Part shown: positions 1-64,000 of the stretch, piece after piece | Position numbering within the stretch: position 1 is the first letter of the stretch | How the letters are laid out: each line of letters begins with the position of its first letter | DNA from: an uncultured Acidobacteriota bacterium | GTDB lineage: Bacteria > Acidobacteriota > Vicinamibacteria > Vicinamibacterales > CAVVIG01 | DNA: 64,000 nucleotides | Direction: 5' to 3' | NCBI GenBank assembly: GCA_963729215.1 | Contig: CAVSND010000011.1 | Span: forward strand, 2,836-66,835 | Program-made: the position numbers and the translations under genes | Notes under the pieces: generated by a model | The model's database searches: none | What the model was told of the DNA's origin: nothing | The model's input: only the letters and a program-made list of their open reading frames with translations

Positions 1-141
1 CGCAGCCAGCGGATCTCTCGCCAGGAGCTCGGACACCGTTTCGTGTGCGTTGACCACTTCGGACATGCCAGACCATCACTTTGGCACCATCGTGGATCAG
101 GCGAGGAGCGGTGTCTTTGCGCTCGCGCAAACGTTGCCGCT

Positions 142-856
142 TCAGCGCTCTGGCAGGTCTTCGGCGAGGGCGACTAGCGCATGAGGCGTCGTCAAAACGA
201 TGCGCTGACGGCCGCTGCGGACGATGCCGCGCTCCTCCCAGGAACTGAGGAGCCGGCTCACGGTGTACAGCGTGGTACCCGTCATCTCGGCGATGTCCTG
301 GCGTGACACGGGGAAGTCGATCTGGACGCCGGCGTCCACGCGCCGTCCTGCTTCCTGCACGAGACGCAGCAATGCGCGCGCGACGCGCCGCTCGACCCGC
401 TCGGTCATGAGTTGGCGGTGTCGGCGCTGCAGGTCGTGCAGTCGGCCGGCGACGAATTGCACGGCGTTGAGGGCCACTCTGGGCTCGATCTCCAGCAACT
501 GTCGCATGGTGCCGGATGTCCACACGAGCGCGACCGCCGGTTCGACCGCTTCCGCGCCAACCGGATACGTGAGATCGCCAAAGGCCCCCGCGCCGCCGAA
601 GGCGTCGCCGGCACAGATGATGCGGAGGACCACCTGGTGCTCTCCGGCGTGAGCTGTGTCAGCTTCACCCGGCCGCTCGTGAGGACGAAAAACGCCTGGG
701 CGTCGTCTCCTTCGTTGAAAAAGAGCTCACCATACCGACCGCTTTCGAGTGCGCCTGATCCCTGATGCGTGCCAGGGCGTCGGCAGCCAATCCTTGAAAC
801 AGGGGCACGTTGTCGAGCTGCCGGGCGATCTCTGCGATGCGTTGGGGAAGGGCCAT
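142..856 (-). CDS. Crp/Fnr-family transcriptional regulator (cNMP-binding domain plus C-terminal HTH); reading frame broken twice (about 730-760 and about 600-640)
   Basis: Three overlapping minus-strand ORFs (665-856, 405-1070, 142-633) together give a contiguous Crp-like protein: 'VPLFQGLAADALARIRDQAHSKA', then 'GELFFNEGDDAQAFFVLTSGRVKLTQL', then 'VVLRIICAGDAFG...RQDIAEMTGTTLYTVSRLLSSWEERGIV'. There is no N-terminal Cys cluster, so it is Dnr/NnrR-like rather than Fnr-like. Confidence 0.6.
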
Positions 857-2073
857 TGGAATCTACGCACCATCCTGCCATAGGGGCCAAATGGACGAGC
901 GTGGCTCGCGATCGGTGTCCGACGAAGTATGTCGTTTGCAACGGTGCCGAGGGTGAACCAGGCACATTCAAGGACCGGTATCTGCTGCGCAAGAACCCGT
1001 ACCAGCTCCTCGAGGGCCTGGCGATTGCCGCCCATGCGATCGGCGCACAGCGAGCGTTTGTCTGTCTCAAGAAGAGCTTCGCGCCCGAGATCGCCGCGGT
1101 TCGACGGGCACTGGCGGAGATGACTGCGGCGAACTCTCTGGGTCCTGTAACCGTCGACGTGGTGCTGGGCCCGGAGGACTACCTGTTCGGCGAGGAAAGA
1201 GCGATGCTCGAGGTGATCGAAGGAGGCGAGGCGATGCCGCGCGAAGCCGATCGCCCGCCGTAGGGTGCACACGGACTCTTCGTCACTGGTCTCGATCGTC
1301 CGAACCCAACGGTCGTCAACAATGTCGAGACGTTGTCGAACGTACCGCACATTCTGGGCCGTGGTGCCGGGTGGTTTCGCTCCATGGGCACGTCGGACAC
1401 ACCCTGAACCATGGTGTTCACGATCTCAGGCGATGTCGAGACACCAGGCGTCTACGAGCTGCCCATGGGCACAACCCTAGACGAGCTCGTCTTGAAGCAC
1501 GGTGGTGGACCTCGGCCAGGTAGGCGCCTGAAGGCCGTGTTCTCCGGTGTCTCGAATGCGGTAATCCTGCCCCCGGCCCTGAACGCCCGGATGGATTTTG
1601 GCTCGATGCAAGCGATCGGCTCGGGCCTCGGGTCCGGAGGCTTCATCGTCTATGACGACACCACCTGTATGGTTCGCTTGGCCCATGCGTTCTCCGAGTT
1701 TCTTCACGCCGAGTCGTGCGGGCAGTGTACCCCGTGCACGTTCGGCACGAATCAAGCAACACGGCACCTACGGAAACTCGTGGAGGGATCAGGCGATTCG
1801 TCCGATCTGGCATTCGTGCTCGAGGGCGCGGCGATGGCTCCGCAAGCCAACCGCTGCTACTTGCCCGTCGAACATTCGCTGGTGGTACCTTCCATCGTTC
1901 GTGCGTTCGGGGAGGAGTTCGAGCAACACTTCAACCGCGGCTGCCGCGGCTGCCGAGACGTCAGGGTGCCGAAGCTCACCGATTTCGATGAGGTGGCGCG
2001 CGCATTTGCGTATGTTCGACGGGCGGGTTCTGCGGGGACGACATCCGAGCATCGCCTCTCGATGTCACGATGA
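780..2073 (+). pseudogene. NuoF/HoxF/FdsB-like NAD(H)-binding FeS flavoprotein remnant: N-terminally truncated, with in-frame TAG (1261-1263) and TGA (1396-1398)
   Basis: Frame-1 translation reads 'KYVVCNGAEGEPGTFKDRYLL...LFGEERAMLEVIEG', then a stop, then '[43 protein letters not shown]', then a stop, then 'TMVFTISGDV...ESCGQCTPCTFGT...'. This matches the NuoF core and its 4Fe-4S motif. The NADH-binding glycine-rich motif upstream is degenerate. The 5' end overlaps the Crp gene on the opposite strand. Confidence 0.55.
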
Positions 2074-2341
2074 CCGTCGGTAACACGAATTGAGCGGTGG
2101 CGCATGCGGACAGTCGACTCGAAGGCGCGGAGGGCTGACGAGGCAAACAAGATGCTCGCCGGACCTCCATCCGTCGGCGTAAACGACAAATATCGTTCAC
2201 CTGTAGACTTGAGCTCGGGTGACGTCGAGCGACGGGAGAACGAAGGCGGTGCGCCGCGGATGCGGTCGAGGGGAGACGCGAGTTCGTCTATCCGTTTCAG
2301 TCGACGGCGGACTCAGCGACTGAGTGCTTATGGAGGTTCCG

Positions 2342-2776
2342 ATGTCTGATGCCCCGCCACAAGAGTCCGCCCATAGACGCCCGCACACAGCGCCGATGGC
2401 CGGTCCGTTTCTCGAATGTGATCTGACGGTAGAGGTCGATCGGCTCCACCGTGAGACGACGTGGGACACGGGTCAGAACGCCAGAACGCTCATAAAGTAC
2501 GACGACTTCCGCGTGGTCCTAACCGTGCTGAAGGCCAATGCTCACGTGCCCGAACACCAGACGACTGGACGAATCTCCGTCCACGTACTGTCAGGACACA
2601 TTCGGCTGAACGCGTCTGGACGCACATTCGATCTTCGATCGGGGAGTTTACTCGCCCTGGATCAGGGAGTCCCTCATGCCGTCGAAGCCCTTCAGGAGAG
2701 CGCGTTCCTACTCACGATCGCCTGGCCTGGCAGGGCGCCGGACTCAATCGGGGAAGCGGAACGACAAGCCGGGTGA
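2342..2776 (+). CDS. cupin-domain protein
   Basis: ATG at 2342 preceded by GGAGG (2333-2337). The translation has a two-His cupin motif ('VPEHQTTGRISVHVLSGHIRL') and lies in a clean single frame. Confidence 0.55.
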   Translation: MSDAPPQESAHRRPHTAPMAGPFLECDLTVEVDRLHRETTWDTGQNARTLIKYDDFRVVLTVLKANAHVPEHQTTGRISVHVLSGHIRLNASGRTFDLRSGSLLALDQGVPHAVEALQESAFLLTIAWPGRAPDSIGEAERQAG

Positions 2777-3329
2777 TGAGACGCCCCTGACGATCTTCAC
2801 GATCGGGCACTCCACGCGCCCGATCGACGAATTCATCCGCCTCCTCAAGGCACACGGCGTGGAGCGCGTCGTCGACGTGCGGACGATTCCACGCTCACGA
2901 CACAATCCGCAATTCAATCGCGACCAGCTGTCTCCGGCTCTGCACCGACGGAAGATTCACTATCGACACATGCCTGGGCTGGGCGGCTTGCGCCGTGCGC
3001 GGCCCGACTCCGTGAACGCCGGGTGGCGCAATGCCAGCTTTCGTGGCTATGCCGATTACATGCAGACCCCGGAGTTCGAAGACAGCCTGGAGAGTTGCAT
3101 TGACCTGGCGAAACGGGAACGCGTCGTCCTGATGTGCGCGGAGGCGGTGCCGTGGCGTTGCCACCGATCGCTGATTGCGGACGCGTTGCTGGCGAGAGGT
3201 ATCAATGCGAGTGAGATTACCAGCCGCATTCGCACGCGGCTTCATTCACTGACGCCGTTCGCACGGGTCAAAGGAACGCACGTCACATATCCTGCAATCA
3301 GAGTGACGTCATCATCGGCGAGCGTGTAA
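2776..3329 (+). CDS. DUF488-family protein; probable start is ATG 2776 overlapping the cupin TGA (TGATG), with a 1-nt frame error in the C-run at 2784-2787
   Basis: The downstream frame gives 'LTIFTIGHSTRPIDEFIRLLKAHGVERVVDVRT...', the canonical DUF488 N-terminus. The only in-frame ATG (2676) would overlap the cupin gene by 100 nt. ATGAGACGCCCCTGA would read MRRP-LTIFTIGHS if one C were restored. Confidence 0.55.
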
Positions 3330-3602
3330 CCAACGTGACGGTGCGCGATATGTTGGAGAGAAGGCCAACACGATGGAGTCTCGTCTCGACTGCAAGCGCT
3401 CCTGGCGATGGAGAAATACATCGCCGCACGTGCCGGACCACATGTAGAAAGAGGCAAGACGCACTTCCCCAGGCAGGTGATCGTCGAAGTGACCTACCTG
3501 GCCGCGACCATCAATGCGTGGAATCGCCCCGCGATCGCGTGGCGGGCACTACCCGGCCATTACCGGGCGACAACGACGATTGCGTAGCCCGGTCGCGCGG
3601 CC

Positions 3603-4904
3603 TTAGAGCCGAGCCGAAGACGGCGTCAGGAACGCGTAGCGCAGGATCCGGATCACATTCACCGTGTCGACGAGGGACGCGGCAAACAAGGACCATGCGG
3701 CGGCGCTGACGAACGGAATGGCATCGAAGGCAAGGCCGCCCGCCAGCGCGGGCACGCCGAACAGCCACAGCACGAACGCGAGTTCCTGCCCTGTGCGCCA
3801 GGGCATCTCGTGCTGCGACGGGACGGGACCCTTGTATCCGGTGTTGGCGTACGCCCAATACCACGCAAAAATCGGCAGCAATCGCCCTTCCATGCCGACG
3901 ACCATCTGCGCCAGGAATCCGACGAGGCCGAAGACACCGTACGCCATCGCGACGCGCAGCGTGTTCGGCGATGGCTCGGCGACTGTGAGCCAGACGCCAA
4001 GCAGGGAGGCGACGGCGAGCCAGACGAACGATGCGCCCGCGTGCAGGACCGCGGGGTCTGGCGTGCGCACCTTGGGCGGACGCGGACGCGGACGGCGCAA
4101 CATCCACACGACCTGCGAGAAAAACGCGGCCAGCGCTCCGACGATGGTGAGCGCAAAGATCCACGCGAACGGACCGCGCCACAACAGTGTGACGAACAGG
4201 CCGGTCACGCCCGTTTGAAGAAGCACCGCGCTGAGCCACAGACGCGGTCCGCTGGGCATGGCTGCGGGCAGAATCATCGGCAGCAGTCGATACGCCACGC
4301 CGACCACCATCATCGTGGCCCAGCCGAGCGCGGCGAGGTGCGCGTGCGCGAAGACGTTGGCGAGCACGAACCCCGGCAGAAAGTGATAGACCTTGTCGAA
4401 TCCGATGAGCACGCCGAGGGTGGCGGCGGCGAGGATGTTGAGAAACGCGAGCATGATGTGCGCGCTGATGGCGCGCGGCAGCGACGCCTGACGCAGGCGC
4501 CGGGCGACGTGAACGCCGACCAGGATAATGCCCGTGCCGACCGTGATGGCCGACCACGCCATGCCGCCGTACTCCTGGAGCCAGAAGTGCGCCACCATGC
4601 CGACGATGCCGATGAGGACGAGGGCAAACGCGGTGTAGTCGAGCCACGTGGCCGGGATCCAGACGCGCAAGGCGACCGGTCCGACGACGTAGAGCGACCC
4701 GAGGATGGAGGCGGTAATCCAGCCGAGCGTCACCAGGTGCACAATCGCCAGCATCCGCGAGTGGTAGAAGAAACCGGACACGCCGCGCGGATCGAGCGCC
4801 ACCGCCAGGCACGCCAGCGCAAACGCGACGTGCGCGACCCCGAAGTAGAGGACCGGCAGCAGGCGCGGCGGCAGTTGGCTGCGGGGTGCCGGTGAGGCGG
4901 TCAC
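3603..4904 (-). CDS. polytopic (about 12 TM) membrane protein with multiple conserved His; possibly NnrS-like heme-copper membrane protein
   Basis: 433-aa ORF in a single frame, highly hydrophobic with repeated His-containing segments ('HLVTLGW', 'HAHLAALGW'). The family assignment is a guess from architecture and context. Confidence 0.5.
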   Translation of the reverse strand: MTASPAPRSQLPPRLLPVLYFGVAHVAFALACLAVALDPRGVSGFFYHSRMLAIVHLVTLGWITASILGSLYVVGPVALRVWIPATWLDYTAFALVLIGIVGMVAHFWLQEYGGMAWSAITVGTGIILVGVHVARRLRQASLPRAISAHIMLAFLNILAAATLGVLIGFDKVYHFLPGFVLANVFAHAHLAALGWATMMVVGVAYRLLPMILPAAMPSGPRLWLSAVLLQTGVTGLFVTLLWRGPFAWIFALTIVGALAAFFSQVVWMLRRPRPRPPKVRTPDPAVLHAGASFVWLAVASLLGVWLTVAEPSPNTLRVAMAYGVFGLVGFLAQMVVGMEGRLLPIFAWYWAYANTGYKGPVPSQHEMPWRTGQELAFVLWLFGVPALAGGLAFDAIPFVSAAAWSLFAASLVDTVNVIRILRYAFLTPSSARL

Positions 4905-4905
4905 G

Positions 4906-5584
4906 TCAGCGGGGAGCGTCTCTCAGCGCCCAGAGCGGGTAGTCGATGCCGGCGAGCCGATTGATGACGATCGCCTGCAGCGTCAGGATGGCCACGGCGA
5001 TCTCGATCACGAGCAGGTGGAACGGTCGTGTCACGATCCCGAGCGAGATGATGAGGGTCGTCGCGCCGGCGGGCGGGTGCGCCGCTTTCGCCAGAATCAT
5101 CAACGCGCCCGTCGACGCCAGCGACAGCGCCGCGGCGCCGACGCGCGCGAGCGACACGCCGGTGGCCATCGCCGGCGGCGCGTCCTGCAGGCCGAACAGC
5201 CACAGCGCACCGTATCCGCAGACGATGCCGATCGCGTGCCCGTAGATCGTGTGCCGAGGGCTGGCGGCCGGCGCGCGCGGGCGTGAAGAAGAACAGAAAC
5301 GCGGTCGGGCCCAGCGAGGGAAACACGAACGGCGTGCGGGACACCATCGCGACCGCCGCCAGGAGCGCGATCGTGATGAAGCCGTTCAGAAACATGAACA
5401 GGGCCCAGATGGGGCGCTCCGAATAACGCGTCAGCAGGTGGGTGATCTGGAGTCGTGCGGCAAGGCTCCGCGCCACCTCCGGGGCGTGGACGACGAGCGG
5501 CGGTCGGGGCGGGCGCTCAGCCACGCGGACCCCACTGGCGGAGGCGCGCGTCGAACGACACCACGTACCAGAGCAGTCCGCCAC
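4906..5584 (-). CDS. HPP-family integral membrane protein; 1-nt frameshift about 5262
   Basis: The N-terminal frame gives '...PSLGPTAFLFFFTPARAGRQP'. The C-terminal frame gives 'RHTIYGHAIGIVCGYGALWLFGL...HPPAGATTLIISLGIV' (HPP motif). Removing one T at about 5262 joins 'QP' to 'RHTIYGH'. The start codon is uncertain. Confidence 0.55.
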
Positions 5585-5756
5585 TCAACACGAACAGCAC
5601 GCCCGACGCGATGGCGGTCGGCACGAGGACGACGAACTGTCGCGCAAACAGCGCGTCGAGCGCCGCGGCGACGAGCCACAACTGGATCACCACGAGCAAG
5701 GCGATGAGGACCAGCACGGCGGAGAAGAGAATCGAGCCCTGCTGCCGGGTTTCCAC
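5517..5756 (-). CDS. small two-TM membrane protein, GTG start 2 nt after the Rieske stop
   Basis: 79-aa hydrophobic ORF ('ILFSAVLVLIALLVVIQLWLVAAALDALF...IASGVLFVLSGGLLWYVV') tightly coupled to the upstream gene. Confidence 0.3.
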   Translation of the reverse strand: METRQQGSILFSAVLVLIALLVVIQLWLVAAALDALFARQFVVLVPTAIASGVLFVLSGGLLWYVVSFDARLRQWGPRG

Positions 5757-5757
5757 A

Positions 5758-6246
5758 CTACACCTCGACGCCCGTCGCCACGAGATCGGCGCCGCGCTGC
5801 TCGATCACAATGCGCGGCAGGCGCCGCGTCGGCGGCCCCGCCAGCGGGAGCCCTTCGCGCGCGGAGAACGATCCCTTGTGGCAGGGGCAGGCCAGCACGT
5901 CGTCGCCGGGCCGGTGGACGACCGCGCACGACAGGTGGGTGCAGACCTGCGAGAACGCGTCGATACGTCCCGCCGCGTCACGCACCAGAATGCACGGGTC
6001 ATCGTCGGTCGGGTAGCGGAACAACAACGAGCCTCCTGGCGCAACCTCGTCGGCGGCAGCGATTCGCCTCGCAGGCGGGGCGGGCGCGCGGCCCGTCAGG
6101 CCGATGAACGCGATCAGGACGTTGACGCTCGCCAGCAGGCCCGAACCGAGCGTGAGAAACTTCGCCAGTTCCCGCCGCGTCATGTAGTTGTCTTCGTCCC
6201 ACCGGACGGGGAAGTCCTCGCGCCAGCGCGGACGTTCGTCAGCCAT
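5758..6246 (-). CDS. membrane-anchored Rieske [2Fe-2S] protein with Tat-like RR motif in its anchor
   Basis: 'CTHLSC...CPCHKGSF' Rieske boxes. The N-terminus '[28 protein letters not shown]' resembles an uncleaved twin-arginine signal anchor. Its ATG overlaps the upstream stop as TGATG. Confidence 0.8.
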
Positions 6247-6872
6247 CAATGGGCCTCCAGCAGTGCCGCGACATCGTACGGATCGGCCGGCGGCTGTGAT
6301 CGCCTGAGCGAGCTGAGGGGAATCACCGCCACGTTCACGCGGGTCACCTCGGTGGGCACCAGGACGAAGACCTTGGTGCGCACCTGCTGATCGCCGAACT
6401 GCCAGTCGTTGACCGCCCGTCCCTGTCGCGTCCGCATGATCTCTTCGATCGTCGTGAACGCCAGCGCGCCCGAGGGACACACGGTGGCGCACATCGGACG
6501 CCGGCCCGTGCTCGTGCGGTCGTAGCACATGTCGCACTTCATCATCTGATCGGCGTCGCCGTCGTACTTGGGCACGCCGAACGGGCACGCGAGCACGCAG
6601 TTCGAGCAGCCGATGCAGCGCGGCTTGAGCGAGCTCTGGACGACGCCCTCGGCGGTCTGCTTGATGGCGTCGGCGGGACAGACCTGCGCGCAGATCGGGT
6701 CTTCGCAGTGCATGCACACCTGCGGCGCCGTCTGCACACTGTCGCGCCGCTCGATCGTTTCGAGGTGGATGAGCGATCGCCCGCGGTGCGTGTCGCATTC
6801 CTCGCACGCCTGCACACAGGCCTGGCACCCGATGCAGCGCGAGTAGTCGATGAAGAACGCGAGCTCGCTCAC
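6246..6872 (-). CDS. 4x[4Fe-4S] ferredoxin-type electron-transfer subunit (DmsB/PsrB/FdhB-like)
   Basis: GTG start overlapping the Mo-subunit TGA (GTGA). Four Cys clusters: '[11 protein letters not shown]', '[14 protein letters not shown]', '[12 protein letters not shown]', 'CDMC...CATVCP'. Confidence 0.8.
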
Positions 6873-9093
6873 CGGATGCCTCCGGCCGCCGGCTCGAGCG
6901 CGGCGATGTCGCCGGACGGCTCCGGCGCCTTCGAGACGCGGACGGCGCAGATCTTGAACTCGGGAATCTTGGAGATCGGGATCGATTGCGCGGATCGTGC
7001 AGTTGTTCGCCGATCGGTCGAGCGGCCAGTGATACGGGACGAACACGGTGTCGGGCCGAATGGTTTTCACGACCTGCGCGCGGACGACGATGGCGCCGCG
7101 GCGGCTCTCGACGCGGACGAAATCGCCATCCACGATCCCGAGCGACCCGGCCAGGCGCGGATGGATCTCGCACTGCGGCTGCGGGTACTGGTCGACGAGC
7201 GCGCCGATGCGACGCGTCTGTGTGCCCGACAGATACTGCGACACCACGCGTCCCGTCGTCAGCACGATCGGGTAGTCGGCGTCCGGCTCTTCGGCGGCGG
7301 GCCGCCAGTCGGCCGGCTGAAAATGCGCCTTGCCGTCGGGATGGCCGAACTGCCAGCCTTCGTACAGGCGCGGCGTGCCGGGATGATCGAGCGACGGGCA
7401 CGGCCAGAACACGCCCATCTCGCGATCGATGCGCTCCCACGTGATACCGGCGTAGTCGGCGACGCCGCCTTTCGAGGCGATGCGCAGCTCTTCGAAGATG
7501 TCGCGCGTCGACTCGTACGCGAACTTGTCGCCCGCGCCGAGCCGTTTCGCGAGGTCGCAGATGATCCGCCAGTCCTGCCGCGCGCCCGTCCGGCGGCTGG
7601 ACGACCTGGCGATGATGGATCACGCGCCCCTCGACGTTGGTCGTCGTCCCTTCGTCTTCTTCCATCAGCGAGCCGGGGAGCACGAGGTCGGCGTAGCGCG
7701 CCGTCTCCGACATGAAGAAGTCGATGACCGTGAAGAACTCGAGGCGGCTCAGGGCTTCGCGGATGAAGTCGCCGTCGGGCAGCGACACGGCCGGGTTGAA
7801 GCAGAGCAGCAGCAGGCCCTTGATGCGGCCGTCGTGGATCGCTTCGAGCAGCGGCACGGCCGACAATCCGGTATGCGGGATGGTGGATTCCTCGACGCCC
7901 CACACGCCGGCGATGTATTCCCGGTGCGCCGGGTTCTCGAGGTCGCGCGCACCCGGCAGCTGATCGCATTTCTGTCCCTGTTCGCGCGCGCCCTGGCCGT
8001 TGCCCTGGCCGGTGATCATCGCGTAGCCGCAGCCTTCGCGCCCGATGCGGCCCGTGGCCACCACCAGGTTGATGGCGGCCATGCAGTTCTCGACGCCCTT
8101 CGAGTGGTGCTCGATGCCGCGGGCGTGCAGCAGGAAGCTGGTCTCGGCCGGCCCCCACATTTCGGCCGCGCGCACGATCATCGAGGCGGGCACGCTGGCG
8201 ACCGTCGCCGCGTAGTCCGGGGTGTAGCGCTCGACGATGGCCTCGACGGCGTCCCAGCCGGTGGTATGCGCCGCGATGAACTCGCGGTTGATCCAGCCGC
8301 GCTGCACCATGACGTGGAGCATGCCGTAGAAGACGCCGATGTCGCCGCCCGAGCGCACGGGGATGAAGAGGTCGGCGGTGCGGGCAATCGGCGTCATGCG
8401 CGGATCGAGCACGATGAGCTTCGCGCCGTTCTCCCGCGCCTGCCAGAGATAGTCGGTGGTGATCGGGGCGCACTCGGCGATGTTCGCGCCCGCGACGAGA
8501 ATCACCTTCGCCTTCGGGATGTCGCTCCAGGGGTTGGCGCTGCGATCGATGCCGAGAATCTTCTTCGACGCGGCCGCCGCCGACACCATGCAGAGCCGGC
8601 CGTTGTAGTCGATGTTCGCGGTGCGCACGGCCACCCGCGCGAACTTGCCCATCAGGTACGCCTTCTCGTTGGTCAGCGAGGCGCCGGTCAGCACGGCGAA
8701 GGCGTCCCGTCCGTAGGCGGACTGGATGCGCTGGATCTCGCGCGCGGTACGGTCGAGCGCGGTGTCCCAGTCGATCGGTTGGAAGCCGCGCGCCTCGTCG
8801 CGAACGAGCGGCGTCAGCAGCCGATCCGGATGCTCGTCCTGCATGTAGCGCTTCACGCCCTTGGGGCAGAGCTTTCCCTTGTTGAAGGGGAATTCCTCCC
8901 AGGGCTCGAAGCCGACGATCTTCTCGTCCTTCACCTTGAGCTGGATGCCGCACTGCTGGCCGCAGAAGCAGCAGTGGGTCGGCACGATCCGGTCGGGCTC
9001 GCCGCGCGTGGTCCAGCCGCCGGCCGGTTCCCGGTGGAGATGCGGGCCGAATTGCGCCACGAGATCCGGGATCGACGCCGGCAGTCTGGCCAT
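6869..9093 (-). CDS. molybdopterin (bis-PGD) oxidoreductase catalytic subunit of the Nas/Nap/NarB type; no signal peptide; two 1-nt frameshifts (about 7557 and about 6940)
   Basis: N-terminal 4Fe-4S motif '[12 protein letters not shown]'. Mo-ligand region '[18 protein letters not shown]' matches the Nap/Nas 'RxCMxS' signature. After frame correction the sequence continues '...VVQPPDGR | [31 protein letters not shown]...' and ends '...AIDP | [35 protein letters not shown]'. The ORF-track 1111-aa product is a cross-frame artefact. Confidence 0.75.
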
Positions 9094-10119
9094 TACGCGC
9101 CGCGCCTCCAGAGCGCGTCTTGCGTCAACGCGAGGTTCTTGCGGCGGCAGGCCGGACAGATGTCCTGATAGTGCGCGGTCGTCTCTGTCCGGTGCGCTCG
9201 ACTGTCACCGGCCGCCTCGTATCTGATTCCCAGCTCGCGCTCGACCTGCTTGAGATCGTCGATGTGCATCCGCGACGCGAACGGTTCGCCGCATCGCGCG
9301 CAGCGGGCCGCCTCGCCCTTCGCGCCGGTTTCGCGATAGAAGGCGACGCCGAGCTGCGCGGGCCGCTGGAAGATGTGGAAGAACTTGCCGAACGGCAGGT
9401 ACAGCAGGGTGAAGATCACCGTGACCGCGTGCAGCTGCGACAGGAACACGAAATGCAGCCCGCGCATCAGGTGGGTCGAGACGGTCAGGAAGACGCCGGT
9501 GATCGACACCGCGAAGAGCATCACCAGCGGCAGCAGATCAGCCCCGAACTGCTGGACCGCAAGGGCGCCGCGGTCGCTGGCGCGCCGCCACATCGCCAGG
9601 GACACGCCGATGGCCGACCATCACGAGCACGGCCGAGATGTCCAGCACGTTGAACACGAGCGGCGCAAGCGGACTCGCCAGATCGAACGTAAACACGCGC
9701 AGGCCAAAGACGAACGCCTGGTAGCGCTCCTGCGCGGCCCCCGCCGTCTCGAAATGAATCCACCCGAAGGACAGGGGGAACGTCACCGCCGCGGCGAGAA
9801 TGCAGCCCCAGAAGATGAACCAGTGTGCCGCCCACCGCAACGGCGATCGTTTCTCGATGAACCGCTGCGCGACGATGTTCACGGCGAAGAGTGCGGCGAG
9901 GCGGGAGAGGTTCTGCGCCACGCGCGAGGGCGCGAAGAACAACCGCCAGCCGCGTCGCCAGAAGAGACGCGTGGGCGGTTTCGTCAGCCACATCGAGTAG
10001 CGGTACCCGAGACCGAAGGCCGAAAACACACTGGCGCCGGCGTACGGGACAAGGGCCGCGTCGAAATCCCTGAGCCGCCGGCTGCCGAAGTAGATGCCGG
10101 CGAGGACCAGTGACGCCAT
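9093..10119 (-). CDS. NarI/HdrE/DsrM-like di-heme cytochrome b membrane subunit with C-terminal Cys4 zinc-ribbon-like tail; frameshift about 9540-9605
   Basis: '[12 protein letters not shown]...' has about 4 TM segments, then '[28 protein letters not shown]' (NarI-like His-containing helix), then 'CARCGEPF...CPACRRK'. The stop TAA overlaps the Mo-subunit ATG as TAATG. Confidence 0.55.
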
Positions 10120-10187
10120 GAACAGGCCCCATCCGGTGGCGCGAGCGACGTCAGCGCGGGGAGAAGCCGTCACGGACGGAGTATAGG

Positions 10188-11627
10188 CTACTCGGGCGAG
10201 TCCGGGCTGAGATGCACGTGGCCCATCAGGCCGCCGTCCGCGTGGTCCAGGATATGGCAGTGGAACATCCACATGCCCGGCCGCTCGTCGAAGACGACGA
10301 CGAAGCGGATCGTGCCTTCCATCGGCACGTCGAGCGTGTCCTTCCACGCCATCGGACGGATCGGTTGAAGCTGTTCGTCCAGCGGCAGGAAAAAGAAGCC
10401 GTGGAGATGGATCGGATGCGCCCACTTCGTCTCGTTCTTCACGGTCCAGATCTGCGTCTCGCCGACCCTGGCGAGAAATGGCCGGGCCTTCCAGAACGGC
10501 GCGCCATTCACCTGGAACTCGGACTTCCCGTTCGCGCCCGCGGGCGGCAGCGTCAGGACCATGTCCACGTGCGTCGCTCCCGCGAGGCTCGGCGGCACGA
10601 TGTCCCGATGCAATGCGGGCATCTGCGGTTTCGGCAGCGCAGGCTCGTCGCTGAACGCAATCGTCAGGACGTCCTCGGGAATGCGATTTTCGACGCTGCC
10701 GTACCCCCGGTTGTACAACGCCGCTTGCAACGTGAGCGTCCCGCCTCGTGGTCCGGTCGGCGCCACAATCACGTCCATCCGTTCGCCCGGCGTGATGAGC
10801 AGCGTATCCTTCGTCTCCGGGCGTTCCTGCAGGCCGCCGTCGCCGCCGATGACGGTGAATGTCTGCCCGTCGAGATCGAGGAAAAAGAAACGGCTCCTGG
10901 CCGCGTTGACGATCCGCCAGCGCTGCGGCGCGCCGGAGCGTGCGCGGATGGTCGGCAGGATCCTGCCGTTCGCCAGGACGTAGAGGCCTTCGCGGCCGAA
11001 CACCGTGCCCACCGGCCCGCCGGTGTCCGGCGAGTCGAGAACGCCGTGGCTGTCAAAGCCGATGTCGCTCAGGACGAGCGTCAGCTGGTCGGCGACACCC
11101 ACGCCGTCGTCCGGATCGTCGACCAGCAGCGCGCCGTAGAGGCCGAACCCCACCTGCGCCGCGGACATGACGTGCGGGTGATACCAGTAGAGCCCCGCAT
11201 CGCGCACCGTGAAGTCGTACGTGAACGTCTCGCCGCGTTTGACCTCCGGCTGCGACACCTCGGGCACGCCGTCCATTTCGATCGGCACCCGCACGCCGTG
11301 CCAATGGACGGTGGTCGGCTGAGGAAGATCGTTGGTGAAGTGCACGATGACGCGGTCGCCGACGTGTGCGCGGATGAGCGGCCCGGGGATGCCGCCGTTG
11401 TACGTCCAGGCCTGGACCGTGTGCTTGTTGCCCACGTCGACGTCGGCCACGCGGGCGGTCAGGTCGATTTCGACGATTTTCGGGTCGGGGTTGCGGTCGC
11501 GGGCTTCGGCCAGCTTGATCCCCTGATCCCAGTTGGCAGGCGCGAGCGACTGCGAATCCGCCGCCGCGCCTGCGCGCGCGACCAGCAGAAGGGCGACACA
11601 GGCCGAGGCGCGCCACCGCGTGCTCAT
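10188..11627 (-). CDS. three-domain multicopper oxidase (laccase/CueO-like), Sec signal peptide
   Basis: 'HWHGVRVP', 'WYHPH', 'HPIHLHGFFF' and 'HCHILDHADGGLMGHV' copper-binding motifs. Signal peptide 'MSTRWRASACVALLLVARAGAAA'. Confidence 0.85.
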   Translation of the reverse strand: MSTRWRASACVALLLVARAGAAADSQSLAPANWDQGIKLAEARDRNPDPKIVEIDLTARVADVDVGNKHTVQAWTYNGGIPGPLIRAHVGDRVIVHFTNDLPQPTTVHWHGVRVPIEMDGVPEVSQPEVKRGETFTYDFTVRDAGLYWYHPHVMSAAQVGFGLYGALLVDDPDDGVGVADQLTLVLSDIGFDSHGVLDSPDTGGPVGTVFGREGLYVLANGRILPTIRARSGAPQRWRIVNAARSRFFFLDLDGQTFTVIGGDGGLQERPETKDTLLITPGERMDVIVAPTGPRGGTLTLQAALYNRGYGSVENRIPEDVLTIAFSDEPALPKPQMPALHRDIVPPSLAGATHVDMVLTLPPAGANGKSEFQVNGAPFWKARPFLARVGETQIWTVKNETKWAHPIHLHGFFFLPLDEQLQPIRPMAWKDTLDVPMEGTIRFVVVFDERPGMWMFHCHILDHADGGLMGHVHLSPDSPE

Positions 11628-11633
11628 GTAAAT

Positions 11634-11650
11634 ATGTATTCAGGATACAT
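11634..11650. promoter_or_regulatory. AT-rich perfect inverted repeat ATGTAT-tcagg-ATACAT in the divergent promoter region between the multicopper-oxidase operon and the Rrf2 gene; candidate Rrf2/NsrR operator
   Basis: 6-5-6 palindrome in an otherwise GC-rich genome, 36 nt upstream of the Rrf2 start and 7 nt upstream of the multicopper-oxidase ATG. It resembles the ATRTAT-N5-ATAYAT Bacillus-type NsrR half-site arrangement. Confidence 0.45.
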
Positions 11651-11685
11651 GTTTAAGGTAGAATTTGCCAACGGCAGGAGACACC

Positions 11686-12135
11686 GTGACCCTCACAAAA
11701 TTCTCGGACTATTCCCTCCGCCTGCTGATCTACCTGGGGTTGCATGAAGGCCGGCTCGTGCCGGTCGGCGAGATCAGCCGCGCCTACCGGGTCTCGCCGC
11801 ACATCATGGTCAAAGTCGTGCAGCGGCTGACCGAGCAGGAACTGGTGGCCAGCGTCCGCGGGCGGAACGGCGGCCTGCGCCTGAACAAGCCGCCCGCCGA
11901 GATCAATGTGGGCCGCCTGATTCGGCGTACCGAGCCCGGCTGGGATCTGGTCGAGTGCTTCGACGCGGCGACGAATACGTGCCCGATCGACGGCGCCTGC
12001 GGGCTCAAGGGGGTCCTGAAGCGCGCGCAGCGCGCGTTCTTCGACGTCCTCGACGATCACACCCTTGCCGATTTTCTTCCCCGTGCGCCGGCGCTGATCC
12101 GGCTGCTGAACCAGTCCCTCGAAGCCAATCCATAG
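11686..12135 (+). CDS. Rrf2-family transcriptional regulator (NsrR/IscR-like)
   Basis: '(V)TLTKFSDYSLRLLIYLG...ISRAYRVSPHIMVKVVQRL' Rrf2 HTH, with three Cys ('CFDAATNTCPIDGAC') for the FeS cluster. GTG at 11686 with AGGAG upstream. The ORF track used TTG 11665. Confidence 0.8.
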   Translation: MTLTKFSDYSLRLLIYLGLHEGRLVPVGEISRAYRVSPHIMVKVVQRLTEQELVASVRGRNGGLRLNKPPAEINVGRLIRRTEPGWDLVECFDAATNTCPIDGACGLKGVLKRAQRAFFDVLDDHTLADFLPRAPALIRLLNQSLEANP

Positions 12136-12187
12136 CGCGCGACCGCCTATACAATAGGCGTCCTCGCGCGTTCGATGAGGTGACGAG

Positions 12188-13345
12188 ATGAACAGAAAGC
12201 GACTCGCACCGGTGGCCGTCGCGTTGCTGCTCGCCGGTGGAGCAGCAGCGACGATGACCGCGCAGCCAGCGAATCCCGAACCCCTGTCGATCGCGAGACA
12301 GGGATACCTGTTCGCCGGCGGGAAGTATTCGACCGTCGGCGGCCGGCAGGTGATGAGCGGCCAGCTCTACGCCGAGTTCCAGATCCCGGCCCGGCAGACG
12401 CATCCGTGGCCGATCGTCATGATTCACGGCGGCGCGCAATCGGGAACGAACTTCACCGGCACGCCGGATGGCCGCGAGGGCTGGGCGCAGTTCTTCCTGC
12501 GGCGGGGGTACGCGGTGTACGTCGTCGATCAGCCGGGTCGAGGACGCGCGGCGTACCAGGCGGACGTCTATGGGCCGGCCACTCCTCTCGTGCTCGAGAC
12601 CACCCAGAGACAATTCGCGGCGCCGGAGCGCTACAAACCCTGGCCGCAGGCGCATCTGCACACGCAGTGGCCCGGGCCGGCCGTTCCCGGCGACATGGTC
12701 TTCGACCAGTTTTACGCCTCGCAGATGCCGTCGATCCAGGATTTCACGCTGCAGCAGCAACTCAACCGCGAGGCCATCGTCGCGCTGCTCGAAAAAATCG
12801 GTCCGTCGATACTCCTGACGCACTCGCAATCAGGAGCGTTCGGCTGGCCCGTGGCGGACTCGCGGCCCAGCCTGGTCAAGGCCATCCTCGCGGTCGAGCC
12901 GAACGGCCCGCCGTTTTTCAACGTCGAAAATGTGCCCGCGCCCGAATGGTTTCGCATGGCAGCCGTGCAGGCGCGGCCCTGGGGCGTCACGGCCGTTCCG
13001 CTTGCGTACTCGCCGTCTGCGGCGCAGGCGTCGGAGCTGGCGATCGTCCAGCAGGACAAGCCCGATGGTCCCGATCTCGTCCGCTGCTGGCTTCAAAAGG
13101 CGCCGGCCCGGCAGCTTCCGAATCTCAAGACCGTGCCGATCCTCATCCTGACGGCCGAAGCGTCGTATCACGCGCCGTACGACCACTGCACCGCCAGGTA
13201 TCTCGAACAGGCCGGCCTCCGTCCCGAATGGATCAAGCTCGCCGACGCCGGCATCCGCGGCAACGGCCACATGATGATGCTCGAGAAAAACAACGCGGAC
13301 ATCGCGGCCGTGATGTCCACGTGGCTCGACAAGGCCCTGCGCTAG
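12188..13345 (+). CDS. secreted alpha/beta-fold hydrolase
   Basis: Signal peptide, then 'PIVMIHGGAQSG', 'LLTHSQSGAFGW' (GXSXG-like nucleophile elbow) and 'GNGHMMMLE'. Confidence 0.7.
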   Translation: MNRKRLAPVAVALLLAGGAAATMTAQPANPEPLSIARQGYLFAGGKYSTVGGRQVMSGQLYAEFQIPARQTHPWPIVMIHGGAQSGTNFTGTPDGREGWAQFFLRRGYAVYVVDQPGRGRAAYQADVYGPATPLVLETTQRQFAAPERYKPWPQAHLHTQWPGPAVPGDMVFDQFYASQMPSIQDFTLQQQLNREAIVALLEKIGPSILLTHSQSGAFGWPVADSRPSLVKAILAVEPNGPPFFNVENVPAPEWFRMAAVQARPWGVTAVPLAYSPSAAQASELAIVQQDKPDGPDLVRCWLQKAPARQLPNLKTVPILILTAEASYHAPYDHCTARYLEQAGLRPEWIKLADAGIRGNGHMMMLEKNNADIAAVMSTWLDKALR

Positions 13346-13353
13346 ACGGCACG

Positions 13354-14314
13354 ATGTCCGATCGACGCACGATTCTGATCACGGGCGCCGCGGGGAACCT
13401 GGGCAGCCGGCTTGCGCGCCATCTCGTGCCGGCCGGCCACGAGCTCCGCTTGATGTACCACCGCAGGCCGCTGCCGGAGGATTTACTCGAAGCAGCGAAT
13501 GTTCATCCGATCAGGGCGGATCTGGCTGTTCCCGCGACGCTGCCGCCCGCGGTCGCCGGCGCCGACGTCATCGTCCACTTTGCCGGCCGGCTCTTCGCCC
13601 CTCGCGCGGCGAGCTTTCTCCCCGAAACCAACATCCGCTGGTTTTCGAATCTGCTGGCGGCTGGTCTTGCGGCGAAGGTGGGCAGAATCATTCTGACGTC
13701 GTTTCCGCACGTCGAGGGCCCGACGTCAGTGGAGCAGCCGGCGACGGGACGGCTCGATCGCGATCCGATTTCCGTCCACGCCCGCACGCGCCTTGAAGAA
13801 GAGCGGATGCTGATCGAGCGTACTGAGGGAACGGCGACGGTCCCGGTGATCCTCCGGCTGGGCGTGATCTACGGTCGCGGCATCCTGATGGTCGAAGCCG
13901 CGCGGTGGCTCGCACGGCGGCGGCTTCTCTGTATCTGGCCGGAACCGACGCTCTGCCAGTTTCTTGTCGACCGAGGATTATCTCCGCGCGGCCGAAGCGG
14001 CGATCGTGAATCCAGGGGTTCGCGGGATCTATCACGTCGGGGACGACCAGCCTGTCACGGTCCAGCAGTTTCTTGACGATGCCTGCCGCGTGTGGGGCTA
14101 TCCGCGGCCCATCCGGGTCCCATACCCGGCGATTTACGCGGCGGCGTCCCTGTGCGAAGGTTTCGCAATGGTCGCGGGGACGCCGTCGCCGCTCACACGT
14201 GATTTCGTCCGACTCGGGCGTGTTCCCCATTGGGGTGACACGAGCCGTGCCCGCAGGGAACTGATTCCCCTGCTTTCCTATCCCACGCTCGAAACAGGGT
14301 TGTCGACGCTCTGA
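13354..14314 (+). CDS. NAD-dependent epimerase/dehydratase (SDR family); 1-nt frameshift about 13968
   Basis: 'ILITGAAGNLGSRLARHL' Rossmann motif. The C-terminus continues in another frame: '(QFL)..EDYLRAAEAAIVNPGVRGIYHVGDDQPVTVQQFLD'. Confidence 0.65.
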
Positions 14315-14335
14315 GTCCAATCCCCCGGCGTTTTG

Positions 14336-14899
14336 CTATTGGTGATCGTCGTCGCTCGACTTGATCGGGACCCGGACGAGGAGCGCGCCAACCCATTGCC
14401 CCGGGTTGTGTGTGTTGTTGAAAAAGTCCGCGGTGAAATTGGCGTGGCAGAGAACGCAGGCCTGGTGGAATGTGTTGCTCAGCGGGACCGAGCGCCGGTA
14501 GAACCAGGTGTCGTTCACTTTCTGCACGGCGGTGTACGCCTGACCGGTGAGCGCGCGGCCGAGCGCCGTCCTCTCGAAATTGTCGCCGGGACGGTCGTTG
14601 CTCCCTCCGAGAAGCGGTGAGAAGGTGCCAATCAGCCGCATGTCCCTGTTCAGGTCGTTGAAGATGAGCGAGATGGCTTTCTTGCCGTGCTCGACGTTAT
14701 CCGGCGTGGTCTCGTCGAACTCCTGGAAGAGCGCCGCGACGATCTCGTTGACCATGAGGTCGCTGACTTCCTGGCTGAAGGCGACCTGCGCGCTCGACGG
14801 CGGCGCGTCGTCATTCCCGTGGGCGATGGCCGCGGCTCCCAGGCCTGCAACCAGTCCGGCGACGGCGATTCCGAAGAGCAGTTGCGTGTGCTTCCGCAT
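14336..14899 (-). CDS. DUF3365-like secreted c-type heme protein (sensor-associated)
   Basis: Signal peptide, single 'CVLCHANF' CxxCH site, located immediately downstream of a hybrid sensor kinase. Confidence 0.55.
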   Translation of the reverse strand: MRKHTQLLFGIAVAGLVAGLGAAAIAHGNDDAPPSSAQVAFSQEVSDLMVNEIVAALFQEFDETTPDNVEHGKKAISLIFNDLNRDMRLIGTFSPLLGGSNDRPGDNFERTALGRALTGQAYTAVQKVNDTWFYRRSVPLSNTFHQACVLCHANFTADFFNNTHNPGQWVGALLVRVPIKSSDDDHQ

Positions 14900-14993
14900 A
14901 ACGATGCCTCCTTTGATTCGGCAGCGTTATACACCCGCCTCTAAGTGCTTGAGCGCAGTCAGGATTTCACAAAGAGTGAAAAACGGTTCAGTA

Positions 14994-17001
<2,008 letters not shown>

Positions 17002-17081
17002 AGAACGGCGCTGGACCGGCCGGGTTGAAGGCGCGGCGCGCAGTCACCGATACCACGGCGGGGACAATCACGCAGTCACCG

Positions 17082-19013
17082 ATGCGCAAGCCACTCCGGG
17101 CGCTGATCGTCGAAGACTCCGACGCGGGGGCCGAACTCCTCGTCAACGAGCTGAGGCGCGAGGAGTACGACCTCGTCTCGGAGCGCGTGCAGACGGCCGG
17201 CGAGATGACGGCGGCGCTCGAACGGGCGCCGTGGGACATCGTCATGGCGAGCGGCAGCACGTCGAGCACGGCAGGGTTCAGTCCGGTCGCGGCGCTCCAT
17301 GTCCTGAAGGACGGCGGCCACGATCTGCCGTTCATCCTGGTGTCGGGAACGATCGGGCAGGACGCCGCCGTGACCGCGCTCCGGTCCTCGAACGACTTCC
17401 TTATTAAAGGACGCGAGGCCCAGCTGGCCCCCGCCATCGAACGCGAGCTGCGCGTCGCTCAACACTGCCAGGAACAGCGCCGCGCCGAAGAAGCCCTGCG
17501 CCGGTCCGAAGCGCAATATCGATCGCTCGTCGAGCACGCGGCCTTCGGGATCTACCGCGCCACCGTGGACGGGCGTTTTCTCACCGTCAACCCGGCGCTC
17601 GTGGCGATGCTCGGGTACGGGTCGGCCGACGAGTTGCTGAGCGTTCATCTCCCAAGCCTGTACGCGACAGCCGACGTTGACGGCCATGAGCGGGGCGCGG
17701 CAGGGACCACCCTGGACGGCGGGGAAACGATCTGGAAGCGGAAGTCGGGCGAGTTGATCCGCGTCAGGCTGAACGGACATCTCACGGAGCAGGGGATCAC
17801 CGGCCGCCCGCAGTTCGAGGTCATCGTCCAGGACGTCACCGAGGAATTCGAACTGCAGCAGCAGCTGCGCGTCACCCAGAAAATGGAGGCGCTCGGCAGG
17901 CTGGCGGGAGGTGTCGCGCACGATTTCAACAACGTGCTCACGGCGATTCTGGGATACACCGAAATCCTGTCCGACCAGATCGGCCCCGACAAGCCGATTG
18001 GCGCGGACTTGCGGCAGATCAAGGCCGCCGCGGACCGGGCCGCGGCGCTGACGAAACAACTCCTGGCATTCAGCCGCAAACAGGTGCTGGCCGTGACGCC
18101 CGTCGACCTGTCGGCCGTCGTCCGCTCGCTCGATACCATGGTCGGCCGGCTGCTGGGCGCGCCCGTGACGATCAAGACGGATCTCTCCGATCGGCTCCCA
18201 AAGGTCATGGCGGATGCGGCCCAGCTCGAACACCTGTTGATCAGCCTGGCCGTGAACGCACGCGATGCGATGCCGCAGGGCGGTGTCATCACGATCAGCA
18301 CGAGCGCGATCGAAATCGACTCGTCCAACGCGCTCGTCCCGCAGGATTTGAAAGCGGGCTCGTACGCCGCGCTGAGCGTGGCGGACGAAGGCATCGGCAT
18401 GAGCCGCGAGGTGCAGGAGAGGATTTTCGATCCGTTCTTCACCACCAAGGAGCGCGGACACGGGACGGGGCTTGGCCTTGCGGCCGTCTATGGCGCGGTG
18501 AAACAGCTGGGCGGGCACATCAGCGTCGCGAGTCAGCCGGGGCGGGGCAGCACGTTCACGATCTACCTGCCGGCCACGGAACGCGAGCCGGCTGTTCGCG
18601 AGGGTTCACACGTCACGCCACCAGCCGGCCAGGAGACCGTCATGGTGGTCGATGACGAGCCCGGCGTGAGGGCTCTGGCGAAGACCGTGCTCGAGCGGGC
18701 GGGTTATCGCGTCATCGAAGCAGGAAGCGGAGAAGCGGCCCTGCGGTGGTTCGACGAGCACGACGAGCCGGTTCATCTGCTCCTCACCGACGTCGTGCTG
18801 CCGGGCCTGAACGGACACGAACTGGCCGTCCGGATTGCGCGGCGCCAGCCGAACATCCGGCGCCTGTTCACGTCGGGCTATTCCGCCCAGCTCGGGCCCT
18901 TTGCACGTCTGTTCGGCCCCGACGCGCACATCCTCGAGAAACCGTTCACCGGCCGGGTCCTGCTTGCGAAGGCGCGACAAGTGCTCGCGTCCGGCGCCGC
19001 GCCCGCCGCTTAG
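17082..19013 (+). CDS. hybrid sensor histidine kinase (REC-PAS-HisKA-HATPase_c-REC), intact
   Basis: Single 644-aa frame: 'LRALIVEDSDAG' (REC), PAS, 'VAHDFNNVLTAILGY' (H-box), 'GTGLGLAAVYGAV', C-terminal REC 'VMVVDDEPGV...LLLTDVVLPG'. Confidence 0.85.
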   Translation: MRKPLRALIVEDSDAGAELLVNELRREEYDLVSERVQTAGEMTAALERAPWDIVMASGSTSSTAGFSPVAALHVLKDGGHDLPFILVSGTIGQDAAVTALRSSNDFLIKGREAQLAPAIERELRVAQHCQEQRRAEEALRRSEAQYRSLVEHAAFGIYRATVDGRFLTVNPALVAMLGYGSADELLSVHLPSLYATADVDGHERGAAGTTLDGGETIWKRKSGELIRVRLNGHLTEQGITGRPQFEVIVQDVTEEFELQQQLRVTQKMEALGRLAGGVAHDFNNVLTAILGYTEILSDQIGPDKPIGADLRQIKAAADRAAALTKQLLAFSRKQVLAVTPVDLSAVVRSLDTMVGRLLGAPVTIKTDLSDRLPKVMADAAQLEHLLISLAVNARDAMPQGGVITISTSAIEIDSSNALVPQDLKAGSYAALSVADEGIGMSREVQERIFDPFFTTKERGHGTGLGLAAVYGAVKQLGGHISVASQPGRGSTFTIYLPATEREPAVREGSHVTPPAGQETVMVVDDEPGVRALAKTVLERAGYRVIEAGSGEAALRWFDEHDEPVHLLLTDVVLPGLNGHELAVRIARRQPNIRRLFTSGYSAQLGPFARLFGPDAHILEKPFTGRVLLAKARQVLASGAAPAA

Positions 19014-19035
19014 CAGGCTGCTGAAGAACGCAGCC

Positions 19036-19110
19036 TGAACGCAAAACGCAAAACGTAGAACGTAGAATGTTGGCGTATTTCTTCGTTTAATTCTGCGTTC
19101 TACATTCAGG
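19036..19110. repeat. imperfect palindromic element built from AAAACGY / GTAGAAC units (family shared with 34795-34878)
   Basis: 'tgaacgcaaaacgcaaaacgtagaacgtagaatg...cttcgtttaattctgcgttctacattcagg'. Lies between convergent genes; relatively AT-rich. Confidence 0.5.
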
Positions 19111-19132
19111 GCGATGTTTTGTCAGCGCCCTG

Positions 19133-19636
19133 TCAGTTCGACAGCCGGCCGGCATGGCCGAGGTAGTCGAACGGCTCCGCGCTCAGCCGCGTGTCGATGT
19201 GGTGGCTCCAGAGCAGCGAGACCGCTTCGAGCAGCGCTTTCAGGCTGCACGGCTTCTCGACGAACGCTTCGTTCTCCCACATCATCACCTTCTCTTCGAA
19301 CAGGCGATCGCTGTAGCCGGTGACGTAGAGCACCTTGATGTCCGGATTGTTCATCCGCAGACGGCGGGCCAGCTCGCATCCCGACATCTCCGGCATCATC
19401 ACGTCGGTCACCACCATGTCGAGCGTCTCCAGGCTCGCCGCCAGGCGCAGCGCTTCGGGGCCATTTCCCGCGATGACGGTCGTGTAGCCGGCGCCCTGAA
19501 GCACGCGCTCGACAAAATTCCGAATCCCTTCCTCGTCGTCCACCACGAGAACCGTCCTCGGCGGCCGCGGCGTGTGCTCCATCGGGAAGAGCCGCTCCGC
19601 CATCGACGTCACGCGTTTCTGTATCCGGTTCGCCAT
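19133..19636 (-). CDS. single-domain response regulator (REC only)
   Basis: 'TVLVVDDEEGIRNF...LDMVVTDVMMPEMSG...VLYVTGY'. Start codon uncertain (Met at 19636, 19603 or 19582). Confidence 0.7.
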   Translation of the reverse strand: MANRIQKRVTSMAERLFPMEHTPRPPRTVLVVDDEEGIRNFVERVLQGAGYTTVIAGNGPEALRLAASLETLDMVVTDVMMPEMSGCELARRLRMNNPDIKVLYVTGYSDRLFEEKVMMWENEAFVEKPCSLKALLEAVSLLWSHHIDTRLSAEPFDYLGHAGRLSN

Positions 19637-19854
19637 GACTTTCTCCCTCTTCGTCCGAGGTAATCCGCCGGCCTGCCAGACGGTATTTCCAAGCCGATGC
19701 CAGTTCGAGCGCATTTGGAAGTCCTTGCCTTTGAGAGACTTGGGCGGACAGTGGCTGACAGGCACGTGTGCGCCGTGTCAACTGCCGCACAGAAAGCGTG
19801 CGCCGGCGACACAGTGGGCGCGAGCGTTCGTTATGTGGTGTGCGAGAAATGCAC

Positions 19855-21249
<1,395 letters not shown>

Positions 21250-21460
21250 CGGCGCGTCGATGATAACGCAGCGATTTCGCGTTTCACCGGCGCGCGCGAA
21301 AACCTTTTCGGGTAGTGGACAACTCTTTGGCCGATTCGGGTAAGAAAACCGTATTCAGCTAGAAAACTGGCTGGCTAGATCTTTACATGGACGAAACGTG
21401 TCTGTGAACTCGGCGATCCATCACGCCCATAAAGTGAGCGCACCAATTGGAGGCGTGAGC

Positions 21461-22898
21461 ATGAACCTACGGCACGTGACGGCGGTAGCCCTGACGATTC
21501 TGTGTGTGTCCCGGACGAGTTTCGCGGCGGAACCCGTTCTGATCGCCATCGGCAGTATCAACGGACAGTACGAAGATTTCGCGGCGGAGACGGCTGGCCG
21601 GCTGCCGAACAACGTTCCGGGCAACCGGCTTGGCGGGATTGGCTCCGGCCTCGCGCACCTCGGCGGCGACTGGTTCGTCGCGATCCCCGATCGGGGACCG
21701 AATGCCGTTCCGTACAACGCGTGCATGGACGACACCGTGTCGTACATCAACCGCTTCCACACGATGCACCTGAGCCTCTCGCCGAGCGACCCGGGTTCGG
21801 CGCTGCCGTTCACGCTGACGCCCATGCTGGCCGCGACGACGCTGCTGTCGAGCCGGGCTCCGCTCGTCTACGGCGCCGGCTGCGGCACCCAGGGGAGCGG
21901 CGTGCCCGCCCTGAACGCCATCGATCACACGCACTACTTCACGGGGCGCTCCGACAACTTCGACGCGTCGAAGCTGTCCACGAACCCGCGCGATGCCCGG
22001 CTGGATGCGGAAGGCATCCGCGTGTCGAACGACCGGCGCAGCGTCTACATCTCCGACGAGTACGGCCCGTACGTCTACGAGTTCAACCGCTTCACCGGTG
22101 AACGTGTCCGCGTGTTCGCGCTGCCGGATAAATTCGCGATCAGCAACCTGAGCGCCGCGAGCAACGACGAGATTACGGGGAACACCTCCGGCCGCGTGAC
22201 CAACAAGGGCATGGAGGGTCTCGCGATCACGCCGGATGGCCGGACGCTGGTCGGCGCGATGCAGAGCCCGCTGATTCAGGACGGCGGCGACGTGAAGGGC
22301 GGCATCACGCGCATCGTCACGATCGACATCAGGACGGGGAAGACCCACGAGTACCACGTACCAGCTCGATACGGGCACCAAGACCACCATCAGCGAGATC
22401 CTGGCCATCAACGACCACCAGTTCCTGGTGGACGAACGCGACAGCAAGGGGCGCGCGGACGCGGTCGGGTCGAAGGCGGCGTTCAAGAAGCTCTTCATCG
22501 TGGACATTGAGTTCGCCCACGACGTCAGCGGCCTGACAGGCGCCGCGGCGCTCGCGCCCAACACCCTGCCCAAGACGCTGTTCCTGGACATCGTAAACGG
22601 CCTGAAAATCGCCCCCGCCAGCCTCGACCCGACGCAGATTCCGGCCAAGCTCGAGGGGATCGCGTTCGGAGAGGATATTACCTACACGGATCCGGCGACG
22701 AAACAGGCCGTGACCAGACACACGTTGTTCGTGTCCAACGACAACGACTTCCTCGCGACATTTGAAGGCCAGGACAACCCGAACCAGTTTTTCGTGTTCG
22801 CGTTCGACGATGCGGACCTGCCCGACTTCGTGCCGCAGCGGTTCCACCAGGATCGTGAGGACGACGATCACGACGGCCACGATCACGACGGCCGGTAG
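21461..22898 (+). CDS. secreted 'esterase-like activity of phytase' family protein with C-terminal His/Asp-rich tail; 1-nt frameshift about 22348
   Basis: Signal peptide 'MNLRHVTAVALTILCVSRTSFA'. '...DIRTGKTHEY | TYQLDTGTKTTISEILAINDHQFLVDERDSKG...' joins the ORFs 21398-22510 and 22428-22898. Confidence 0.5.
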
Positions 22899-22930
22899 GC
22901 GCGTGTCCGCCGATCCGCTACGATGGGGCG

Positions 22931-23749
22931 GTGAAACTGAAGGACCTGCCTCGCGCGTTGGGCTTCGGCTCGGCCCCGCGCGAGTACGGTCACGAAATCC
23001 TCGCGTTCCCGTTGCCTGGATTCGGCGACGTGCGGTTCGCGCGCTGGCTGCATCCGGGTGAAACGCCGAAGACCATCACGGGGGCCAGCGTGGACGCGCT
23101 GCGATCGTTCCTGCGTGAGGGCGACGTGGCCATCGACATCGGCGCGCATACAGGAGATTCGACGCTACCCATCGCGCTGGCGGTTGGCGCCGCCGGCGCG
23201 GTGTTCGCTCTCGAACCGAACCCGTACGTCTTCAAAGTGCTCGCCGTCAACGCGGCCCTGAACCCCTCGGTGTCACGGATCGTGCCGCTGATGTTCGCGG
23301 CGATGCCCGCGGACGGCGAGTTCGACTTCGAGTACTCGGATTCTGGCTACTGCAACGGCGGGTTTCACGAGGGCCTCAGCCGCTGGCGGCACGGTCATTT
23401 TTCCGTGCTCCGCGTGTCGGGGCGGAATCTCGCGGAGTACCTTGGCCGGACCGCGGCCGCCGAGCTCGCGCGGCTGCGGTACATCAAGATCGACACCGAG
23501 GGATTCGACAGGGCCGTCGTGCGGACGCTCGCGGACATCGTGCGGGCGCGGCGGCCTTATCTCAAGGCCGAGATCTACAAACACCTGCCGGAGCACGAGC
23601 GCGAAGGATTCCACGCGGATCTCCGCGCGCTCGGTTATCGCGTGTTCAAGTGCGGGGAGACCGAGTATCGAGGCGAGGAGCTCGGCCAGCGCGACATGAT
23701 GCGCTGGAAGCATTTCGATATCTTCGCTGTCCCCGAAGAACTGACGTAG
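22931..23749 (+). CDS. FkbM-family methyltransferase
   Basis: 'VAIDIGAHTGDSTLPIAL...YIKIDTEGFDRAVV' motif. Confidence 0.7.
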   Translation: MKLKDLPRALGFGSAPREYGHEILAFPLPGFGDVRFARWLHPGETPKTITGASVDALRSFLREGDVAIDIGAHTGDSTLPIALAVGAAGAVFALEPNPYVFKVLAVNAALNPSVSRIVPLMFAAMPADGEFDFEYSDSGYCNGGFHEGLSRWRHGHFSVLRVSGRNLAEYLGRTAAAELARLRYIKIDTEGFDRAVVRTLADIVRARRPYLKAEIYKHLPEHEREGFHADLRALGYRVFKCGETEYRGEELGQRDMMRWKHFDIFAVPEELT

Positions 23750-23835
23750 CGGCCGGCTTCAGCCGGCCGTTTGACTGACGTAGCGGCCGGCCTCAGCCGG
23801 CCGTTGACGTCCGCCTGAAGGCGGACGCTACGCCT
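23743..23835. terminator. cluster of three GC-rich hairpins (two direct copies of TGACGTAGCGGCCGGCYTCAGCCGGCCGTT plus GTCCGCCTGAAGGCGGAC) between convergent genes
   Basis: Stems GGCCGGC/GCCGGCC and GTCCGCC/GGCGGAC. The unit is directly repeated at 23743-23773 and 23776-23806. Plausible bidirectional terminator or REP-like element. Confidence 0.5.
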
Positions 23836-23860
23836 GACAAATGCTAGAGCCCAGCGATCT

Positions 23861-25768
23861 TCAGGGCTTCCGCTGCGGCTGGGACATCGCGAGCGCGCGC
23901 GCCAGGTTGGTGCCGGCCGACTTGTGCTCAGGGCTGATCCGCAGTGCTTCCTGGAATTCCTGAATGGCGGCCGCCAGCTCGCCCCGTGAAGCCAGCGTCG
24001 CGCCCAGGATGTTGTGGGCTTCGGCATCGCCGGGGTTGCGGCGGAGCGCCTCGCGCGCCTCGACCTCGGCCGGCGCGACCTTGCCCTGCTCGAGGAAGCG
24101 GGCCGCCTGAATCCGCGCGACGATCCCCATGCCCTGGTTCGCCGAGCGGCTCGACGGATCGAGGTCGAGGATCGCCTTGAACTGGCTCGCCGCCGCCTCG
24201 ATCTGGCCCTGCGTGAGCAGCGCCTGGCCCAGCAGAAGCCGCGCCGGGATGCGATTCGGCTGCGACGGCTTGTCGTCGATGAAGACATTCAGGACGCCGA
24301 TGGCTTCCGCCGGGCGGCCCTGCATGACCAGCTCGGCGCCGAGGCCCGCGCGCGCGTCCGGATAGTCGTTGATGGCTTCGCGAAGCTGTGCGATCGCTTC
24401 GTCGTGCCGCCCCGCGCTGATGTATTCCGTCGCGAGGGAAAAGCGCGCCCGGCCGTTCGGCCAGCGCGCGACCGAGCTCTCCCAGAGCGAGACAGGTGCC
24501 GCATACTCGCGGTTGCGGAGCATCGTCCGGACGCCCAGCGCCGCCACGACGGCCAGTGACGCGGCGGCGGCGGCAGCCGTCAGCGCGCGCGAGCGCGCGG
24601 GCCACCGCGCACGAAGCCGTTCGAGCAGGAGCGATCCGAGCGTGACGGCAAAGACCGACACGGCCGCCAGCGGGAGATACATCCGCCGCTCCGCTCCGAC
24701 TTCGCTGGCGATGGGGACGATGCTCGACGTCGGCGCCAGCGTCAGGAAGAACATCGCGCCGAGGAATCCGATGGCCGGCCAGCGCGCGAGCGCGACGATC
24801 GTGCCGGCGAGCATCGCGACCAGCAGCAGCGCCTGCGGCAGCACGTCGCCGACGCCGATGCCGCGCGGCAGGCCGTAGTCGAGGACGAGCGCGTGCGGCC
24901 AGACGGACAGCCCCAGATACCGCACGATCATCTGAGCCTGGTTCAGCAGGTACGTCCACGGCGACACCTTCGCCGCGCCTACGGTCGAACGCGGCCAGCG
25001 CCACATCAGGAGGCCCAGCTCCACCCACGTTACTGCGAGGGCGGCGTAGAATCCGCCGCGGGCGCGGAGTGCGTCGCGCATCGACGTGAATTCGAAGACG
25101 CGGTCGTAAAGCAGGACGGCCAGCGGGGCCACGGCCATCGACTCCTTCGTGGCCATCCCGGCCGCGCACGCCAGCACGGAAACCACCAGCCAGCCCGCCG
25201 ATTCACGCCCGCGGATCGCCGCATACATCGTCAGCAGCAGGAACAGGCCCATCATCGATTCGGTGCGCTGCGTCGTGTAATCCACCGTTTCGCTGAGCAG
25301 CGGATGGACGGCCCATACCAACGCCGACACCAGGGCGATCGCTCCGGCATTTTGAGGGCGTCCGAGCCTGATGACGGTCAGGCGGACGATGGCAAACAGC
25401 AGGAGCGCGGATGCGATCAGGATGGCGAGATTCCCGGCGTGGTACGCCGTCTCGTCCAGTCCGGCCATCGCGTAGGTCAGCGCCAACGACAGGTTGACGA
25501 TCGGCCGGCCGGCCACCGCCGTTTCGAGCGGCGGCGACAGCGACGCCGACAACGGCAGCACGCTGCGGATCGTGGTGTTGGAGATGATGGCGGGATCGTC
25601 GTCCCAGATGAACGGCGCGCGGAGGCCGTTCCAATAGGCGGCGATGCCGGCAGCGGCGATCAGGAAAACGTACAGCAGGATCTGCGGAATGCGGCTTGGC
25701 CGGGGCGGCGCCATCAGGCGGTCTCGGCCAAGCCTAACACTTGTCGACGGTCCCGTGAGGACCGTCAA
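23861..25768 (-). CDS. membrane protein with N-terminal polytopic (PMT/ArnT-like) domain and C-terminal TPR repeats
   Basis: About 10 predicted TM segments followed by TPR-like repeats ('AEAHNILGATLASRGELAAAIQEFQEALRISP'). Confidence 0.7.
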   Translation of the reverse strand: MTVLTGPSTSVRLGRDRLMAPPRPSRIPQILLYVFLIAAAGIAAYWNGLRAPFIWDDDPAIISNTTIRSVLPLSASLSPPLETAVAGRPIVNLSLALTYAMAGLDETAYHAGNLAILIASALLLFAIVRLTVIRLGRPQNAGAIALVSALVWAVHPLLSETVDYTTQRTESMMGLFLLLTMYAAIRGRESAGWLVVSVLACAAGMATKESMAVAPLAVLLYDRVFEFTSMRDALRARGGFYAALAVTWVELGLLMWRWPRSTVGAAKVSPWTYLLNQAQMIVRYLGLSVWPHALVLDYGLPRGIGVGDVLPQALLLVAMLAGTIVALARWPAIGFLGAMFFLTLAPTSSIVPIASEVGAERRMYLPLAAVSVFAVTLGSLLLERLRARWPARSRALTAAAAAASLAVVAALGVRTMLRNREYAAPVSLWESSVARWPNGRARFSLATEYISAGRHDEAIAQLREAINDYPDARAGLGAELVMQGRPAEAIGVLNVFIDDKPSQPNRIPARLLLGQALLTQGQIEAAASQFKAILDLDPSSRSANQGMGIVARIQAARFLEQGKVAPAEVEAREALRRNPGDAEAHNILGATLASRGELAAAIQEFQEALRISPEHKSAGTNLARALAMSQPQRKP

Positions 25769-26368
25769 TTACCGGCCGACGATCCCGGCGACGATGCGCT
25801 CCGCCTCGGCCCTGGTGAAATGACCGCTGATCAGCGCGGAAGCGCCGATGGCCGACCGGATCACCGGGGCCATCACCACCTCGCCGTCGATCAGGATCGC
25901 GAGAGGCCTCCCGACGTGGCTGCCGCTCGCCCGGGCCATCCTGGCCGCGCCGTCGCCGGTGAACGTGACGGCCACGCCGAACGTCGAAGCGGTGCTGCCG
26001 GCCACGAGTTGCGCGGTGGCGATGTCGCTGTTCGTGAGCACCGTCTCCTCGTGGAGATAGATGGTCCGGTCTGAAACCCTCGCGGCCCGGAGACCGCTGC
26101 CCGGGTTCTCTTCGGCCAGGCGCACTTCGAAACGCACCGCCGCCACGACGTCGACGGCGGCACGCGACCAGTAGCCTGCCGCAGCGATCACGACGCCGGC
26201 CGCCATCGCGATCGCGAACGCGCGTCTCGGCATCGCCCTGACGGCCTGAGGCGGCAGCGGCGCATCGAGGACGCGCTGGCGGCTCAGGCGGCGCTCGCGC
26301 TCGCCCCGTTCGGGTTCATAGGAGAGCGGGTCGGCATCCCGCAACACGTCGGCCATTGTCTTCATCGT
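25769..26368 (-). CDS. putative membrane-anchored anti-sigma factor
   Basis: ATG overlaps the ECF sigma stop (ATGA). Cytoplasmic N-terminus, one TM ('AFAIAMAAGVVIAAAGYW'), extracytoplasmic domain. Confidence 0.45.
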   Translation of the reverse strand, partial: TMKTMADVLRDADPLSYEPERGERERRLSRQRVLDAPLPPQAVRAMPRRAFAIAMAAGVVIAAAGYWSRAAVDVVAAVRFEVRLAEENPGSGLRAARVSDRTIYLHEETVLTNSDIATAQLVAGSTASTFGVAVTFTGDGAARMARASGSHVGRPLAILIDGEVVMAPVIRSAIGASALISGHFTRAEAERIVAGIVGR

Positions 26369-26930
26369 ATGTCTCCCAACTGGGCCCGGAGGACGGTCTT
26401 CAGCTCGCGCCGCGCCATCGACAGGTGCCAGCGCACGGTCATCGTGGCGATTCCCAGGCAGGCGGCAATGGCCGGGCACGTCATGCCTTCGAGCTCGTGC
26501 ATGACGACGATGGCGCGCCGGCGGGGATGCAGGAGATCAGCGCCGCCCAGACCGCGCGTTTGGCGATCAGGGTCGACTCGAGCGACGGCGGATAGACGGG
26601 CGGCTCGGCGCGGAGCACGCTGGCCGCGCGGTTCCTGACAGCCGTCCGGCGCCACTCGTCGCGGCGGATGTTGACGAGCACCCGGACGAGCCACGCCTCC
26701 TCGCTGGCGAGGCCCGCGGGCACCGATCGCCACGATTTGGCGGCTTTGAAGAAGGTGTCCTGGACGAGGTCGTGCGCCTGGTCGGCGCTGCTGGTGAGCC
26801 GCCGGGCGAGGCGGTAAAGGCGCAGCTCGTGGGCGTCGAACAGGGCGGACAGCCGGTTCCGGCGGTCGTCGCCGGCGTGGTCCAGGTCTACGTCGTCTAA
26901 AGGGGCGGCGAGGGCCGATTCCGCGCTCAT
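26362..26930 (-). CDS. ECF sigma-70 family sigma factor; frameshift about 26500-26560
   Basis: Region 2 'LYRLARRLTSSADQAHDLVQDTFFKA' in one frame; region 4 'LPPRRRAIVVMHELEGMTCPAIAACLGIATMTVRWHLSMARREL' in another. Confidence 0.7.
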
Positions 26931-26945
26931 GCCCCTATAGACGTT

Positions 26946-27944
26946 TCAGGCGCCGATTATTTTGCGCCGTGCTCTTCGGCGCGCGCCGCGCTGAGGATGT
27001 TGCGCAGGCCGTAGTTCCCCTCGTGACACTCGGTACTGCATGATCGGCTCGTTGTCGCTCATCGTCAGGGGCATCGAGAAGGTCCACGGCTTCGTCCACG
27101 TGTGCGGATCCTCGACGGTGACCGACCAGCGCAGCTTGTCGGGGGCCGTGCGCGTGAAGCGTTCGGTGAAGCGCAGCGTATCGGGATCGGCGTTGCGGTA
27201 CACGCTCCGCGTCCTGAAGTTGGTCGTCTCCACGACCAGCGTGTCGCCGACCCAGTGTCCGCGCGAGTCGCCCATGTCGAGCGCGATCGCCTTGCCGGGA
27301 TGCGGCCGCGGGTCGCGATCGATGGGAATAATCCGCGTCTCGTGAATCATCTCGTACTGGATCGCCACGTAGCCCGGCCCCTGGACGATTCGCGAGGAGT
27401 TGCCGTAAATCGTCGGCATGCCGGAGCTGGGAAATCCGCGCGTGATGCACCGATCGTACAGGCTGCGATCTTCGTAGGAATCGGAGCCGCCGTTGTAGAT
27501 CGTCTGCCGTGCCGAGGCCTCGCGCTGACGGCCCTCCGGGGTGAGCGGCGGAATCCTGCCGTCCTCGGGATCGGTGATGAGCCACGCCTGGGCGCCGTCT
27601 TCCAGCCGGAAGGCCACCTGCCACCAGTTGCTCGGCGCGTCGAACGGCGTCTCGAACCGCTGGATGGTGTTGTCCTGGATCGCCTTTTTCATCGCCCTGA
27701 GCTCGGCGGGCGTGATGTCGGAGAGTTTCCGGCCGTCGAATTCGGCAGGCCGCTCGAGCGGCGTGCCCGCTTCGTACAGGTTGGTGTAGTTGCCCTGGAA
27801 ATCGGGGTCGCCCCACGGCGTCCGCGGGGCTTTATACGCGGCCGACTTGGCGCTCTGGCCCGCGCCGAGGGCGGGCGACAGGCAGACGACGAAAACCGCG
27901 CCAGACAGCAGCGCGTAAAGGTAACGGGAATGCTTAGCCACCAT
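26946..27944 (-). CDS. secreted hypothetical protein (distant paralog of 29727-30803 and 37070-37885); frameshift about 27033
   Basis: Signal peptide. 'GDTLVVETTNFR...DTLRFTERFTR' parallels the 'GDTLVVTTAGF...ESLRITERIRR' segments of the paralogs. The C-terminus switches frame to 'ECHEGNYGLRNILSAARAEEHGAK*'. Confidence 0.55.
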   Translation of the reverse strand: MVAKHSRYLYALLSGAVFVVCLSPALGAGQSAKSAAYKAPRTPWGDPDFQGNYTNLYEAGTPLERPAEFDGRKLSDITPAELRAMKKAIQDNTIQRFETPFDAPSNWWQVAFRLEDGAQAWLITDPEDGRIPPLTPEGRQREASARQTIYNGGSDSYEDRSLYDRCITRGFPSSGMPTIYGNSSRIVQGPGYVAIQYEMIHETRIIPIDRDPRPHPGKAIALDMGDSRGHWVGDTLVVETTNFRTRSVYRNADPDTLRFTERFTRTAPDKLRWSVTVEDPHTWTKPWTFSMPLTMSDNEPIMQYRVSRGELRPAQHPQRGARRRARRKIIGA

Positions 27945-29642
27945 GCTCTGAATTATAGCGGCCGGCCACTCGAGCGATGGGTCTTCCTCCCCCGATTTGG
28001 GGAGCAGGCGCAGTGGCGTCTTTCGCGACCTGACCAGCCGTACTCCGCCTGCAGTAGGATACGGGCCATCCGTACAGACTTCGATTGGACCGCATTTTCA
28101 ATCCGCGGCGCCGGTATCTCGGCCATTGTCCTTTTCCTCTGGATGCTCGGTCAGTTCTGGCACCCGGTATTTGGATTCACGTCGTTCATCGAGCTCGACT
28201 CCACCAACGAAGATAGAAAGATCGATGCGTTCAAGTCGCTGCCGGTGTATGTCTACGAAGGAGGTGGCTACGACGGCCTGTCCTACGCACAGATCGCCTA
28301 CCACCCGACGCTGACATCGCCTGAGCTGGCGCGCGCCCTGGGGAGTCCGGCCTATCGCGCCAGGCGCATTCTCGCGCCGGCCCTTGCCTACGTGATTGCT
28401 CTGGGCAGCCCCACATGGATTGTCCACGTCTACTCGCTCCTCAACCCGGCTTTCTGGCTCCTGCTCGCGGCATTGCTCTGGCGTCTGCTGCCCGTTCGGG
28501 ACTGGCGAAGCTGGCTCGCCTGGGCGGGCGTGTTGTTCTCGAGCGGCGCCATGAGCAGCGTGCGCCTGGCGTTGACCGACCTCGTCGCGCTCACGATCCT
28601 CGCCGGCGCCCTCGCGTACGCGGAGCGGGCTCGCCAGGCTGGCGACACCTTCCCAGCCGGCATCGTGGCAGCAGCCGCCCTCGCGCGCGAGACTTCATTG
28701 CTGGCGATCGCGGCTATCGTTCAGCCGCCCTGGGTTTCGTGGAGAAATGCGTGGCGCGTGGCGTTGGCGGCCGCGCCGCTCGCGATCTGGTCGGCCTACG
28801 TCAGCTGGGTGTTGGGAAACGACGAAACAGGATTCGCCCAGTTCACACTGCCGTTCGCAGGGCTTGTCGGCAAGATCGGCGCCGACTTCGCGGCGGTGCG
28901 CGAGCATACCGGCTCCTCGTTCGCCTGGACCACGATGTTCACGACCGTGGGTCTCATCGTGCAGGCGACATTTTTTGCGACGCGGTGGCGATTCCGTGAT
29001 GCGTGGTGGCGGGCCGGCGCCGTCTACGCCCTGATGATGATGGTGCTCGCCATGCCCGTCTGGGAGGGCTTCCCCGGCGCGGCGGCGCGCGTGCTGTTGC
29101 CGATGGGCCTCGCGTTCAACGTCGTCGCCACTCGCAGCGGCGCCCGATTGATCTGGCTTCTCGCGGGCAATCTGGCCGTGTTGAACGGTCTTCAGGTGAT
29201 CCGTGACGTGCCCGACAATCCGCACGAGCTCGGAGCAGGCCACGCCGGCGGCGCCGCCATCGTCGCGCGATCAGGCGGCGATTGGTATGGGGTGGACCGG
29301 GAATCGCGTCACCGGCGCGCCTGGAGCCCGTGGCGCGGCGAAATCGATCTGGAGACCTGGCCGCACGATACGCGCACGGTCAACCTGGTCGCCTCAGTAC
29401 GAAGCCTCGCGCCGATCGTGCTCACCGTGCGGCAGGACGATGCCGTCGTGTGGCGGAACACGATCCTCCCCTCCTTCCCGCGACCGATGAAGCTCGAGGT
29501 GTCCTGTTCCGTGCGCGGCGGACACGGACACTTGGAGTTGCTGGCCAGCCCGTCCGGGCAGCTGGAACCGCCCATTGTCCAGGATCGTCCACCAGTATAT
29601 GCAGTCGAGGATGTGCGGTTCGTCGGGGCGCCGGGAGAATAG
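27943..29642 (+). CDS. integral membrane protein (about 10 TM) with C-terminal soluble domain; function unknown
   Basis: Long hydrophobic ORF ('ISAIVLFLWMLGQFW...'). Start uncertain (ATG 27943 or about 28142). Confidence 0.45.
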
Positions 29643-29726
29643 GTACGATCGCACGACAGAATACTGCTCCCGCAGCGACGTGTGGACCCGTCGCGGATAT
29701 AATCCCCGGTCGTAAGGAAGGTCCCT

Positions 29727-30803
29727 ATGAAAATCCGCGCCGTTTCCGTCACGGTTGTGGCCGTGCTCGCGGCAACTGCCGCGTTTCTCCCGCCGCCGGC
29801 GGCCGCGCAGTGGATCAACTATCCGACGCCGGGAACGCCCCGCCTGCCGGACGGCAAGCCGAACCTGGCCGCTCCCGCGCCCCGTTTGGCCGACGGCAAG
29901 CCTGATTTGTCGGGCGTCTGGCGAGGCGCCGGTCCCATCTACCGCTTCAACATCGCGCAGGATCTCAAGCCCGGGGACATCCAGCCGTGGGCCGAGGCGC
30001 TCTTCCTGAAGCGCGTGCGCGACTCGCGGAAGGACAGCCCGCTGGCCAAGTGCCAGCCGGTGAGCGTGCCGTTCCACAATTTCTTCAACCTGACGCGGTT
30101 CGTCCAGACGCCGGCGCTCATCGTGATGCTGTACGAGTCGCCGAACAGCCCGCATCGCACGATATTCACCGACGGCCGCGACCTGCCGAAGGATCCCAAC
30201 CCCGCGAGGCTGGGTTATTCGGTTGGACGATGGGAAGGCGACACGCTGGTGGTGACGACGGCGGGGTTCAGCGACCAGGGGTGGCTCGACAGCGCCGGGC
30301 ATCCGCAGACCGAATCGCTGCGCATCACGGAACGAATTCGCCGGCGCGATTTCGGCCACATGGATTTCGAGATCACGCTCGACGATCCGAAAGCGTTCAC
30401 GCGGCCGTTCACGATCAAGACCGAGCGGCTGCTGGCGGCGGACACGGATCTCCTCGAGGACGTCTGCGAGAACGAGACCGACGGCAAGCATCTGTCCGGC
30501 GATACCGGGATCAGGCTCAGCCCGGCGGTGGCCGCGAGCTATGCCGGGGTGTACGAGCTCGCGCCGGGACGGGACGTCGTCGTCACGGCCACTGACGACC
30601 TGCTGTTCGTGCAGGGCCTGAACGAACCCAGGCTGCCGCTGTTCGTGCAATCGGACACGACGTTCATGTCCACGGCGACGCCGACCGGTTTCGAGTTCGT
30701 CAAGGACGGCCAGGGCAGGGTCACGCACCTGCTGGTGCGCGGCGACGGCGGCGAGAGGAAAGCCGTGCGGAAGCCCGGTCCGCCTCCGGCCCAGGGCAGA
30801 TAA
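29727..30803 (+). CDS. secreted hypothetical protein (paralog family)
   Basis: Signal peptide 'MKIRAVSVTVVAVLAATAAFLPPPAAAQ'. 'GWLDSAGHPQTESLRITERIRRRDFGHMDFEITLDDPKAFTRPFT' matches 'SWLDARGHGHSEEMRVEERFRRRDFGHLDLTITIEDPKIFTRPFT' in the gene at 37070. Confidence 0.6.
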   Translation: MKIRAVSVTVVAVLAATAAFLPPPAAAQWINYPTPGTPRLPDGKPNLAAPAPRLADGKPDLSGVWRGAGPIYRFNIAQDLKPGDIQPWAEALFLKRVRDSRKDSPLAKCQPVSVPFHNFFNLTRFVQTPALIVMLYESPNSPHRTIFTDGRDLPKDPNPARLGYSVGRWEGDTLVVTTAGFSDQGWLDSAGHPQTESLRITERIRRRDFGHMDFEITLDDPKAFTRPFTIKTERLLAADTDLLEDVCENETDGKHLSGDTGIRLSPAVAASYAGVYELAPGRDVVVTATDDLLFVQGLNEPRLPLFVQSDTTFMSTATPTGFEFVKDGQGRVTHLLVRGDGGERKAVRKPGPPPAQGR

Positions 30804-30844
30804 TCGCAGGTCTCGACTAATCGCAGGTCACGACAGGAGCATTC

Positions 30845-32654
30845 ATGGACCCGGTCGCGCTGATGCTGAGGTATTGGTGGGTCATCCTGATTCTCGCGCT
30901 CATTCTCGGGCGTGAGCTGGTATTGCGGATCTTCGGCGTCGTGATCATTCCTGAAGACTCGATCGGCATCGTCAACAAGAAGTTCGTGGTGGTGGGCAAG
31001 AACCGGACGCTGCCGGATGGCGCCATCCTGGCGCTGCACGGCGAAGCCGGCCTCCAGGCGGACGCGCTCGCGCCGGGCCTGCATTTCTGGCTCTGGCCGT
31101 GGCAGTTCGTCGTCACGCGGCAGAAGTTCATCACGATTGCCGAAGGGACGATCGGCGTCGTGGAGGCGAGAGACGGACAGCCCCTCAAGGACGGGCGCGT
31201 GCTCGCGCGGCGAGTGGAGTGCAACTCCTTCCAGAGCGCGCGGGCGTTTCTCGAGCAACGGCGGCGAGCGCGGGCCGCAGATTACGGTGATCCCGCCCGG
31301 CACCTACCGCATCAACACGGCGCTGTTCTCCGTGGTCGCCGAGGACGTGCTCGAAATCGCCGACAACATGGTCGGCATCGTCACGACGAAGGAAGGGCGG
31401 GCCCTTAGCACCGGCGACATCGCCGGCCTCGAGGTGAGCGGGCACAACCTGTTTCAGGACGGCCAGGCGTTCGTGGACGCCGGCGGGTTCAAGGGCCTCC
31501 AGGAACAGGTCATGCTGGCGGGCCGGTATTTCATCAACCCGCGCTTCGCGACCGTGGAAATCAAGCAGATGACCATGGTGCCGATCGCGAACGTCGGCGT
31601 CGTCATCGCCTACGTGGGCGACACCGGTGTCGACGTGACGGGCGACACCTTCAAGCACGGCAACCTGGTGCGGAAGGGCCAGAAGGGCGTCTGGGTGGAG
31701 CCGCTCGATCCGGGCAAGTATCCGATCAATCCGTACACCCACAACGTGGAGAACGTCCCGACGGCCAACGTCGTGCTGAACTGGGCGACGGGCAAGAGCG
31801 AGGCGCACAACCTCGACAAGAACCTGTCCACGATTACCGTGCGATCGTCCGACGGCTTCACGTTCAACCTGGACGTCAGCCAGATCATCCACATTCCACG
31901 CGCCGACGCGCCGAAGGTCATCGCGCGGTTCGGCAGCGTCGCCAACCTGGTGACGCAGGTGCTCGAGCCGACGATCGGCAACTACTTCCGCAACGCGGCG
32001 CAGGGATCGGACGTCATCGACTTCCTGAAGGGCCGCCAGCAGCGGCAGCTCGATGCCAAGACCCGCATCGGCGCGGCGCTCGAGGAGTACAACGTCGGCG
32101 CCGTGGACACGCTGATCGGCGACATCACCCCGCCGAACGAGCTGATGAAGACGCTGACGGACCGGAAGCTCGCCGAGCAGGAGAAGGTGACGTACGACAC
32201 GCAGCGGCTGGCCGAAGACACGCGCAAGGAACTGCAGCAGGCGAAGGCGCTCGCCGACACGCAGGCCCGGGTGGTCGACGCCGAACGCGGCGTGCAGATT
32301 GCGGAGTTCAACGCCAAGTCGGCCGTGAAAACGGCCGAAGGGCAGGCGCAGTCGAAGACGGTCAACGCGACCGCCGACGCGAACGTGCTCACGACGGTCG
32401 GCAACGCGGAGGCCGGCAAGACGAAAGCCATCGGCACGGCCGAGGCCGACGTCATCAAGCTGAAGATCGCCTCGATGGAGTCCGGGAACTACGCCGGCAT
32501 CGAGATCGCCAAGGCCCTGTCCGCGAGCGGCTTCAAGCTCGTGCCCGACGTGATGGTGGCCGGCGGCGCCGCCGAAGGCGGAAACAGCCTCGTCAGCGTC
32601 CTGCTGGCCAACCTGATTCGCGACGGACTGAAAAGGCCCGATACCGCGCCCTGA
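30845..32654 (+). CDS. flotillin / SPFH (band-7) family protein; 1-nt frameshift about 31258
   Basis: N-terminal TM and 'GIVNKKFVVVGK...' in one frame, then 'GGERGPQITVIPPGTYRINTALF...IAEFNAKSAVKTAEGQAQSK...' (flotillin coiled-coil/EA-rich C-terminus). Confidence 0.75.
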
Positions 32655-32680
32655 CGGGGCCATTTGAGGAGAAGAACCTG

Positions 32681-33355
32681 ATGACGATTTACCGACCGCT
32701 GTACTATGTGCTAGTGTCCTGGGCGCCGCCAGCCCTGCTGCTGGCGTCGGGCGCGCTGCTGGCCTCCGCGCAATCGGCCGCGAAGCTCCCCGCGGATCTC
32801 GACCCCGATTCCCGGGCGCGGCTCCCGTATCTGCAGCGCAAGGACATGGACGAGAGCAGTCAGAAGATCTTCGACACGCTGCCCGGACGCAGCCCCGAGG
32901 GTGTGCTGCGCGGACCGCTCGCGTTCGCGGCCTACAACCCCGGCGTCGCGAAGGCCCTGTTCGATCTCCACAATGCGGCCGTGGCCGGCACGCTCAACCC
33001 GCACGTCCGCGAACTGGCCATCATGGTCGCCTGCCGCGAAACCAACTACAACCTCGAATGGAACGGGCACGAGGCGACGGCGTTGAAGGCGGGCGTGGAT
33101 CCCAAGGTGCTCGACATCGTGCGCAACAATCGCGCGCTGACGGGCGTCGATGAGAAGGACGCGGCGGTCATTCGCTTCGGCCGCCAGATGTTCCACGACA
33201 AGAAGATGGATTCGGCCACGTTCGCGAAAGTGGTGGAGCTGTTCGGCCGGCGCGGCGCGATGGACATGGTGGCGGTCATGAACACGTACGCCGTCAGCGG
33301 ATTCTTCGCGATCGCAGTCGACGAGCACAGCGCGCCCGGCCGGCCCGAATTTTGA
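32681..33355 (+). CDS. carboxymuconolactone decarboxylase (AhpD-like) family protein
   Basis: 'RELAIMVACRETNYNLEWNGHEA' CMD motif; signal-like N-terminus. Confidence 0.7.
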   Translation: MTIYRPLYYVLVSWAPPALLLASGALLASAQSAAKLPADLDPDSRARLPYLQRKDMDESSQKIFDTLPGRSPEGVLRGPLAFAAYNPGVAKALFDLHNAAVAGTLNPHVRELAIMVACRETNYNLEWNGHEATALKAGVDPKVLDIVRNNRALTGVDEKDAAVIRFGRQMFHDKKMDSATFAKVVELFGRRGAMDMVAVMNTYAVSGFFAIAVDEHSAPGRPEF

Positions 33356-33470
33356 ATCTGGTCATCTGGTCATCTAGTCATTTGGTCATCGTTTGGAAAT
33401 TTGGCAATTTCTCAATTGAACAACGATGACCAGATGACTAAATGACTAGATGACCAGATGATTGGGGTTC
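33356..33470. repeat. octamer-built palindromic element, copy 1 (arms of 4x ATYTRGTC + ATCGTT around a TTGGCAATTTCTCAATTGA core)
   Basis: 'atctggtcatctggtcatctagtcatttggtcatcgtt tggaaatttggcaatttctcaattgaac aacgatgaccagatgactaaatgactagatgaccagat'. Starts 1 nt after the AhpD-like TGA; the AmpG stop lies inside the right arm. Confidence 0.7.
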
Positions 33471-34706
33471 GCCCCGCCACGGCGCGACCTTGAAGAGCAG
33501 CAGCATGCCGGGAACCGCCAGCGCCGCGCACAGGAAGAAAAATCCCATCCATCCCAGCGTGTCCACCAGCCAGCCGGTGGCGGCATTGGCGAACGTGCGC
33601 GGCACGACCGCGAGGCTGGTGAACAGGGCGTACTGGGTGGCCGTGTAGCCGGGGTGGGTGGCGCGCGCGATGAACGCGCCCGAGGCGGCCGCGCCCAGGC
33701 CGACACCCAGCGCCTCGAGGCCAATCACGATGGCGAGCCGGGTGAGGTCCACGCTGGTGATCTCGGTGTGGGGCCCGGCGGCGGCCAGCCACGCGAAGCC
33801 GAAGATGGAGAACACCTGGACGAAGCCGAACAGCCACAGGGCCTTGTTCACGCCGATCTTCACCATCCACAGGCCGCCGAGCAGGCCGCCGACGACCGAC
33901 GGCCACAGGCCGGCGTTCTTGGCGACGAGCCCGATCTGGGTTTTGGAAAAGCCCATGTCGAGATAGAACGGCGTCGCAAGCGCCGTGCACATGCTGTCGC
34001 CGAGCTTGTAGAACAGCAGAAACGTCAGGATCAGCAGCGCATTGCTCCATCCCTTCCGGTTGATGAATTCATGGAACGGCTCGACCACCGCCTCGCGCAG
34101 CGTCCGGGGCGGCGCGGCGCGGTGCGGCTCCCGGACCAGCAGGGTCATGACCATGCCGGGCACCATGAACAACGCGGTCACCGCGAACACCACGCTCCAC
34201 GGCAGGATGTCGGCGAGCACCAGCGAGAGCGACGCCGGCACGAGCCCCGCGATGCGATAGGCGTTGATGTGGACGGCCGTGCCCAGGCCGAGCTCGTTAT
34301 CCGCCAGCAACTCCCGGCGATAGGCGTCGAGCGCGATGTCCTGGGTGGCGGAGAGAAACGCCAGCAGCGTCGCGACCAGCACGATGGCGCGCAACTCGGT
34401 CTGCGGCGAGAGCCCTCCGAGCGCGGCGATCGTCACGAGCAGCCCCACCTGAGTCAGCAGCATCCAGCCGCGCCGCCGCCCCAGCACGGGCAGGGCATAC
34501 CGGTCCACCAGCGGCGCCCAGAGAAATTTCCAGGTGTACGGGAACTGGATCAGCGTCAACAGGCCGATCACCCTCAGGTCGATGTGTTCGGTGCGCAGCC
34601 ACGCGGGAACGAGCGTGAGCAGCAGGTACAGCGGCAGGCCGGAGGCAAAGCCGGTGAACACGCAGATCAGCATGCGGCGGGTGAAGAGTTGCCGCCAGAC
34701 GGTCAC
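33438..34706 (-). CDS. AmpG-family MFS transporter (muropeptide permease-like)
   Basis: 422-aa single frame, 12+ TM, 'DAYRRE' and 'YKLGD' AmpG-type motifs. The last residues ('...SSGHLVI') are encoded by the repeat element. Confidence 0.65.
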   Translation of the reverse strand: MTVWRQLFTRRMLICVFTGFASGLPLYLLLTLVPAWLRTEHIDLRVIGLLTLIQFPYTWKFLWAPLVDRYALPVLGRRRGWMLLTQVGLLVTIAALGGLSPQTELRAIVLVATLLAFLSATQDIALDAYRRELLADNELGLGTAVHINAYRIAGLVPASLSLVLADILPWSVVFAVTALFMVPGMVMTLLVREPHRAAPPRTLREAVVEPFHEFINRKGWSNALLILTFLLFYKLGDSMCTALATPFYLDMGFSKTQIGLVAKNAGLWPSVVGGLLGGLWMVKIGVNKALWLFGFVQVFSIFGFAWLAAAGPHTEITSVDLTRLAIVIGLEALGVGLGAAASGAFIARATHPGYTATQYALFTSLAVVPRTFANAATGWLVDTLGWMGFFFLCAALAVPGMLLLFKVAPWRGEPQSSGHLVI

Positions 34707-34794
34707 AGTCGTTGCTCCAGATGGGCACCCGGGATGCGCGTCACGCGCCTCGCAGTTCCGGGGGATTCTATCAGGCCGCGGAAGAGTGCGGCTT

Positions 34795-34878
34795 GAAACG
34801 TAGAACTGTAAAACGGAAAACGCAAAACGTAGAACTTCCTGAGTCCTTCTTCGTTTTACGTTCTACGTTTTACGTTCC
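34795..34878. repeat. hairpin element of tandem AAAACGN heptamers (arms 'cgtaaaacggaaaacgcaaaacgtagaac' / 'cgttttacgttctacgttttacg')
   Basis: Shares the 19-mer AAAACGCAAAACGTAGAAC with the element at 19036-19110. Lies between the VWA gene stop and the AmpG promoter. Confidence 0.5.
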
Positions 34879-34905
34879 AGGCGTGTTGTTTGTGGAGACG
34901 CCTGG

Positions 34906-35917
34906 CTATGAGCCCGGCGGCTTCGCCGCGAGATAGCGCTTGCGGGCGCGCGCCATCAGCTCCGGCTGCGACAGACGCACCGTGAGGTCGTGCATCTTGC
35001 CGTCGAGTTTTTCCGGTGTGAAGCCGAGGGCGTACTGATGATGGAGCTCGTTGGCGACGCGCGCGAACGTGGTGGGGAGCTCCCTGGCAGACGTCAGTTC
35101 GAAGTAGCCGCCGCCTGTCGCGGCCGCGATCTTCGGCAGCCCCTCGTCCGGCTTCTCCATCTGCGGTCCGCCGCCGCCCGAACTGCCGCGCGCCGCGCCC
35201 GCCGAAGCCGCCGCCTCCGCTGCGTCCGAGCGGATCGGGGATGCCGCGAAGGGCGGCAGGCGCGCCGTTCTGGCCGGCCAGTCCGATGGCGTACACCATC
35301 ACGTTCTGTTCTTCGGCGCGCTTCATCACGTCCTTCAGCGACTTGTTGTGGTTGCTGAAATTCAGCGGCATGTCGACGCCGTCGGTGAACACCAGGACCA
35401 CCCGCCGGCCCTGCTCGACGAGGAGCTTGTCGATGCCGATGTCCACGGCATTCCAGAGCGGCGTCGGGCCGTCCTCCTGAAGGTCGCCCCTGAGGATCTT
35501 CAGGAGCGTGCCGTGGTCCGAGGTGAACTCGTCAGGGTCCACCTGAATCCGGGTCGCGAAACTGCCAATCCGCGCCTTGTCGGCCGGACCCATCGCCCCG
35601 ACGAACGCTTCCGCGGCCCGCTCCTCGAGATCGAAATTCGGCTTCATGCTGCCGCTGCGGTCCAGCAGCATGACCACGGTGATCGGCTGGACGTCGTTGG
35701 AGAAGAGGGTGAGTTCCTGGCGCTTCCCGTCATCGTCTATTTTGAAATCGTCGCGCGACAGGTCGGTTTCGAGCCGGCCTCGCGCGTTGGTGACGGTGGC
35801 GTACACCGCGACCGTGCGGGTGCCGGCCGTGAACGAGGGAGGCTGCGTCTGCGGCGCCGCGGACGGCGCGCCGAGGGACGCGAGAAACAGGACGACGAGC
35901 GCGGTTGGGCGTCTCAT
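34906..35917 (-). CDS. secreted von Willebrand factor A domain protein; at least 1-2 frameshifts (about 35160-35240)
   Basis: Signal peptide. 'VVMLLDRSGSM' MIDAS motif and 'VVLVFTDGVD'. The C-terminus 'KIAAATGGGYFELTSARELPTTFARVANELHHQYALGF' is in a different frame. Confidence 0.6.
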
Positions 35918-36034
35918 GCTGGTCCGCCGGGAACGGATCGCTTCATCTTAGCCGCCGGACCGGCCGGCGGATATGACAAATCCATGACGGTACATGCGCC
36001 GCGCGGGCGTGTCAGACGGGTCCCTTCAGTTCCT

Positions 36035-36952
36035 TTACGGCAGGTGTCCGTCCGCGCTCGTCTCGATCACCGCGCCTCTGACGGCCACCTCGACCCCGAC
36101 GGTCTTCGGATCCTTCGCCCCTTTGGGCGCCTCGTAGGTCAGCCGGTATTGGTATTGCTGCCTGGCCGCGCTGGCCGCGATCTGTCTGCCGATCTCGGGC
36201 AGCAGCGTGTCGAGCCGTGTCGCTGTGATGATGTTCTCGTAGCGGCCGCCGGTCATGCTCGCGACCTGGTTGCCGATGTTGGTCTGAAAGGCGCCGGTGA
36301 CCTCCGAACCGCTCTTCGACGACACCGACAGCAGCACATAGTGCACGGTCACGGCGCGGGCGATCAGCTCCTTCTGCAGCCGCTGGTACTCGTTCTCGAG
36401 CGGCGGGTTGCTGTTGCCGAAGGTGCTGATGACGGCCACAAAGACCGGAAAGGAGCCGGCCTTGTCTTTTGCGGCGCGGTCGGCGGCCTCCAGGAGCCCG
36501 TCGAAGAATTTTCCGGCGCCCGCGTCGGGCGTGATCAGGTTGACGCCCTTGTAGAGCGGCTCGCCGCCCTTGATCGGCCGCACCAGCCACCGCGGCTGCG
36601 GCGCCAGCGTGAGCAGCGACGTCTCGGTGTCCCCTGGCACTTCCCTGAACAGTCCGCGCAGGCCGTTGCGCATGTTCAACAGGTAGTCGGACGACTTCCC
36701 GCCGTTGTCCACCATGACGGTGAGCTTGATCGGCCATTCGATCGGCTCGGCCTTGAGCGTCCGGCATTTCACGCCGTCTTCGACGATGGTGAACGCGTCG
36801 GCGGAGAGGCCGGTGATGGGCGCACCGGTCAGGTCGGCCACCCTGACCCAGGCCTGCCGCGGCTGCTGCGCCCTGAGGCTGACGCCGGCAAGGCCGGGAC
36901 CGACAACCAGGACGACGCCGAGGACGACACCGGCGATTCGGGCACGGCGCAT
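36035..36952 (-). CDS. secreted VWA-like protein (paralogous architecture to 34906-35917)
   Basis: Real start at 'MRRARIAGVVLGVVLVVG' (signal peptide). The upstream 290 aa of the ORF-track product are antisense to the gene at 37070-37885. 'KLTVMVDNGGKSS...VFVAVISTFGNSN'. Confidence 0.5.
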   Translation of the reverse strand: MRRARIAGVVLGVVLVVGPGLAGVSLRAQQPRQAWVRVADLTGAPITGLSADAFTIVEDGVKCRTLKAEPIEWPIKLTVMVDNGGKSSDYLLNMRNGLRGLFREVPGDTETSLLTLAPQPRWLVRPIKGGEPLYKGVNLITPDAGAGKFFDGLLEAADRAAKDKAGSFPVFVAVISTFGNSNPPLENEYQRLQKELIARAVTVHYVLLSVSSKSGSEVTGAFQTNIGNQVASMTGGRYENIITATRLDTLLPEIGRQIAASAARQQYQYRLTYEAPKGAKDPKTVGVEVAVRGAVIETSADGHLP

Positions 36953-37069
36953 GCGCACCTCACGCGAAAGCGAAGACTGCGGATTGTACAGCCGATGTCG
37001 CGGCGCAACGGCCGGCGCCGCGGACGCCGGCTGACCCGGTCCATCGGTTTCGGGTTTACACTGCTCGGC

Positions 37070-37885
37070 ATGCGTTGCCATTTCCTGATCGGCGCGTTGA
37101 TTCTTGGAGCCTGCGTGTCCGCGCACGCCCAGTGGCTGAACCAGCCGATGGCCGGGGCTCCCCGCACGCCCGACGGCAAGGTGAACATGACGGGGCCGGT
37201 TCCCCGCGTCAACGGCAAGCCGGACCTCTCGGGACTCTGGCAGGTGGAGGCCGAGCCCCGCGGCCCGGGTCTCTTCGGATTGGGCGAGTCTCCCAACTCG
37301 AAATACTTCAGGGACATCCTTTCGGACTTCAAGCCCGGCGAGGAGCCCCTGACGGAAGCGGGCCGCGAACTCTTCAACAGGCACGTCCAGGCGGGCGCAT
37401 TCGCGAATCCCAGCCTGAACTGCCTGCCGGACGGCGTGCCCCACGCGGATCTGCTGCCGGAGCCGTTCAAGATCATTCAGACGCCCGGCGTCATCGTGAT
37501 GCTGTACGAAGTGGAGACGATTTTCCGCCAGGTGTTCACCGACGGACGGAAACAGCTCGTGGATCCGGCGCCCACGTGGCTCGGTTACTCCGTCGGGAAG
37601 TGGGACGGCGACACGCTGGTGGTCGACACGCGCGGATTCAACGACCGCAGCTGGCTGGATGCGCGGGGCCACGGCCACAGCGAGGAGATGCGCGTCGAGG
37701 AGCGCTTCCGCCGGCGCGATTTCGGCCACCTGGACCTCACCATCACGATCGAGGACCCGAAGATCTTCACCCGGCCGTTCACCTTCAGCGTCACCGAACG
37801 GCTGCTTCCGGACACGGACGTGTTCGAGCACATCTGCGCCGAGGCGGAAAAGGACGCCGCGCGAATCGCCAACGCGCCGAAGTGA
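37070..37885 (+). CDS. secreted hypothetical protein (paralog of 29727-30803)
   Basis: Signal peptide 'MRCHFLIGALILGACVSAHA' and the conserved block described above. Confidence 0.6.
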   Translation: MRCHFLIGALILGACVSAHAQWLNQPMAGAPRTPDGKVNMTGPVPRVNGKPDLSGLWQVEAEPRGPGLFGLGESPNSKYFRDILSDFKPGEEPLTEAGRELFNRHVQAGAFANPSLNCLPDGVPHADLLPEPFKIIQTPGVIVMLYEVETIFRQVFTDGRKQLVDPAPTWLGYSVGKWDGDTLVVDTRGFNDRSWLDARGHGHSEEMRVEERFRRRDFGHLDLTITIEDPKIFTRPFTFSVTERLLPDTDVFEHICAEAEKDAARIANAPK

Positions 37886-37937
37886 TCCGCGCGCGCGGTC
37901 AGCGGCGATCCCGGGCGTCGCGGGAGTTGTTGCGAGG

Positions 37938-38735
37938 TCAGGAGGCGGTTTTCAATCGTCCGGCCAGCAACCCCGTCGCCTCACTGAGATCGAGATCGGC
38001 GACGAGCAATCCCTCCTCGCCGTAAGGCTGGTAGGAGAGGAGCGTGCCGTCCGGCCTGGCGATCGCCGACGTGGTACCGGAGCCGGCGATGGCGTAGTTG
38101 ACGGTGGCGAAATAGCAGGTGTTTTCCGCCGCGCGGCACAGGGCCGCCTTCTCGTGAAAGGTGTTCGCGGGATCGCCGAAGGTCGTGGGCCGGAACGCGC
38201 CTGGCTCCGGTGGAGTGAAGTGCGGGTGAAACACGATCTGCGCCCCGCGGCGGGCGGCAAATCGAACGGTCTCCGGATACCGCCAGCCTTCGTGACAGAT
38301 CACGACGCCGAACGTCAGCGCCCCTGCTGTGAAGACCCGGCGATCCTTCCCCGGCGTATACGTCCCGTCCTCGCTGGGGTCGACCTGGACCTTGTCCTGA
38401 AAGCCCGCGATCGAGCCATCGTCGTTGACGACCATGACGGTCGCGGCGAGCGTGTCGTTGACGATCCGCTCCGTGCCGAGCACGACGGCGATCCGCGCTC
38501 GCGCGGCTGCCGCGCCCACACGGGACCACGCGCGCTCGAGAAAGACGGCGTCGGGCGGCGGCGGCGTCCAGCCGAGTCCGCGGTAGCCAGGGACGTAGCA
38601 CTCCGGGAAGCAGATGATCTTCGCCTGCCGCGCGCCGGCCTGCTCGATGGCCTGTTCGGCACGCGCGATCGATTCATCCGGTGTGGCGGCGTAGGGGATG
38701 TTCGCGAGCGCAATTCGAATCGAGCTCATACTCAA
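37938..38735 (-). CDS. carbon-nitrogen hydrolase (nitrilase superfamily)
   Basis: 'IICFPECYVPGY' (catalytic Glu), 'FQDKV' (Lys), 'GVVICHEGWRYPE' (Cys) triad. Confidence 0.8.
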   Translation of the reverse strand: MSMSSIRIALANIPYAATPDESIARAEQAIEQAGARQAKIICFPECYVPGYRGLGWTPPPPDAVFLERAWSRVGAAAARARIAVVLGTERIVNDTLAATVMVVNDDGSIAGFQDKVQVDPSEDGTYTPGKDRRVFTAGALTFGVVICHEGWRYPETVRFAARRGAQIVFHPHFTPPEPGAFRPTTFGDPANTFHEKAALCRAAENTCYFATVNYAIAGSGTTSAIARPDGTLLSYQPYGEEGLLVADLDLSEATGLLAGRLKTAS

Positions 38736-38831
38736 ACATAGCAGACGCGGTTGCCGCGCATAAAGCCGGTCGACTCACGTCAACCACGTGAGTCGACTGC
38801 GGTCAACAAAGACGGAAGGCGTCGAAGATGG

Positions 38832-39437
38832 CTACGGAAGCGGTGCGTTCGGCAGGAAGTTCTTCGAGGACAACACGGTCGCTCCAGCTTCGCCGTCTCC
38901 ATCGAAAGGCGTGACTGGTCCGCCTCCCGTTCCGAAACACACGTCATCGTCCTTTGGGTCGGCGAACCACACCACGACGTGGTTCAGATCCTTGCGAACC
39001 TTGGTGGTCCCATCAAATGCGAACGCCTCCTGGATCACGGTGTCCACGCGCACAGACCCTCTGCCTGCCGCATTCGTCGTGAACTCGGCGATATATTGGG
39101 ACGCGCCAAAAGGGATTTCGGCGAGTTCAGTCAGGAAGACGGTAAAGCTCGTATAGGGCGGCAGCCCCCTGGCCTTCAAATGCAGGGTATCCACTCCCCG
39201 GTCTTCCTCCGTCGGCAAAACGGTCACCGTGGCCGACGCGTTCGGGAAGCATGTCCCTGACGTCGCCACGAGGCTGAACTTGAAGGGTTCGGCATTCTCA
39301 GCGTGAGCAGCGAGCGGGAACAGCAATCCAGTGAGGATCACGAATATCGGCACCGTAAGCGTGTATCTCCTGGTGCGATTCGATGTCTCTCGTCCGATGT
39401 TCGTTGCGCCTGACAGAAGCCTCTCAAACCTGTTCAT
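38832..39437 (-). CDS. secreted hypothetical protein
   Basis: Clean 201-aa frame with TM/signal 'YTLTVPIFVILTGLLFPLAAHA'. No recognisable domain. Confidence 0.4.
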   Translation of the reverse strand: MNRFERLLSGATNIGRETSNRTRRYTLTVPIFVILTGLLFPLAAHAENAEPFKFSLVATSGTCFPNASATVTVLPTEEDRGVDTLHLKARGLPPYTSFTVFLTELAEIPFGASQYIAEFTTNAAGRGSVRVDTVIQEAFAFDGTTKVRKDLNHVVVWFADPKDDDVCFGTGGGPVTPFDGDGEAGATVLSSKNFLPNAPLP

Positions 39438-39863
39438 CGTGCCGTCCTTTCCTGACCATCTATGGCCTTCTCTCTACGAAACCTTCACGACCGTGCTGCG
39501 GGAATCGCAGGCACTCTGATTTCGTAGGACGGAGCCCCGCGATTTCTTTCAGGCGTTCGAGCGGGCAGGTTCCGACAGGGTCAGGTTTCGGGGATTGTGT
39601 TGCGGGCTCTCAGAACAGCCAGGCGCCGCGCGCCATGATTGCCGCGACGAACACGATCGCGATGACCGCCACGCGTTGTCGGCGGCGAGCAATCGTCTCC
39701 AGCCGGCGTCGTCCAGCGGCGATGCGAGCGCGCGGCCGCGTGCGACGATGCCGCCGAGTCCGAGCGCCAGCGTCAGCATGTGAATCGCAGAGAGAAGCGC
39801 GGCAGCGATCATGGGGGAAGTGTACGGCGGAATCCCTTTTGCTACTGAACCGCCCGAAACGAC

Positions 39864-40532
39864 GTGACAGGACGATTTCCGGCCGAAACGGTCCAGGGGC
39901 TGACCCGGTTCGTGTTCGCGCTGACGGTTTTGGTGTGTCTGCTGGGACACCCGACGGCAGCGTCGGCGCAGAACTTTGAAGTCACGCCGTTCATCGGATA
40001 TCGCTTCGGCGGGGACTTCTTCGAACTGCTGACCCGCCGGCCGCTGGACATCGATGGCGCGTCAACGGTCGGCGTCGCCGTCAACGTGCCGACCTCGGAA
40101 GACTTCCAGGTCGAGGCGCTGTACACGCACCAGCACGCCCACGCGCTCGTCCCGACCCTTGCCCCCGGCCCGCCGCCCAACTTCGAGTTCGACGTCGACC
40201 ACTATCAGGCAGGCGGCCTTCGGGATTACGACATCGGGCGGCCGGCGCTGCGGCCTTTCCTGACCGGCACGCTGGGCCTGACGCGCTACGCCACGCAGGG
40301 GCAGAACGAGCTGCGATTCACGCTCGGGGCCGGAGGCGGCATCAAGATGTTCCCCTCACGTCACGTCGGCCTGCGGCTGGACGGCCGTGCGTTCATGACC
40401 TTCGTTGACGCGAACGTGAGCCTCTTCGCGTGCTCGACGCTGGGCTTCAATCAGGGCTGCGTCATCGGGTTTCAGGCCAACATCGTCTGGCAGGCCGAGT
40501 TCACGGCGGGGCTGGTCATCAAGTTCGATTGA
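39864..40532 (+). CDS. outer-membrane beta-barrel protein (OmpA/OmpW-like barrel)
   Basis: Signal peptide, alternating hydrophobic beta-strand pattern, C-terminal 'AEFTAGLVIKFD' ending in aromatic-X-F/D. Confidence 0.6.
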   Translation: MTGRFPAETVQGLTRFVFALTVLVCLLGHPTAASAQNFEVTPFIGYRFGGDFFELLTRRPLDIDGASTVGVAVNVPTSEDFQVEALYTHQHAHALVPTLAPGPPPNFEFDVDHYQAGGLRDYDIGRPALRPFLTGTLGLTRYATQGQNELRFTLGAGGGIKMFPSRHVGLRLDGRAFMTFVDANVSLFACSTLGFNQGCVIGFQANIVWQAEFTAGLVIKFD

Positions 40533-40541
40533 CGCCGCGAG

Positions 40542-41159
40542 GTGATGCGGCCGGCTGTTGTACAGTCGGACGCGCAGCGCATGCGTGAGTACGATCTGAT
40601 CGCCGACTGGTACTTGACCGATCGCGGCCGGACCGTCGGGGTCGCCGAAGCGCTCGCGGTCGCCGCCACCCTTCCCGCCGGCTCGCGCATTCTGGATGTC
40701 GGCTGCGGCAACGGCGTGCCGATCACAGAGGCCCTCGTAAACGCCGGCTATCGCGTCGCCGGTCTCGACAGCTCCACCGGAATGCTTGCGCGCTTCCTGG
40801 TCAACCTGCCCGGCACGCCCGCCGTACGCGGCGACGCGCGTCGGTGTCCGTTCGCGGACGGTGTCTTCGACGCGGCGATTTCGTGGGGAATGATCTTCCA
40901 CCTCCCGCGAGGCGATCAGGCCATGGTGTTCGCGAGCGTGTCACGGGTGCTCAAACCCGGCGCGCCGTTTCTGTTCACCGCGGCCGAACGGGAAGGAGAC
41001 GACGCGGCCGGCATCACGGGCGAGATGAACGGCGTGACATTTCACTACTACGCCGTCCCCAGCTATCGGGCGCTGGCCGCCGAGCATGGCCTCGAGCTCG
41101 TCGGCGTTCACGACGATCCCGGTGTGAGCACGTACTATCTCACCCGCAAGCTGGCGTGA
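40542..41159 (+). CDS. class I SAM-dependent methyltransferase
   Basis: 'ILDVGCGNGVPI' motif I; 'LKPGAPFLF'. Confidence 0.75.
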   Translation: MMRPAVVQSDAQRMREYDLIADWYLTDRGRTVGVAEALAVAATLPAGSRILDVGCGNGVPITEALVNAGYRVAGLDSSTGMLARFLVNLPGTPAVRGDARRCPFADGVFDAAISWGMIFHLPRGDQAMVFASVSRVLKPGAPFLFTAAEREGDDAAGITGEMNGVTFHYYAVPSYRALAAEHGLELVGVHDDPGVSTYYLTRKLA

Positions 41160-41181
41160 AGCGGGCCCGCGGCGGGGCAGG

Positions 41182-41517
41182 TTAACCGAGAATCTCGTTC
41201 AGCCCGTCCAGGACGCGCGCCAGTTCTTCCTCGGAAGCACGCGCCACCCTGGCGCCGACCCGATCGACAGAGAGCGTCCGGATTTGACTAATCTTGATCC
41301 ATGAGCGCTTCCTCAGACCAAGGGCTCGACTCTCCAGCGTCAGAGGAAATCCAGCGCGGGGTTCCTGGCTCGTCAGCGCGACGGCGATCACCGTGCCTGA
41401 GCGTTCGTTGAACACATCATGGCTGAGGACCAGTACGGGACGCCGACCGGATTGCTCGTGGCCGCGAACCGGTTTCAACTCTGCCCAGCGAACCTCGCCT
41501 CTCAGTATTCTGGCCAT
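41182..41517 (-). CDS. MazF/PemK-family type II toxin (mRNA interferase)
   Basis: 'RGEVRWAELKPVRGHEQSGRRPVLVLSHDVFNERSGTVIAVALTS' PemK fold. Overlaps the upstream antitoxin by 16 nt. Confidence 0.8.
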   Translation of the reverse strand: MARILRGEVRWAELKPVRGHEQSGRRPVLVLSHDVFNERSGTVIAVALTSQEPRAGFPLTLESRALGLRKRSWIKISQIRTLSVDRVGARVARASEEELARVLDGLNEILG

Positions 41518-41744
41518 GACGCGAAGTCGTCAGCCAGACCTTCATCGGCGAGCCGTTTTTCCTCGCGCGGATTCAGGTTGGCGGATTCGCGGGCAAGCCG
41601 GGTCCGGGCGAGCCGTTGAAGCTTGTCAGCGAGCGCGGCTTCGATGGCCTGGCTTCGATTCCTGAACCGTTGACGGTCCACGAGTTCATCGAGGCGTTGC
41701 AGAAGGGCGCTGTCCAATGTCAGAGCGACTTTTGTCTTGGGCAT
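41502..41744 (-). CDS. ribbon-helix-helix (CopG/MazE-like) antitoxin
   Basis: 'KTKVALTLDSALLQRLDELVDRQRFRNRSQAIEAAL' RHH motif. Confidence 0.7.
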   Translation of the reverse strand: MPKTKVALTLDSALLQRLDELVDRQRFRNRSQAIEAALADKLQRLARTRLARESANLNPREEKRLADEGLADDFASWPEY

Positions 41745-41858
41745 CGTCGGTATGATGAATCATCATACCAAGGGCGTGCACTGCCCCGGCAGGCTCACTC
41801 GGCGTTATGTTGCCCCTGGGTGTCGCATCGCATCCGGCAACGAGAGTGACAGGCTGGC

Positions 41859-44800
41859 TTACTTGGTCGCCTCGGCCGGCTCCAGCGCCGCCGCCTGCTG
41901 ACGGCTCTTCAGCCACGCCTGCACCTGCGCCATGTAGGTGTAGAACACCGGCGTCAGATACAGCGTCACGAGCTGTGAAAACAGCAGCCCGCCGACCACG
42001 ACCAGGCCGAGCGGCTGCCTGGCCTCGCCGCCCGCGCCGTACCCGAGCGCGATCGGCACGGCGCCGAGCAGCGCCGCCATCGTCGTCATCATGATCGGCC
42101 GGAAGCGGATCAGGCAGCCCTGGTAGATGGCCTGCTCGGGCGTGCTGCCCTGGCGCTCGGCGTCGAGCGCGAAGTCGATCTGCATGATCGCGTTCTTCTC
42201 GACGATGCCGATCAGCATGATCATGCCGACGAAGGCGTAGATGTTGAGATCCATCCCGAACAGGACGAGCGTCAGCAGCGCGCCGAAGCCGGCCGAGGGC
42301 AGGCCGGAGAGAATCGTCAGCGGGTGGATGTAGCTCTCGTAGAGGATGCCCAGCACGATGTAGACGACCATGATGGCGATCACGAGGAGCACGGCGAGGT
42401 TCGACAGCGAGTTCTGGAACGCCTTGGCCGCGCCCTGGAACTGGCCGCTGACGCCTTCGGGGAGCGTGGCCGTGGCCACGGTGCGCACGCGGCTCAGCAC
42501 GTCGCCGAGCGACGCGCCGGGCGCGAGACCGAACGAGATGGTGACCGCCGGCAGCTGGCCGTAGTGGTTCACGGTCTGCGGGCCGATGACCTGCGTGGCG
42601 CGGGCCAGCGTGTCGAGCGGCACGACGATGCCGGCCGATCCGCTCGGGCCGTTGGCGCCCGTGCCGCCGTTGCCGGCAGCAGCGGCCGCATTGATGGCCG
42701 CCGCCGTCCCGGGGGCCGGCGTGGCCTTGAAGTAGAGGAGCGAGAGCGCCGCCGGGTCGGACTGGTACTGCTCGGCGAGCTCGAGCAGGACCTTGTACTC
42801 GTTGACCGGCGCGTAGATCGTGGACACCCAGCGCGGACCGTACGCGTCGTAGAACGCGTTCTCGATGGCGTTCGCCGTGATGCCGAGCGCCGCCGCCTTG
42901 TCGCGATCGATCTCGACGTTCACCTGCGGGCTCGTGACCTGGAGGTCGCTCGTCAGATCGGCGAGGCCTTCCACGTCCGCCAGCGCCTTCATCAGCGTGC
43001 GCGACGCCGCGTAGAGCGCCTCGCGGTCCGGCGACTGCATCGAGGACCTGATACAGGCTCTTGCTCACCTGGCCGCCGATGCGGATGGTCGGCGGGTTCT
43101 GCACGAACGTGTGCATGCCGACGACCGTCGCCAGCTGCGGCCGCAGCTTCTCGATGATCTGGTTGGCCAGCTCCTTCCGCTCGCTGCGCGGCTTGAGGTG
43201 GACGACGATCTGGCCGAGGTTGGGACCGCCAAGCGTGTTCGATGCGCTGCCGCCAATCGTCGAGACGAGCGCCTCGACGTTCGGATCGTTGCGGATGATG
43301 TTCGCCACCTCGCCCTGGTATTCGACGAGCTTGTCGTAGGACGTGCCCTGCGCGGCCTCCGTCGTCACCGCCAGCTGGTCCGTGTCCTGATCGGGAATGA
43401 ACCCCTTCGGGACGTAGACGAACAGCGCGCCCGTGAGGACCAGGAGGACGATGGACGCCGCCATCGTGGCGCCGCGATGCCTCAGCACGATCTGAAGTGT
43501 CCGGTCGTAGCTGGCCAGCAGGCTCGCGAACGCGCGTTCGGTCGCCACCGCGAACCGCGAACCGCCCTCGTGCCCGGGTGCCGCGTGTCCGCCTTTTTCA
43601 TCCGCGTTGTGCGCATGCTTGGGCTTCTTGAGGAAGCGGCTGCAGAGCATGGGCGTGAGCGTCACCGAGACGACGCCAGAAATCAGGATGGCGACGCAGA
43701 TCGTGACCGAGAACTCACGGAACAGCCGGCCGAGCACGCCGCCCATGAAGAGGACGGGGATGAACACGGCCGCCAGCGACAGCGTCATCGACACGATCGT
43801 GAACCCGATTTCGCGCGACCCGACGAGCGACGCGGTGAGCGGGTCTTCACCCATTTCGACGTGCCGGTAGATGTTCTCGAGCATCACGATCGCGTCGTCC
43901 ACGACGAAGCCGACCGAGAGAATGAGCGCCATCATCGACAGGTTGTCGAGGCTGTACCCGAGCATGTACATGACCGCGAACGTGCCGATGATCGAGAAGG
44001 GCAGCGCGAGGCTGGGAATGACGGTCGCCCACACGTTCCGCAGGAACACGAAGATGACCATGATCACGAGCGCGAGCGTGAGCGCCATGGTGATCTGCAC
44101 GTCCGATGACGATTCGCGGATCGTGTCCGACCGATCGTAGAGGACGTCCATGTGCACGCTGGTCGGCAGCTCCATCTGGAACTGGGGCAGCAGGGCCTTG
44201 ACGGCGTCGGCCACGGCGATGGTGTTGGTCCCGGGCTGCCGCTGGATGCCGAGCGTGATGCCGCGCCGTTCGTCGTCCCGCGTGTAGTACCACGACGCCG
44301 TCCGCTGATCCTCGACGCCGTCGATGACGGCGCCGAGCTCGCGCAGCCGCACCGGCGCGCCATTGCGGTACGAGACGATCATGTCCTTGTACTGCTCGGC
44401 GTTCATCAGCTGGCCGGTCGCCTGCAGCGTGAAGGACTTGTGCGGCCCGACCAGCGTGCCGCTGGGCACGTTGCTGTTCCAGTTCCGCAGCTGCGTCTCG
44501 ACTTCGTTGATGCCGATCTGGCGTGACGCCAGCGCGTGCGGGTCGAGCTGCACGTGCACGGCGTATTTCTGGCTGCCGAGCACCTGGACCTGCGCCACGC
44601 CGTTGACCATCGAGATGCGCTGCGCGATGCGCGTCTGCGCGTACTCGTCGAGCGTCCACGGCGGCAGCGTCGTCGAGGTGATGACGAGGTAGAGGACGGG
44701 CTGATCCGCCGGGTTGACCTTGGTGAAGGTCGGCGGCGTCGGCATGCCCTGCGGCAGCAGGCGCGAGGCCTGCGTGATCGCCGACTGCACGTCGATGGAG

Positions 44801-45111
44801 GCGCCGTCGAGGCTCCGGTTCAGGTCGAACTCGAGCGTGACGAGCGTCGAGCCGAGCGAGTTCACCGACGTCATCGACTCGAGGCCGGCGATCATCGAAA
44901 ACTGGTTCTCGAGCGGCGTCGCGACGGACGCGCCCATCGTCTCGGGGCTGGCGCCGGGCAGCTGCGCCGTGACGAGGAGCGTCGGGAAATCGACGTTGGG
45001 GAGGTCGCTGACCGGGAGCGATCGATACGCCACCAGGCCGAAAAGCGCGATCGCCGCCATGAGGAGGCTGGTGGCGATCGGCCGCTTGATAAATCCTTCG
45101 GAAATGTTCAT
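41859..45111 (-). CDS. RND efflux permease (AcrB/MdtB/MdtC-like), paralog 1; frameshift about 43045
   Basis: 'MNISEGFIKRPIATSLLMAAIALFG...' about 690 aa, then the C-terminal half in ORF 41859-43040 ('...FALDAERQGSTPEQAIYQGCLIRFRPIMMTTMAALLG'). Its ATG overlaps the paralog-2 stop (ATGA). Confidence 0.85.
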
Positions 45112-48100
45112 ACGGTAACCGGGTCAGACGCCGACCTTGCGGCGATTTTGCTCGTGCGGAAAACTTGCGCCATGTACGTGTAGACGACGGGCGTGAGATA
45201 GAGCGTCAGCATCTGCGAGACGATGAGGCCGCCGACGACGGCGAGCCCCAGCGGCCGCCGCGCTTCGCCGCCCGCGCCGAAGCCGAGCGCAATCGGCACG
45301 GCGCCGAGCAGCGCGGCCATCGTCGTCATCATGATGGGCCGGAAGCGGACGAGGCAGCCTTCGTAGATCGCCTCGGTGGGCGTCATCGCCTGCTTGCGTT
45401 CGGCCTCGAGGGCGAAGTCGATCTGCATGATCGCGTTCTTCTTGACGATCCCGATCAGCATGATGAGGCCGACAAAGGAGTAGATGTTCAGCTCGTTGCC
45501 GAACAGCCAGAGCGTGACGAGGGCGCCGAGGCCGGCCGATGGCAGGCCCGAAAGAATCGTGATCGGGTGGATGTAGCTCTCGTACAGCGCGCCGAGCACG
45601 ATGTACACCACGCCGATGGCCACGAAGAGCAGCAGGCTGAGGTTCTTCGTGGATTCCTGGAAGACCTTGGCCGACCCTTCGAAATTGATCGTCACCGTCG
45701 CGGGCAGCACCTGGCCCGCCACGTCCTTGATGCGGTCGACGGCGGCGCCGAGCGACACGCCGGGCCGCAGCCCGAACGAGACGGACACCGACGGCAGCTG
45801 CCCCGAGTGGTTGATGCTCTGGGGACCGACCGTCTCCTGCCGGGACGCCACGGTCTCGAGCGGCACCAGCGTCCCGCGCGGCGTCTTGAACGAGATCTTC
45901 TCGAGCGAGTCGGCGTACTGCTGGTACTTCGGATCCAGCTCGACGAGCACGCGGTACTGCGTGGCGTCGCCGTAAATCGTGGACGACCACTTCGGGCCGA
46001 ACCCGATCGAGAGCACGTTCGTGATTTGCGTCGCGTTGAGCCCGACGGCGGCGGCCTTGTCGCGATCGATGATCAGGTTGACCTTCGGGCTCCGGATCTC
46101 CAGGTCGTTCGACACGTCCTGGATTTCCGCGATGCCCTGCATGGCCGTGCTCAGGCGGCGCGCCTGGGCATAGAGCTCGTCGGTGTCCGGGCTCCGCACC
46201 GTGACGTTGTACGAGCTGTTGCCCACACGCGCGCCGATGTTGAGAGACGAAGGCAGGTTCACGAACACGTTGTAGTTCGGAAAGCTCAGGAGCTGGCGCC
46301 GCAGCTGCTGCGAGATCTGCTGCGCGGACTGGGGACGCGTCGCGCGCGGCGTCAGGTTCACCTGGAGCTGCGCGGTGTTCTGGGACCCGCCGTACCCGCT
46401 GCCGCCGCCGCCGGTCCGGACCATGAAGCTGTCGATGTACGGATTCTTGCGGACGATCTCGGCCACCTTCTGCGCCGCCGCGGACATCTCGTAGAACGAC
46501 GTGCCCTGCGCCGCCCGGATGTTGATGTTCATCGAGTCGTTGTCCTGGTCGGGGATGAACCCCTTCGGGACCACGCCGTACATGTGGACCGTGGCGGCCA
46601 GGACGACGACGAACACGCCCAGCATCACCACCCGGTGGCGGAGGACGGCGCCGAGGCTCCACTTGTAGCCGTCGAACACCGCGTCGAACGCGCGATCGAG
46701 CAGCCCGGCCAGGCCGCGCTTGGTGTGCACGACGCGCAGGAAGCGGCTGCACAGCATCGGCGTCAGCGTGATCGACACGACGCCGGAAATGAGAATCGCC
46801 GCCGTGATCGTGACGGCGAACTCGCGGAACAGCCGGCCCAGGATGCCGGCCATGAACAGGATCGGGATGAACACGGCCGCGAGCGACGTGGTCATCGTGA
46901 GGATCGTGAAGCCGATTTCCTTCGATCCGTTGAGCGACGCCGTCAGCCGATCCTCGCCGGCCTCGATGTGGCGCACGATGTTCTCGAGCATCACGATCGC
47001 ATCGTCCACGACGAAGCCGATGCACAGGATGAGCGCCATCATCGACAGGTTGTTGAGGCTGAAGCCGAGCAGCTGCATGACGGCGAACGTGCCGAAGATC
47101 GAAAACGGCAGGGCCAGCGCGGGGATGATGGTGGCCGACCCGTTGTGGAGGAACAGGAAGATCACGGCCACGACCAGCACCAGCGTGATCATCATCGTCC
47201 ACTGGATGTCCTTGAACGCCGCCCGGATGGTCTTCGACCGGTCGCCGCGCACGAGCATGTGAATCGACGGCGGCAGCTGCGCGTTGAGCGCCGGGAGCAG
47301 CCTGAGGGCGGCGTCGGTCACCTCGATCGTGTTCACGCCCGGCTGCCGCTTGAGCGCCAGGTTGATGGCGCGCTGCCCGCCTTCGCGCGTGTAGAACCAC
47401 GTCGCGTTCATCGTGTCTTCGATGCTGTCGACCACGTTGGCGACCTGTTCGAGCCGCACGGGCTTGCCCTGCCGGTACGTCACGATGATCGGCTTGAACT
47501 GGGCCGCGTTGTTCAGCTGGCCGCCGGCCTTGATGTTGAACGTCTGGTGCGCGCCGAACAGCTGCCCGGTGGGCAGGTTGACGTTCCAGTTCTGCAGCGC
47601 CTGATCGACCTCGTTGATGCCGATCTGCTGCGTGCGCAGCCGGTCCGGATCGACCTGCACGCGCACCGCGTACTTCGCCTGGCCCCAGACCTCCACCTTC
47701 GCCACGCCGTTCACCATCGACAGGCGCGGCGCGACCACCGTTTCGGCGAAGTCGTCGAGCACCGACATCGGCACGGTGTTCGAGATCAGCGCGAGCTGCA
47801 GGATGTCCTGATCGGCGGGGTTCTGTTTGCGGAAGGTCGGCGGCGACGGCATGCCCGCCGGCAGCAGCGGCATGGCTTCGGCAATGGCGGTCTGGACGTC
47901 GACCGCGGCGCTGTCCATCGATCGCGCGAGGTCGAACTGCAGCGTGACCTGGCTGCTGCCCGTGCCGCTCTGCGAGATCATCGAGTCCACGCCCGCGATG
48001 CTGGTGAACTGCCGCTCCAGCGGGCTCGCGACAGACGACGCCATCGTGCCGGGATCGGCGCCGGGCAGGCCCGCCTGCACCTGGATGGTGGGGAAGTCCA

Positions 48101-48218
48101 CCGTCGGCAGGTCGCTCACCGGCAGCGCCCGGTACGCGACGATGCCGAACATGGCGATGGCCGCCATGAGGAGGCTCGTGGCGATCGGCCGCCTGATGAA
48201 TCCTTCGGAAATGTTCAC
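45108..48218 (-). CDS. RND efflux permease, paralog 2 (intact)
   Basis: Single 1036-aa frame. Likely GTG start at 'VNISEGFIRRP' (48218), by comparison with paralogs 1 and 3, rather than the MMM codons at 48242. Confidence 0.9.
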   Translation of the reverse strand: MNISEGFIRRPIATSLLMAAIAMFGIVAYRALPVSDLPTVDFPTIQVQAGLPGADPGTMASSVASPLERQFTSIAGVDSMISQSGTGSSQVTLQFDLARSMDSAAVDVQTAIAEAMPLLPAGMPSPPTFRKQNPADQDILQLALISNTVPMSVLDDFAETVVAPRLSMVNGVAKVEVWGQAKYAVRVQVDPDRLRTQQIGINEVDQALQNWNVNLPTGQLFGAHQTFNIKAGGQLNNAAQFKPIIVTYRQGKPVRLEQVANVVDSIEDTMNATWFYTREGGQRAINLALKRQPGVNTIEVTDAALRLLPALNAQLPPSIHMLVRGDRSKTIRAAFKDIQWTMMITLVLVVAVIFLFLHNGSATIIPALALPFSIFGTFAVMQLLGFSLNNLSMMALILCIGFVVDDAIVMLENIVRHIEAGEDRLTASLNGSKEIGFTILTMTTSLAAVFIPILFMAGILGRLFREFAVTITAAILISGVVSITLTPMLCSRFLRVVHTKRGLAGLLDRAFDAVFDGYKWSLGAVLRHRVVMLGVFVVVLAATVHMYGVVPKGFIPDQDNDSMNINIRAAQGTSFYEMSAAAQKVAEIVRKNPYIDSFMVRTGGGGSGYGGSQNTAQLQVNLTPRATRPQSAQQISQQLRRQLLSFPNYNVFVNLPSSLNIGARVGNSSYNVTVRSPDTDELYAQARRLSTAMQGIAEIQDVSNDLEIRSPKVNLIIDRDKAAAVGLNATQITNVLSIGFGPKWSSTIYGDATQYRVLVELDPKYQQYADSLEKISFKTPRGTLVPLETVASRQETVGPQSINHSGQLPSVSVSFGLRPGVSLGAAVDRIKDVAGQVLPATVTINFEGSAKVFQESTKNLSLLLFVAIGVVYIVLGALYESYIHPITILSGLPSAGLGALVTLWLFGNELNIYSFVGLIMLIGIVKKNAIMQIDFALEAERKQAMTPTEAIYEGCLVRFRPIMMTTMAALLGAVPIALGFGAGGEARRPLGLAVVGGLIVSQMLTLYLTPVVYTYMAQVFRTSKIAARSASDPVTV

Positions 48219-48236
48219 GAGCCCGAGTTCCTTCAT

Positions 48237-48345
48237 CATCATCTGGTCGTCTGGTCATCTGGTCATCTGGTCATCGTCGATCGATTGCTGAATTGTTCAA
48301 TTGAACAGCGATGACCAGATGACCAGATGACTAAATGACCAGATA
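48237..48345. repeat. octamer-built palindromic element, copy 2, intercistronic within the RND operon
   Basis: 'atctggtcgtctggtcatctggtcatctggtcatcgtcg atcgattgctgaattgttcaattgaaca gcgatgaccagatgaccagatgactaaatgaccagat'. Lies between the paralog-3 TAA and the paralog-2 start. The loop contains the 14-nt perfect palindrome TGTTCAATTGAACA. Confidence 0.7.
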
Positions 48346-51300
48346 TTAAGCCGTGACCGGTTTTGCGGCCGCCGTCCCGCGAATCTTGCTCGTCCGGAAC
48401 ATCTGCGCCATGTAGGTGTAGACGACCGGCGTCAGGTAGAGCGTCAGTAACTGGGAGAAGATGAGGCCGCCCACGACCGCCAGGCCCAGCGGCCGCCGCG
48501 CTTCGCCGCCCGCCCCGAACCCGGCCGCGATCGGCAGCCCGCCGAGCAGCGCGGCCATCGTCGTCATCATGATGGGCCGGAAGCGGACGAGGCAGCCCTC
48601 GTAGATCGCCTCGGCCGGCGTCATCCCGAGCTTGCGCTCGGCGTCGAGCGCGAAGTCGATCTGCATGATCGCGTTCTTCTTGACGATCCCGATCAGCATG
48701 ACAAGACCCACGAACGAGTAGATGTTCAGCTCGTTGCCGAACAGCCACAGCGTGACGAGGGCGCCGAGGCCGGCCGACGGCAGGCCCGAGAGAATGGTGA
48801 TCGGGTGAATGTAGCTCTGGTACAGCGCGCCCAGGACGATGTAGACGACGCCGATCGCGACAAACAGCAGCATGCCGAGGTTCTTGGTGGACTCCTGGAA
48901 GACCTTGGCCGAACCTTCGAAGCCGACGTTGACGGTCGCCGGCAGCAGTCCCGCTGCGAGCTGGCGGATGCGATCGACGGCGGCGCCGAGCGACACGCCG
49001 GGCCGCAGCCCGAACGAGATGTTCACCGACGGCAGCTGCCCGAAGTGGTTGACGCTTTGCGGGCCGACGGTTTCCTTCGTCGACACGACGGACGGCAGCG
49101 GAATGAGCGCGCCGCGCGGCGTCTTGAAGGTGAGCTTGTCGAGCGAATCGGCGTACTCCTGGTACTTGGGATCGAGCTCGAGCAGCACGCGGTACTGCGT
49201 CGTGTCGCCGTAGATCGTGGACGACCACTTCGGGCCGAAGCCCGCGGAGAGCGCGTTCTCGATTTGGGTGGCGTTGAGGCCGACGGCGGCCGCCTTGTCG
49301 CGATCGATGACCAGGCTCACCTTCGGGCTCTTGATCTCGAGGTTGTTCGAGACGTCCTGGATCTCCGGGATCCGCGTCTCCATCGCCGCGCTCAGCCGGT
49401 CCGCCCAGGTGTAGAGCTGATCCGTGTCGGCGCTTTGCACCGTCACGTTGTAGCTGCTGTTGCCCTGGCCGAAGCCGATCTGCAGCGCCGGCGGGATCCG
49501 GACGAACGCGCGGAAGTTCGGGAACCGCAGCAGCTGCGGCCGGAGCTGCTGCGCGATCTGCTGCGCCGAGACCGGACGCTGCGCCCGCGGCACGAGCTGG
49601 ATCGGCATCTGAAAGTTCGAGCTCCCGCCGCCGTTGTAGTTGTTGCCGCCGAGGTTCATCACGAAGCTGTCCACGTATGGGTTCTTCCGGATGATCTCGG
49701 CCGCGCGCAGCCCGCCGGCGGCCATGTCGTAGAACGAGGTGCCCTGCGCCGCGCTCATGTTGACGAAGAGCATGTCGTTGTCCTGGTCCGGGATGAAGCC
49801 CTTGGGCACGATGCCGTACATGCGGACCGTGCCCGCCAGCACCCCCACGAACACGAAGACCATCGCGATGCGGTGGCGCAGCACGATGCCCGAGGCTCCA
49901 CTTGTAGCCGTCGAACACCGCGTCGAACGCGCGATCGAGCAGCCCGGCCAGGCCGCGCTTGGTATGCACGACGCGCAGGAAGCGGCTGCACAGCATCGGC
50001 GTCAGCGTGATCGACACGACGCCGGAAATGAGAATCGCCGCCGTGATCGTGACGGCGAACTCGCGGAACAGCCGGCCCAGGATGCCCGCCATGAACAGGA
50101 TCGGGATGAACACGGCGGCGAGCGACGTGGTCATCGTCAGGATCGTGAAGCCGATCTCCTTCGATCCGTTGAGCGACGCCGTCAGCCGATCCTCGCCGGC
50201 CTCGATGTGGCGCACGATGTTCTCGAGCATCACGATCGCATCGTCTACGACGAAGCCGATCGAGAGGATGAGCGCCATCATCGAAAGGTTGTTCAGGCTG
50301 AAGCCGAGCAGCTGCATGACGGCGAACGTGCCGAGGATGGAGAACGGCAGCGCCAGCGCCGGGATGAGCGTCGCCGACCCGTTGTGGAGGAATGCGTAGA
50401 TCACGCCGACCACGAGCACCAGCGTGATGAGCATCGTCCACTGGATATCGGCGAACGCCTTGCGGATGGTGCGCGAACGATCCTGGCGAATCAACAAGTG
50501 CGCAGACGGGGGCAGCTGCGCTTCGAGCGCCGGCAGCACGGCGCGCACCGCGTCGGTCACCTGGATGATGTTGATGCCGGGCTGCCGCTGGACGCCCATG
50601 TTGATGGCGCGGCGGCCGCCCTCGCGCGTGTAGAACCACGCGGCCGACCGCGTGTTCTCGACGCTGTCGAGCACCGTCGCCACCTGGTCGAGCCGGACCG
50701 GCCGCCCCTGGCGGTACGCGACGACGATCGACCGGAACTGCGCGGCGTTGTTCAGCTGGCCGCCCGCCTTGAGGTTGAACGTCTGGTGCGCGCCGAACAG
50801 CTGCCCGGTGGGCAGGTTGACGTTCCAGTTCTGCAGCGCCTGATCGACTTCGTTGATGCCGATCTGCTGCGCGCGCAGCTTGTCGGGATCCACCTGCACG
50901 CGTACCGCGTACTTCTGCGCGCCGTTCACCTGCACCTGCGACACGCCGCTCACCATCGAGATGCGCGGGGCCAGGACCGTCTCCGCGTAGTCGTCGAGCA
51001 GCGACATCGACAGGCTGTTCGACGTCAGGCTCAGCTGCATGATGTCCTGATCGGCGGGGTTCTGCTTGCGGAACGTCGGCGGATTCGGCATGCCCGCCGG
51101 CAGCAGCGGCATCACTTCGGAGAGCGCCGTCTGGACGTCGACGACCGCGCTGTCGATCGAGCGCCCGAGGTCGAACTGCAGCGTGACGTTGCTGCTGCCG
51201 GTGCTGCTCTGCGAGGTCATCGAGTCGATGCCCGCGATCGTCGTGAGCTGCCGCTCGATCGGGCTGGCGACCGCCGCGGCCATCGTGCCGGGATCGCCGC

Positions 51301-51457
51301 CCGGGAGTCCCGCCTGGATCTGAATCGTCGGGGAATCCACCGCCGGCAGGTCGCTCACCGGCAGCGCGCGGTAGGCGACGATGCCGAACATGGCGATGGC
51401 CGCCATCAGGAGGCTGGTGGCGATCGGGCGCCGGATGAAGAGTTCGGAGACGTTCAT
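48346..51457 (-). CDS. RND efflux permease, paralog 3; frameshift about 49885
   Basis: 'MNVSELFIRRPIATSLLMAAIAMFG...DGYKWSLG' then the C-terminal half in ORF 48346-49884. A stretch of several hundred nt around 49890-50390 is nearly identical to 46650-47150 of paralog 2. Confidence 0.85.
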
Positions 51458-51472
51458 GGACGTCTGCCTCGC

Positions 51473-52813
51473 CTACTCGCCGCGGCGTCCGCGTGCGGCC
51501 TGTCCCTGCGCGTCGCCGTTTTGCCCGCTCTGTCCGGTCTGCCCGTTCTGCTGTCCCTGTCCCTGTCCGCGTCCGCCGCCGCGGCGCCCGCCGCCGCCCC
51601 GTCCGTCGCCGGTCTGGATCTTCGTGCCCGCCTCGAGCCGCAGCTGGCCCTCGGTGACAACCGTCTGCCCCGACTGCAGGCCCTTTTCCACCACCACGTC
51701 GTCGCCCATGCGCTGGCCGATCGTGACGGGCTGCTGGGCCACCGTGTTGTCCGGCTTGACGAGGAAGACGAACTGGCCTTCCTGCCCGGTCTGGACCGCC
51801 TGGCTCGGAAGCACCATCGCGTTGGAAATCGTGGACACGCGCAGGCTCACGCGCGCGAACTGGCCCGGCCACAGCCGGCGATCGTGGTTCTCGAAGCGCG
51901 CCTTCAGCTTGATCGTGTCCGTCGAGGCGTCGATGACGTTGTCGATGAAATTCAGATCGCCTTCGACGACGTTCGCCGTCGAATCCTGCGACGTCGCGGT
52001 GACCGGAATCTTCGTCTTGCCGAGATTGTTCTTGATGGACGCGAGGTTCGCCGCCGGGATCGAGAACGTGACGAAGATGGGCTCGACCTGCGCGATCGTC
52101 GTCAGCTCGGTCTGGTTGGCCGTCACGAGACCGCCGACCTTGACCGCGATGTTGCTGCTGTGTCCGTCGATCGGCGACGTGATGCTCGTGTACCCGAGCT
52201 GCAGGCGCGCGTTGTCCACCATCGCCTGCTGCGCGACGAGCTGCGCTTTCGCGCTTTCGACCGCGGCGCGGTCCGCCTTGATGGTGCCGGCGCTGGTGTC
52301 CGCGGCCGCGCGCGCCTGTTCGGCGACGTCCTTGGAGACGATCCCTTTTTCGGCGAGCTGCGCCTGCCGCTGCGCCGTGAGCGTCGCGTATTCGGACTGC
52401 GAGCCATCACGCCCAAGCTGGGCTTCGGCCTGGCTGAGCAGCGCCTGGTCGCGCACCAGGTTGGCTTCGGCCTGCCTGAGGGCGGCCTCGAACGGCCGCT
52501 TGTCGATGGTGAAGAGCAGCTGATCTTTCTTGACGAAGTCGCCCTCGTGAAACGTCGCCGACTCGATGGTGCCGGTCACCTGCGACCGGACCGAAATCAT
52601 GGTGTACGCTTCGACGTTGCCGATGGCGGCGATGTCGACGGGGACGTCGCGCTGCACGACCTTGGTGGTGACGACCGGCACGGCGCCGCCTTCACCGCCG
52701 CGGCCACGGCCCCGGCCGCCGCCCCCGCCGGAGGTAGCCGCCGAGTCCGAGCAGGCGGCCGTGACGGCGAGCACGCCGAGACCGAAAAGAACGATGAACG
52801 AACGTGTCTGCAC
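51473..52813 (-). CDS. RND efflux membrane fusion (periplasmic adaptor, HlyD-family) protein
   Basis: Lipoprotein-like signal ('LAVTAACSDS'), coiled-coil, beta-barrel and MP domains. Gly/Gln-rich low-complexity C-terminus. Confidence 0.85.
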   Translation of the reverse strand: MQTRSFIVLFGLGVLAVTAACSDSAATSGGGGGRGRGRGGEGGAVPVVTTKVVQRDVPVDIAAIGNVEAYTMISVRSQVTGTIESATFHEGDFVKKDQLLFTIDKRPFEAALRQAEANLVRDQALLSQAEAQLGRDGSQSEYATLTAQRQAQLAEKGIVSKDVAEQARAAADTSAGTIKADRAAVESAKAQLVAQQAMVDNARLQLGYTSITSPIDGHSSNIAVKVGGLVTANQTELTTIAQVEPIFVTFSIPAANLASIKNNLGKTKIPVTATSQDSTANVVEGDLNFIDNVIDASTDTIKLKARFENHDRRLWPGQFARVSLRVSTISNAMVLPSQAVQTGQEGQFVFLVKPDNTVAQQPVTIGQRMGDDVVVEKGLQSGQTVVTEGQLRLEAGTKIQTGDGRGGGGRRGGGRGQGQGQQNGQTGQSGQNGDAQGQAARGRRGE

Positions 52814-52969
52814 CGATGAACTCCAGGCGGAAGTCGGGTCGGGATGGATCCGGCTGAGAACGCAGTCTCCTGCCCGCGCTTTATCGCTATCTACAATACG
52901 TGCCCGGCGCGCATACCATTTACGAGGGGTTTTCCTATCGTTTCCTCAGGAATCAGGGTCGCTTTCGCC

Positions 52970-53819
52970 ATGACTTCGCAGGTCCGCCCGCTCGAGGCGG
53001 AAACGGACGCCACGCAGGCCCTTGAAGCCGGCCACGTGCTCTGGTCGCAGGCCCCCTTGTTCGCGCTGACGGTGCCGGAGCGCCCGCTATTGTCGTCCTC
53101 TGTGCTGGCAAGAGGCAAGAACGTCAGCTTCGATCCGGCCACCGGGGCGGTGGGCGGGAGCGCCCTGACCGGCGAGGCCGCCGGAAGCCTCAAAAGCATG
53201 CTGGCGCGGTTCAGCGACGAGGCGCTGGCGCTGGTGGGACGGGTCTTTCCGGGGTATCGCCAGCGGGTCGAGCGCAGGCGGACGAGCTTCCGCCCGATCG
53301 AGGTCGCGGGACGCGCTTCGTCCTGGCGGCAGGACGACACGCGCCTGCACCTCGACAGCTTTCCGGCGTCGCCCGTGCGGGGAGCAGCGCATCCTGCGCG
53401 TCTTCGCCAACGTGAACCCGGAAGGCCGCCCGCGATCGTGGCGGATTGGGGAGGACTTCGAGGCCGTGGGCCGGCGGTTCGCGCCGAGGCTCCGGATGCC
53501 CGCGCCCGGAAGCGCGCTGCTGCTCCGGGCGTTCGGGATCACGAAGTCGCGCCGCTCGGCCTACGACTCGATGATGCTGCAGCTGCACGATCTGATGAAG
53601 GCCGACAACGCGTATCAGCAGGACGCGCCGCAGACCGCGTTCGACTTCCCGGCGGGATCGACGTGGATGGCGTTCACCGACCAGGTGAGCCACGCCGCGA
53701 TGGCCGGCCAGTACCAGCTCGAACAGACTTTTCTGCTGCCCGTCGACGCAATGCGCGAGCCCGGGCGATCGCCGCTGCAGAATTCTCGAACGCTTGCTGG
53801 AACGGGCCCACTCCTGTAG
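52970..53819 (+). CDS. Kdo hydroxylase (KdoO)-like Fe(II)/2-oxoglutarate dioxygenase; frameshift about 53378
   Basis: 'TRLHLDSFPASPVRG | EQRILRVFANVNPEGRPRSWRIGEDFEAV' matches the KdoO 'RLHVDAFP...RILRVFTNVNP' signature. Confidence 0.5.
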
Positions 53820-53820
53820 A

Positions 53821-53925
53821 TCTGGTCATCTGGTCATTTAGTCATCTGGTCATCGTTGGTCAATTGAGAAATTGCCAGATTGACAAACGATGACCAGATG
53901 ACCAGATGACCAAATGACCAGATTC
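53821..53925. repeat. octamer-built palindromic element, copy 3 (core in opposite orientation to copy 1)
   Basis: 'atctggtcatctggtcatttagtcatctggtcatcgtt ggtcaattgagaaattgccagattgaca aacgatgaccagatgaccagatgaccaaatgaccagat'. Lies between convergent stop codons (53819 and 53933). Confidence 0.7.
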
Positions 53926-53932
53926 GCTATTT

Positions 53933-54528
53933 CAGTATGGTGGCCGTCACCTCGACGGTGACCTTCCGGTCGCTGACCGGATCGGTCGCCTGCGTGGCGA
54001 CGAGCGGCTTGCCGCTGTCGAGGATCAGGACGAAGTTCTGCTTGATGTCGGTGACTGGATCGGTTGCCGGCTTCGCGGCTCTGCGCCGACTGGTACTGGA
54101 TGGTGCACTGCAGCCGGATCTTGCCGTTCGCCAGGATGGTGGGGTAGGCGTCGAAGTTCAACGGGATCAAGTTGGGTGGAACCGTCGCGACCTCGCGCAC
54201 CGAGCCGTTGAAACCGTCGCCGGCGACGGCCGAGACGCTTTTCCTGATCGGCGGGCCGCCGCCGCCGTCCTCGGTGATGTTCAGGTCCACTTTTACGTTG
54301 ATCGACTGCCGCGCCGCAGGCGGCGCAGGCGGTGCGGGAGGAGCCGGCGGCGGCGGGGGCGGCGCCTGGGCGGCTGGCGCGGCCGGGGCCGGCGGCGCCG
54401 CGCGGTGCCGGTTGGGGCGCACGCGGTGCCGTCTGGGCAAACACATGACCGGCGGCGAACACGAACGCCGCCAACAGCACGACTCTGGTTCTCATCATCG
54501 GTTCTCTCCGTGAACTTCCAACTTCCAA
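53933..54528 (-). CDS. small secreted Pro/Ala-rich protein with conserved C-terminal domain; two frameshifts (about 54420 and about 54098)
   Basis: Signal peptide 'MMRTRVVLLAAFVFAAGHVFAQ'. 'APPPPPPAPPAPPAPP...INVKVDLNITEDGGGGPPIRKSV...ILANGKIRLQCTIQYQ' then '...DPVTDIKQNFVLILDSGKPLVATQATDPVSDRKVTVEVTATILK*'. Confidence 0.4.
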
Positions 54529-54529
54529 C

Positions 54530-54600
54530 TTCTGACTTTCTCAACTTCTACGTTTTAACTTTGCACTTCAAACTTCCGACTTTCTTCTAGGGCATCGCCG
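54530..54600. repeat. tandem heptamer repeat (AACTTCY)n, about 10 units
   Basis: 'aacttccaacttccaacttctgactttctcaacttctacgttttaactttgcacttcaaacttccgactttc', immediately upstream of the Pro-rich gene start. Confidence 0.5.
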
Positions 54601-55152
54601 CTAACTCGATCCGATCGATCGCGATAGTCGAGATCTCGATCGGCATCACGACCACGAGCGGCGAAACGTTGACCGGTTCCAGGACGATGGGCGCCAGCGG
54701 CCCGAGGTCCGGGCTCGCTGGCCGCGCGGCCGCGGGAGGTTTCCCCAGCGCAGCGGACGCGGTCCGCGGTGCCGTGCCGGGTGCCGCCCCCTTGAGGCCC
54801 GTAATGGACGTAACGGCACGTAACGGCAGCAGCGCCTTCGTCTGCGGGGCCGCCGCGATTTCGCGGCCCGCCTCCGGATTCGTTTGGACCGTCTGCGCCG
54901 GCGTCGGCGCCGGATTCTCCCGTGCGACGAACACGGCCAGCGCCAGCAGCACGCGGCCGCCGCCGGCGCCAGCAGCCACACCCACGGCCACGTGCGCCTC
55001 TCGCCGTCTGCGTCGATGCGCGCCGACACCCGCCGCGCGAGCCCGGCGTCCACGGGCGCGCTCGTCATCTCGCGAGCGATGTCGTTTATCACCGGGTCGA
55101 TCGCCGGGTCTGTCGCCGCGTCGATATCGAATTCTTTACTCATCGTGTCCAT
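54587..55152 (-). CDS. membrane-anchored anti-sigma factor; frameshift about 54960
   Basis: Start overlaps the ECF sigma 3' end by 17 nt. 'ERRTWPWVWLLAPAAAA' TM segment, then Pro/Ala-rich periplasmic region in the second frame (54587-54991). Confidence 0.5.
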
Positions 55153-55711
55153 GCGTGCGCAGCGACGCGCGGACGGCCCGCCGCGCCTCCGACACGCGCC
55201 ATTTGATCGTCCCGGCCGGCGCGTCGAGCATCGCCCCCATCTCGTCGTAGCTGTACTCGCCGCTCTGCGCGAGCAGCAGCGCGTCGCGCAGTTTTGGCGG
55301 CAGCGCCGCGATGGCCTGCCGGATGCCGCTCCGCAGCTGGCCGCCGGCGGCGAGTTCCTCCGGCGTCGCGGGCGGCGGCGGGCTGAAGCCGGACGCGCTC
55401 ACGGCGCGCGTGTCCGCGTCCCCAACCGGCACGATCCGCTGCCACCAGCGCGCGGCCGCGCGCCTGCGATTGATAGCCTGGTTCCACGCGATCGTCAGCA
55501 GCCATGTCTTGAAGCTCGCCGCGCCCCGGAAGCTCTTGAGCCGCCGGTACGCCAGCAGGAACGCCTCCTGCGCCACATCGTCGGCATCGGCTGTCGAGCC
55601 GGTGGCCGCGAGGGCGGCCCTGTAAACGGCGGCCTGATGCCTGACGACCAGCTCGCCGAATGCGGCGGTGTCGCCTTCGCGGGCTCGGGCGACCAGGTCG
55701 TCGTCGGTCAC
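55136..55711 (-). CDS. ECF (RpoE-like) sigma-70 family sigma factor, intact
   Basis: Region 2 'AFLLAYRRLKSFRGAASFKTWLLTIAWNQAINRRR'; region 4 'LPPKLRDALLLAQSGEYSYDEMGAMLDAPAGTIKWRVSEAR'. Confidence 0.85.
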   Translation of the reverse strand: MTDDDLVARAREGDTAAFGELVVRHQAAVYRAALAATGSTADADDVAQEAFLLAYRRLKSFRGAASFKTWLLTIAWNQAINRRRAAARWWQRIVPVGDADTRAVSASGFSPPPPATPEELAAGGQLRSGIRQAIAALPPKLRDALLLAQSGEYSYDEMGAMLDAPAGTIKWRVSEARRAVRASLRTHGHDE

Positions 55712-55739
55712 TCAGTCAGTAGACACCCGGGGCCGGGGA

Positions 55740-55812
55740 ATGGTTGGGGGGTAGAGGTTGGAGGTTGGAGGTTGGAGGTTAGAGGTTAGAGGTTAGAGGT
55801 TGGGGGTTGGAG
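55740..55812. repeat. tandem heptamer repeat (GAGGTTR)n, about 10 units, upstream of the ECF sigma gene
   Basis: 'ggttggggggtagaggttggaggttggaggttggaggttagaggttagaggttagaggttgggggttggagg'. Confidence 0.55.
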
Positions 55813-55814
55813 GC

Positions 55815-55912
55815 ACCCGGTCATCTGGTCATCTGGTCATCTGGTCAATTTGAAATTGCCAAATCGACAAACGATGACCAGACGACCGGATGACCAAACG
55901 ACCGGATTCGCG
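55815..55912. repeat. octamer-built palindromic element, copy 4 (more degenerate arms)
   Basis: 'ccggtcatctggtcatctggtcatctggtcaa tttgaaattgccaaatcgac aaacgatgaccagacgaccggatgaccaaacgaccgg'. Immediately after the cytochrome c peroxidase stop. Confidence 0.6.
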
Positions 55913-55918
55913 AGATTC

Positions 55919-57070
55919 CTAGTCGAGGAGTTTCATGAACGCGACCATGTCGGCCTCGTCCTGCGGCGTGAGCTGGATGAACCCCTGCGCGGGACCCGCC
56001 GGACCGTCTGGATCGGTGACGAAGGCGAAGAACCTGGTGTAGTGCGCGGCGACTTCCTCGAGCGTCTTCGCGGAGTTGTCGTGGAAGTAGGGCCCCGTCT
56101 TCCGGATGCCGCGCAGCGGCGAGATCTTGAACGCGTCCAGGTCGTCGATGTTGCCCGTGATGAGCGCCCGTCCCGGATCGGTGCTCGACACCGGCACGTC
56201 GCCTGCAGGCGTGCTGAAGATGAAATCCTGCACGGGCTGATTCGCCGTGTTGAACAACCCCACCAGGATGTTGAAGAACCGCGTCGCCGTCGGGATGGGC
56301 ACCTGGATGAACAGCGGCGCGAACTCGTTGGTCTGGTTCATCAGCGTCCCGCTGTGGCAGTGCGCGCACAGGCCCGGCTTGAAGCCGGCGGACGGATCCG
56401 GCGGCACGTCTTCGAAGAAGCGCCGCCCGCGGCGCTCGGACGCGGTGTTGCCGCGCGGCAGGTGCGGAGCCGGACCGCCGAGCGCGCGGATCTTCAGCTC
56501 GAACGAGCTGAAAAACGAGAGGTCGGTCTGCTGGAAAAATCTGAGCGATTCGAGGTCGCCCAGCTCCGGGAAGGCCGGGGCCTGCGCGTGATCGAGAATC
56601 GCGCCCTGGGCCTGCAGTTCGAGCGACGGCTGGCGGCCGTCGAGCATCAGGGTCGGGTCGAGGGCCGGCGTGTTGAGCGTCGACGGAATGCCGCGCCGGA
56701 CGGTCACGAACCGATCCTCGGAATGCGCCAGGCGCACGTTCGGCGGAAGTGCAATCTTCATCAGGATGGTGGCATCGGTCAGCATCCGCGTGACGCCGTG
56801 GCCCAGGCCATCGTCGCTGCCGTCGTGCAGGAACAGCGGATCGTGGGGATTGGCCAGGAAGCGCGCCTTCGCGTCGGCGGGGGAGACGGTCCCCGTCTTG
56901 CGGCTGTGACAGGTGAGGCACGTCCGGCCGTTGCCGCCGAACGTCTCACGCTCGAAAAGCTGCCGGCCGTCGCGATCGCTCTCGCCTCGCACCGGGACAG
57001 ACAGCGAGCCGACCATGAGGCTGGCAAAAACTAACACAGTGACTGCACCGAACAGACGTTGCACTCTCAT
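55919..57070 (-). CDS. di-heme cytochrome c peroxidase (CCP/MauG family)
   Basis: Signal peptide; two CxxCH sites ('CLTCHS', 'CAHCHS'); 'GPYFHDNSAKTLEEV'. Confidence 0.85.
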   Translation of the reverse strand: MRVQRLFGAVTVLVFASLMVGSLSVPVRGESDRDGRQLFERETFGGNGRTCLTCHSRKTGTVSPADAKARFLANPHDPLFLHDGSDDGLGHGVTRMLTDATILMKIALPPNVRLAHSEDRFVTVRRGIPSTLNTPALDPTLMLDGRQPSLELQAQGAILDHAQAPAFPELGDLESLRFFQQTDLSFFSSFELKIRALGGPAPHLPRGNTASERRGRRFFEDVPPDPSAGFKPGLCAHCHSGTLMNQTNEFAPLFIQVPIPTATRFFNILVGLFNTANQPVQDFIFSTPAGDVPVSSTDPGRALITGNIDDLDAFKISPLRGIRKTGPYFHDNSAKTLEEVAAHYTRFFAFVTDPDGPAGPAQGFIQLTPQDEADMVAFMKLLD

Positions 57071-57522
57071 TCATCCTCCTGACGGGACTCAGCGATTACA
57101 CCCGTACACGCGCGTAATGCCGGGATAACGGCTCAGATTTGTGGCTGGAGTTTACGCGTTGGGCAGGGCAGAAGGTTGGCCATCGCGACCGGGCTGGCGA
57201 GTCCTACCTCTTCCGCAGTCAGAGCGGTGAACGCTCCGATCAAGCTCGATCCGGCCTCGCCTCGCGGCTATTTCCTCGATCGCTACGCCTTGATCGAAGT
57301 GCAAGCGCGCGCCGCGGCGAACGCGGGCACGCCCTACGATCCCGCCAGGCCGCCGAAGGAGTTCGGCCTTTGGTTCGGCGGTGATCGCGTATCCGACGAG
57401 CTGCGGCGATCGAACGATCCCCGGCGACAAACGTGGAGTTGATCTGCTGCGCAAGGATCCATTGCGCGTGAGGCGCCCGGCGGCATCTGCAGGGCGATGA
57501 TCTCGCAACGGCGTTCCCTGGC

Positions 57523-57897
57523 GTGCCGGCACCCGATGGAAGCATCGGAATCCGATTCCGCAACGCCCAGCCCACGCAGGCAAGAATCGTCTACGCCCAG
57601 GGGTGCAACGGTTCGCCGGCTGAAATCACGCTGCCGTTTCGTGTGGAACAGGCGCGGCTCCTCGAGCTCGTGCCGGGCGTGATACCCGCCGGGGTCGCCG
57701 ACGCCGAACCGGTGGTGTACATCCAGGTCCTCATCGATCCCGAGGGCCACATCGCGCGTCCGCAGTACCTCGGCGGACCGCGCTCACTCTACCCGGCCGC
57801 CGTCGACGCGCTCGCGAAGTGGCGCGTGCAGCCGATCCGCGTGAACGGGTCCGGCGTGGTGACCCCGAACGTCGTGCAGGTCCCGTTCCGTCCGTAA
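57523..57897 (+). CDS. TonB C-terminal-domain protein (possibly a truncated fragment)
   Basis: 'PQYLGGPRSLYPAAVDALAKWRVQPIRVNGSGVVTPNVVQVPF' matches the TonB_C consensus (YP..A....W.F.P...G.pv). No N-terminal TM or Pro-rich region. Confidence 0.35.
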   Translation: MPAPDGSIGIRFRNAQPTQARIVYAQGCNGSPAEITLPFRVEQARLLELVPGVIPAGVADAEPVVYIQVLIDPEGHIARPQYLGGPRSLYPAAVDALAKWRVQPIRVNGSGVVTPNVVQVPFRP

Positions 57898-57937
57898 CGT
57901 CGGGCGCCAGGAGGAGGAGCGTCGAGCCTCTTGGCCG

Positions 57938-58342
57938 TCAGTCTCGAACGGCTTTGATCAGCGCCTCCATGTGCGCGAGATATTTCTCCAGCGCGCGTTT
58001 GCCCGCGGCCGTGAGGCGGTATTCGGTGCGCGGCATCCGCCCCTCGAACGACTTGTCCACGGAGATGTACTCCGCGTCCTCGAGCTTCCGCGCGTGCACG
58101 CTCAGGTTGCCGTCCGTCGTCTCGAGCAGGGCCTTGAGCTCGTTGAACGTGAGGCGATCGTTGACCGCCAGCGCGCTGATGATGCCGAGCCGGAGGCGCT
58201 CGTGGATCAGCCGATCGAGGCCCTGAACCCGCGGCTCGTGGCTCGCGGCTCGTGACCCGTGGCTCGTGGCTCGTGACTCGTGGCTCGTGGTTCGCGGCTC
58301 GCGTTTGCCGGCTGCCGACCGCTGACTGCTCGCTTTACCCAC
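57938..58342 (-). CDS. winged-helix transcriptional regulator (PadR-like) with N-terminal tandem-repeat tail
   Basis: 'IHERLRLGIISALAVNDRLTFNELKALLETTDGNLSVHARKLEDAEYISVDKSFEGRMPRTEYRLTAAGKRALEKYL' wHTH. The N-terminus 'TTSHESRATSHGSRAASHEPR' is encoded by a 9-nt tandem repeat. Confidence 0.55.
   Translation of the reverse strand: MGKASSQRSAAGKREPRTTSHESRATSHGSRAASHEPRVQGLDRLIHERLRLGIISALAVNDRLTFNELKALLETTDGNLSVHARKLEDAEYISVDKSFEGRMPRTEYRLTAAGKRALEKYLAHMEALIKAVRD
58228..58312. repeat. tandem 9-nt repeat (GGCTCGTGR)n, about 8 units, inside the 5' coding region of the regulator gene
   Basis: 'ggctcgtggctcgcggctcgtgacccgtggctcgtggctcgtgactcgtggctcgtggttcgcggctcgcg'. Confidence 0.5.
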
Positions 58343-58928
58343 CGTATCTCCTCGCGATGATCACGCCAAACACAATGTGAAGGCCGCCGAACCCGACGGC
58401 CATGAACGCGTTGCCCCACGCGGGCGGCGACGCGAACGCCGCGGCGCCGAGCAGCATGAACGCGAGCCCCATGACGGGCACGACGCGCACCGACAGCGCG
58501 CCGCCGGCGGCGACCGCCGCGCCGTACAGCAGCAGCCAGCAGCCGGGGAGCCGCGGCGTGAGGCCGCTTTCGAGCGCCGCCGCCGTCAGCACGGCGCCGG
58601 CCGCGAGCGGCGGCAGATAGGCGAGCGCGAAGCGCCGGAACGCCTGCGAGGCGAGCGGCATGTCCGACGCGCGCGCTTTCCGCGCCATGGTCCCGACGCC
58701 AATCCCCGTCGCCACGGCCGCCGCCCCGAGCCAGACCGGGAGCCAGCGCGCGCCGCCGAGCGGACCCGCGACGGCCGCGGCCGCCAGGCCGACGATGCCG
58801 ATGCCGACGCCGCCCCAGCCCGGCACCGCCGTAAACGGCGCCGCCCGCTCCATCGTCCGGCGGATGAAGCGGAGGTTGTCCATCGCGTGCGCGTGGAGCG
58901 CGGGGACCGGCTCCTGGGCCTCAGGCAT
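58335..58928 (-). CDS. hypothetical integral membrane protein (about 5 TM) co-transcribed with the PadR-like regulator
   Basis: Hydrophobic Ala/Gly-rich ORF overlapping the regulator start by 8 nt. Confidence 0.4.
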   Translation of the reverse strand: MPEAQEPVPALHAHAMDNLRFIRRTMERAAPFTAVPGWGGVGIGIVGLAAAAVAGPLGGARWLPVWLGAAAVATGIGVGTMARKARASDMPLASQAFRRFALAYLPPLAAGAVLTAAALESGLTPRLPGCWLLLYGAAVAAGGALSVRVVPVMGLAFMLLGAAAFASPPAWGNAFMAVGFGGLHIVFGVIIARRYGG

Positions 58929-59019
58929 TAAGGACTTTATAGCACAGAGCGTTGCGGCCGTCGAAACGTCCACGGTTTACTGCGCCACGGACGCGGTGCA
59001 CCGTACGGCGCGACAACTG

Positions 59020-59589
59020 TCACAAGTGATCGGGCACGGCGCGATTGGACTGCGCGCGCCAGCGCTCGCCGTACACAGAGGAGTACTCGACCTCGATGAC
59101 GCCGTGTTTCAGTTCGGCTGGCGTGAAGCGCGCGTACCACCCGCTCGGGACGTCGGCAAAATCGAACAGCTTGAGCATCACGGGGAGCATCGTCTGCTGG
59201 CCGTTCGCGCCGGGGGTGAACTGCAGCATCTGCACGGTCGTGCCGGCCGGAATGAGACGTCCCTTCTGCACCTTGTCCACACCCGCGCCGCCTTTTCTGT
59301 TCTCCTCGCTCAGCCCCATGTAGAAATCGTACGGGTCGGCCGCGATGTCGCGGCCCTCGTAACGAATATGGACGCCGTCTATAATCGCGGGGCCGATGCC
59401 GGAGTTGGCGAGCAGAATCTCGACGCCTTGCTGGTCGTTCGAGAGCAACGAAAAGTACAGGTACGGCAGCCTGGACGCGCGCTCCGCGTCGCGCATGAGC
59501 AGCGCCTGATAGGACAGGGCGGCGAGTGTCCCGACGCTGACGACCATCGCACTGATCGCGATCCACTTGTCGGCATCGAATTTGGCCAT
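59020..59589 (-). CDS. hypothetical membrane-anchored protein
   Basis: 'MAKFDADKWIAISAMVVSVGTLAALSY' N-terminal TM; no recognisable domain. Confidence 0.35.
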   Translation of the reverse strand: MAKFDADKWIAISAMVVSVGTLAALSYQALLMRDAERASRLPYLYFSLLSNDQQGVEILLANSGIGPAIIDGVHIRYEGRDIAADPYDFYMGLSEENRKGGAGVDKVQKGRLIPAGTTVQMLQFTPGANGQQTMLPVMLKLFDFADVPSGWYARFTPAELKHGVIEVEYSSVYGERWRAQSNRAVPDHL

Positions 59590-59665
59590 GGGCGCGCATT
59601 TTACACCTCGGTGGACGGGATAGACCGGTCCGCCTCCCACTGGTTAGACGGCAGAAGAGGCAGTT

Positions 59666-60184
59666 GTGCCGGCATCCGAAGCAGTCAGCCTGCAGCGAGC
59701 AACGCCGGACTTGGCTCCGGTGCTGCGCCATCTCCTGGAGCTGTACGTTCACGATCTGAGCGAGATCTTTCCAATCGAGCTCGGGTCTGATGGTCTCTTC
59801 GGGTACGACAAGCTGCCCCTTTATTGGGCAGAGCCGGACCTGCACCATGCGTTTCTGATTAAAGAAGGAAGGCATGTCGCCGGCTTTGCCCTCGCAACGC
59901 GGGGGTCGCCGGCGAGCGAGAATCCGGAAGACCTCGACGTTGCGGAGTTCTTCGTCCTTCGCGGGCATCGGCGCTCGGGCGTCGGCCGTCTGGCGGCCGC
60001 CGCGCTGTGGGATGCCCTACCGGGAAACTGGATCGTGCGCGTCTCGGAAGCGAACCTGGCCGGGCTCCCGTTCTGGAGCGACGTCGTTCGGTCGTACACG
60101 TCTGGCGATTTCGTAGAGAGCGCGCGGCCGGAGGGCTGGCGCGTCTTCAGGTTTGCCAGTACAGCCTGGCGCACCCCTTATTGA
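59666..60184 (+). CDS. GNAT-family N-acetyltransferase
   Basis: 'FFVLRGHRRSGVGRLAAAALWD' acetyl-CoA binding motif (Q/RxxGxG/A). Confidence 0.55.
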   Translation: MPASEAVSLQRATPDLAPVLRHLLELYVHDLSEIFPIELGSDGLFGYDKLPLYWAEPDLHHAFLIKEGRHVAGFALATRGSPASENPEDLDVAEFFVLRGHRRSGVGRLAAAALWDALPGNWIVRVSEANLAGLPFWSDVVRSYTSGDFVESARPEGWRVFRFASTAWRTPY

Positions 60185-60200
60185 CACAGGGTAATCGACG

Positions 60201-60660
60201 CTACAGCCATCGCCGAGCCCGCGCCTGGTAGGCCACGTACGTCTCTCCAAACAAGGACGCCAGGACGCGCTCCTCTGGCCCGATTTGGAATCGGTTGATG
60301 TACAGGACGTACGCGGGAAGAAACACGAAGGCGAGCCCGCTCTGCAGGAAGACAGCCCAACCGAGCAGCATGATGAGGCCGCCCAGGTACATCGGGTTGC
60401 GAGACACCCCGTAGACACCCCGCGTGACCAACGTCGACGCGTGAGGCTTCAACGGGTTAATCGTCGTCCTGGCCTTCCGGAAGGTCAGGACACCCGATGT
60501 GCCTGTCACAAATCCCGCGAGGATAACAACGGCGGCGAGCCAGTTGTGCCCTGGCAGGTCAAAGTGAAGTGATGGTACGGCCCGTGACAGCAGCCACATG
60601 AACACCGCCATGACCAATACAACCGCTGGCGGTGGGATTTTCGAATCAAGTGCAGGCATG
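60201..60660 (-). CDS. isoprenylcysteine carboxyl methyltransferase (ICMT/PEMT) family membrane protein
   Basis: 'TRGVYGVSRNPMYLGGLIMLLGWAVF' with the RNPMY motif. Confidence 0.65.
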
Positions 60661-60661
60661 C

Positions 60662-62104
60662 TCACTTCCCGCCCGCGTACATCTTGGTGAGCCGGTACAG
60701 AAACTCGCGGCCTTCCATCAACGACCGCACGCGGATGCATTCGTTGAGCCCGTGGGCATTCGTCTTCGCGCGATCAAGAAACATCCCAGAGACCCCGTAC
60801 GTCGGCACGCCTGCGGCGGTGAGGAAACGCCCGTCGTTCGTGCCGGATGTTGCGCGGGCACGACCGGGACGCCGGGGAACAGCTCGCTGGTCAGCTTTTC
60901 GATCGGTCCCATGATGTCGGCCGTCAGCGTCGGCGGCGGTCCGGCTTTCTCCGGCTCGGCCTGGAACGCCACTTTCACACCCGCATCACTGATCGTCCTG
61001 ATGAGCGTCTGACGAATCTCCTCGGGCGCATGGCCGGGGAAGATGCGGCAGTTGACGTTGGCCGTGACGTGTTGCGGCAGGGCGTTCTGGGCATGGCCGC
61101 CGTTGATCATCGTGGCGACGCATGTCGTGTGCAGCATCCCGTTGAGATTCGGGTCCTTCTTGAGCCGCGTCGACGGCGGCCGCATCGCCGCTGGCGGCGA
61201 CGGCCTTCATGTCGGCGCCCTGGGCTCCGCCGACGATCTCGCCGAACTTGGCGAAGTAGCCGCGAGTCGCGTCGTTGAACTCGACGGGGAACTCGAACGC
61301 CTGGATTTTCGCGAGCGCCTGGGCCATCTGGTAGATGGCATTGTCCGGCGTCGGTCGTGACGAGTGGCCGCCCTGGTTCACCGTTTCCAGCGTAAAGTCC
61401 TGATAGAGCTTCTCACCGGCCTGAATGCCGTTGTACTGGTACGCGCCGGTCTTGCCGTCCAGCCGGCCGCCGCCGCCCTCGTTGAGCGCGAAGGCCGCGT
61501 CCATCAGCGCTCGGTGATGTTCGAGGAGGTAGCGGACGCCGTTGAACGTTCGGGGGTCTCCTCGCCGCATGTGAGCGCGAGCTTGATGCCGCGCGTCGGT
61601 TTGTAGCCGTCCTGTTTGAAGCGGACCATCGAATCCGCGAAGATCGACGCCATGGACTTGTCATCGGCCGCACCGCGCGCGTAAAAGTAGCCGCCCTCTT
61701 CGACCAGCTTGAAGGATCGCGGCTCCAGTCCTCGCGCTTGGCTTCGACCACGTCGAGATGAGCCAGCAGCATCAAGGGCTTCAGACTCGCATCCGTCCCC
61801 GGCAGCAGAGCGATCAGGTTGCCATTCTTCGGCTGATTGGGCGGCGCGATGAGATGGAGGTCGTTCTCGGAATAGCCGGCCTGCACGAGGTGCGCCTTCA
61901 TGGCGTTTGCCGCCGCGGTGCAGGAGCCGACGGAGAGCGTCGTGTTGATCTCGATCAGTTCCTTGTAGAGCGCCCGGAACGCCTGCTCGCCGGCGCGAGC
62001 CGGGTTGGCACTGCTGCCTGGCCGGCACGCAGGTCTGCGCGTTGCCCCGCGCAGACGGCGGCGATCACAAGCAGGCTGATCGCGGGCGAATGGCTTTTGC
62101 GCAT
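60662..62104 (-). pseudogene. M20-family metallopeptidase (dipeptidase/ArgE-DapE-like) with signal peptide; at least 4 frameshifts
   Basis: The pieces 'MRKSHSPAISLLVIAAVCAG', 'FRALYKELIEINTT', 'LLAHLDVVEAKREDWSRDP', 'FKLVEEGGYFYARGAADDKSMAS', 'LALTCGEETPERS', 'GKTGAYQYNGIQAGEKLYQDFTLETVNQGGHSSRP' and '...TKMYAGGK*' are distributed over four overlapping minus-strand ORFs in all three frames. Confidence 0.55.
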
Positions 62105-62355
62105 TGGTCACGGGTCCTCTCGGTTTCGAGCCGGAGAATAGTCGGCCGCCTGGGATGAGCGTGCGAACGTCGTGCAACGCCGGGAGGGTGCCGGGGAACG
62201 TGTCGAAGAGTGACTTGAGTATACGCGCGGAAGCGAGTGTGCACGGGATTAGTCTCTGGTGACGTCGATGCGGCGAGTTTGGCACCAGTGAGGACTAGGG
62301 CCGCGCAAGTGCGAGCGTGGGAGATCGTTGTAAGTTTGCCTGGGTGCTTCAGGAA

Positions 62356-63009
62356 ATGAACAGTCACCTCACGCGAGCGGCGCTCGCCGCGGCTGTGCTT
62401 TTCAGCGCGTGCCGGGGACCCGAGGCACCGGCTTCGCCGCCGACGGTTCCGTCGGCGCCGGTCCAGCCGGCGTTCGTCGCGGTCTACGGTCGCGTCCTCG
62501 ACTTCAAGACGAACGCGGGCGTCGCGAACGAAACGATCAAGTTTACACCCCGCCGTTCGATGCCACCGGAGGCACGGTGACGACCGACGCCGCCGGCAAC
62601 TACTCGCTGTTGCTCCCGCCCGGCAACTACAACCCGAGAATCGGCGGCGATACACCACACTACAATCGCGGAACGATCCGGCCGGTGGGGGCGGCGTACC
62701 TCGCCGACTACTTCATCAACGGTGACAACTGCGTGATGTTTTACGGCACCGTCCGGAGTGCCACACGACTGTCCTTATCGCGGGCGCGACCGTCTCGTTC
62801 CTGGGGAGGACGCAGATATCCGGGAGCGACGGATCCTTTCGACTCGATCTCGGCTGCCCGACGGGGACCTTGCCTTTCGGAACCGGCACGACGTTCATGA
62901 CCGTCAGCAGCCCCGGCTACGTCACGCAATCCGCATACGGTAATCGGGCGGAGTTCGTCCCCGCCGATGGCTTACAGCGGGTTGACGTCAACCTTCAACC
63001 GGTGCCCTG
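62356..63009 (+). pseudogene. lipoprotein with carboxypeptidase-regulatory-like domain; several frameshifts
   Basis: 'MNSHLTRAALAAAVLFSAC' lipobox; 'TDAAGNYSLLLPPGNY' typical of CarbopepD_reg. The continuation requires at least 3 frame changes to reach '...GYVTQSAYGNRAEFVPADGLQRVDVNLQPVP*'. Confidence 0.4.
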
Positions 63010-63105
63010 ACGTTTCCAGCGACAATCGGGTTGCGGGAACGGTGACCGTCTGAGGATCGCCGGCACGATCTGATCGCGACGCAAACGAACCCGGTCATCC
63101 CGATC

Positions 63106-64000
63106 AGTGTTCAACCTCGTTGAAAGGTGTCGGAACCCATGGCCTGAACAACGATTTCCGCCATGCGAATCAACGTATCCGCCTGGCGCGTCTGTCATGG
63201 CTTTGCCGCGCTTCGCGTTGACCTCGTGGATGAACGCCCCGATCTCATTCACGGCGGCATTACTTCTGCTGCGCGTCCAGCTCGCGAGGGCTGCGTCGAG
63301 CTTCACCGTCAGCGCGTGCAGTCAGTCCGTTCGGCAGCCCATACGCGGTGACCTGAGCGATCAGCTGGTCAAGCGCCGACGGGACCGACACGGGCAGGAC
63401 CCACATCGTGGCGTGCCCGGCGCTCGACCCGACCACCTGACCGTGGTTGTTGACATCTCCGGCGGCGCCGGAGCCGCCGACCGCGAGCTCCGGGAGACCC
63501 ACCATTCCGCCAGCCGCCGTCCATGAGAAGGCGTGGGTCACCGCGTCTCCGGCGGTGGTGCTCCACCCGACGACCTGGCCGGTGTTGTTCACCGCGGAGG
63601 CCGTGCTTTGCGTTCCTCCGAGCGTGCCGAGGTCGACCATCCCACGGCCCGCCGTCCATGAAAACGCGTGGAGTTCGACGTTCCCGGTGTAGCTGTGACC
63701 GACCACCTGGCCGGTCTCGTTCACGGCTGTGGGGGAGGCGCTGCTTCCGAGGTTGCCAGCGTCCACCGTCCCGCCGCTCGGGGTCCACGAGAACACCCTG
63801 GATTAGCTCACACCGTTGAGAAAGTGTCGCCGACCACGTGGCGGCTATCGCTTACGCCTCGGGCGAAGCTGAGGCCGTCGAGGCGCGTGCCGAGATTGAC
63901 CATCCCGCCGGAAGACCTCCATGAGAACGCGTGGGTTATCCTGTATTCTTCGGGTCCGACTTGGCGTAGCCGACCACTTGATCGCTCGCGCTCGCGTCGG
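63106..64000 (-). CDS. HAF-repeat extracellular protein (partial, runs off the window end); frameshifted
   Basis: Repeated 'HAFSWTAxGGMVDLGTLGGxxSxAxAVNxxGQVVGxS' units, which are the HAF-family repeat. Confidence 0.5.

Follow-up and report, generated by a model that had tools for sequence, protein, structure and literature searches.

Most frame breaks in a Vicinamibacterales contig are probably uncorrected sequencing errors

When about 20 genes in a single stretch of bacterial DNA are interrupted, has the organism lost them or does the sequence misrepresent them? This question is raised by the 64,000-nt stretch analysed here (the window), which is part of a 123,603-bp Vicinamibacterales (Acidobacteriota) contig. 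About one third of the contig's genes are broken by 1-nt insertions or deletions, and the intact window proteins are on record from that one NCBI/ENA contig. The closest genomes are Acidobacteriota/Vicinamibacterales MAGs, the nearest of all being Microflora Danica Nanopore bins. The host belongs to a free-living soil lineage.

Broken genes in the window

Each break was placed by DNA and protein alignments against 20+ related contigs whose orthologues are intact. The short-read contigs among them (L079-L088, L092-L096, L098 and L100-L101; sources JGI, Logan, SPAdes and MEGAHIT) come from other samples and are 92-99.8% identical to the window. Because all relatives except L098 (99.8% identical) and the SPAdes contig L079 (98.5%) are different strains from the window, the indels might in principle be true mutations of the window's lineage. 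In addition, L097 is a contig with a Flye-style name, and L003 and L004 are sister-species Nanopore bins. The genes broken between 4 and 57 kb are:

4909..5533, minus strand, HPP-family membrane protein: +1 at 5282 (single Pfam TM_HPP stretch over the repaired junction; L099 alignment)
6872..9093, minus strand, molybdopterin oxidoreductase catalytic (Mo) subunit: +1 at 7589 and +1 at 6978 (Pfam Molybdopterin match spans the junction)
9096..10173, minus strand, NarI-like membrane subunit: imperfect 7-nt tandem duplication at 9612-9618 (L099 alignment)
13354..14314, plus strand, SDR/NAD-dependent epimerase: +1 (G) at 13966 (alignments to L080, L082, L084 and L085, 319 aa)
14997..17001, minus strand, hybrid histidine kinase 1: +1 (G) at 16376 (PAS_9 HMM match over the junction; four relatives intact)
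21461..22895, plus strand, phytase-like esterase: +1 at 22356 (one Pfam Phytase-like stretch over the junction; intact 473-aa orthologue in L084)
26371..26945, minus strand, ECF sigma factor: 1-nt deletion at 26538 (intact 193-aa gene in L080, L081 and L083)
26960..27944, minus strand, secreted 328-aa protein: +1 (G) at 27032, hitting the last 24 codons
30845..32651, plus strand, flotillin/Band 7 protein: +1 (C) at 31256 (intact in L079 and L100, 602 aa)
34912..35917, minus strand, VWA-domain protein: +1 (G) at 35190 (intact 337-aa orthologue in L100)
41862..45111, minus strand, RND transporter paralogue 1: +1 at 43042-43048 (tblastn and MAFFT against L001-L004)
48349..51457, minus strand, RND transporter paralogue 3: +1 at 49885-49890
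52952..53816, plus strand, Kdo-hydroxylase-like protein: +1 (G) at 53384 (comparison with relatives)
53930..54483, minus strand, Pro-rich 190-aa protein: +1 at 54054 and +1 at 54402
54590..55153, minus strand, anti-sigma factor: 1-nt deletion at 54949 (L092, L093 and L097 agree against the window)

Same-strand frame switches were also seen in a Viterbi segmentation by GC3 and codon usage, which makes three independent lines of evidence with the Pfam matches and the alignments. The 740-aa L099 orthologue of the Mo subunit falls in three window frames at 97-99.5% identity, and the repaired NarI-like protein matches thousands of homologues of 340-360 aa over its full length. The initial annotation had listed 21 interrupted genes; 20 of these are broken, at or within ~40 nt of the sites that it had proposed, and nearly all by a 1-nt change as described, the NarI-like site being +7 instead. 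It had also placed the break in RND paralogue 3 at the edge of a tract resembling paralogue 2, and the break does adjoin such a tract (94-100% identical). The gene that drops out is DUF488: the supposed break in a C-run (2784-2787) reflects the boundary at 2776/2778, called likewise in L099 and L101, between a Cupin_2 gene (143-144 aa) and a separate, intact 183-aa DUF488 gene.

Placement of the breaks and comparison with relatives

From 4 to 57 kb, 17 breaks (16 of ±1 nt and one imperfect 7-nt duplication) fall within 49.6 kb of coding sequence; through most of the window, one occurs about every 2.9 kb. The spread of the breaks fits a Poisson process (28 genes intact vs 29.6 ± 1.4 expected, 4-57 kb), their positions inside genes are uniform (KS p=0.41) and their spacing has a CV of 0.77. 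Real spontaneous 1-nt indels cluster in mononucleotide runs. At the breaks, there was no homopolymer association (mean run length 1.67 vs background 1.87) and no 4-mer motif enrichment around the 27 sites. Insertions outnumber deletions 14:2 in the centre of the window, as opposed to 3:9 at its ends (Fisher p=0.0015), and two breaks in the whole window (9612-9618 and 2068) involve imperfect 7-nt duplications, not single nucleotides. IS elements and large deletions are absent from the central 50 kb, and broken and intact genes alternate inside single operons, i.e. the Mo-oxidoreductase operon and the three-paralogue RND operon. Upstream of a break, 0.78 of mismatches are at third codon positions, compared with 0.73 downstream of it and 0.73 in genes that are intact; the broken genes show no relaxed selection.

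Every tested gene is intact in the short-read contigs, which represent the same or sister populations, and no comparison revealed a frame break on the short-read side. When short-read contigs were paired with one another, ~58 kb contained ~2,400 mismatches and 0 one-sided breaks. Each break that could be polarised proved private to the window: wherever the GC3 phase was readable on the two sides, the frame is interrupted in the window and runs on in the relative (~19 sites; binomial 2e-6). Among ~15 billion proteins, the frameshifted secreted (332 aa), flotillin (187 aa) and VWA (353 aa) products occur only on the window's own contig, while several intact neighbour proteins recur exactly on two to four contigs.

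Three apparent long-read assemblies have private breaks of their own, at sites other than those of the window. L097 has six private frame breaks in 8 kb, and the PEMT and M20 genes contain seven L097-private indels where the window is intact or different; L099 has one private break, equivalent to window position 4007, and L004 has one at the equivalent of 56717. Otherwise, L003 and L004 have almost no breaks, and the error rate would, therefore, have to be specific to the window's MAG, i.e. to its coverage.

The two ends of the window

Toward the ends, the damaged genes are:

155..871, minus strand, Crp/Fnr-family regulator: 1-nt deletions at 640 and 729 (DNA alignment to L099)
878..2073, plus strand, NuoF-like gene remnant: first ~61 codons missing, TAG at 1261-1263, TGA at 1396-1398 (read-through translation; L101 alignment)
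3372..3600, plus strand, CMD-family gene remnant: 25-nt and 223-nt deletions, TAC>TAG and a 1-nt deletion (relative to the intact 154-aa CMD of L101 and L099)
57233..57896, plus strand, 3' remnant of a 396-aa gene: 5' part and PIN/PhdYeFM genes missing
60665..62104, minus strand, M20 peptidase: breaks at 62012, 61713, 61549, 61172 and 60846 (four-way alignment; tblastn with the 481-aa L092 protein)
62356..63010, plus strand, CarboxypepD_reg-like 'lipoprotein': 1-nt deletions at 62544 and 62765
63114..64000, minus strand, 472-aa protein ('HAF protein'): breaks at 63186, 63319, 63825 and 63940; runs off the window

The CMD remnant and the truncated 396-aa gene are two damaged genes that the initial list lacked. 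For the M20 peptidase, at least four breaks had been claimed and five were found; the lipoprotein is indeed broken, but at two sites instead of the at least three claimed. As a tblastn query, the 238-aa Crp of L099 splits into three window frames. The NuoF-like gene, which has an intact 459-aa homologue at 95% identity and whose locus is absent from L099, shows a local +1/+2 at TAG 1261-1263 and the duplication at 2068. Nonsense transversions and large deletions are not readily made by consensus errors, and the NuoF-like and CMD remnants are, therefore, probably genuine pseudogenes. The truncation of the 396-aa gene is probably also a genuine deletion because L097 has the same structure.

At 60-64 kb, break density reaches about 1 per 300 bp, 10x that of the centre. 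Except for a +3/-4 cluster at 62006/62014 (net -1), all indels here are 1 nt, with no deletion bias in size. Window-private substitutions in this region lack codon-position bias (0.38 at position 3) and show no GC->AT excess. Their transitions are strand-asymmetric (C>T+A>G 28 vs G>A+T>C 5, p=7e-5), whereas in a 12-32 kb control transitions are symmetric between strands. In the M20 gene, L097-private substitutions are still third-position-biased (0.67), which indicates that this gene was under selection in the sister lineage. The insertion at 61172, common to the window and L097 and missing from the short-read relatives, must be a systematic error or else a true ancestral change. In Nanopore data, miscalls mostly swap purine for purine or pyrimidine for pyrimidine and are strand-dependent (PMC11610573; PMC11610603). 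The 60-64 kb private substitutions resemble these strand-specific, methylation- or signal-related errors in being mainly transitions with strong strand asymmetry, but differ in that no recurrent motif surrounds the window sites; the asymmetry could reflect reads of one orientation only. Thus, the region appears to fit near-raw Nanopore sequence better than the genuine decay raised initially as a possibility, which we do not favour given the 1-nt indels, the asymmetric transitions and the further indels that L097 alone carries in the genes of this region. Both window ends have lower GC3, and they (0.6-3.6 kb and 57-64 kb) differ in structure from strain to strain.

Errors, decay or recoding

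We suggest, with a probability of about 0.85, that nearly all breaks are uncorrected sequencing or assembly errors and not biology, the main reading already of the initial annotation. This reading is favoured because the breaks are private, randomly placed and context-independent, the genes show no relaxed selection and near-identical short-read DNA is free of breaks. We infer that Nanopore reads of modest coverage were most likely the sole input to the assembly, with no later correction by accurate reads. Its consensus would retain random single-base insertions and deletions, and at 60-64 kb it may rest on one or few reads of a single orientation, with extra substitution errors. Each stray base would shift the frame, and gene callers would then break up or shorten some 20 genes that are otherwise normal and that the organism almost certainly carries intact; the NuoF-like, CMD and 396-aa genes probably have real lesions. 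Several observations sit poorly with errors: the excess of insertions in the centre, unlike the classic Nanopore signature of homopolymer deletions, with the reverse at the ends; the 61172 insertion shared with L097; the two 7-nt duplications; the nonsense transversions and large deletions in the NuoF-like and CMD genes; and the almost break-free Nanopore bins L003 and L004.

A very recent, genuine pseudogenisation, with ~30 inactivating mutations in about 20 genes under, for example, relaxed selection or a mutator background, would account for the lineage specificity of every break, the biological-looking lesions in the NuoF-like, CMD and 396-aa genes (the last shared with L097), the 61172 insertion common to L097, and the clustered lesions and unbiased private substitutions at the 3' end. 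However, we consider it very improbable: segments downstream of breaks lack relaxed selection, the lesions are almost only ±1 nt, outside homopolymers and Poisson-random across and within genes, and intact and broken genes alternate within operons in a central 50 kb devoid of IS elements and large deletions. Moreover, 98.5-99.8% identical population mates are intact, the frameshifted products are found in one assembly only, other long-read-style contigs have different private breaks, and the 3'-end substitution spectrum is strand-asymmetric rather than AT-biased. A mixture, in which errors explain the central 50 kb while both ends (0.6-3.6 and 57-64 kb) hold accessory, strain-variable and genuinely decaying genes, is a more serious contender, if still a doubtful one. 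It draws on the real-looking NuoF-like and CMD lesions and shared 396-aa truncation, the structural polymorphism and reduced GC3 of the ends, and the tenfold break density at 60-64 kb. In that last region, it is opposed by the indel sizes (1 nt bar one +3/-4 cluster, without deletion bias), by the 28 vs 5 transition asymmetry without GC->AT bias, by the third-position bias of L097-private M20 substitutions and by L097's own private indels in the same genes.

Recoding, i.e. programmed ribosomal frameshifting, transcriptional slippage or stop-codon read-through that bypasses the breaks and leaves the genes functional as written, has only the good conservation of both halves of each gene in its favour. 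By contrast, +1, -1 and a +7 shift all occur, all relatives have single-frame orthologues, and the sites share no slippery motif, show no motif enrichment (27 sites) and are conserved in no other assembly. With sites unshared and no common motif, recoding is effectively refuted.

Pseudogene-rich genomes are known from reductive evolution, as in Mycobacterium leprae and recent host-restricted pathogens. The window resembles these genomes in its high share of genes with frameshifts or stops and in the NuoF-like, CMD and 396-aa truncations and deletions, which are typical of real decay. It differs in that most broken genes have one ±1 lesion only and still bear an unaltered mark of purifying selection, in lacking an IS expansion and a deletion-size spectrum, and in coming from a free-living soil lineage with near-identical, intact relatives. 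Given the error reading, the finding is an ordinary one, mostly artefact, and claims about pseudogenes or gene content should not rest on this contig.

In textbook descriptions, residual Nanopore errors are deletions in homopolymers. The closest known case is that of Nanopore-only genomes and MAGs in which gene calls are frameshifted or truncated, a problem that the IDEEL test measures (Sereika et al. 2022, PMC9262707). It differs from the window, whose indels are not concentrated in homopolymers and are mostly insertions in the centre (14:2), and whose platform, like its low coverage, is our deduction. In both, isolated 1-nt indels split conserved genes and are absent from short-read assemblies, in the published case of the same DNA. 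Severity tracks coverage: below ~40x, residual indels give frameshifted gene calls, which is why such Nanopore bins require Illumina polishing (PMC9262707). Likewise, the window's nearest public genomes come from a Nanopore-only catalogue made with Flye (--meta --nano-hq) and one round of Medaka, without short-read polishing (PMC12313526).

Frame breaks and their counterparts in related assemblies

Based on the comparisons reported here, we suggest that the bulk of the breaks in the window are an artefact of uncorrected consensus errors (with a probability of about 0.85); the observation itself, that conserved genes are interrupted, is confirmed. The window has 66% G+C and a very strong third-position GC bias, and both GC3 plotted by frame and Viterbi segmentation by codon usage show that at many places the coding signal carries on along the same strand in another frame. 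When the pieces on either side of each frame switch were joined and scanned against Pfam, a single HMM match spanned the joined junction in HPP, the molybdopterin subunit, histidine kinase 1 and the phytase-like protein. Every break was placed by DNA alignment and by tblastn with intact proteins of relatives. By these criteria, 20 of the 21 genes listed in the initial annotation, which had counted at least 20 broken genes, are broken at the proposed sites, with Crp carrying two 1-nt deletions that may equally be errors or real mutations. The frameshift proposed in DUF488 is refuted: a separate Cupin_2 gene ends where the intact DUF488 gene starts in relatives. The NarI-like gene is broken as described, but by a 7-nt imperfect duplication and not by a 1-nt indel; once repaired, the protein can be aligned along its full length (100%) to thousands of homologues of 340-360 aa. 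Two damaged genes, the CMD gene and a truncated 396-aa gene, were absent from the list. Further switches in the Viterbi path (4922, 5533, 5760, 6249, 9111, 13342, 26370, 55153 and 57917) are gene boundaries, and a suspected extra break at 36038-37951 resolved into two divergent intact genes with intergenic indels.

The nearest RND transporter loci, at 81-92% protein identity, are in "MFD...bin" MAGs and short-read soil MAGs, which puts the window in the Acidobacteriota, order Vicinamibacterales. Four loci (L001-L004) were drawn from genome representatives in a scan of species-representative genomes with an intact RND transporter, with synteny limited to 41.8-57 kb, and a further contig (L089) has one gene in common with the window. 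The short-read set comprises JGI, Logan, SPAdes "NODE" and MEGAHIT "k141" contigs (L079-L088, L092-L096, L098, L100 and L101); L097 and L099 are taken as long-read contigs from their "contig_" names only. Together, the relatives span almost all of the window at 88-99.8% identity. The runs behind ERZ23831753, ERZ23872266 and ERZ23832146 yield contigs of 97-98.5% identity. The genes are intact in L079 (98.5% identical), L098 (99.8%), L080-L088, L092-L096 and L100-L101; for instance, flotillin is intact in the SPAdes contig L079, which is 98.5% identical over 4.9 kb. Across the whole window, at all of the approximately 19 sites where the GC3 phase is legible on both sides, the window is broken and the relative continuous. 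The comparison of orthologous loci proposed in the initial annotation finds the genes of the short-read relatives intact and the window to be the broken partner. Between pairs of short-read contigs there were no one-sided breaks in approximately 58 kb holding approximately 2,400 substitutions, and coding indels in natural comparisons between strains were multiples of three; a strain-chimeric consensus was considered and rejected.

Private frame breaks at other positions were present in L097, L099 and L004, the last a Nanopore bin of a sister species. L099 (ENA ERZ1700618) has a private break at the window-equivalent position 4007, where the window agrees with L089, and this frameshift leaves the final 134 residues of a 436-aa protein out of frame. 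L097 (ENA ERZ25039520 contig_102821) has private breaks at many sites: its PEMT, intact in the window, is cut to 83 aa by three insertions and its M20 peptidase is split into 271 and 155 aa. The sister bin MFD02242.bin.3.262 had no breaks in 12 kb. Among approximately 15 billion proteins, the shifted products of flotillin, VWA and the secreted protein occur only on the window's contig, while several intact neighbour proteins recur exactly on two to four contigs.

At a locus absent from the window, a JGI short-read contig and a sister contig differ in gene calls, with two genes (254 and 132 aa) in L080 (3363-4555) and one gene of 397 aa in L081 (6538-7731); the discrepancy may reflect a frame difference, natural or due to assembly, of a kind that is rare among short-read relatives.

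Placement, selection and context of the central breaks

Between 4 and 57 kb, 17 breaks (14 single-base insertions, two single-base deletions and one +7) are spread over 43 genes and 49.6 kb of coding DNA. They are located at 5282, 6978, 7589, 9612, 13966, 16376, 22356, 26538, 27032, 31256, 35190, 43045, 49885, 53384, 54054, 54402 and 54949. Under a Poisson model, 29.6 ± 1.4 intact genes are expected from gene length and 28 were observed; inside genes the breaks are placed uniformly (KS p=0.41), and the coefficient of variation of break spacing is 0.77. The breaks thus fall like a Poisson process, scattered randomly relative to both genes and codon structure, and broken and intact genes are interleaved within one operon. 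One example is the following:

4909-10173, minus strand: conserved operon, also in L099, encoding in order a NarI-like protein, a molybdopterin oxidoreductase (740 aa), a 4Fe-4S protein, a Rieske protein, DUF6755 and HPP

Here, the genes for the NarI-like protein (a membrane protein of 357 aa with thousands of homologues and no Pfam match), the molybdopterin subunit and HPP are broken, and those for the 4Fe-4S, Rieske and DUF6755 proteins are intact. Likewise, two genes of the RND operon, RND1 and RND3, carry breaks, and RND2 and the membrane fusion protein are whole, in agreement with the intact neighbours described in the initial annotation.

The share of mismatches at third positions is 0.78 upstream of a break (n=242), 0.73 downstream (n=162) and 0.73 in intact genes (n=591). 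Third-position bias is therefore not lost downstream of the breaks and selection is not relaxed there; in other words, the "dead" halves are under the same purifying selection as the halves before them.

Genuine spontaneous 1-nt indels mostly arise in mononucleotide runs. At the 27 sites analyzed for context, the breaks had no association with homopolymers and no 4-mer was enriched. Several insertions adjoin TCGA or GATC; however, TCGA occurred at five sites where 2.9 would be expected (p=0.16), and the top 4-mer had p=0.008 uncorrected for 256 tests. Accordingly, neither of the two contexts singled out in the initial annotation, homopolymers and methylation motifs, accounts for the sites, and both hypotheses were rejected.

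Insertions lead in the centre (14:2), whereas deletions lead at the ends (3:9; Fisher p=0.0015), which may point to two different consensus regimes. Both 7-nt insertions are imperfect tandem copies, and we speculate that they are read-stitching artefacts. Comparison of the paralogues confirmed that RND3 is broken at the margin of a tract nearly identical to RND2: positions 49900-50300 of RND3 and 46660-47060 of RND2 are 94-100% identical over approximately 400 nt, as against 81-95% in relatives, and this tract suggests recent gene conversion or cross-mapping of paralogues during polishing.

The two ends of the window

In the region at 60-64 kb (M20 peptidase, lipoprotein and "HAF" protein), 11 breaks are crowded into 3 kb of coding DNA, a density ten times that of the centre (Poisson p=1e-8), and it was this density that led the initial annotation to suspect real decay. 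Only 0.38 of the window-private substitutions here are at third positions, compared with 0.67-0.85 elsewhere, and this loss of codon-position bias is compatible with either neutral decay or errors. M20 alone gave an equivocal 45% (n=31). All indels are 1 nt except for a small +3/-4 cluster (62006/62014, net -1), so that there is no spectrum of deletion sizes, and there is no GC->AT excess, the per-site values being approximately 1.1% for GC->AT and 1.5% for AT->GC. Mutations in double-stranded DNA are expected to be nearly strand-symmetric. By contrast, the private transitions at 60-64 kb are asymmetric, with C>T 15 versus G>A 3 and A>G 13 versus T>C 2 (combined 28 versus 5, p=7e-5), while a control region at 12-32 kb is symmetric. 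In Nanopore data, miscalls mostly exchange one purine for another or one pyrimidine for another, in a strand-dependent way (PMC11610573, PMC11610603). In M20, L097 has its own private indel set and its private substitutions remain third-position biased (0.67). In the adjoining upstream stretch, 58.9-60.2 kb, identity to L097 and to a Logan short-read contig is 99.8-100%; thus, sequence quality falls abruptly at the 3' end, as would be expected where read support thins. Overall, indel sizes, substitution spectrum, strand asymmetry and the comparison with L097 favor errors over decay, and we consider it likely that the 60-64 kb stretch consists of errors. The insertion at 61172 is common to the window and L097; like the NuoF-like and CMD lesions at the 5' end, it is expected to be real or at least to have firmer support than the other breaks.

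At the 5' end (0.6-3.6 kb), the truncations, large deletions and nonsense transversions are unlike consensus errors. For the NuoF-like gene, a homologue of 459 aa with 95% identity is intact, but the copy in the window begins only at codon ~62, adjoining the Crp upstream region, and carries TAC>TAG with a local +1/+2 as well as GGA>TGA; 70% of its remaining substitutions are at third positions, and the locus is wholly absent from L099. The neighbouring gene is damaged as well:

3372-3600: remnant of a CMD-family gene, placed by alignment to relatives

Stretches of 25 nt and 223 nt are missing from this gene, the catalytic core among them, and it has in addition TAC>TAG and a 1-nt deletion. The NuoF-like and CMD genes are probably true pseudogenes of recent origin, within an accessory region that varies between strains. 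The remnant of the 396-aa gene at 57.2-57.9 kb is also real, because its structure is identical in L097. Two or three probably genuinely decayed genes stand beside the artefact.

Gene content at these loci varies at the level of strains. Some relatives have the NuoF-like gene, others lack it, and in others it is truncated (878-882); PIN/PhdYeFM and three more genes of the short-read contig L092 are missing from the window and L097 (57231-57233); and an S9-like 463-aa gene of L092 is swapped for two small genes (59020-60184).

Origin of the breaks and consequences for the contig

The closest genomes are in the Microflora Danica long-read MAG catalogue, which was built from Nanopore reads only, with Flye (--meta --nano-hq) and one round of Medaka (PMC12313526), and the same group has reported that Nanopore bins below approximately 40x need short-read polishing because residual indels give frameshifted gene calls (PMC9262707). 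We infer that the window comes from a Nanopore-only data set of this kind. Uncorrected consensus errors would be expected to produce breaks such as those in the centre, and the window resembles the frameshifted gene calls well known from long-read-only assemblies. However, it differs from the textbook long-read artefact with its homopolymer bias: the classic Nanopore signature of deletions in homopolymers was not found, as the central breaks have no homopolymer link and are mostly insertions. The missing signature speaks against R9-type errors, not against random errors at low coverage. The reading already favored in the initial annotation, uncorrected indel errors, is supported by intact relatives, random placement, unrelaxed selection and the lack of a motif.

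If the breaks were instead genuine pseudogenes, the features that define a pseudogene-rich genome should be evident, and among the central breaks they were not found. Mixed lesions are confined to the NuoF-like gene, the CMD gene and the 396-aa remnant; in the remaining approximately 19 genes, the lesions are limited to ±1 indels and a single +7. Just two lesions recur in another assembly, the truncation of the 396-aa gene and the insertion at 61172, both of them in L097, and the shifted products are unique to the window's contig. The central breaks come without relaxed selection, a mixed lesion spectrum or lesions common to assemblies, and even at 60-64 kb the lost codon-position bias comes with a strand-asymmetric and non-AT-biased spectrum. 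For the breaks to be real, conserved operons of a soil Vicinamibacterales population would very recently have had to gain single-base insertions outside homopolymers by the dozen, before other signs of decay appeared, for instance because selection was suddenly relaxed or because an unusual mutational process favored insertions; we regard both this event and such causes as highly unlikely. A real burst of inactivating mutations would need an improbable coincidence to give the central pattern. It would amount to gene inactivation on a scale without precedent in a free-living soil bacterium, and the evidence is to the contrary. Programmed frameshifting or recoding would leave the genes functional as they stand, but no slippery or other motif is enriched at the 27 sites, the orthologues are encoded in one frame and the shift sites are not conserved; recoding was therefore rejected.

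Under the consensus-error explanation, the contig is of value mainly as a quality warning and of low biological interest. Approximately one-third of its genes are mis-called, which would bias pseudogene counts, pangenome and metabolic reconstruction, protein databases and models trained on sequence. Frameshifted fragments from this contig are already in public protein collections, and mis-called proteins from assemblies of the L097 and L099 type are likewise in public databases. Even when no reads are at hand, errors can be told from real mutations: the breaks can be polarised against short-read relatives and examined for their context and for Poisson placement, the sequence downstream of them for codon-position bias, and private substitutions for strand symmetry.

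Relative to L097, the window at 53727-64000 is a mosaic of identity, with 100% at 59.0-60.0 kb, 98-99% at 54-56 kb and 74-77% in the cytochrome-c-peroxidase-like gene at 56-57 kb. Judged from the alignment, this mosaic would indicate recombination between diverged alleles in the population.

The window also contains the following intergenic repeats:

33356-33461: palindromic element of ~100 nt
48239-48349: palindromic element of ~100 nt
53820-53928: palindromic element of ~100 nt
55814-55904: palindromic element of ~100 nt
55742-55818: heptamer array, (GGTTGGA/GGTTAGA)n
58227-58303: heptamer array, (GGCTCGT)n

The palindromic elements belong to one family: one arm consists of four to five tandem copies of ATCTGGTC and the other of four copies of its reverse complement, GACCAGAT, so that the elements are predicted to be able to form hairpins. 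Members of this family are also present in the relative L003, a Nanopore bin of a sister species.

Follow-up and report, generated by a model that had tools for sequence, protein, structure and literature searches.

The respiratory nitrate reductase NarGHI has the architecture of complex iron–sulfur molybdoenzymes: a Mo-bisPGD catalytic subunit in the cytoplasm, an iron–sulfur subunit with four clusters, and a cytochrome b anchor of the NarI fold. The operon described here, found in a 64-kb stretch of DNA that we call the window, resembles NarGHI in having these three kinds of component, in keeping the heme histidines of the anchor's C-terminal helix, and in its linkage to NarK-type transporters. 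However, in place of NarG it has a NasC-like catalytic subunit with a Cys ligand, in place of NarH an iron–sulfur subunit of DmsB/FdnH size, and its anchor, built of six transmembrane (TM) helices with a beta-loop and a Cys4 tail, lacks an equivalent of NarI H66. There are also additional Rieske and DUF6755 subunits, and narJ is not among the genes noted in the operon, judged by Pfam labels only.

By sequence, the catalytic subunit is closest to the NasC/NasA/NarB family, with which it shares an RLCM-type Cys motif, an N-terminal [4Fe-4S] cluster and the lack of a Tat signal. The NasC-NasG-NasB system of Paracoccus likewise has a Rieske-type partner (NasG). Unlike in these systems, the catalytic subunit here has respiratory-style, membrane-bound partners, the score is under the NasC equivalog cutoff, the Rieske protein is Tat/TM-anchored and of the bc/Aio type rather than NirD-like, and linkage to NirBD is seen only where a separate canonical nas cluster adjoins. 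AioAB also pairs a Mo-bisPGD subunit of the Nas-related clade with a Tat-signal Rieske protein, but in AioA the Mo lacks a protein ligand and the cluster is 3Fe-4S, whereas the subunit here keeps Cys168 and four cluster Cys residues; the four-cluster and cytochrome b subunits have no counterpart in Aio. Among named anchors of the NarI superfamily we compared mycobacterial EtfD, DsrM, HdrE, QmoC and TcuB, whose cytoplasmic partner is an HdrD/CCG-type domain. To our knowledge, none of them has a Rieske subunit or a Nas-type Mo enzyme.

In haloarchaea, gene clusters of narB and narC with pNarGH genetically couple a nitrate reductase with a Rieske protein and a cytochrome b of the membrane; there, the cytochrome b is of the bc type, the reductase is a periplasmic NarG-type enzyme and electrons pass via a periplasmic cytochrome (PMC3509893). 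In contrast, the cytochrome b here is of the NarI type and the Mo subunit is NasC-like without a Tat motif. According to a review of the DMSO reductase family, neither four-cluster nor membrane-anchor subunits accompany any enzyme of the Fdh/Nas/Aio/Nap clade (PMC7331816), and we found no description of the operon in the literature searched. It is real and widely conserved, and apparently undescribed. We propose that it probably encodes a membrane-bound nitrate reductase of undescribed architecture, with an active site facing the cytoplasm and a NarI-type cytochrome b/Rieske module. This agrees with the preliminary description, made from the sequence of the window, which had seen a Nas-type subunit wired to NarI-like, DmsB-like and Tat-type Rieske partners; the review, the synteny, the NarI fold and the non-FDH active site all support it.

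An eight-gene operon and its conserved core

The minus strand of the window is occupied between 3603 and 11627 by one tightly packed operon of eight genes, in the order multicopper oxidase, NarI-like cytochrome b, Mo subunit, 16-Cys ferredoxin, Rieske, DUF6755, HPP and NorB/CcoN-like. The TAATG, GTGA and TGATG overlaps that had been taken as signs of translational coupling are all present in the window sequence; the GTGA is the start of the ferredoxin gene overlapping the stop of the Mo gene. The operon had been placed at 5517-12135, and it is indeed real and coupled, but its extent was misjudged: two further genes (3603-5524) also belong to it. The HPP gene (4906-5524) starts within DUF6755, overlapping its stop by 8 nt, and a gene for a 433-aa protein (3603-4904) begins 1 nt past the HPP stop. 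At the other end, the multicopper oxidase gene (10188-11627) ends 14 nt upstream of the NarI-like gene.

Homologs of the system matched at least 475 species genomes, from Acidobacteriota, Myxococcota, Planctomycetota and Chloroflexota. We read synteny, a check proposed in the preliminary description, in 80 of them, and the NarI-like/Mo/FeS/Rieske order is colinear in all 80 genomes fetched. This order holds even in a relative with a NarI-like protein of only 31% identity. An anion transporter of the NarK-like, HPP, SLAC1 or ClC type is encoded in 73 of the 82 loci, and the nine without one are mostly short or cut-off stretches. Other neighbors include RIC/ScdA, Hcp, hemerythrin, and Crp and NarXL-like regulators, and in one locus (L083) a canonical NasC-NirB-NirD cluster directly adjoins the operon. 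Against our reading, there is no NarJ-type chaperone gene among the Pfam-labelled genes of the loci, going by those labels only.

The genes at the two ends of the operon are less general. The secreted multicopper oxidase has the three expected domains (Cu-oxidase_3, Cu-oxidase and Cu-oxidase_2) and scores under the cutoffs of the CopA and CueO models, but its suggested partnership with the reductase is not conserved: of the 82 loci, just the window and L003 have it, and it is a lineage-specific gene outside the conserved system. The HPP-family membrane protein, of a putative nitrite-transporter family, matches TM_HPP (5.2e-25) after frame correction and stands at the corresponding place in the loci of A. 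oryzae and of Vicinamibacterales. The 433-aa protein, last in the operon in this lineage, had been called NnrS-like, but it has 12 TM helices and the fold of the heme-copper oxidase/NorB superfamily, within which its branch is highly divergent.

A divergent Rrf2-family regulator, noticed earlier and confirmed by Pfam (Rrf2, 2.5e-33), is encoded on the plus strand at 11665-12135, with a likely true start at the GTG at 11683. It is NsrR/RirA-like, scoring 127 bits with RirA and 120 bits with NsrR (both under the NCBIfam cutoffs), and has the same position in L003. The promoter region that it shares with the operon contains a palindrome, TAAATATGTAT-N5-ATACATGTTTA (11629-11655), with 11-nt arms that are 91% complementary, which we regard as a candidate operator. 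Across the 82 loci its core, ATGTAT-N5-ATACAT, has just two occurrences, one in the 64-kb window and the other in the matching intergenic region of L003.

The catalytic subunit and its partners

After frame correction, the Mo-bisPGD catalytic subunit (6869-9093, minus strand) is a 740-aa protein with Pfam domains Molybdop_Fe4S4, Molybdopterin and Molydop_binding, and intact homologs, likewise of 740 aa, match it along 100% of its length at identities of up to 96%. The Nap/Nas-type Mo-ligand signature, the N-terminal [4Fe-4S] motif (C-x2-C-x3-C...C) and the lack of a Tat signal reported previously all hold for the reconstructed protein. In NCBIfam profile searches the best-scoring family is NasC (817.6 bits); other scores are 632.7 bits for Fdh-alpha (cutoff 666), 141.6 bits for AioA (cutoff 359) and 53 bits for narG (cutoff 1084). 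No curated equivalog cutoff is reached, and the shortfall for NasC (cutoff 1100) counts against our reading. Formate dehydrogenase had been raised as an alternative identity. The Mo-ligand Cys does align with Sec/Cys140 of FDH structures, but the catalytic His141 and Arg333 are replaced by Met and Thr, which are invariant in the family and typical of Nas/Nap. We rejected this identity, since the required His and Arg are missing. GRLCMVS and ITGQxNGQG are invariant across 53 Mo subunits, as are Cys168 and the four cluster Cys residues, and a twin-arginine motif is absent from all 53.

The four-cluster [4Fe-4S] electron-transfer subunit (6246-6872, minus strand) is 208 aa long, matches Fer4_11 (2.8e-20) and has neither a signal peptide nor a TM helix. 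Its 16 invariant cluster Cys residues bear out its designation as DmsB-like; 17 Cys residues are invariant among 42 sequences of this subunit. The FDH-beta, HybA and DmsB models each score about 103-105 bits on it, all under cutoff.

The membrane anchor (9093-10173, minus strand) is assigned to the NarI-like cytochromes b by both fold and profile, with NarI and EtfD as the nearest solved structures. It has six TM helices and a beta-loop that is predicted to be periplasmic, and its zinc-ribbon-like Cys4 tail (CxxC...CxxC) forms a conserved domain of about 95 residues. Natural fusions of NarK-like to NarI-like proteins occur, and because of this fusion to an MFS protein the N-terminus of the anchor should be cytoplasmic and, with six helices, the Cys4 tail too. 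H246 and H264 align with H187 and H205 of NarI, the conserved heme ligands of its C-terminal helix, but only three His residues are invariant in the family. Thus three of the four heme-ligand His residues of NarI are kept, and the missing one, equivalent to H66, is the second ligand of the distal heme. This counts against our reading: a two-heme transmembrane wire is unproven, and of the earlier label, a NarI-like di-heme b subunit with a Cys4 tail, the di-heme part is not established.

The Rieske protein (5758-6246, minus strand; 162 aa, Pfam Rieske 1e-10) has an N-terminal TRRELAKF motif followed by a TM helix, in keeping with the Tat-like signal anchor described for it. Its cluster boxes (CTHLSC...CPCH) are of the disulfide type, as in the Rieske proteins of bc1, b6f and Aio, and in the PDB it is closest in sequence to the Thermus bc-complex Rieske, AioB and PetC. 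All 48 homologs have xRR[ED]xxKF, and distant relatives have canonical RRGFMK or RRGFLT motifs. Through such a motif the Mo and FeS subunits could be carried out along with the Rieske protein, in the style of arsenite oxidase, which would speak against a cytoplasmic active site. An identity as NirD/Rieske_2 was rejected on the basis of the bc/Aio-type boxes, the Tat motif and the TM helix, and the operon is not a known Nas system with a NirD-like Rieske: in L083 the NasC-NirB-NirD cluster is separate and lies beside it. In two loci (L089 and L090) the NarI-like and then the Tat-type Rieske gene stand after an aldehyde-oxidoreductase-like gene, which replaces the Mo and FeS genes, and the L090 arrangement also includes a small TM gene. 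From these arrangements, the Rieske protein belongs to a membrane module with the NarI-like protein. The DUF6755 gene (5517-5756, minus strand; PF20540, 2.4e-11) encodes a small membrane protein with two TM helices and stands after the Rieske gene in most loci.

Alternative readings of the locus

We consider it unlikely that the operon encodes an ordinary assimilatory nitrate reductase, fed by the quinone pool or a membrane partner and supplying nitrite for ammonium assimilation without a respiratory role. JGI labels nearly all of the Mo homologs 'assimilatory nitrate reductase catalytic subunit', NasC is the top HMM family, and a Rieske-type partner of NasC, NasG, is known in Paracoccus (PMC3475470). 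The L083 operon adjoins nasC-nirBD and an ANTAR/GAF regulator, but because L083 already has a canonical NasC beside NirBD, its operon copy is a distinct paralog, and L083 is the only one of eight Pfam-labelled family loci with a NIR_SIR nitrite reductase gene. The partners are moreover those of respiratory complex iron–sulfur molybdoenzymes, the Rieske protein is not of the NirD type, and the surrounding genes relate to NO stress or encode Crp/Dnr regulators, not a response to nitrogen limitation.

It is quite unlikely that the Mo and FeS subunits are exported together with the Rieske protein via Tat, as in AioAB, in which case the substrate would be periplasmic and the NarI-like protein would anchor the enzyme on the quinone side. 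Published trees put AioA within or beside NasC/NasA (PMC7331816), AioB is among the closest solved relatives of the Rieske protein, and the Rieske protein alone among the subunits carries a twin-arginine motif. A periplasmic active site would, however, make the near-universal linkage to four unrelated anion transporter families hard to explain, and NarK-like proteins are fused to the anchor. The anchor's Cys4 domain is predicted to be cytoplasmic, and both of the anchor's best fold matches serve cytoplasmic partners. The module also stands after an enzyme of the AOR type, a cytoplasmic family, in L089 and L090.

A different substrate or direction, such as nitrite oxidation or the reduction of chlorate, selenate or iodate, seems very unlikely. 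The Mo subunit does fail every curated cutoff, and a periplasmic high-potential Rieske protein, which has no obvious place in a simple NarGHI-like chain (a point against our reading), would fit electron exit better than a quinol-to-nitrate chain; in the oxidizing case it would pass electrons to periplasmic acceptors, for example the multicopper oxidase that comes first in the operon in the window and L003. But 80 of the 82 loci lack this oxidase, neither a cytochrome c nor a cupredoxin came up in the loci as a conserved partner, the Mo active-site motifs match Nas/Nap, and the context (NarK-like, HPP, NasC-NirBD, NarXL-like, NsrR-type) points to nitrate and nitrite.

Three frameshifts interrupt the core genes and a fourth the HPP gene, where two had been reported: an extra G at ~7585-7587 and an extra C at ~6978-6980 in the Mo gene, a 7-bp insertion at ~9613-9619 in the NarI-like gene, and an extra C at ~5279-5281 in HPP. 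These indels are absent from all homologs compared (for HPP, L003 and L004). Elsewhere in the window, the coding sequence jumps between frames in two AcrB genes and in a NuoF-like gene, earlier called a remnant but in fact a full gene split by a frameshift, and probably also in the genes of a hybrid kinase and an M20 peptidase. Because unrelated genes are split likewise, the frameshifts are most likely assembly errors and not gene decay. That the operon is a decaying pseudogene cluster in the source genome is hardly credible: there are four frame-disrupting indels within ~5 kb, and the 7-bp insertion resembles slippage and is less typical of homopolymer sequencing error (which counts against our reading), but codon-position GC bias is strong throughout the shifted parts, after correction the proteins reach full length, with 86-96% identity to intact homologs, and similar garbling is seen in other long-read metagenome contigs carrying the operon family.

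A proposed membrane-bound nitrate reductase

What the analysis establishes is which genes are present, their order and coupling, their conservation, the protein folds and the residues of the active site. Homology and context point to nitrate as the substrate; the electron donor, the membrane side of each subunit and the physiological role are what we infer for such a membrane-bound reductase. The NasC-like subunit, with its Cys ligand and N-terminal [4Fe-4S] cluster, would reduce nitrate to nitrite in the cytoplasm, with electrons from the soluble 4x[4Fe-4S] subunit. The latter would dock on the six-helix NarI-type cytochrome b, at whose cytoplasmic side the Cys4 domain would lie, and the cytochrome b would be partnered by the Tat-inserted, periplasmic-side Rieske protein and the small DUF6755 subunit. 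This trio is predicted to take electrons from menaquinol (a quinol-level supply to the NarI-like module), or possibly from a periplasmic carrier, and to move them inward across the membrane, which would conserve energy as in NarGHI. Nitrate would enter and nitrite leave by the co-encoded anion transporter: HPP here, and NarK-like MFS, SLAC1/TDT or ClC elsewhere. Regulation is probably of the Rrf2/NsrR type here and of the Crp/Dnr type elsewhere, alongside NO-stress genes. Because a Nas-type Mo enzyme sits here on a respiratory-style membrane module beside nitrate/nitrite transporters, 'assimilatory' labels may mislead, and many soil-bacterial 'assimilatory nitrate reductase' genes may instead encode a membrane-bound enzyme.

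Layout and reading frames of the operon

Because the window has a G+C content of about 66%, long spurious open reading frames are plentiful in it; by codon-position GC and translation frame by frame, the true genes of the locus lie on the minus strand. They form a translationally coupled operon of eight genes (11627-3603), rather than the six genes within 5517-12135 proposed in the preliminary description. In order, the genes code for a secreted, three-domain multicopper oxidase (11627-10188), a NarI-like membrane protein that we call the anchor (10173-9093), a NasC-like molybdopterin catalytic subunit (the Mo subunit; 9093-6869), a four-cluster ferredoxin (6872-6246), a Rieske protein (6246-5758), a DUF6755 protein (5756-5517), an HPP protein (5524-4906) and a membrane protein of 433 residues (4904-3603), with domain assignments backed by Pfam and NCBIfam profiles. 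From the oxidase gene to the Rieske gene the junctions are 14 nt, TAATG, GTGA and TGATG, the three overlaps being those originally described; further on, DUF6755 lies 1 nt from the Rieske gene and overlaps HPP by 8 nt, and the last gene is spaced 1 nt from HPP. The Rrf2 regulator gene (11665/11683-12135) is divergent from the operon, as had been noted. Between the two lies a palindrome, TAAATATGTAT-TCAGG-ATACATGTTTA (11629-11655), which we take to be similar to NsrR-type operators; its core, ATGTAT-N5-ATACAT, occurs once in the window and once at the equivalent intergenic site of the related locus L003.

The first and last genes are lineage-specific additions to a core made up of the anchor, Mo, ferredoxin and Rieske genes. 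Only in the window and L003 is the core accompanied by the multicopper oxidase gene, and this synteny rules out the oxidase as a member of the complex, of which it had been called a partner. The gene for the 433-residue protein occurs with the core in the window, L003 and L022 alone. This protein was thought to be NnrS-like, an identity ruled out by the lack of an HMM match and by its heme-copper oxidase fold. A Cu-oxidase fragment occurs near a NorB-like homolog in another locus (L087). We also noted a DUF488 gene on the plus strand of the window (2676-3329), with counterparts in L083 (13600-14139), L086 (9260-9865) and L087 (9258-9944); in several genomes it is the convergent neighbor of either the NorB-like gene or the nitrate reductase operon.

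Reading frames in the operon are interrupted at more sites than the two frameshifts first counted. The Mo gene reads through after two single-base deletions, of one G from a GGG run (~7586) and one C from a CCC run (~6979), while the anchor gene has a 7-bp insertion (~9613-9619) and the HPP gene one surplus C (~5280). The corrected Mo protein is exactly 740 amino acids long and aligns end to end, at 77-96% identity, with more than 120 clusters (90% identity) of intact homologs, nearly all of them 739-741 residues long; the anchor, once corrected, likewise aligns with intact homologs. None of the operon indels is shared by the nearest relatives (L002-L005). Elsewhere in the window, two AcrB genes are each split over two frames (ACR_tran profile positions 2-679 and 678-1019 in one, 2-520 and 523-1019 in the other), and the supposed NuoF-like remnant has Complex1_51K in one frame and SLBB and NADH_4Fe-4S in another. 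A hybrid histidine kinase gene and an M20 peptidase gene are probably also split. These unrelated genes (41859-45111, 48346-51457, 14994-17001, 769-2073 and ~60718-62285) bring the indel density of the window to about one per 7-8 kb, typical of long-read assembly without polishing, and similar garbling is seen in other long-read metagenome contigs carrying the Mo/anchor family. Pseudogenisation would explain the broken operon genes, and the 7-bp insertion leaves slight doubt, but because unrelated genes and other long-read contigs are broken alike we conclude that the indels are most probably assembly-wide errors instead of decay confined to the operon.

The membrane subunits

The anchor has no Pfam profile match. 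Its AlphaFold2 model, made from a 36-sequence alignment (pLDDT 92.7), has six transmembrane helices, with a three-stranded loop joining TM3 to TM4 and a small beta-ribbon inside the C-terminal domain. The fold is that of NarI and EtfD (the NarI helical fold, PF02665 superfamily), complete with a C-terminal helix bearing H-x17-H (PFxKLxH), and the anchor is the sole cytochrome b candidate in the operon. Only three of its histidines are invariant (H117, H246 and H264), compared to four heme ligands in NarI (H56, H66, H187 and H205). H117 is at the cytoplasmic end of TM3, as the counterpart of NarI H56, and the anchor alignment has no conserved histidine about 10 residues past it, at the position of NarI H66, so that one bis-His heme is well supported and a second is less so.

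The anchor also has a conserved Cys4 site (C289, C292, C337 and C340). Its orientation can be predicted from naturally occurring proteins in which a NarK-like MFS transporter is fused to the anchor N-terminus: one of them, P0243, is clean when checked residue by residue, and P0315 and P0331 have the same make-up. Since the C-termini of MFS transporters face the cytoplasm, and the anchor has six transmembrane helices, both its N-terminus and its Cys4 domain are predicted to be cytoplasmic. Two further proteins, P0353 and P0368, which as NarI-like::Mo fusions would have proved a cytoplasmic Mo subunit, were discarded because frameshifts garble their sequences at or near the junction.

The Rieske protein has both disulfide cysteines and boxes (CTHLSC...CPCH) of the bc1/b6f/Aio type. 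Its nearest solved sequences are the Rieske protein of the Thermus bc-complex, AioB and PetC, and dioxygenase ferredoxins score much lower. The boxes are present in 48/48 homologs, as is the motif xRR[E/D]xxKF, which precedes a hydrophobic stretch rich in Gly and Ser, and distant relatives have textbook twin-arginine motifs such as DRRGFMKTLVGAAG. Alignment inspection and positive-inside counting place basic residues on either flank of the transmembrane helix, from which its orientation is not readable; Tat signals often have basic c-regions. On the strength of the motifs, the Rieske domain is likely to be inserted by Tat and to face the periplasm. A 276-residue Rieske-DUF6755 fusion in L084, a long-read contig, is a frameshift artefact.

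In two loci (L089, 1-2097, and L090, 1-3345), the C-terminal end of an aldehyde:ferredoxin-oxidoreductase-like gene, in place of Mo and ferredoxin genes, comes directly before a relative of the anchor gene (31-33% identity), and the next gene after this relative codes for a Tat-type Rieske protein. In L090 a small transmembrane gene comes after the Rieske gene, at which L089 stops. This arrangement suggests that the anchor, the Rieske protein and a small subunit may form a portable membrane module common to different cytoplasmic pterin enzymes, and that the Rieske protein goes with the cytochrome b and not with the Mo enzyme.

The catalytic subunit

The top family for the Mo subunit is NasC (NCBIfam equivalog NF047855; 817.6 bits, below the cutoff of 1100), followed by Fdh-alpha (TIGR01591), whose cutoff of 666.25 it fails to reach (632.7 bits). 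NapA, NarG, AioA and the remaining families score far below these two: 285 and 281 bits for the NapA models (cutoffs 904 and 930), 141.6 for AioA (TIGR02693; cutoff 359) and 53 for narG (TIGR01580; cutoff 1084). The model for a NarH-type subunit, narH (TIGR01660), gives 39 bits against a cutoff of 524.

Among solved structures, FdhF-type enzymes are closest to it in sequence, and the preliminary description had allowed for a place in the formate dehydrogenase clade; both the sub-cutoff Fdh-alpha score and the active-site residues count against it. Taking U140, H141 and R333 of Escherichia coli FdhF as test residues, alignment with 7qv7, 9t1s and 1aa6 places a cysteine of the Mo subunit at Sec/Cys140, replaces His141 by Met, and replaces Arg333 (VRGQNNVQG) by Thr (ITGQGNGQG). 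The Met and Thr, which Nas and Nap also have, are invariant in the Mo family. Replacement of the catalytic His and Arg rules out a formate dehydrogenase. Across 53 family members from all phyla, the motifs GRLCMVS and ITGQxNGQGxRE and the [4Fe-4S] cysteines C41/C44/C48/C76 are invariant. The subunit thus has the NasC-type traits of an RLCM-type Cys ligand, an N-terminal [4Fe-4S] cluster and no export signal, and the operon has none of the Nap partner genes NapB/C/G/H. Because of the HMM scores, the replaced His and Arg, the invariant motifs and the lack of a twin-arginine sequence, we assign it to a distinct NasC-like subfamily that is neither formate dehydrogenase nor NapA, a placement made from HMM scores and active-site columns.

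We considered whether the whole catalytic module hitch-hikes to the periplasm through Tat. The Rieske protein has a putative signal for this route; on the other side, a twin-arginine N-terminus is absent from 53/53 Mo sequences, and the Cys4 domain of the anchor is predicted to be cytoplasmic.

Conservation, context and proposed role

Scanning the anchor protein against one genome per species gave at least 475 loci. In 80/80 of the loci we fetched, wherever contig extent permits, the anchor, Mo, ferredoxin and Rieske genes are in a fixed order on a single strand, and DUF6755 is usually next after Rieske. The nearest hosts are Vicinamibacterales (nucleotide identity as high as 89%, in L004); others are Terriglobales, including the cultured Edaphobacter aggregans DSM 19364, Blastocatellia, Anaeromyxobacter (with a complete genome for A. 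oryzae), Polyangia, several Planctomycetota and Herpetosiphon. At 50% identity (E ≤ 1e-3), the anchor family resolves into 1,098 clusters, and the gene order persists, with NarXL-like regulators added, even in a relative with an anchor of just 31% identity.

At least one anion transporter adjoins the core in 73 of 82 loci (NarK-like MFS in 49, HPP in 12, SLAC1/TDT in 12 and ClC in 6); the nine others are mostly short or cut-off stretches. NarK is by far the best NCBIfam match of the MFS proteins, at 211-234 bits, below the cutoff of 311.7. Of the 82 loci, 20 have RIC/ScdA and 13 have a Crp-family regulator, and Hcp, hemerythrins and NarXL-like systems are recurrent neighbors. A different substrate, or the opposite direction of reaction, was also considered: the Mo subunit scores below every curated family cutoff, and against this stand its Nas and Nap residues and its nitrate-themed neighbors.

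A purely assimilatory role was considered as an alternative. A family-wide phylogenetic study describes Nas as acting in assimilation only (PMC7331816; see also PMC10100899). Known NasC systems have soluble donors linked to NAD(P)H, ferredoxin or flavodoxin and an assimilatory nitrite reductase, whereas this operon has a NarI-like protein, a ferredoxin and a Tat-type Rieske protein in 80/80 loci. NirBD was seen only in L083, an Acidobacteriota contig, along with a second, canonical Mo subunit. There (1-10000), the anchor-Mo-FeS-Rieske-DUF6755 genes come after ClC and a NarK-like MFS, and immediately upstream of these is a nasC-nirB-nirD cluster of canonical type together with its HEM4/GAF/ANTAR regulator, so that this genome has two adjacent paralogous Nas-type Mo subunits. 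The operon is therefore tied to nitrate metabolism and is not simply the organism's Nas.

Architecturally, the system resembles NarGHI and other complex iron-sulfur molybdoenzymes, but all of its subunits fall short of the models for the Nar families, and its Mo subunit belongs to the Nas clade instead. Unlike AioA of arsenite oxidase (AioAB), which lacks the Cys ligand and has a 3Fe-4S cluster, the Mo subunit has an invariant Cys ligand and four cluster cysteines. The Rieske boxes and Tat motif are like those of bc1/b6f complexes, but the operon contains no gene for a bc-type cytochrome b (His pairs, helices B and D). The nearest precedents for Rieske/nitrate reductase coupling are the haloarchaeal Rieske/cytb-Nar clusters, in which the cytochrome b is bc-type and NarG is periplasmic (PMC3509893), and Streptomyces Nar1, which is reported to depend on the bcc-aa3 supercomplex (PMC7931247). 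In a full-text literature search we found no published description of the operon or of DUF6755, which is not proof of absence.

Comparative and structural evidence thus backs the original proposal of a Nas-type subunit on a NarI-like/Rieske module, and from its parts, folds, motifs, coupling and conservation we infer how the operon may function. Cytoplasmic nitrate reduction would fall to the NasC-like subunit, with electrons supplied by the NarI-type cytochrome b via four [4Fe-4S] clusters. The cytochrome b and the periplasmic Rieske protein would take electrons from menaquinol or, alternatively, from a periplasmic carrier; to our knowledge, the host phyla are all menaquinone users. Inward electron transfer and consumption of protons in the cytoplasm would conserve energy in a NarGHI-like manner, and the adjoining transporter would swap nitrate and nitrite. 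The weakest points of this mechanism are what the Rieske cluster does and how many hemes there are.

More speculatively, and we think improbably, the anchor, the Tat-inserted Rieske protein and DUF6755 could be a new kind of Rieske/cytochrome b module, unlike bc1/b6f in fold, that feeds interchangeable cytoplasmic pterin enzymes. Such a module might oxidize quinol at a periplasmic site formed by both proteins, or exchange electrons with periplasmic carriers, and pass them across the membrane to the NasC-like nitrate reductase here or to the AOR-type enzyme in L089 and L090. If this module exists, a large share of soil-metagenome 'nasA/nasC' counts in Acidobacteriota, Myxococcota, Planctomycetota and Chloroflexota would represent energy-conserving nitrate respiration, and the family could mark an evolutionary bridge that joins Nas to the Aio/Idr enzymes with their Rieske partners.

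In the proposed complex, the pairing of a NarI-fold cytochrome b and a Rieske protein would offer a new way to couple the membrane to a cytoplasmic reductase. The published rule for the Fdh/Nas/Aio/Nap clade is that none of its members has canonical four-cluster or membrane-anchor subunits (PMC7331816), and the complex would contradict it. Cultured carriers are available for direct tests (Anaeromyxobacter oryzae, Edaphobacter aggregans DSM 19364 and Herpetosiphon sp.). The Mo and anchor genes are common in soil genomes and metagenomes, where they are routinely tallied as assimilatory nitrate reductase. If the enzyme is membrane-bound and probably energy-conserving, the potential for nitrate respiration is under-called in Acidobacteriota and other dominant soil phyla, and metagenome-based estimates of assimilation versus dissimilation would need revision.

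Follow-up and report, generated by a model that had tools for sequence, protein, structure and literature searches.

A palindrome with the features of an NsrR operator between an Rrf2 gene and a multicopper oxidase gene string of an acidobacterium

Described NsrR systems and the palindrome of the window

The NsrR proteins of E. coli, B. subtilis and S. coelicolor are winged-helix regulators of the Rrf2 type, marked by three cysteines and by Asp8. Their sites consist of two 11-bp inverted repeats, are bound by the [4Fe-4S] form of the protein, and are no longer bound in the presence of NO (PMC4432287). A site located upstream of nsrR itself is conserved in streptomycetes, and denotes autoregulation (PMC4432287). 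The consensus gATGyAT-(N5)-ATrCATc was derived by Rodionov et al., who list hmp, nnrS, norB, nirK, dnrN and hcp among the members of the NsrR regulon (PMC1274295). NsrR control of the nirK cluster of Nitrosomonas europaea is cited in the literature; in this species the NsrR gene adjoins the ncgABC-nirK operon, which starts with a multicopper oxidase gene. Searching the literature for NsrR in Acidobacteria, or for NsrR in association with multicopper oxidases, returned nothing specific beyond this cluster. RirA, the iron-responsive Rrf2 protein of rhizobia, represents a closely related subfamily, which also features three cysteines. The iron-responsive operator (IRO) motif recognized by RirA is TGA-N9-TCA.

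The window, that is the whole 64-kb stretch of DNA analysed, derives from a member of the Acidobacteriota (Vicinamibacterales). Within it, an Rrf2 gene and a multicopper oxidase gene are divergently oriented, and separated by 58 bp (11628-11685). The palindrome residing in this gap, in the context ...CTCATGTAAATATGTATTCAGGATACATGTTTAAGGTAGAATTTGCCAACGGCAGGAGACACCGTGACC..., has ATGTAT-TCAGG-ATACAT as core (Table 1). Direct reading bears out the perfect 6-5-6 inverted repeat pointed out in an earlier note on this DNA, and the repeat is longer than had been claimed, as TAAATATGTAT (11629-11639) and ATACATGTTTA (11645-11655) form an 11-5-11 repeat complementary at 10 of 11 positions. In the published 11-1-11 frame the operator would span 11631-11653, with its centre at 11642. 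The location is also the one described, the Rrf2 GTG starting 36 nt past the core at 11686, and the oxidase ATG, which opens the divergent operon on the minus strand at 11627, being separated by 6 nt from the core and by a single nucleotide from the extended palindrome. The gap is indeed an AT-rich island (39.7% GC), but the background of roughly 70% GC assumed earlier is too high, the whole window being at 66%.

Known NsrR operators are likewise AT-rich palindromes with ATGyAT-N5-ATrCAT cores overlapping a promoter. The core of the window, found only once at zero mismatches in the 64 kb, is an exact instance of the NsrR consensus. The former assignment to a Bacillus-type NsrR site is supported as to the NsrR box, and wrong as to its Bacillus specificity, the box being the general one. 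A weight matrix derived from the acidobacterial sites was applied, as a positive control, to the glyA-hmp region of E. coli K-12, and its single best match was AAGATGCATTTGAGATACATCAA, just upstream of hmp, which shares its architecture with the box of the window. An Rfam scan of the interval 11000-12500 gave no match to RNA families.

Table 1. Coordinates of the palindrome, the putative promoter elements and the flanking genes in the window
Feature	Coordinates	Strand	Remarks
Extended 27-bp palindrome TAAATATGTATTCAGGATACATGTTTA, proposed NsrR operator	11629..11655	.	Read directly; conserved at every orthologous locus
Core ATGTAT-N5-ATACAT	11634..11650	.	Read directly; equals consensus gATGyAT-N5-ATrCATc
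TATCCT, likely -10 of leftward promoter, inside operator	11642..11647	-	TATNCT or TATTAT conserved within palindrome
TAGAAT, likely -10 of rightward (nsrR) promoter	11659..11664	+	Fixed distance in orthologs; putative promoter function
TTGGCA, likely -35 of leftward promoter	11666..11671	-	Sigma-70-like match
AGGAG, ribosome-binding site of Rrf2 regulator gene	11676..11680	+	Read directly
NsrR-type Rrf2 regulator gene, GTG start, 149 aa	11686..12135	+	Pfam Rrf2; ScNsrR best PDB match
Three-domain multicopper oxidase, 479 aa, first gene of string	10188..11627	-	Pfam Cu-oxidase_3, Cu-oxidase, Cu-oxidase_2
Membrane protein, 364 aa in relatives, weak NarI-like match	9096..10194	-	Start overlaps oxidase stop; frameshifted
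NasC-like molybdopterin catalytic subunit, 740 aa when intact	6875..9093	-	NCBIfam NasC model; frameshifted
Four-cluster ferredoxin subunit (HybA/DmsB-like), about 208 aa	6246..6872	-
Rieske [2Fe-2S] protein	5758..6246	-	N-terminal TRRELAKFL segment
DUF6755 small membrane protein	5520..5756	-
HPP-family membrane protein	4906..5395	-	Frameshifted
Conserved 433-aa, 12-helix protein, last gene of string	3603..4904	-	Haem-copper-oxidase/NOR-like predicted fold

The Rrf2 regulator and the distribution of its box

The regulator matches the Pfam Rrf2 family (PF02082) with 115.7 bits over residues 3-131. Its best relative in the PDB is S. coelicolor NsrR (ScNsrR; 5N07, E 3.7e-17), IscR, CymR, RsrR and others following at E 1e-6 or worse. 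Identity to the characterised NsrR proteins, which differ in being from hosts other than Acidobacteriota, ranges from 36 to 42%, the latter figure referring to a full-length alignment with E. coli NsrR. The three cysteines assigned earlier to an FeS sensor are present as C91, C99 and C105, are invariant across 12 sequences, and align with Cys93, Cys99 and Cys105, the C-terminal residues which hold the cluster in ScNsrR. Asp8 is also invariant in the alignment of the orthologs and ScNsrR, and is reportedly the fourth cluster ligand in the 5N07 structure.

Scores obtained with family models are to be read with caution. The protein reaches 121 bits on the NCBIfam NsrR equivalog (NF008240; cut-off 182) and 129 on the RirA model (cut-off 193), which thus gives the top, albeit sub-threshold, score. 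ScNsrR, a proven NsrR, scores 91.6 on the NsrR model and likewise falls below the cut-off of 182; the model is too narrow for a decision, a sub-threshold score is to be expected outside Proteobacteria, and the equivalogs do not tell NsrR and RirA apart. The earlier note held that a grouping with IscR or CymR would argue against NsrR. The regulator is closest to ScNsrR among solved structures, and lies far below the cut-offs of the two IscR models (44 and 33 bits versus 208 and 275) and of the CymR model (41.5 versus 195). IscR, CymR or Fur/FNR-type boxes were rejected as candidates for the palindrome, on HMM scores and sequence. Hundreds of close homologs occur in soil metagenomes, and are named NsrR by JGI; an exact-sequence look-up of the protein gave no match, and a tblastn search of plasmids returned only generic "Rrf2 family" names.

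The box, in the extended form AAAnATGTAT-N5-ATACATnTTT, recurs upstream of every orthologous Rrf2 gene fetched. Comparison with 17 genome loci assigns the window to Acidobacteriota (Vicinamibacterales). Orthologous loci carrying the box (L001-L009 and, later, L018-L028) belong to Acidobacteriota, among which a Bryobacteraceae MAG, and to one member of the Gemmatimonadaceae, and encode Rrf2 proteins 46-91% identical. In the alignment of 12 orthologous loci most core positions are invariant, and flanks are divergent. A -10-like hexamer (TAGAAT, TAGGAT or TATGAT) is found 8 nt past the box, at a fixed distance in the orthologs. When the weight matrix was run on about 400 kb of loci, exactly one high-scoring site per locus was detected, adjoining the Rrf2 gene in each case. 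The site lies just upstream of the gene, with the exception of locus L013 (Acidobacteriaceae KBS 96), where it is about 200 bp downstream of the Rrf2 gene and ahead of an ncgA operon.

Genes facing the box vary among relatives. The three-domain oxidase gene is divergently paired with nsrR in 8 loci derived from genomes, of which one is the window and seven were fetched (L001, L002, L003, L018, L019, L024 and L028). The membrane-protein/molybdoenzyme cluster follows the box directly in L004 and L006; in L020 the box faces the ortholog of the 433-aa membrane protein of the window, followed by qNorB, and in L021 a hemerythrin gene. In L013 a slightly degenerate box, TAAACATGCATTCTAGGTGCATGTTTC, precedes an operon opening with a two-domain oxidase, the match of which to structure 3G5W of N. 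europaea has an E value of 4e-162, and continuing with two cytochromes c and a NirK-like gene. The layout of the N. europaea nsrR-nirK cluster is thereby reproduced. The window resembles N. europaea in that the NsrR-type gene adjoins an operon starting with a multicopper oxidase, but the oxidase is of the three-domain CueO/Thermus type and shares about 30% identity with the NcgA type, and neither nirK nor cytochrome c genes follow it.

A wider picture was obtained by scanning metagenomes for the exact 20-base extended motif, and 120 stretches were returned. The gene directly downstream of the motif encodes an NsrR-like Rrf2 protein in 32 of them, flavohaemoglobin (hmp) in 12, truncated globin in 8, the three-domain oxidase in 7, qNorB in 3, NifU in 2, and hemerythrin, a DUF1971 (YeaR-like) protein and an NcgA-like oxidase in one each. 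Six of the flavohaemoglobins were confirmed by Pfam, the others being assigned by tblastn similarity to those six. An NsrR-like Rrf2 gene is present in 37/120 stretches, and in 25/43 of those with a GC content of at least 50%. Oxidase and NifU apart, these genes match the NsrR regulon list of Rodionov et al. (PMC1274295), and hmp, norB, hemerythrin/RIC and YeaR-like genes, all known from described NsrR systems, adjoin the same box in relatives of the window or in metagenomes. The earlier note regarded the lack of further boxes near NO-detoxification genes as damaging to the NsrR assignment; boxes adjoin qNorB, hemerythrin, nirK, hmp, globin and DUF1971 genes in this wider set, the window having a single site, and hmp having not been seen in the fetched acidobacterial loci. 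Compared with characterised NsrR systems, the commonest target is here the three-domain oxidase, to which the NasC-like molybdoenzyme cluster is added in the window.

Predicted mode of action and rival explanations

The only sigma-70-like site in the interval 3300-12300 is on the minus strand, and consists of TTGGCA (11671-11666) and TATCCT (11647-11642) separated by an 18-nt spacer. The -35 hexamer is TTGGCA, TTGCCA or TTGCAA in 6 of the 8 loci in which the oxidase is the partner of nsrR, TTGCTG in L019 and CTGGCA in L024. These hexamers, identified as consensus matches, likely mark the promoters. In all 8 loci the oxidase ATG follows the palindrome at 0-3 nt, or overlaps it by the final base, a feature distinguishing the window from characterised NsrR targets, and the oxidase mRNA should consequently be leaderless or nearly so. 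Terminator-like sites occur at chance level across 3300-12300.

A model can be drawn from these data. The palindrome would be the operator of the adjacent Rrf2 repressor, acting as a homodimer, with Cys91, Cys99, Cys105 and Asp8 as ligands of a [4Fe-4S] cluster. On the minus strand the operator would include the -10 box and the probable transcription start of the oxidase promoter, and on the plus strand it would cover the -35 region of the nsrR promoter, so that holo-NsrR may block access of RNA polymerase to both. Nitrosylation of the cluster by NO would cause NsrR to leave the DNA, and both transcription units to be derepressed. As in streptomycetes, the box is upstream of nsrR itself, and autoregulation is plausible. 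The leftward promoter would drive the oxidase gene and, because the downstream genes are packed or overlapping, probably the whole string. To the reading as a whole, in which the palindrome is an NsrR operator, both promoters are repressed and released by NO, and nsrR, the oxidase and probably the entire string are under control, we assign a probability of about 0.82. The palindrome is very probably an ordinary case of the known NsrR switch, unusual only in the genes apparently controlled.

How far control extends leftwards may be debated. Regulator and operator could work as described on nsrR and the oxidase only, the molybdoenzyme cluster, the HPP gene and the haem-copper-oxidase (HCO)-like gene having their own promoters and being not regulated by NO in this genome. 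The modules are separable, as the oxidase alone is found beside the box in L002, L003, L019 and L024, and gaps exist at which transcription might start anew, such as the 65 bp that follow the oxidase gene in L018, or the 127 bp ahead of the HPP gene in the window. In the window, however, the oxidase stop overlaps the start of the next gene, and a second promoter-like site is missing from 3300-12300. Moreover, the molybdoenzyme cluster in L004 and L006 and the HCO-like gene in L020 come directly after the box, so that each module is independently associated with the box somewhere. Operon structure and these three loci support a putative control of the whole string (11627-3603), and a control confined to nsrR and the oxidase is improbable. 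It is also conceivable that the Rrf2 protein is a RirA-like factor, or another regulator responding to Fe-S status, iron, redox or copper through an NsrR-like box, with the oxidase serving copper or iron homeostasis. The RirA score marginally higher than the NsrR one, the resemblance of the oxidase to CueO and the Thermus enzyme, and the presence in L024, at a distance of 4-7 kb, of genes for Cu-ATPase and for MerR regulators of the CueR type speak in favor of such a role. Against it, the protein remains below the RirA cut-off, retains Asp8, and has ScNsrR as by far the best structural relative; the region 11628-11685 hosts an NsrR box and no TGA-N9-TCA motif; and the box precedes qNorB, hemerythrin, nirK and hmp genes in relatives and metagenomes, contexts which point to NO and nitrite rather than to iron uptake. 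This makes a sensor of other signals a very remote prospect.

Palindromy alone carries no statistical significance in the window. Perfect 6-5-6 repeats are as common as in dinucleotide shuffles (35 versus 35.4 +/- 6.3), and 11-5-11 repeats of no more than one mismatch occur 4 times, versus 1.8 in shuffles. One might therefore hold that the palindrome is a chance repeat of an AT-rich promoter region, bound by no protein. The significance of the element rests rather on its specific sequence, position and conservation. A specific sequence of 20-27 bp is kept across divergent Rrf2 loci and across phyla, and co-occurs with NsrR-type and NO-detoxification genes. Conservation effectively refutes a chance origin.

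The leftward gene string and its possible role

The regulatory mechanism itself is textbook, and any remaining novelty would reside in the regulon of this lineage rather than in the operator. The oxidase has all four copper motifs, with a leucine at the axial copper position, and its nearest relatives in the PDB include the Thermus multicopper oxidase, CueO and a Campylobacter oxidase. The intact L018 ortholog of the catalytic subunit encoded farther downstream scores 818 bits on the NCBIfam NasC model, the cut-off of which is 1100. The last gene of the string encodes a protein without a Pfam family, the homologs of which, 75-96% identical, are all labelled hypothetical. Its AlphaFold model (pLDDT 74.6) matches cbb3 CcoN (TM 0.70) and cNOR NorB. 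Identification of this protein as NnrS was considered and rejected, as no match to Pfam NnrS was obtained even at E values up to 5. The largest gap in the string, 127 bp, precedes the HPP gene, and could accommodate an internal promoter.

It may be tentatively proposed, with more doubt than confidence, that the NsrR regulon of Vicinamibacterales is built around an undescribed NO/nitrite module, in which the oxidase, the NasC-type reductase and the HCO/NOR-like protein replace flavohaemoglobin. Were this so, the periplasmic three-domain oxidase, whose Leu-substituted T1 copper site would be of high potential, would act on NO or nitrite. The NasC-type enzyme would be a membrane-anchored nitrate reductase, wired through the NarI-like subunit, the four-cluster ferredoxin and the Tat-type Rieske protein, and the HPP protein would be the nitrite carrier of this part. 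The 12-helix protein of the haem-copper-oxidase/NOR superfamily, paired with qNorB in relatives, might be a new enzyme of the NO-reductase type, or an accessory subunit. Apart from such a module, the pairing of NsrR with the oxidase, the NasC-like cluster and the HCO-like protein nominates uncharacterised enzymes for the turnover of NO, nitrite and N2O in soil. The NsrR box-regulator pair would extend, essentially unchanged, to the abundant and poorly studied soil Acidobacteriota, and AAAnATGTAT-N5-ATACATnTTT may represent a simple handle to find NO-responsive genes in them.

Some genes of the string are interrupted in the window. By using the intact L018 locus and the 95%-identical L069 as references, extra bases private to the window were found at about 5281 in the HPP gene, at about 6976-6980 and 7587 in the gene of the molybdenum subunit, and at 13967 in an epimerase gene; in addition, a private 7-nt insertion at 9612 frameshifts the gene of the NarI-like membrane protein. 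Unrelated genes look split as well, among which an AcrB-like gene near 43,000 and a hybrid kinase gene near 16,300, and indels arising from assembly or sequencing are therefore a more plausible source of the interruptions than selective decay of the operon.

Start and copper site of the divergent oxidase

In nine loci (window 11625-11655, and the comparison loci L001-L003, L018, L019, L024, L028 and L004) the first divergent gene starts only 0-7 nt past the palindrome, regardless of whether it encodes the oxidase or, as in L004, the membrane protein. In the same nine loci a Shine-Dalgarno sequence is absent upstream of this gene; by contrast, nsrR has a good AGGAG. A start codon so close to the palindrome, and lacking a Shine-Dalgarno, implies that the first divergent gene would be translated in a leaderless or near-leaderless manner.

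The window oxidase (10188-11627, minus strand) carries the motif HCHILDHADGGLMG near the C-terminus. The axial ligand of the T1 copper in multicopper oxidases is normally Met, and Leu is typically found at this position in high-potential laccases. In the NsrR-linked clade the axial position, 10 residues past the T1 Cys, is occupied by Leu, as seen in every fetched ortholog where the motif could be located (12/12), while a paralog-like oxidase of locus L057 has retained GMM.

Genes associated with NsrR-type boxes

The molybdoenzyme cluster combines a NasC-like catalytic subunit, which lacks a Tat signal, with a NarI-like membrane protein, a four-cluster ferredoxin resembling HybA, a Rieske protein whose N-terminal segment contains TRRELAKFL, DUF6755, and a protein of the HPP family, to which nitrite transporters also belong. 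This set of subunits is unusual among Nas-type molybdoenzymes, and no description of it was found in the literature searched.

The 433-aa protein has no Pfam family, and orthologs are found in relatives (L020:8560-9855, L001, L004). In L020 the ortholog lies between the NsrR box, which it directly faces, and qNorB. The predicted fold resembles cbb3 CcoN and cNOR NorB (TM about 0.65-0.70, 12-14% identity), and the protein could be a haem-copper-oxidase/NOR superfamily member not described before.

The layout of the Nitrosomonas europaea ncgABC-nirK locus is also present in an acidobacterium (L013), where the two-domain oxidase is 3G5W-like (E 4e-162), and the entire regulated unit looks like the product of horizontal transfer.

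Directly 3' of nsrR, several relatives carry a gene for a B12-binding radical-SAM protein (about 500 aa). Since the two genes lie on the same strand, they are probably co-transcribed under control of the same NsrR box. Exact NsrR-type boxes also reside 5' of a NifU-type Fe-S scaffold gene (domains NifU_N, BFD, NifU) in two contigs from metagenomes (56-58% GC; L075:7902-8898, L094:241-1237), and no Rrf2 gene was found within the examined stretches of either contig.

Features of the window and of comparison loci
Feature	Position	Strand	Remarks
433-aa, 12-helix 'hypothetical' protein	3603-4904	-	strongly conserved
HPP gene	5281		frameshift; private insertion vs L018, L069
Molybdoenzyme cluster	5520-10194	-	intact copy L018:3163-8441
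Molybdenum subunit	6976-6980 and 7587		two frameshifts; private insertions vs L018, L069
NarI-like membrane protein	9612		frameshift; private 7-nt insertion vs L018, L069
Epimerase	13967		frameshift; private insertion vs L018, L069
nsrR-adjacent B12-binding radical-SAM gene	L020:10460-11965, L021:10447-11952, L026:967-2580, L090:838-1131
NirK-like locus of Acidobacteriaceae bacterium KBS 96, KB906767.1	L013:7995-11823		order: nsrR, NsrR box, two-domain oxidase, dihaem cytochrome c, cytochrome c, NirK-like gene

A second palindrome and the frameshifts of the window

At 41749-41769, 5 nt upstream of a small gene (41502-41744, minus strand), lies another perfect palindrome that is AT-rich, GGTATGATGA-a-TCATCATACC. 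The 80-aa product was judged, by inspection of its sequence, to be ribbon-helix-helix (CopG/antitoxin)-like, and the palindrome is probably the operator of this same protein.

Several 1-nt insertions and one 7-nt insertion are private to the window, the orthologs being intact both in L018 and in the 95%-identical relative L069. The resulting frameshifts are probably assembly or sequencing indels, genuine pseudogenes being a less likely though admissible explanation. A hybrid kinase at about 16,300 and an AcrB-like gene at about 43,000 are apparently split too.

Follow-up and report, generated by a model that had tools for sequence, protein, structure and literature searches.

Octamer-armed palindromes behind stop codons in an uncultured acidobacterium: a dispersed family, most likely related to S23p hairpin cassettes

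Four palindromic elements, each lying at the end of a gene, are present in the stretch of DNA analysed here (64,000 nt from an uncultured acidobacterium; hereafter, the window). Their arms are tandem octamers, which raises the question of what kind of element they are: a dispersed repeat, a signal in the messenger RNA, an array that slipped into being where it now lies, or a set of protein-binding sites.

The four copies and the genes beside them

Exactly four copies, of about 104 bp each, occur in the window (Table 1). Each consists of four ATYTGGTC octamers, a core of 29–40 nt and four GACYARAT octamers, and the 8-nt period continues through the cores. The 16-mer ATCTGGTCATCTGGTC, with up to three mismatches allowed, has 25 matches against 0.51 expected, of which 24 fall inside the four copies; TRF returned every arm as an 8-nt array of 3.5–4.6 units; and a profile built from 12 family members (E<=1) matched the four copies and nothing else in the window. 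These searches bear out the first-pass annotation as to the existence and positions of the copies, the edges of which it had placed slightly off (33356-33470, 48237-48345, 53821-53925 and 55815-55912). The core motifs that it had given to all four are shared in part: CAATTGA is found in copies 1–3, copy 4 having CAATTTGA instead, while TTGGCAATTTC is present in copy 1 and missing from copy 2, copies 3 and 4 having its reverse complement. Likewise, the ATCGTT ascribed to every left arm is restricted to copies 1 and 3, which are 92% identical when one of them is inverted. Copy 4 has a shortened core (29 nt) and a right arm with several transitions, followed by TCGCGA.

Table 1. Positions of the palindromic copies and of the neighbouring start and stop codons
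Feature	Position	Strand	Remarks
TGA stop, CMD/AhpD-like gene (32681-33355)	33353..33355	+	adjoins copy 1, 0 nt
Copy 1	33356-33461		left arm 33356-33387 (4 octamers), core 33388-33427 (ATCGTTTGGAAATTTGGCAATTTCTCAATTGAACAACGAT), right arm 33428-33459
TAG stop, MFS transporter gene (33438-34706)	33438..33440	-	within right arm of copy 1, variant unit ATCTAGTC
Probable GTG start, RND paralog 2 (MNISEGF...)	48216..48218	-	as in paralog 1 and homologs; read from sequence
Copy 2	48241-48344		left arm 48241-48272, core 48273-48312, right arm 48313-48344
TAA stop, RND paralog 3	48346..48348	-	1 nt from copy 2
TAG stop, KdoO (Kdo hydroxylase) gene	53817..53819	+	adjoins copy 3, 0 nt
Copy 3	53820-53923		left arm 53820-53851, core 53852-53891, right arm 53892-53923
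TAG stop, convergent gene for signal-peptide (secreted) protein, start ~54498	53927..53929	-	3 nt from copy 3
Copy 4	55815-55907 (to 55913 with terminal TCGCGA)		left arm 55815-55846, core 55847-55875, right arm 55876-55907
Stop, di-haem cytochrome c peroxidase gene (55919-57070)	55919..55921	-	11 nt from last octamer of copy 4

The proximity to stop codons noted earlier holds, with distances of 0, 1, 0 and 11 nt for copies 1–4. Copies 1 and 3 sit between convergent genes. Copy 2 is, as annotated, intercistronic within the RND operon: it lies between paralogs 3 and 2, both on the minus strand, and 22 nt from the start of paralog 2, with a possible GAAGGA ribosome-binding site. Copy 4 is 3' of the cytochrome c peroxidase gene and 5' of an ECF sigma factor gene, again both on the minus strand. 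The TGA of the CMD/AhpD-like gene is in its native position, because the C-terminus of distant homologs is equally long. The TAG of the MFS gene is inside the element, so that its last ~7 codons are element sequence. The gene for the signal-peptide protein beside copy 3 is frameshifted in the assembly.

Dispersal and variation across related genomes

The first-pass annotation allowed that these four might be the only copies. A search of related genomes found a family of at least about 50 copies in at least 18 GTDB species-level genomes of Vicinamibacteria-type soil Acidobacteriota, drawn from Illumina and nanopore assemblies and JGI metagenomes. The standard element may be pictured as 13 octamers (4 + 5 + 4, ~104 bp), that is, (ATYTGGTC)4, a core with an 8-nt period and (GACYARAT)4. 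Among the matches listed, the median length is 103 nt, arms of four units are the commonest (55 of 102), and 17 of 51 elements have 4 + 4 arms. The arms are direct tandem octamers and are not self-complementary. The annotation was right to set aside insertion-sequence ends flanking a transposase, and right to set aside a CRISPR array: the units are contiguous, without spacers, and the arms are inverted.

Almost all of the elements follow directly on a stop codon, in spacers where the flanking genes are convergent or co-directional. Indeed, among the matches listed, a stop codon lies 0–13 nt from the outer octamer on 32 of 46 gene-end-facing sides and inside the element on another 10 of the 46, and only 4 of ~38 classified contexts are between divergent genes. 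The element termini read YGA|ATYTGGTC, and the flanks have in common a palindromic GA/TC only (G in 57% at -2, A in 65% at -1). Target-site duplication and placement after stop codons had been put forward as the two outcomes to look for; the second was found, and inspection by eye of 99 aligned ends showed no direct repeats.

Copying to unrelated sites has involved the whole element with its core. Cores at non-orthologous loci match one another (normalised scores of 0.55–0.80 versus a shuffle maximum of 0.22), and their flanks are unrelated. Related RND-RND junctions can carry the full hairpin (copy 2 of the window), a single arm (two junctions in L075, and L135 and L136) or nothing (L133, and positions 45111-45128 of the window), a pair of empty and filled versions of one junction not being found among them. 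It is from these distinctive cores common to unrelated loci, and from the empty, half-filled and full junctions, that dispersal of whole elements follows. Once in place, the elements vary further: arm length changes by whole units and the core can invert. At the site of copy 1, relatives at 91–95% protein identity have 3 + 3 versus 4 + 4 units, and in one of them (L115) the core is inverted.

One simple explanation would be that the arrays are not mobile, and that slippage expands units of 7–8 nt after gene ends, where hairpin-templated repair then mirrors them. Single arms occur, and among the matches listed an arm can have anything from 2 to 12 units, the two arms being of different length in 30 of 51 elements. 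Other 7-nt arrays exist in the window, and the over-representation of heptamers has been attributed to slippage (PMC4692102). Moreover, other unit families (GGTCCAA, GAATGACG/TAGTCATT and GGTAGGTC) make hairpins of this kind at RND junctions of the same type; these differing units and the single arms at like junctions indicate that local slippage also shapes the loci. However, slippage cannot seed a unit at new sites, and it has to be reconciled with one octamer in at least 18 species, with non-repetitive cores common to unrelated loci and to different species, and with a 4 + 5 + 4 layout that recurs across species. It must also account for the polarity of the arms, which among the matches listed run in the order ATCTGGTC...GACCAGAT in 48 cases and in the reverse order in none. 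We therefore regard expansion in place as quite unlikely to be the origin of the family.

Stability of the hairpin and the question of RNA function

The ungapped stems of copies 1, 2 and 3 measure 38, 47 and 45 nt, with 85–92% complementarity. The stable hairpin expected by the first-pass annotation is predicted for all four copies and on both strands, the RNA folds having energies of -49.9 to -71.4 kcal/mol and z-scores of -7 to -13. The two strands give -63.8 / -60.4 kcal/mol for copy 1 and -71.4 / -71.1 kcal/mol for copy 3. In a register displaced by one unit, 29 nt pair at 97%, and the earlier idea that the stem can slip in register is therefore sound.

Could such hairpins have been selected by the host as RNA elements, which terminate transcription or stabilise the upstream message (compare REP sequences and I-shaped terminators), their spread being secondary? 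Their position directly after stops, where they fill convergent spacers and are rare between divergent genes, is consistent with this, as is their great stability. A terminator scan placed no canonical terminator at the gene ends beside the four copies; the element at the CMD-MFS site of copy 1 is better conserved than third codon positions (identity of 0.92 versus 0.79); and in copy 4 it is the transcribed strand that folds better (-62.3 kcal/mol on the minus strand, -49.9 on the plus strand). In copy 2, however, the non-transcribed strand is favoured (-71.1 / -63.6 kcal/mol), and sense-strand G-U and A-C mismatches number 23 versus 37, which reveals no tolerance of wobble pairs on the transcribed strand. 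At gathering thresholds, no Rfam family matches, and the sub-threshold matches are to generic long hairpins only (miRNA precursors, RNA-OUT). The structured RNA under selection that the first-pass annotation had entertained is thus not supported by the G-U test and the Rfam result. An intrinsic terminator, which it had doubted, is rejected: the stems of 38–47 bp have a G+C content of ~40%, neither arm is followed by a T-run, and the scan was negative. The absent U-tract also counts against the wider idea of host-selected elements, as do the difference in presence at the same junction among close relatives and the retention across species of an exact octamer and a strict polarity, neither of which a purely structural role needs. 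Such elements are, in our view, unlikely. What preserves the palindrome seems to be concerted evolution of the arms as DNA, and not selection on RNA pairing.

S23p cassettes and the relation to known systems

A new lead is provided by the genes for S23p (PF05635/TIGR02436); the first-pass annotation had missed it, along with the strict polarity of the arms and the 8-nt periodicity of the core. Each of the five acidobacterial S23p genes examined is bracketed by inverted arms of tandem repeats, in four cases made of the same octamers, and in loci selected by the pattern the three S23p genes found all sit between arms. In one genome (L079), a long form and a short copy have arm variants and the inner edges ATTGATTGGGG...CCAATCAAT in common. 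S23p homologs fetched independently of the repeat are also bracketed, by 48-nt arms with 79% complementarity in L211 and by 37-nt arms with 73% in L212-L215. Inverted-flank scores are 14.5–33 for S23p genes, versus a median of 8 for 425 control ORFs (95th percentile 11.5, five at 17 or above). In L014, another ORF separates S23p from the left arm, which is 640 nt upstream, and two of six plasmid loci have weak inverted flanks. No S23p gene is present in the window and the cores of its copies (29–40 nt) contain no ORF, so the link to S23p rests on these relatives.

With moderate confidence, we assign the four copies to a family of non-coding palindromes dispersed throughout the Vicinamibacteria-type lineage, and regard them as most likely gene-less miniatures of an S23p hairpin cassette. 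The parent would be a cassette of ~0.5 kb, with the same inverted octamer arrays around a small S23p/four-helix-bundle gene, and the short forms would derive from the long ones. Movement might depend on a factor acting in trans, either S23p itself or a partner enzyme; S23p is not, to our knowledge, known as a recombinase. Copies would persist only where they do not cut off a gene from its promoter or ribosome-binding site. Where a copy is transcribed, the upstream message would carry at its 3' end a 38–47-bp duplex, which, by analogy with the stems of 23S rRNA intervening sequences (IVS), may be an RNase III substrate or an exonuclease barrier. If so, copy 2 (RND operon) and copy 4 (peroxidase/sigma factor) would be points of mRNA processing or insulation.

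Another possibility is that the octamers are putative DNA or RNA sites for a specific factor, possibly pentameric S23p, through which the element would act in nucleoid organisation or regulation, or as a decoy. Physical linkage of the arrays to S23p genes is in keeping with this, as is the better conservation of the arms than of the core. Within the unit, positions 3 and 5 vary, by transitions only, and the other six are nearly invariant, although the limit of two mismatches with which units were found biases this matrix. The preference for four units is moreover that of the GGGAATC arrays of Xanthomonas. On the other hand, single octamers show no enrichment outside the elements, and the units differ completely between lineages in which S23p is conserved. 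This makes binding arrays very unlikely as the explanation, and the descent from a cassette remains our preferred reading.

The elements resemble MITEs in being small, non-coding, multi-copy, dispersed and intergenic, with terminal inverted repeats, and in having a longer gene-bearing relative with common ends, the short forms being far more numerous (~48 versus 3 in the sampled loci). However, their inverted repeats are tandem octamers, and the long forms with the same ends (L079, L211, L212, L014) encode S23p and no recognisable transposase; with no target-site duplication seen, a classical MITE is not supported. Nor was a recurring transposase or a RAYT gene seen in ~470 kb of sequence flanking the elements, where the only recurring protein families are ABC ATPases, kinases and DUF3471 proteins. 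As extragenic palindromes located 3' of genes, the elements recall REP, BIME and REPIN sequences (REPIN hairpins are of ~100 nt), and an ORF next to a REP-type terminus can take its stop codon from it (PMC3733652). Membership of REP/BIME is not supported, since the arms are not palindromic REPs and have no GTAG or CGTC head. The earlier suggestion of a REP/BIME- or MITE-like element thus stands for a dispersed family in kind, and not for either class.

The elements also resemble IVS. PF05635 proteins are Avd-like (PMC10053308), and the cassette protein would be the same as that encoded in IVS, which are regarded as selfish. The IVS of Coxiella burnetii carries S23p, an RNase III-cut stem and GACAGAT heptamers (compare GACCAGAT) in a number that varies between strains (PMC4990558). 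The ends of the window copies and of the long relatives form a long stem; the long relatives alone have the S23p ORF in the loop, the window copies being ORF-less. IVS sit in rRNA helices, whereas the window copies follow stop codons, in the spacers of mRNAs.

Cyanobacterial and Chloroflexota S23p genes are flanked by inverted heptamer arrays. In Nostoc punctiforme, the arrangement is (AATTCGC)4-S23p-(GCGAATT)4, the ORF being enclosed by a long-range stem; its inverted-flank score is 33.5 versus at most 11 for 46 other CDSs in 50 kb, and that stretch contains just three heptamer arrays, of which two flank S23p. Like arrangements occur in N. flagelliforme, Planktothrix and Chlorohelix. TTGGTCA, which we take to be the heptamer of cyanobacterial STRR2, equals the present octamer minus one base.

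Rehm et al. (2015, PMC4692102) described heptamer arrays (GGGAATC in Xanthomonas, GGGGA(C/T)T in Nostoc) as intergenic tandem units, mostly four per array, with 70–75 convergent inverted array pairs per Xanthomonas genome. These arrays are strongly biased to positions at or overlapping the upstream stop codon, are under-represented between divergent genes and differ in length between close species. The present elements have all the features of Xanthomonas-type arrays or STRR except unit length, which is 8 nt and not 7. The Xanthomonas-type units contain tracts of three or four G, whereas ATCTGGTC has a GG doublet only, and a G-quadruplex explanation of the four units is therefore inapplicable. 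Linkage to S23p genes, seen in the relatives of the present elements, is unreported for the heptamer arrays in PMC4692102. Finally, and unlike those arrays, a conserved core with an 8-nt period unites the two arms into one copyable element of 104 bp, of which the window copies are probably the ORF-less miniatures.

The Octamer Family and Its Architecture

The four window palindromes (copies 1–4) are members of a widespread, hitherto undescribed family of dispersed palindromes. The first-pass annotation had described a shared palindromic architecture at four sites, and reading of the sequence bore this out at every one of them (see table). The 16-mer ATCTGGTCATCTGGTC matches the window 25 times at three mismatches or fewer, against 0.51 expected, and 24 of these matches lie inside the four copies, which are also the only window matches of a profile built from 12 family members. 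TRF reports period-8 arrays of 3.5–4.6 units in all arms, and a repeat finder gives inverted arms of 38–47 nt with 85–92% complementarity within the elements, together with an alternative pairing one unit out of register (29 nt at 97%). G+C content is about 66% for the window versus about 40% for the elements (the latter counted from the sequence). The stable hairpin that had been proposed was recovered by RNA folding on both strands, at −49.9 to −71.4 kcal/mol with z-scores of −7 to −13.

Coordinates and make-up of repeat elements and associated features (positions without a locus name are those of the window; L-numbers are loci from other genomes or plasmids)
Feature	Coordinates	Description
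Copy 1	33356-33461	directly 3' of the TGA of a CMD/AhpD-like gene; TAG of the convergent MFS gene within the right arm
Copy 2	48241-48344	intercistronic, with the RND paralog 3 TAA on one side and the RND paralog 2 start on the other
Copy 3	53820-53923	flanked by two TAG stops, that of KdoO and, 3 nt off the far end, that of a convergent gene for a signal-peptide protein
Copy 4	55815-55907 (to 55913 with terminal TCGCGA included)	11 nt past the stop of the cytochrome c peroxidase gene; followed downstream by a (GGTTGGA)10 array and, on the same strand, an ECF sigma factor gene
(GGTTGGA/GGTTAGA)x10 array	55742-55813	abuts copy 4, upstream of the ECF sigma gene
Intergenic 7-nt arrays	58233-58301; 54513-54582	(GGCTCGT)x10; AACTTCC-like array
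Second hairpin kind	34795-34880	7-nt periodic arms AAAACGN ... CGTTTTN, flanked by the MFS start on one side and a VWA-domain gene end on the other
Three tandem RND (AcrB-type) paralogs	41686-51457	downstream of an HlyD-type adaptor gene
300-nt block, RND paralogs 2 and 3	46651-46950; 49890-50189	98% identical
Genes split across reading frames	52844-53819; 48346-51457; 41686-45111; 53927-54498	KdoO; RND paralog 3; RND paralog 1; secreted-protein gene
L115 element	3161-3263	orthologous to copy 1, after the CMD gene
L110 boundary	6417-6500	element right end plus about 12 nt of flank (GACCAGATGACCAAATtcagagttctcg) duplicated 53 nt downstream
L056 array	6600-6722	similar (GGYTAGA)n array abutting a single octamer arm
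L079 long form	3001-3504	four octamers + ATTGATTGGGG, S23p-like ORF, ..CCAATCCATCAATCAAT + four octamers
L014 cassette	961-2026	arms enclose a PF05635 gene, its stop immediately next to the right arm, and a 131-aa ORF
L212 and L213 cassettes	921-2565	adjoin Peripla_BP_2 genes
L014 surroundings	84-2879	cassette adjoins Peripla_BP_2 genes
N. punctiforme S23p arms		(AATTCGC)4, 14 nt, ATG...TAA, then (TTGCGAA)4
N. flagelliforme S23p arms		GATTGGA/GATTGCA vs CAATCTN
Planktothrix S23p arms		AATCGTA vs TACGATT
Chlorohelix S23p arms		ATTTTRG

A scan with the 16-mer over one genome per species listed at least 114 matches, among which the enriched genomes were Acidobacteriota MAGs (Microflora Danica long-read bins, Vicinamibacterales, Luteitalea). 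Since, by our own estimate, a few hundred chance matches to a 16-mer are expected in 596 Gb, the other matches are likely to be mostly chance 16-mers or plain arrays. A strict palindrome finder overlooked degenerate copies, and unit chaining was used in its place; among the matches listed, it yielded at least about 50 hairpin elements across at least 18 species genomes. The median length of 51 elements is 103 nt, with arms of 2–12 units; 17 of them have the 4+4 layout, and 55 of their 102 arms have four units. The arms are ordered ATCTGGTC...GACCAGAT in 48 cases and never in reverse. The core of about 40 nt itself consists of five degenerate octamers (e.g., ATCGTTGT TCGATTGC TGAATTCC TCAATTGA TCAACGAT), so the 8-nt period spans the entire element. 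A Chi- or KOPS-like single-word motif was rejected, the single octamer occurring outside the elements three times versus about 1.2 expected.

The element termini read YGA|ATYTGGTC, with TCGCGA and CGGTGA sub-classes; only YGA/TCR is general across elements, with no extended common terminus, and neither a target-site duplication nor a flanking direct repeat was seen at the aligned ends. Nothing points to carriage by a phage or plasmid: BLAST of copy 3 against plasmids and phages gave no match, and an IMG/VR scan with an 18-mer returned just unrelated contigs of 45% G+C and one plain array. The recurring protein families neighbouring the elements include no transposase.

It had also been suggested that the elements might be structured RNAs, and selection on such an RNA found no backing. 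Rfam gave no family at gathering thresholds and only generic long-hairpin matches below them; sense-strand mismatches in co-directional copies were G-U in 23 cases versus A-C in 37 (p = 0.09), the wrong direction for wobble tolerance; and the better-folding strand is the transcribed one for copy 4 and the opposite one for copy 2. These three analyses thus give no evidence of selection maintaining RNA pairing. At the RNA level, we infer that the stems would be cut by RNase III or act as a barrier to exonucleases.

Placement at Gene Ends and Turnover

Among 46 element sides facing a gene end, the distance between stop codon and outer octamer is 0–13 nt for 32, whereas 10 have the stop within the element and 4 have it farther away. 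The roughly 38 contexts that could be classified comprise about 24 co-directional, 10 convergent, and 4 divergent ones; in the window, two copies lie between convergent genes and two in co-directional spacers, and a window scan found no canonical terminators at the flanking gene ends. Distant CMD homologs end at the equivalent residue (..PSF* versus ..PEF*), so copy 1 starts exactly past the native CMD stop. Elements can also overwrite gene 3' ends, as with the MFS C-terminus, and place 40-bp duplexes within operons, as in the window RND efflux operon, where comparison with paralog 1 and homologs indicates that paralog 2 probably starts at the GTG at 48218, giving MNISEGF.

Cores match strongly despite unrelated flanks: the scores are 0.80 for copy 1 versus copy 3 (inverted), 0.74 for L071 versus L079 (two loci of one MAG), and 0.70 for copy 2 versus L056 from another species, against a shuffle maximum of 0.22. 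These shared cores bear on another way of producing such palindromes, in which a double-strand break could be repaired by adding one and the same unit, from a template, to its two 3' ends. Such repair would likewise yield the strict forward-to-reverse polarity of the arms, but it leaves the cores common to different loci unaccounted for. The best-supported reading is that the octamer palindromes are ORF-less miniatures of hairpin cassettes carrying an S23p gene (PF05635/TIGR02436).

Turnover is seen in orthologous loci. L075, orthologous to the triple RND operon (87–90% nucleotide identity), has only single arms at both RND-RND junctions; of the corresponding window junctions, one holds a full hairpin and the other 12 nt. 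Among other RND relatives, L133 is empty, and L135 and L136 have degenerate single arms. At the CMD-MFS site of copy 1, the element is kept in four relatives, two of them with 3+3 instead of 4+4 units; no syntenic relative lacks it, farther homologs being no longer syntenic, and the relatives compared supplied no true empty/filled pair for copy 1, 3, or 4. Identity to L116 is 0.92 for this element versus 0.79 at third codon positions, a difference suggesting that the arms are under constraint or evolve in concert. In L115, the arms are unchanged and the core matches that of the window (about 80% identity) in flipped orientation only; the core has apparently been flipped in place, mediated by the inverted arms, and its orientation is therefore no evidence for insertion direction. 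The duplication at L110 is a local rearrangement at an element boundary.

Other repeats abound, and 7–8-nt repeats fill many spacers of the source genome. The GGTTGG motif of the array abutting copy 4 could form a two-tetrad quadruplex, and the complementary strand, (AACCTCC)n, is anti-Shine-Dalgarno-like. Ahead of the secreted-protein gene, the AACTTCC-like array ends a few nucleotides before the ribosome-binding site (GGAGAG) and start codon (ATG). The hairpin at 34795-34880 may represent a further family in the class to which the octamer palindromes belong. Hairpins with different tandem arm units (GGTAGGTC-like; GGTCCAA/TTGGACC; GAATGACG/TCGTCATT/TAGTCATT) occupy RND operon junctions of further soil lineages (L134, L175, L153, and L156-L163, the last upstream of ~1201), so tandem-repeat-armed hairpins form a broader class with lineage-specific units. 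The near-identical block in RND paralogs 2 and 3 suggests recent gene conversion between them. For the four split genes, indel errors in a metagenome assembled from long reads are a better fit than pseudogenes in all four cases. In abundant soil bacteria, the elements are likely hotspots where assembly and annotation go wrong.

S23p Genes Within Inverted Tandem Arms

Two seeming pairs of solo arms, at L079 and L014, in fact bracket genes. The L079 long form and a short copy 700 nt away have arm variants and inner edges in common, and a third S23p gene among the repeat-selected loci (L067) is flanked by inverted (GATTGAT)n arrays. S23p homologs retrieved independently of the repeat are also bracketed, by 48-nt arms of 79% complementarity in L211 and 37-nt arms of 73% in L212-L215. 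Inverted-flank scores of the acidobacterial S23p genes are 14.5–33, except for L014 (7.5), where the left arm is distant; 425 control ORFs have a median of 8 and a 95th percentile of 11.5, and five of them score 17 or more, genes between two elements being among these five. The acidobacterial cassette repeatedly adjoins Peripla_BP_2 genes, and that of L212 may have split or displaced one, since Peripla_BP_2 fragments of 81 and 275 aa flank it.

A tblastn search of plasmids with S23p gave 26 records, mostly from Nostoc, Planktothrix, and other cyanobacteria but also from Chlorohelix and Bernardetia. Inverted tandem 7-mers bracket the gene well above shuffles in four of six plasmid loci, Nostoc sp. 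C057 being marginal and Bernardetia weak. Within a 50-kb stretch of pNPUN02, the S23p gene scores 33.5 and the other 46 CDSs 11 or less; the stretch has only three heptamer arrays, two of which are the arms of this gene, and in N. punctiforme, the ORF is predicted to be enclosed by a stem exceeding 30 bp. The plasmid cassettes (L218 Planktothrix, L219 Chlorohelix, L216 and L217 Nostoc) lie among defence or mobility genes, in orders such as DISARM drmD - S23p - MmeI-type restriction enzyme and DUF1156 - S23p - Swt1 HEPN protein; in one arrangement, site-specific integrases adjoin S23p. In Acidobacteriota, Cyanobacteria, and Chloroflexota alike, S23p genes lie within inverted tandem-repeat arms, and gene-less copies of the arms are scattered after stop codons. 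The short forms would have derived from the long ones, with a factor acting in trans.

Relation to Known Repeats and S23p Elements

Short tandem heptamer arrays (STRR, GGGAATC) and S23p genes in rRNA intervening sequences have each been known for 20–35 years, and to our knowledge neither has an accepted function or origin. Neither a description of the octamer family nor a link between S23p and flanking tandem repeats was found in the literature searched, most subscription journals lying outside it. The window elements, with the long forms, connect heptamer arrays to S23p genes. The GGGAATC arrays of Xanthomonas most commonly have four units, form 70–75 inverted pairs per genome, adjoin the upstream stop codon, are rare between divergent genes, and have no settled function (PMC4692102); flanking stop codons may come from REP termini (PMC3733652). 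The Coxiella intervening sequence, described as selfish, has an S23p ORF, a stem cut by RNase III, and variable GACAGAT heptamers (PMC4990558). It is a tentative proposal, and one we consider rather unlikely as a whole, that S23p/four-helix-bundle genes define an unrecognised, cross-phylum class of mobile hairpin cassettes with stems of tandem 7–8-nt units, a single system, with S23p as its trans-acting factor, yielding 23S rRNA intervening sequences, cyanobacterial STRR and Xanthomonas inverted heptamer pairs, and acidobacterial octamer palindromes. PF05635 is similar to Avd, the accessory protein of diversity-generating retroelements (PMC10053308), and by analogy, S23p might have a reverse transcriptase or a nuclease as its partner, as Avd does in those retroelements.
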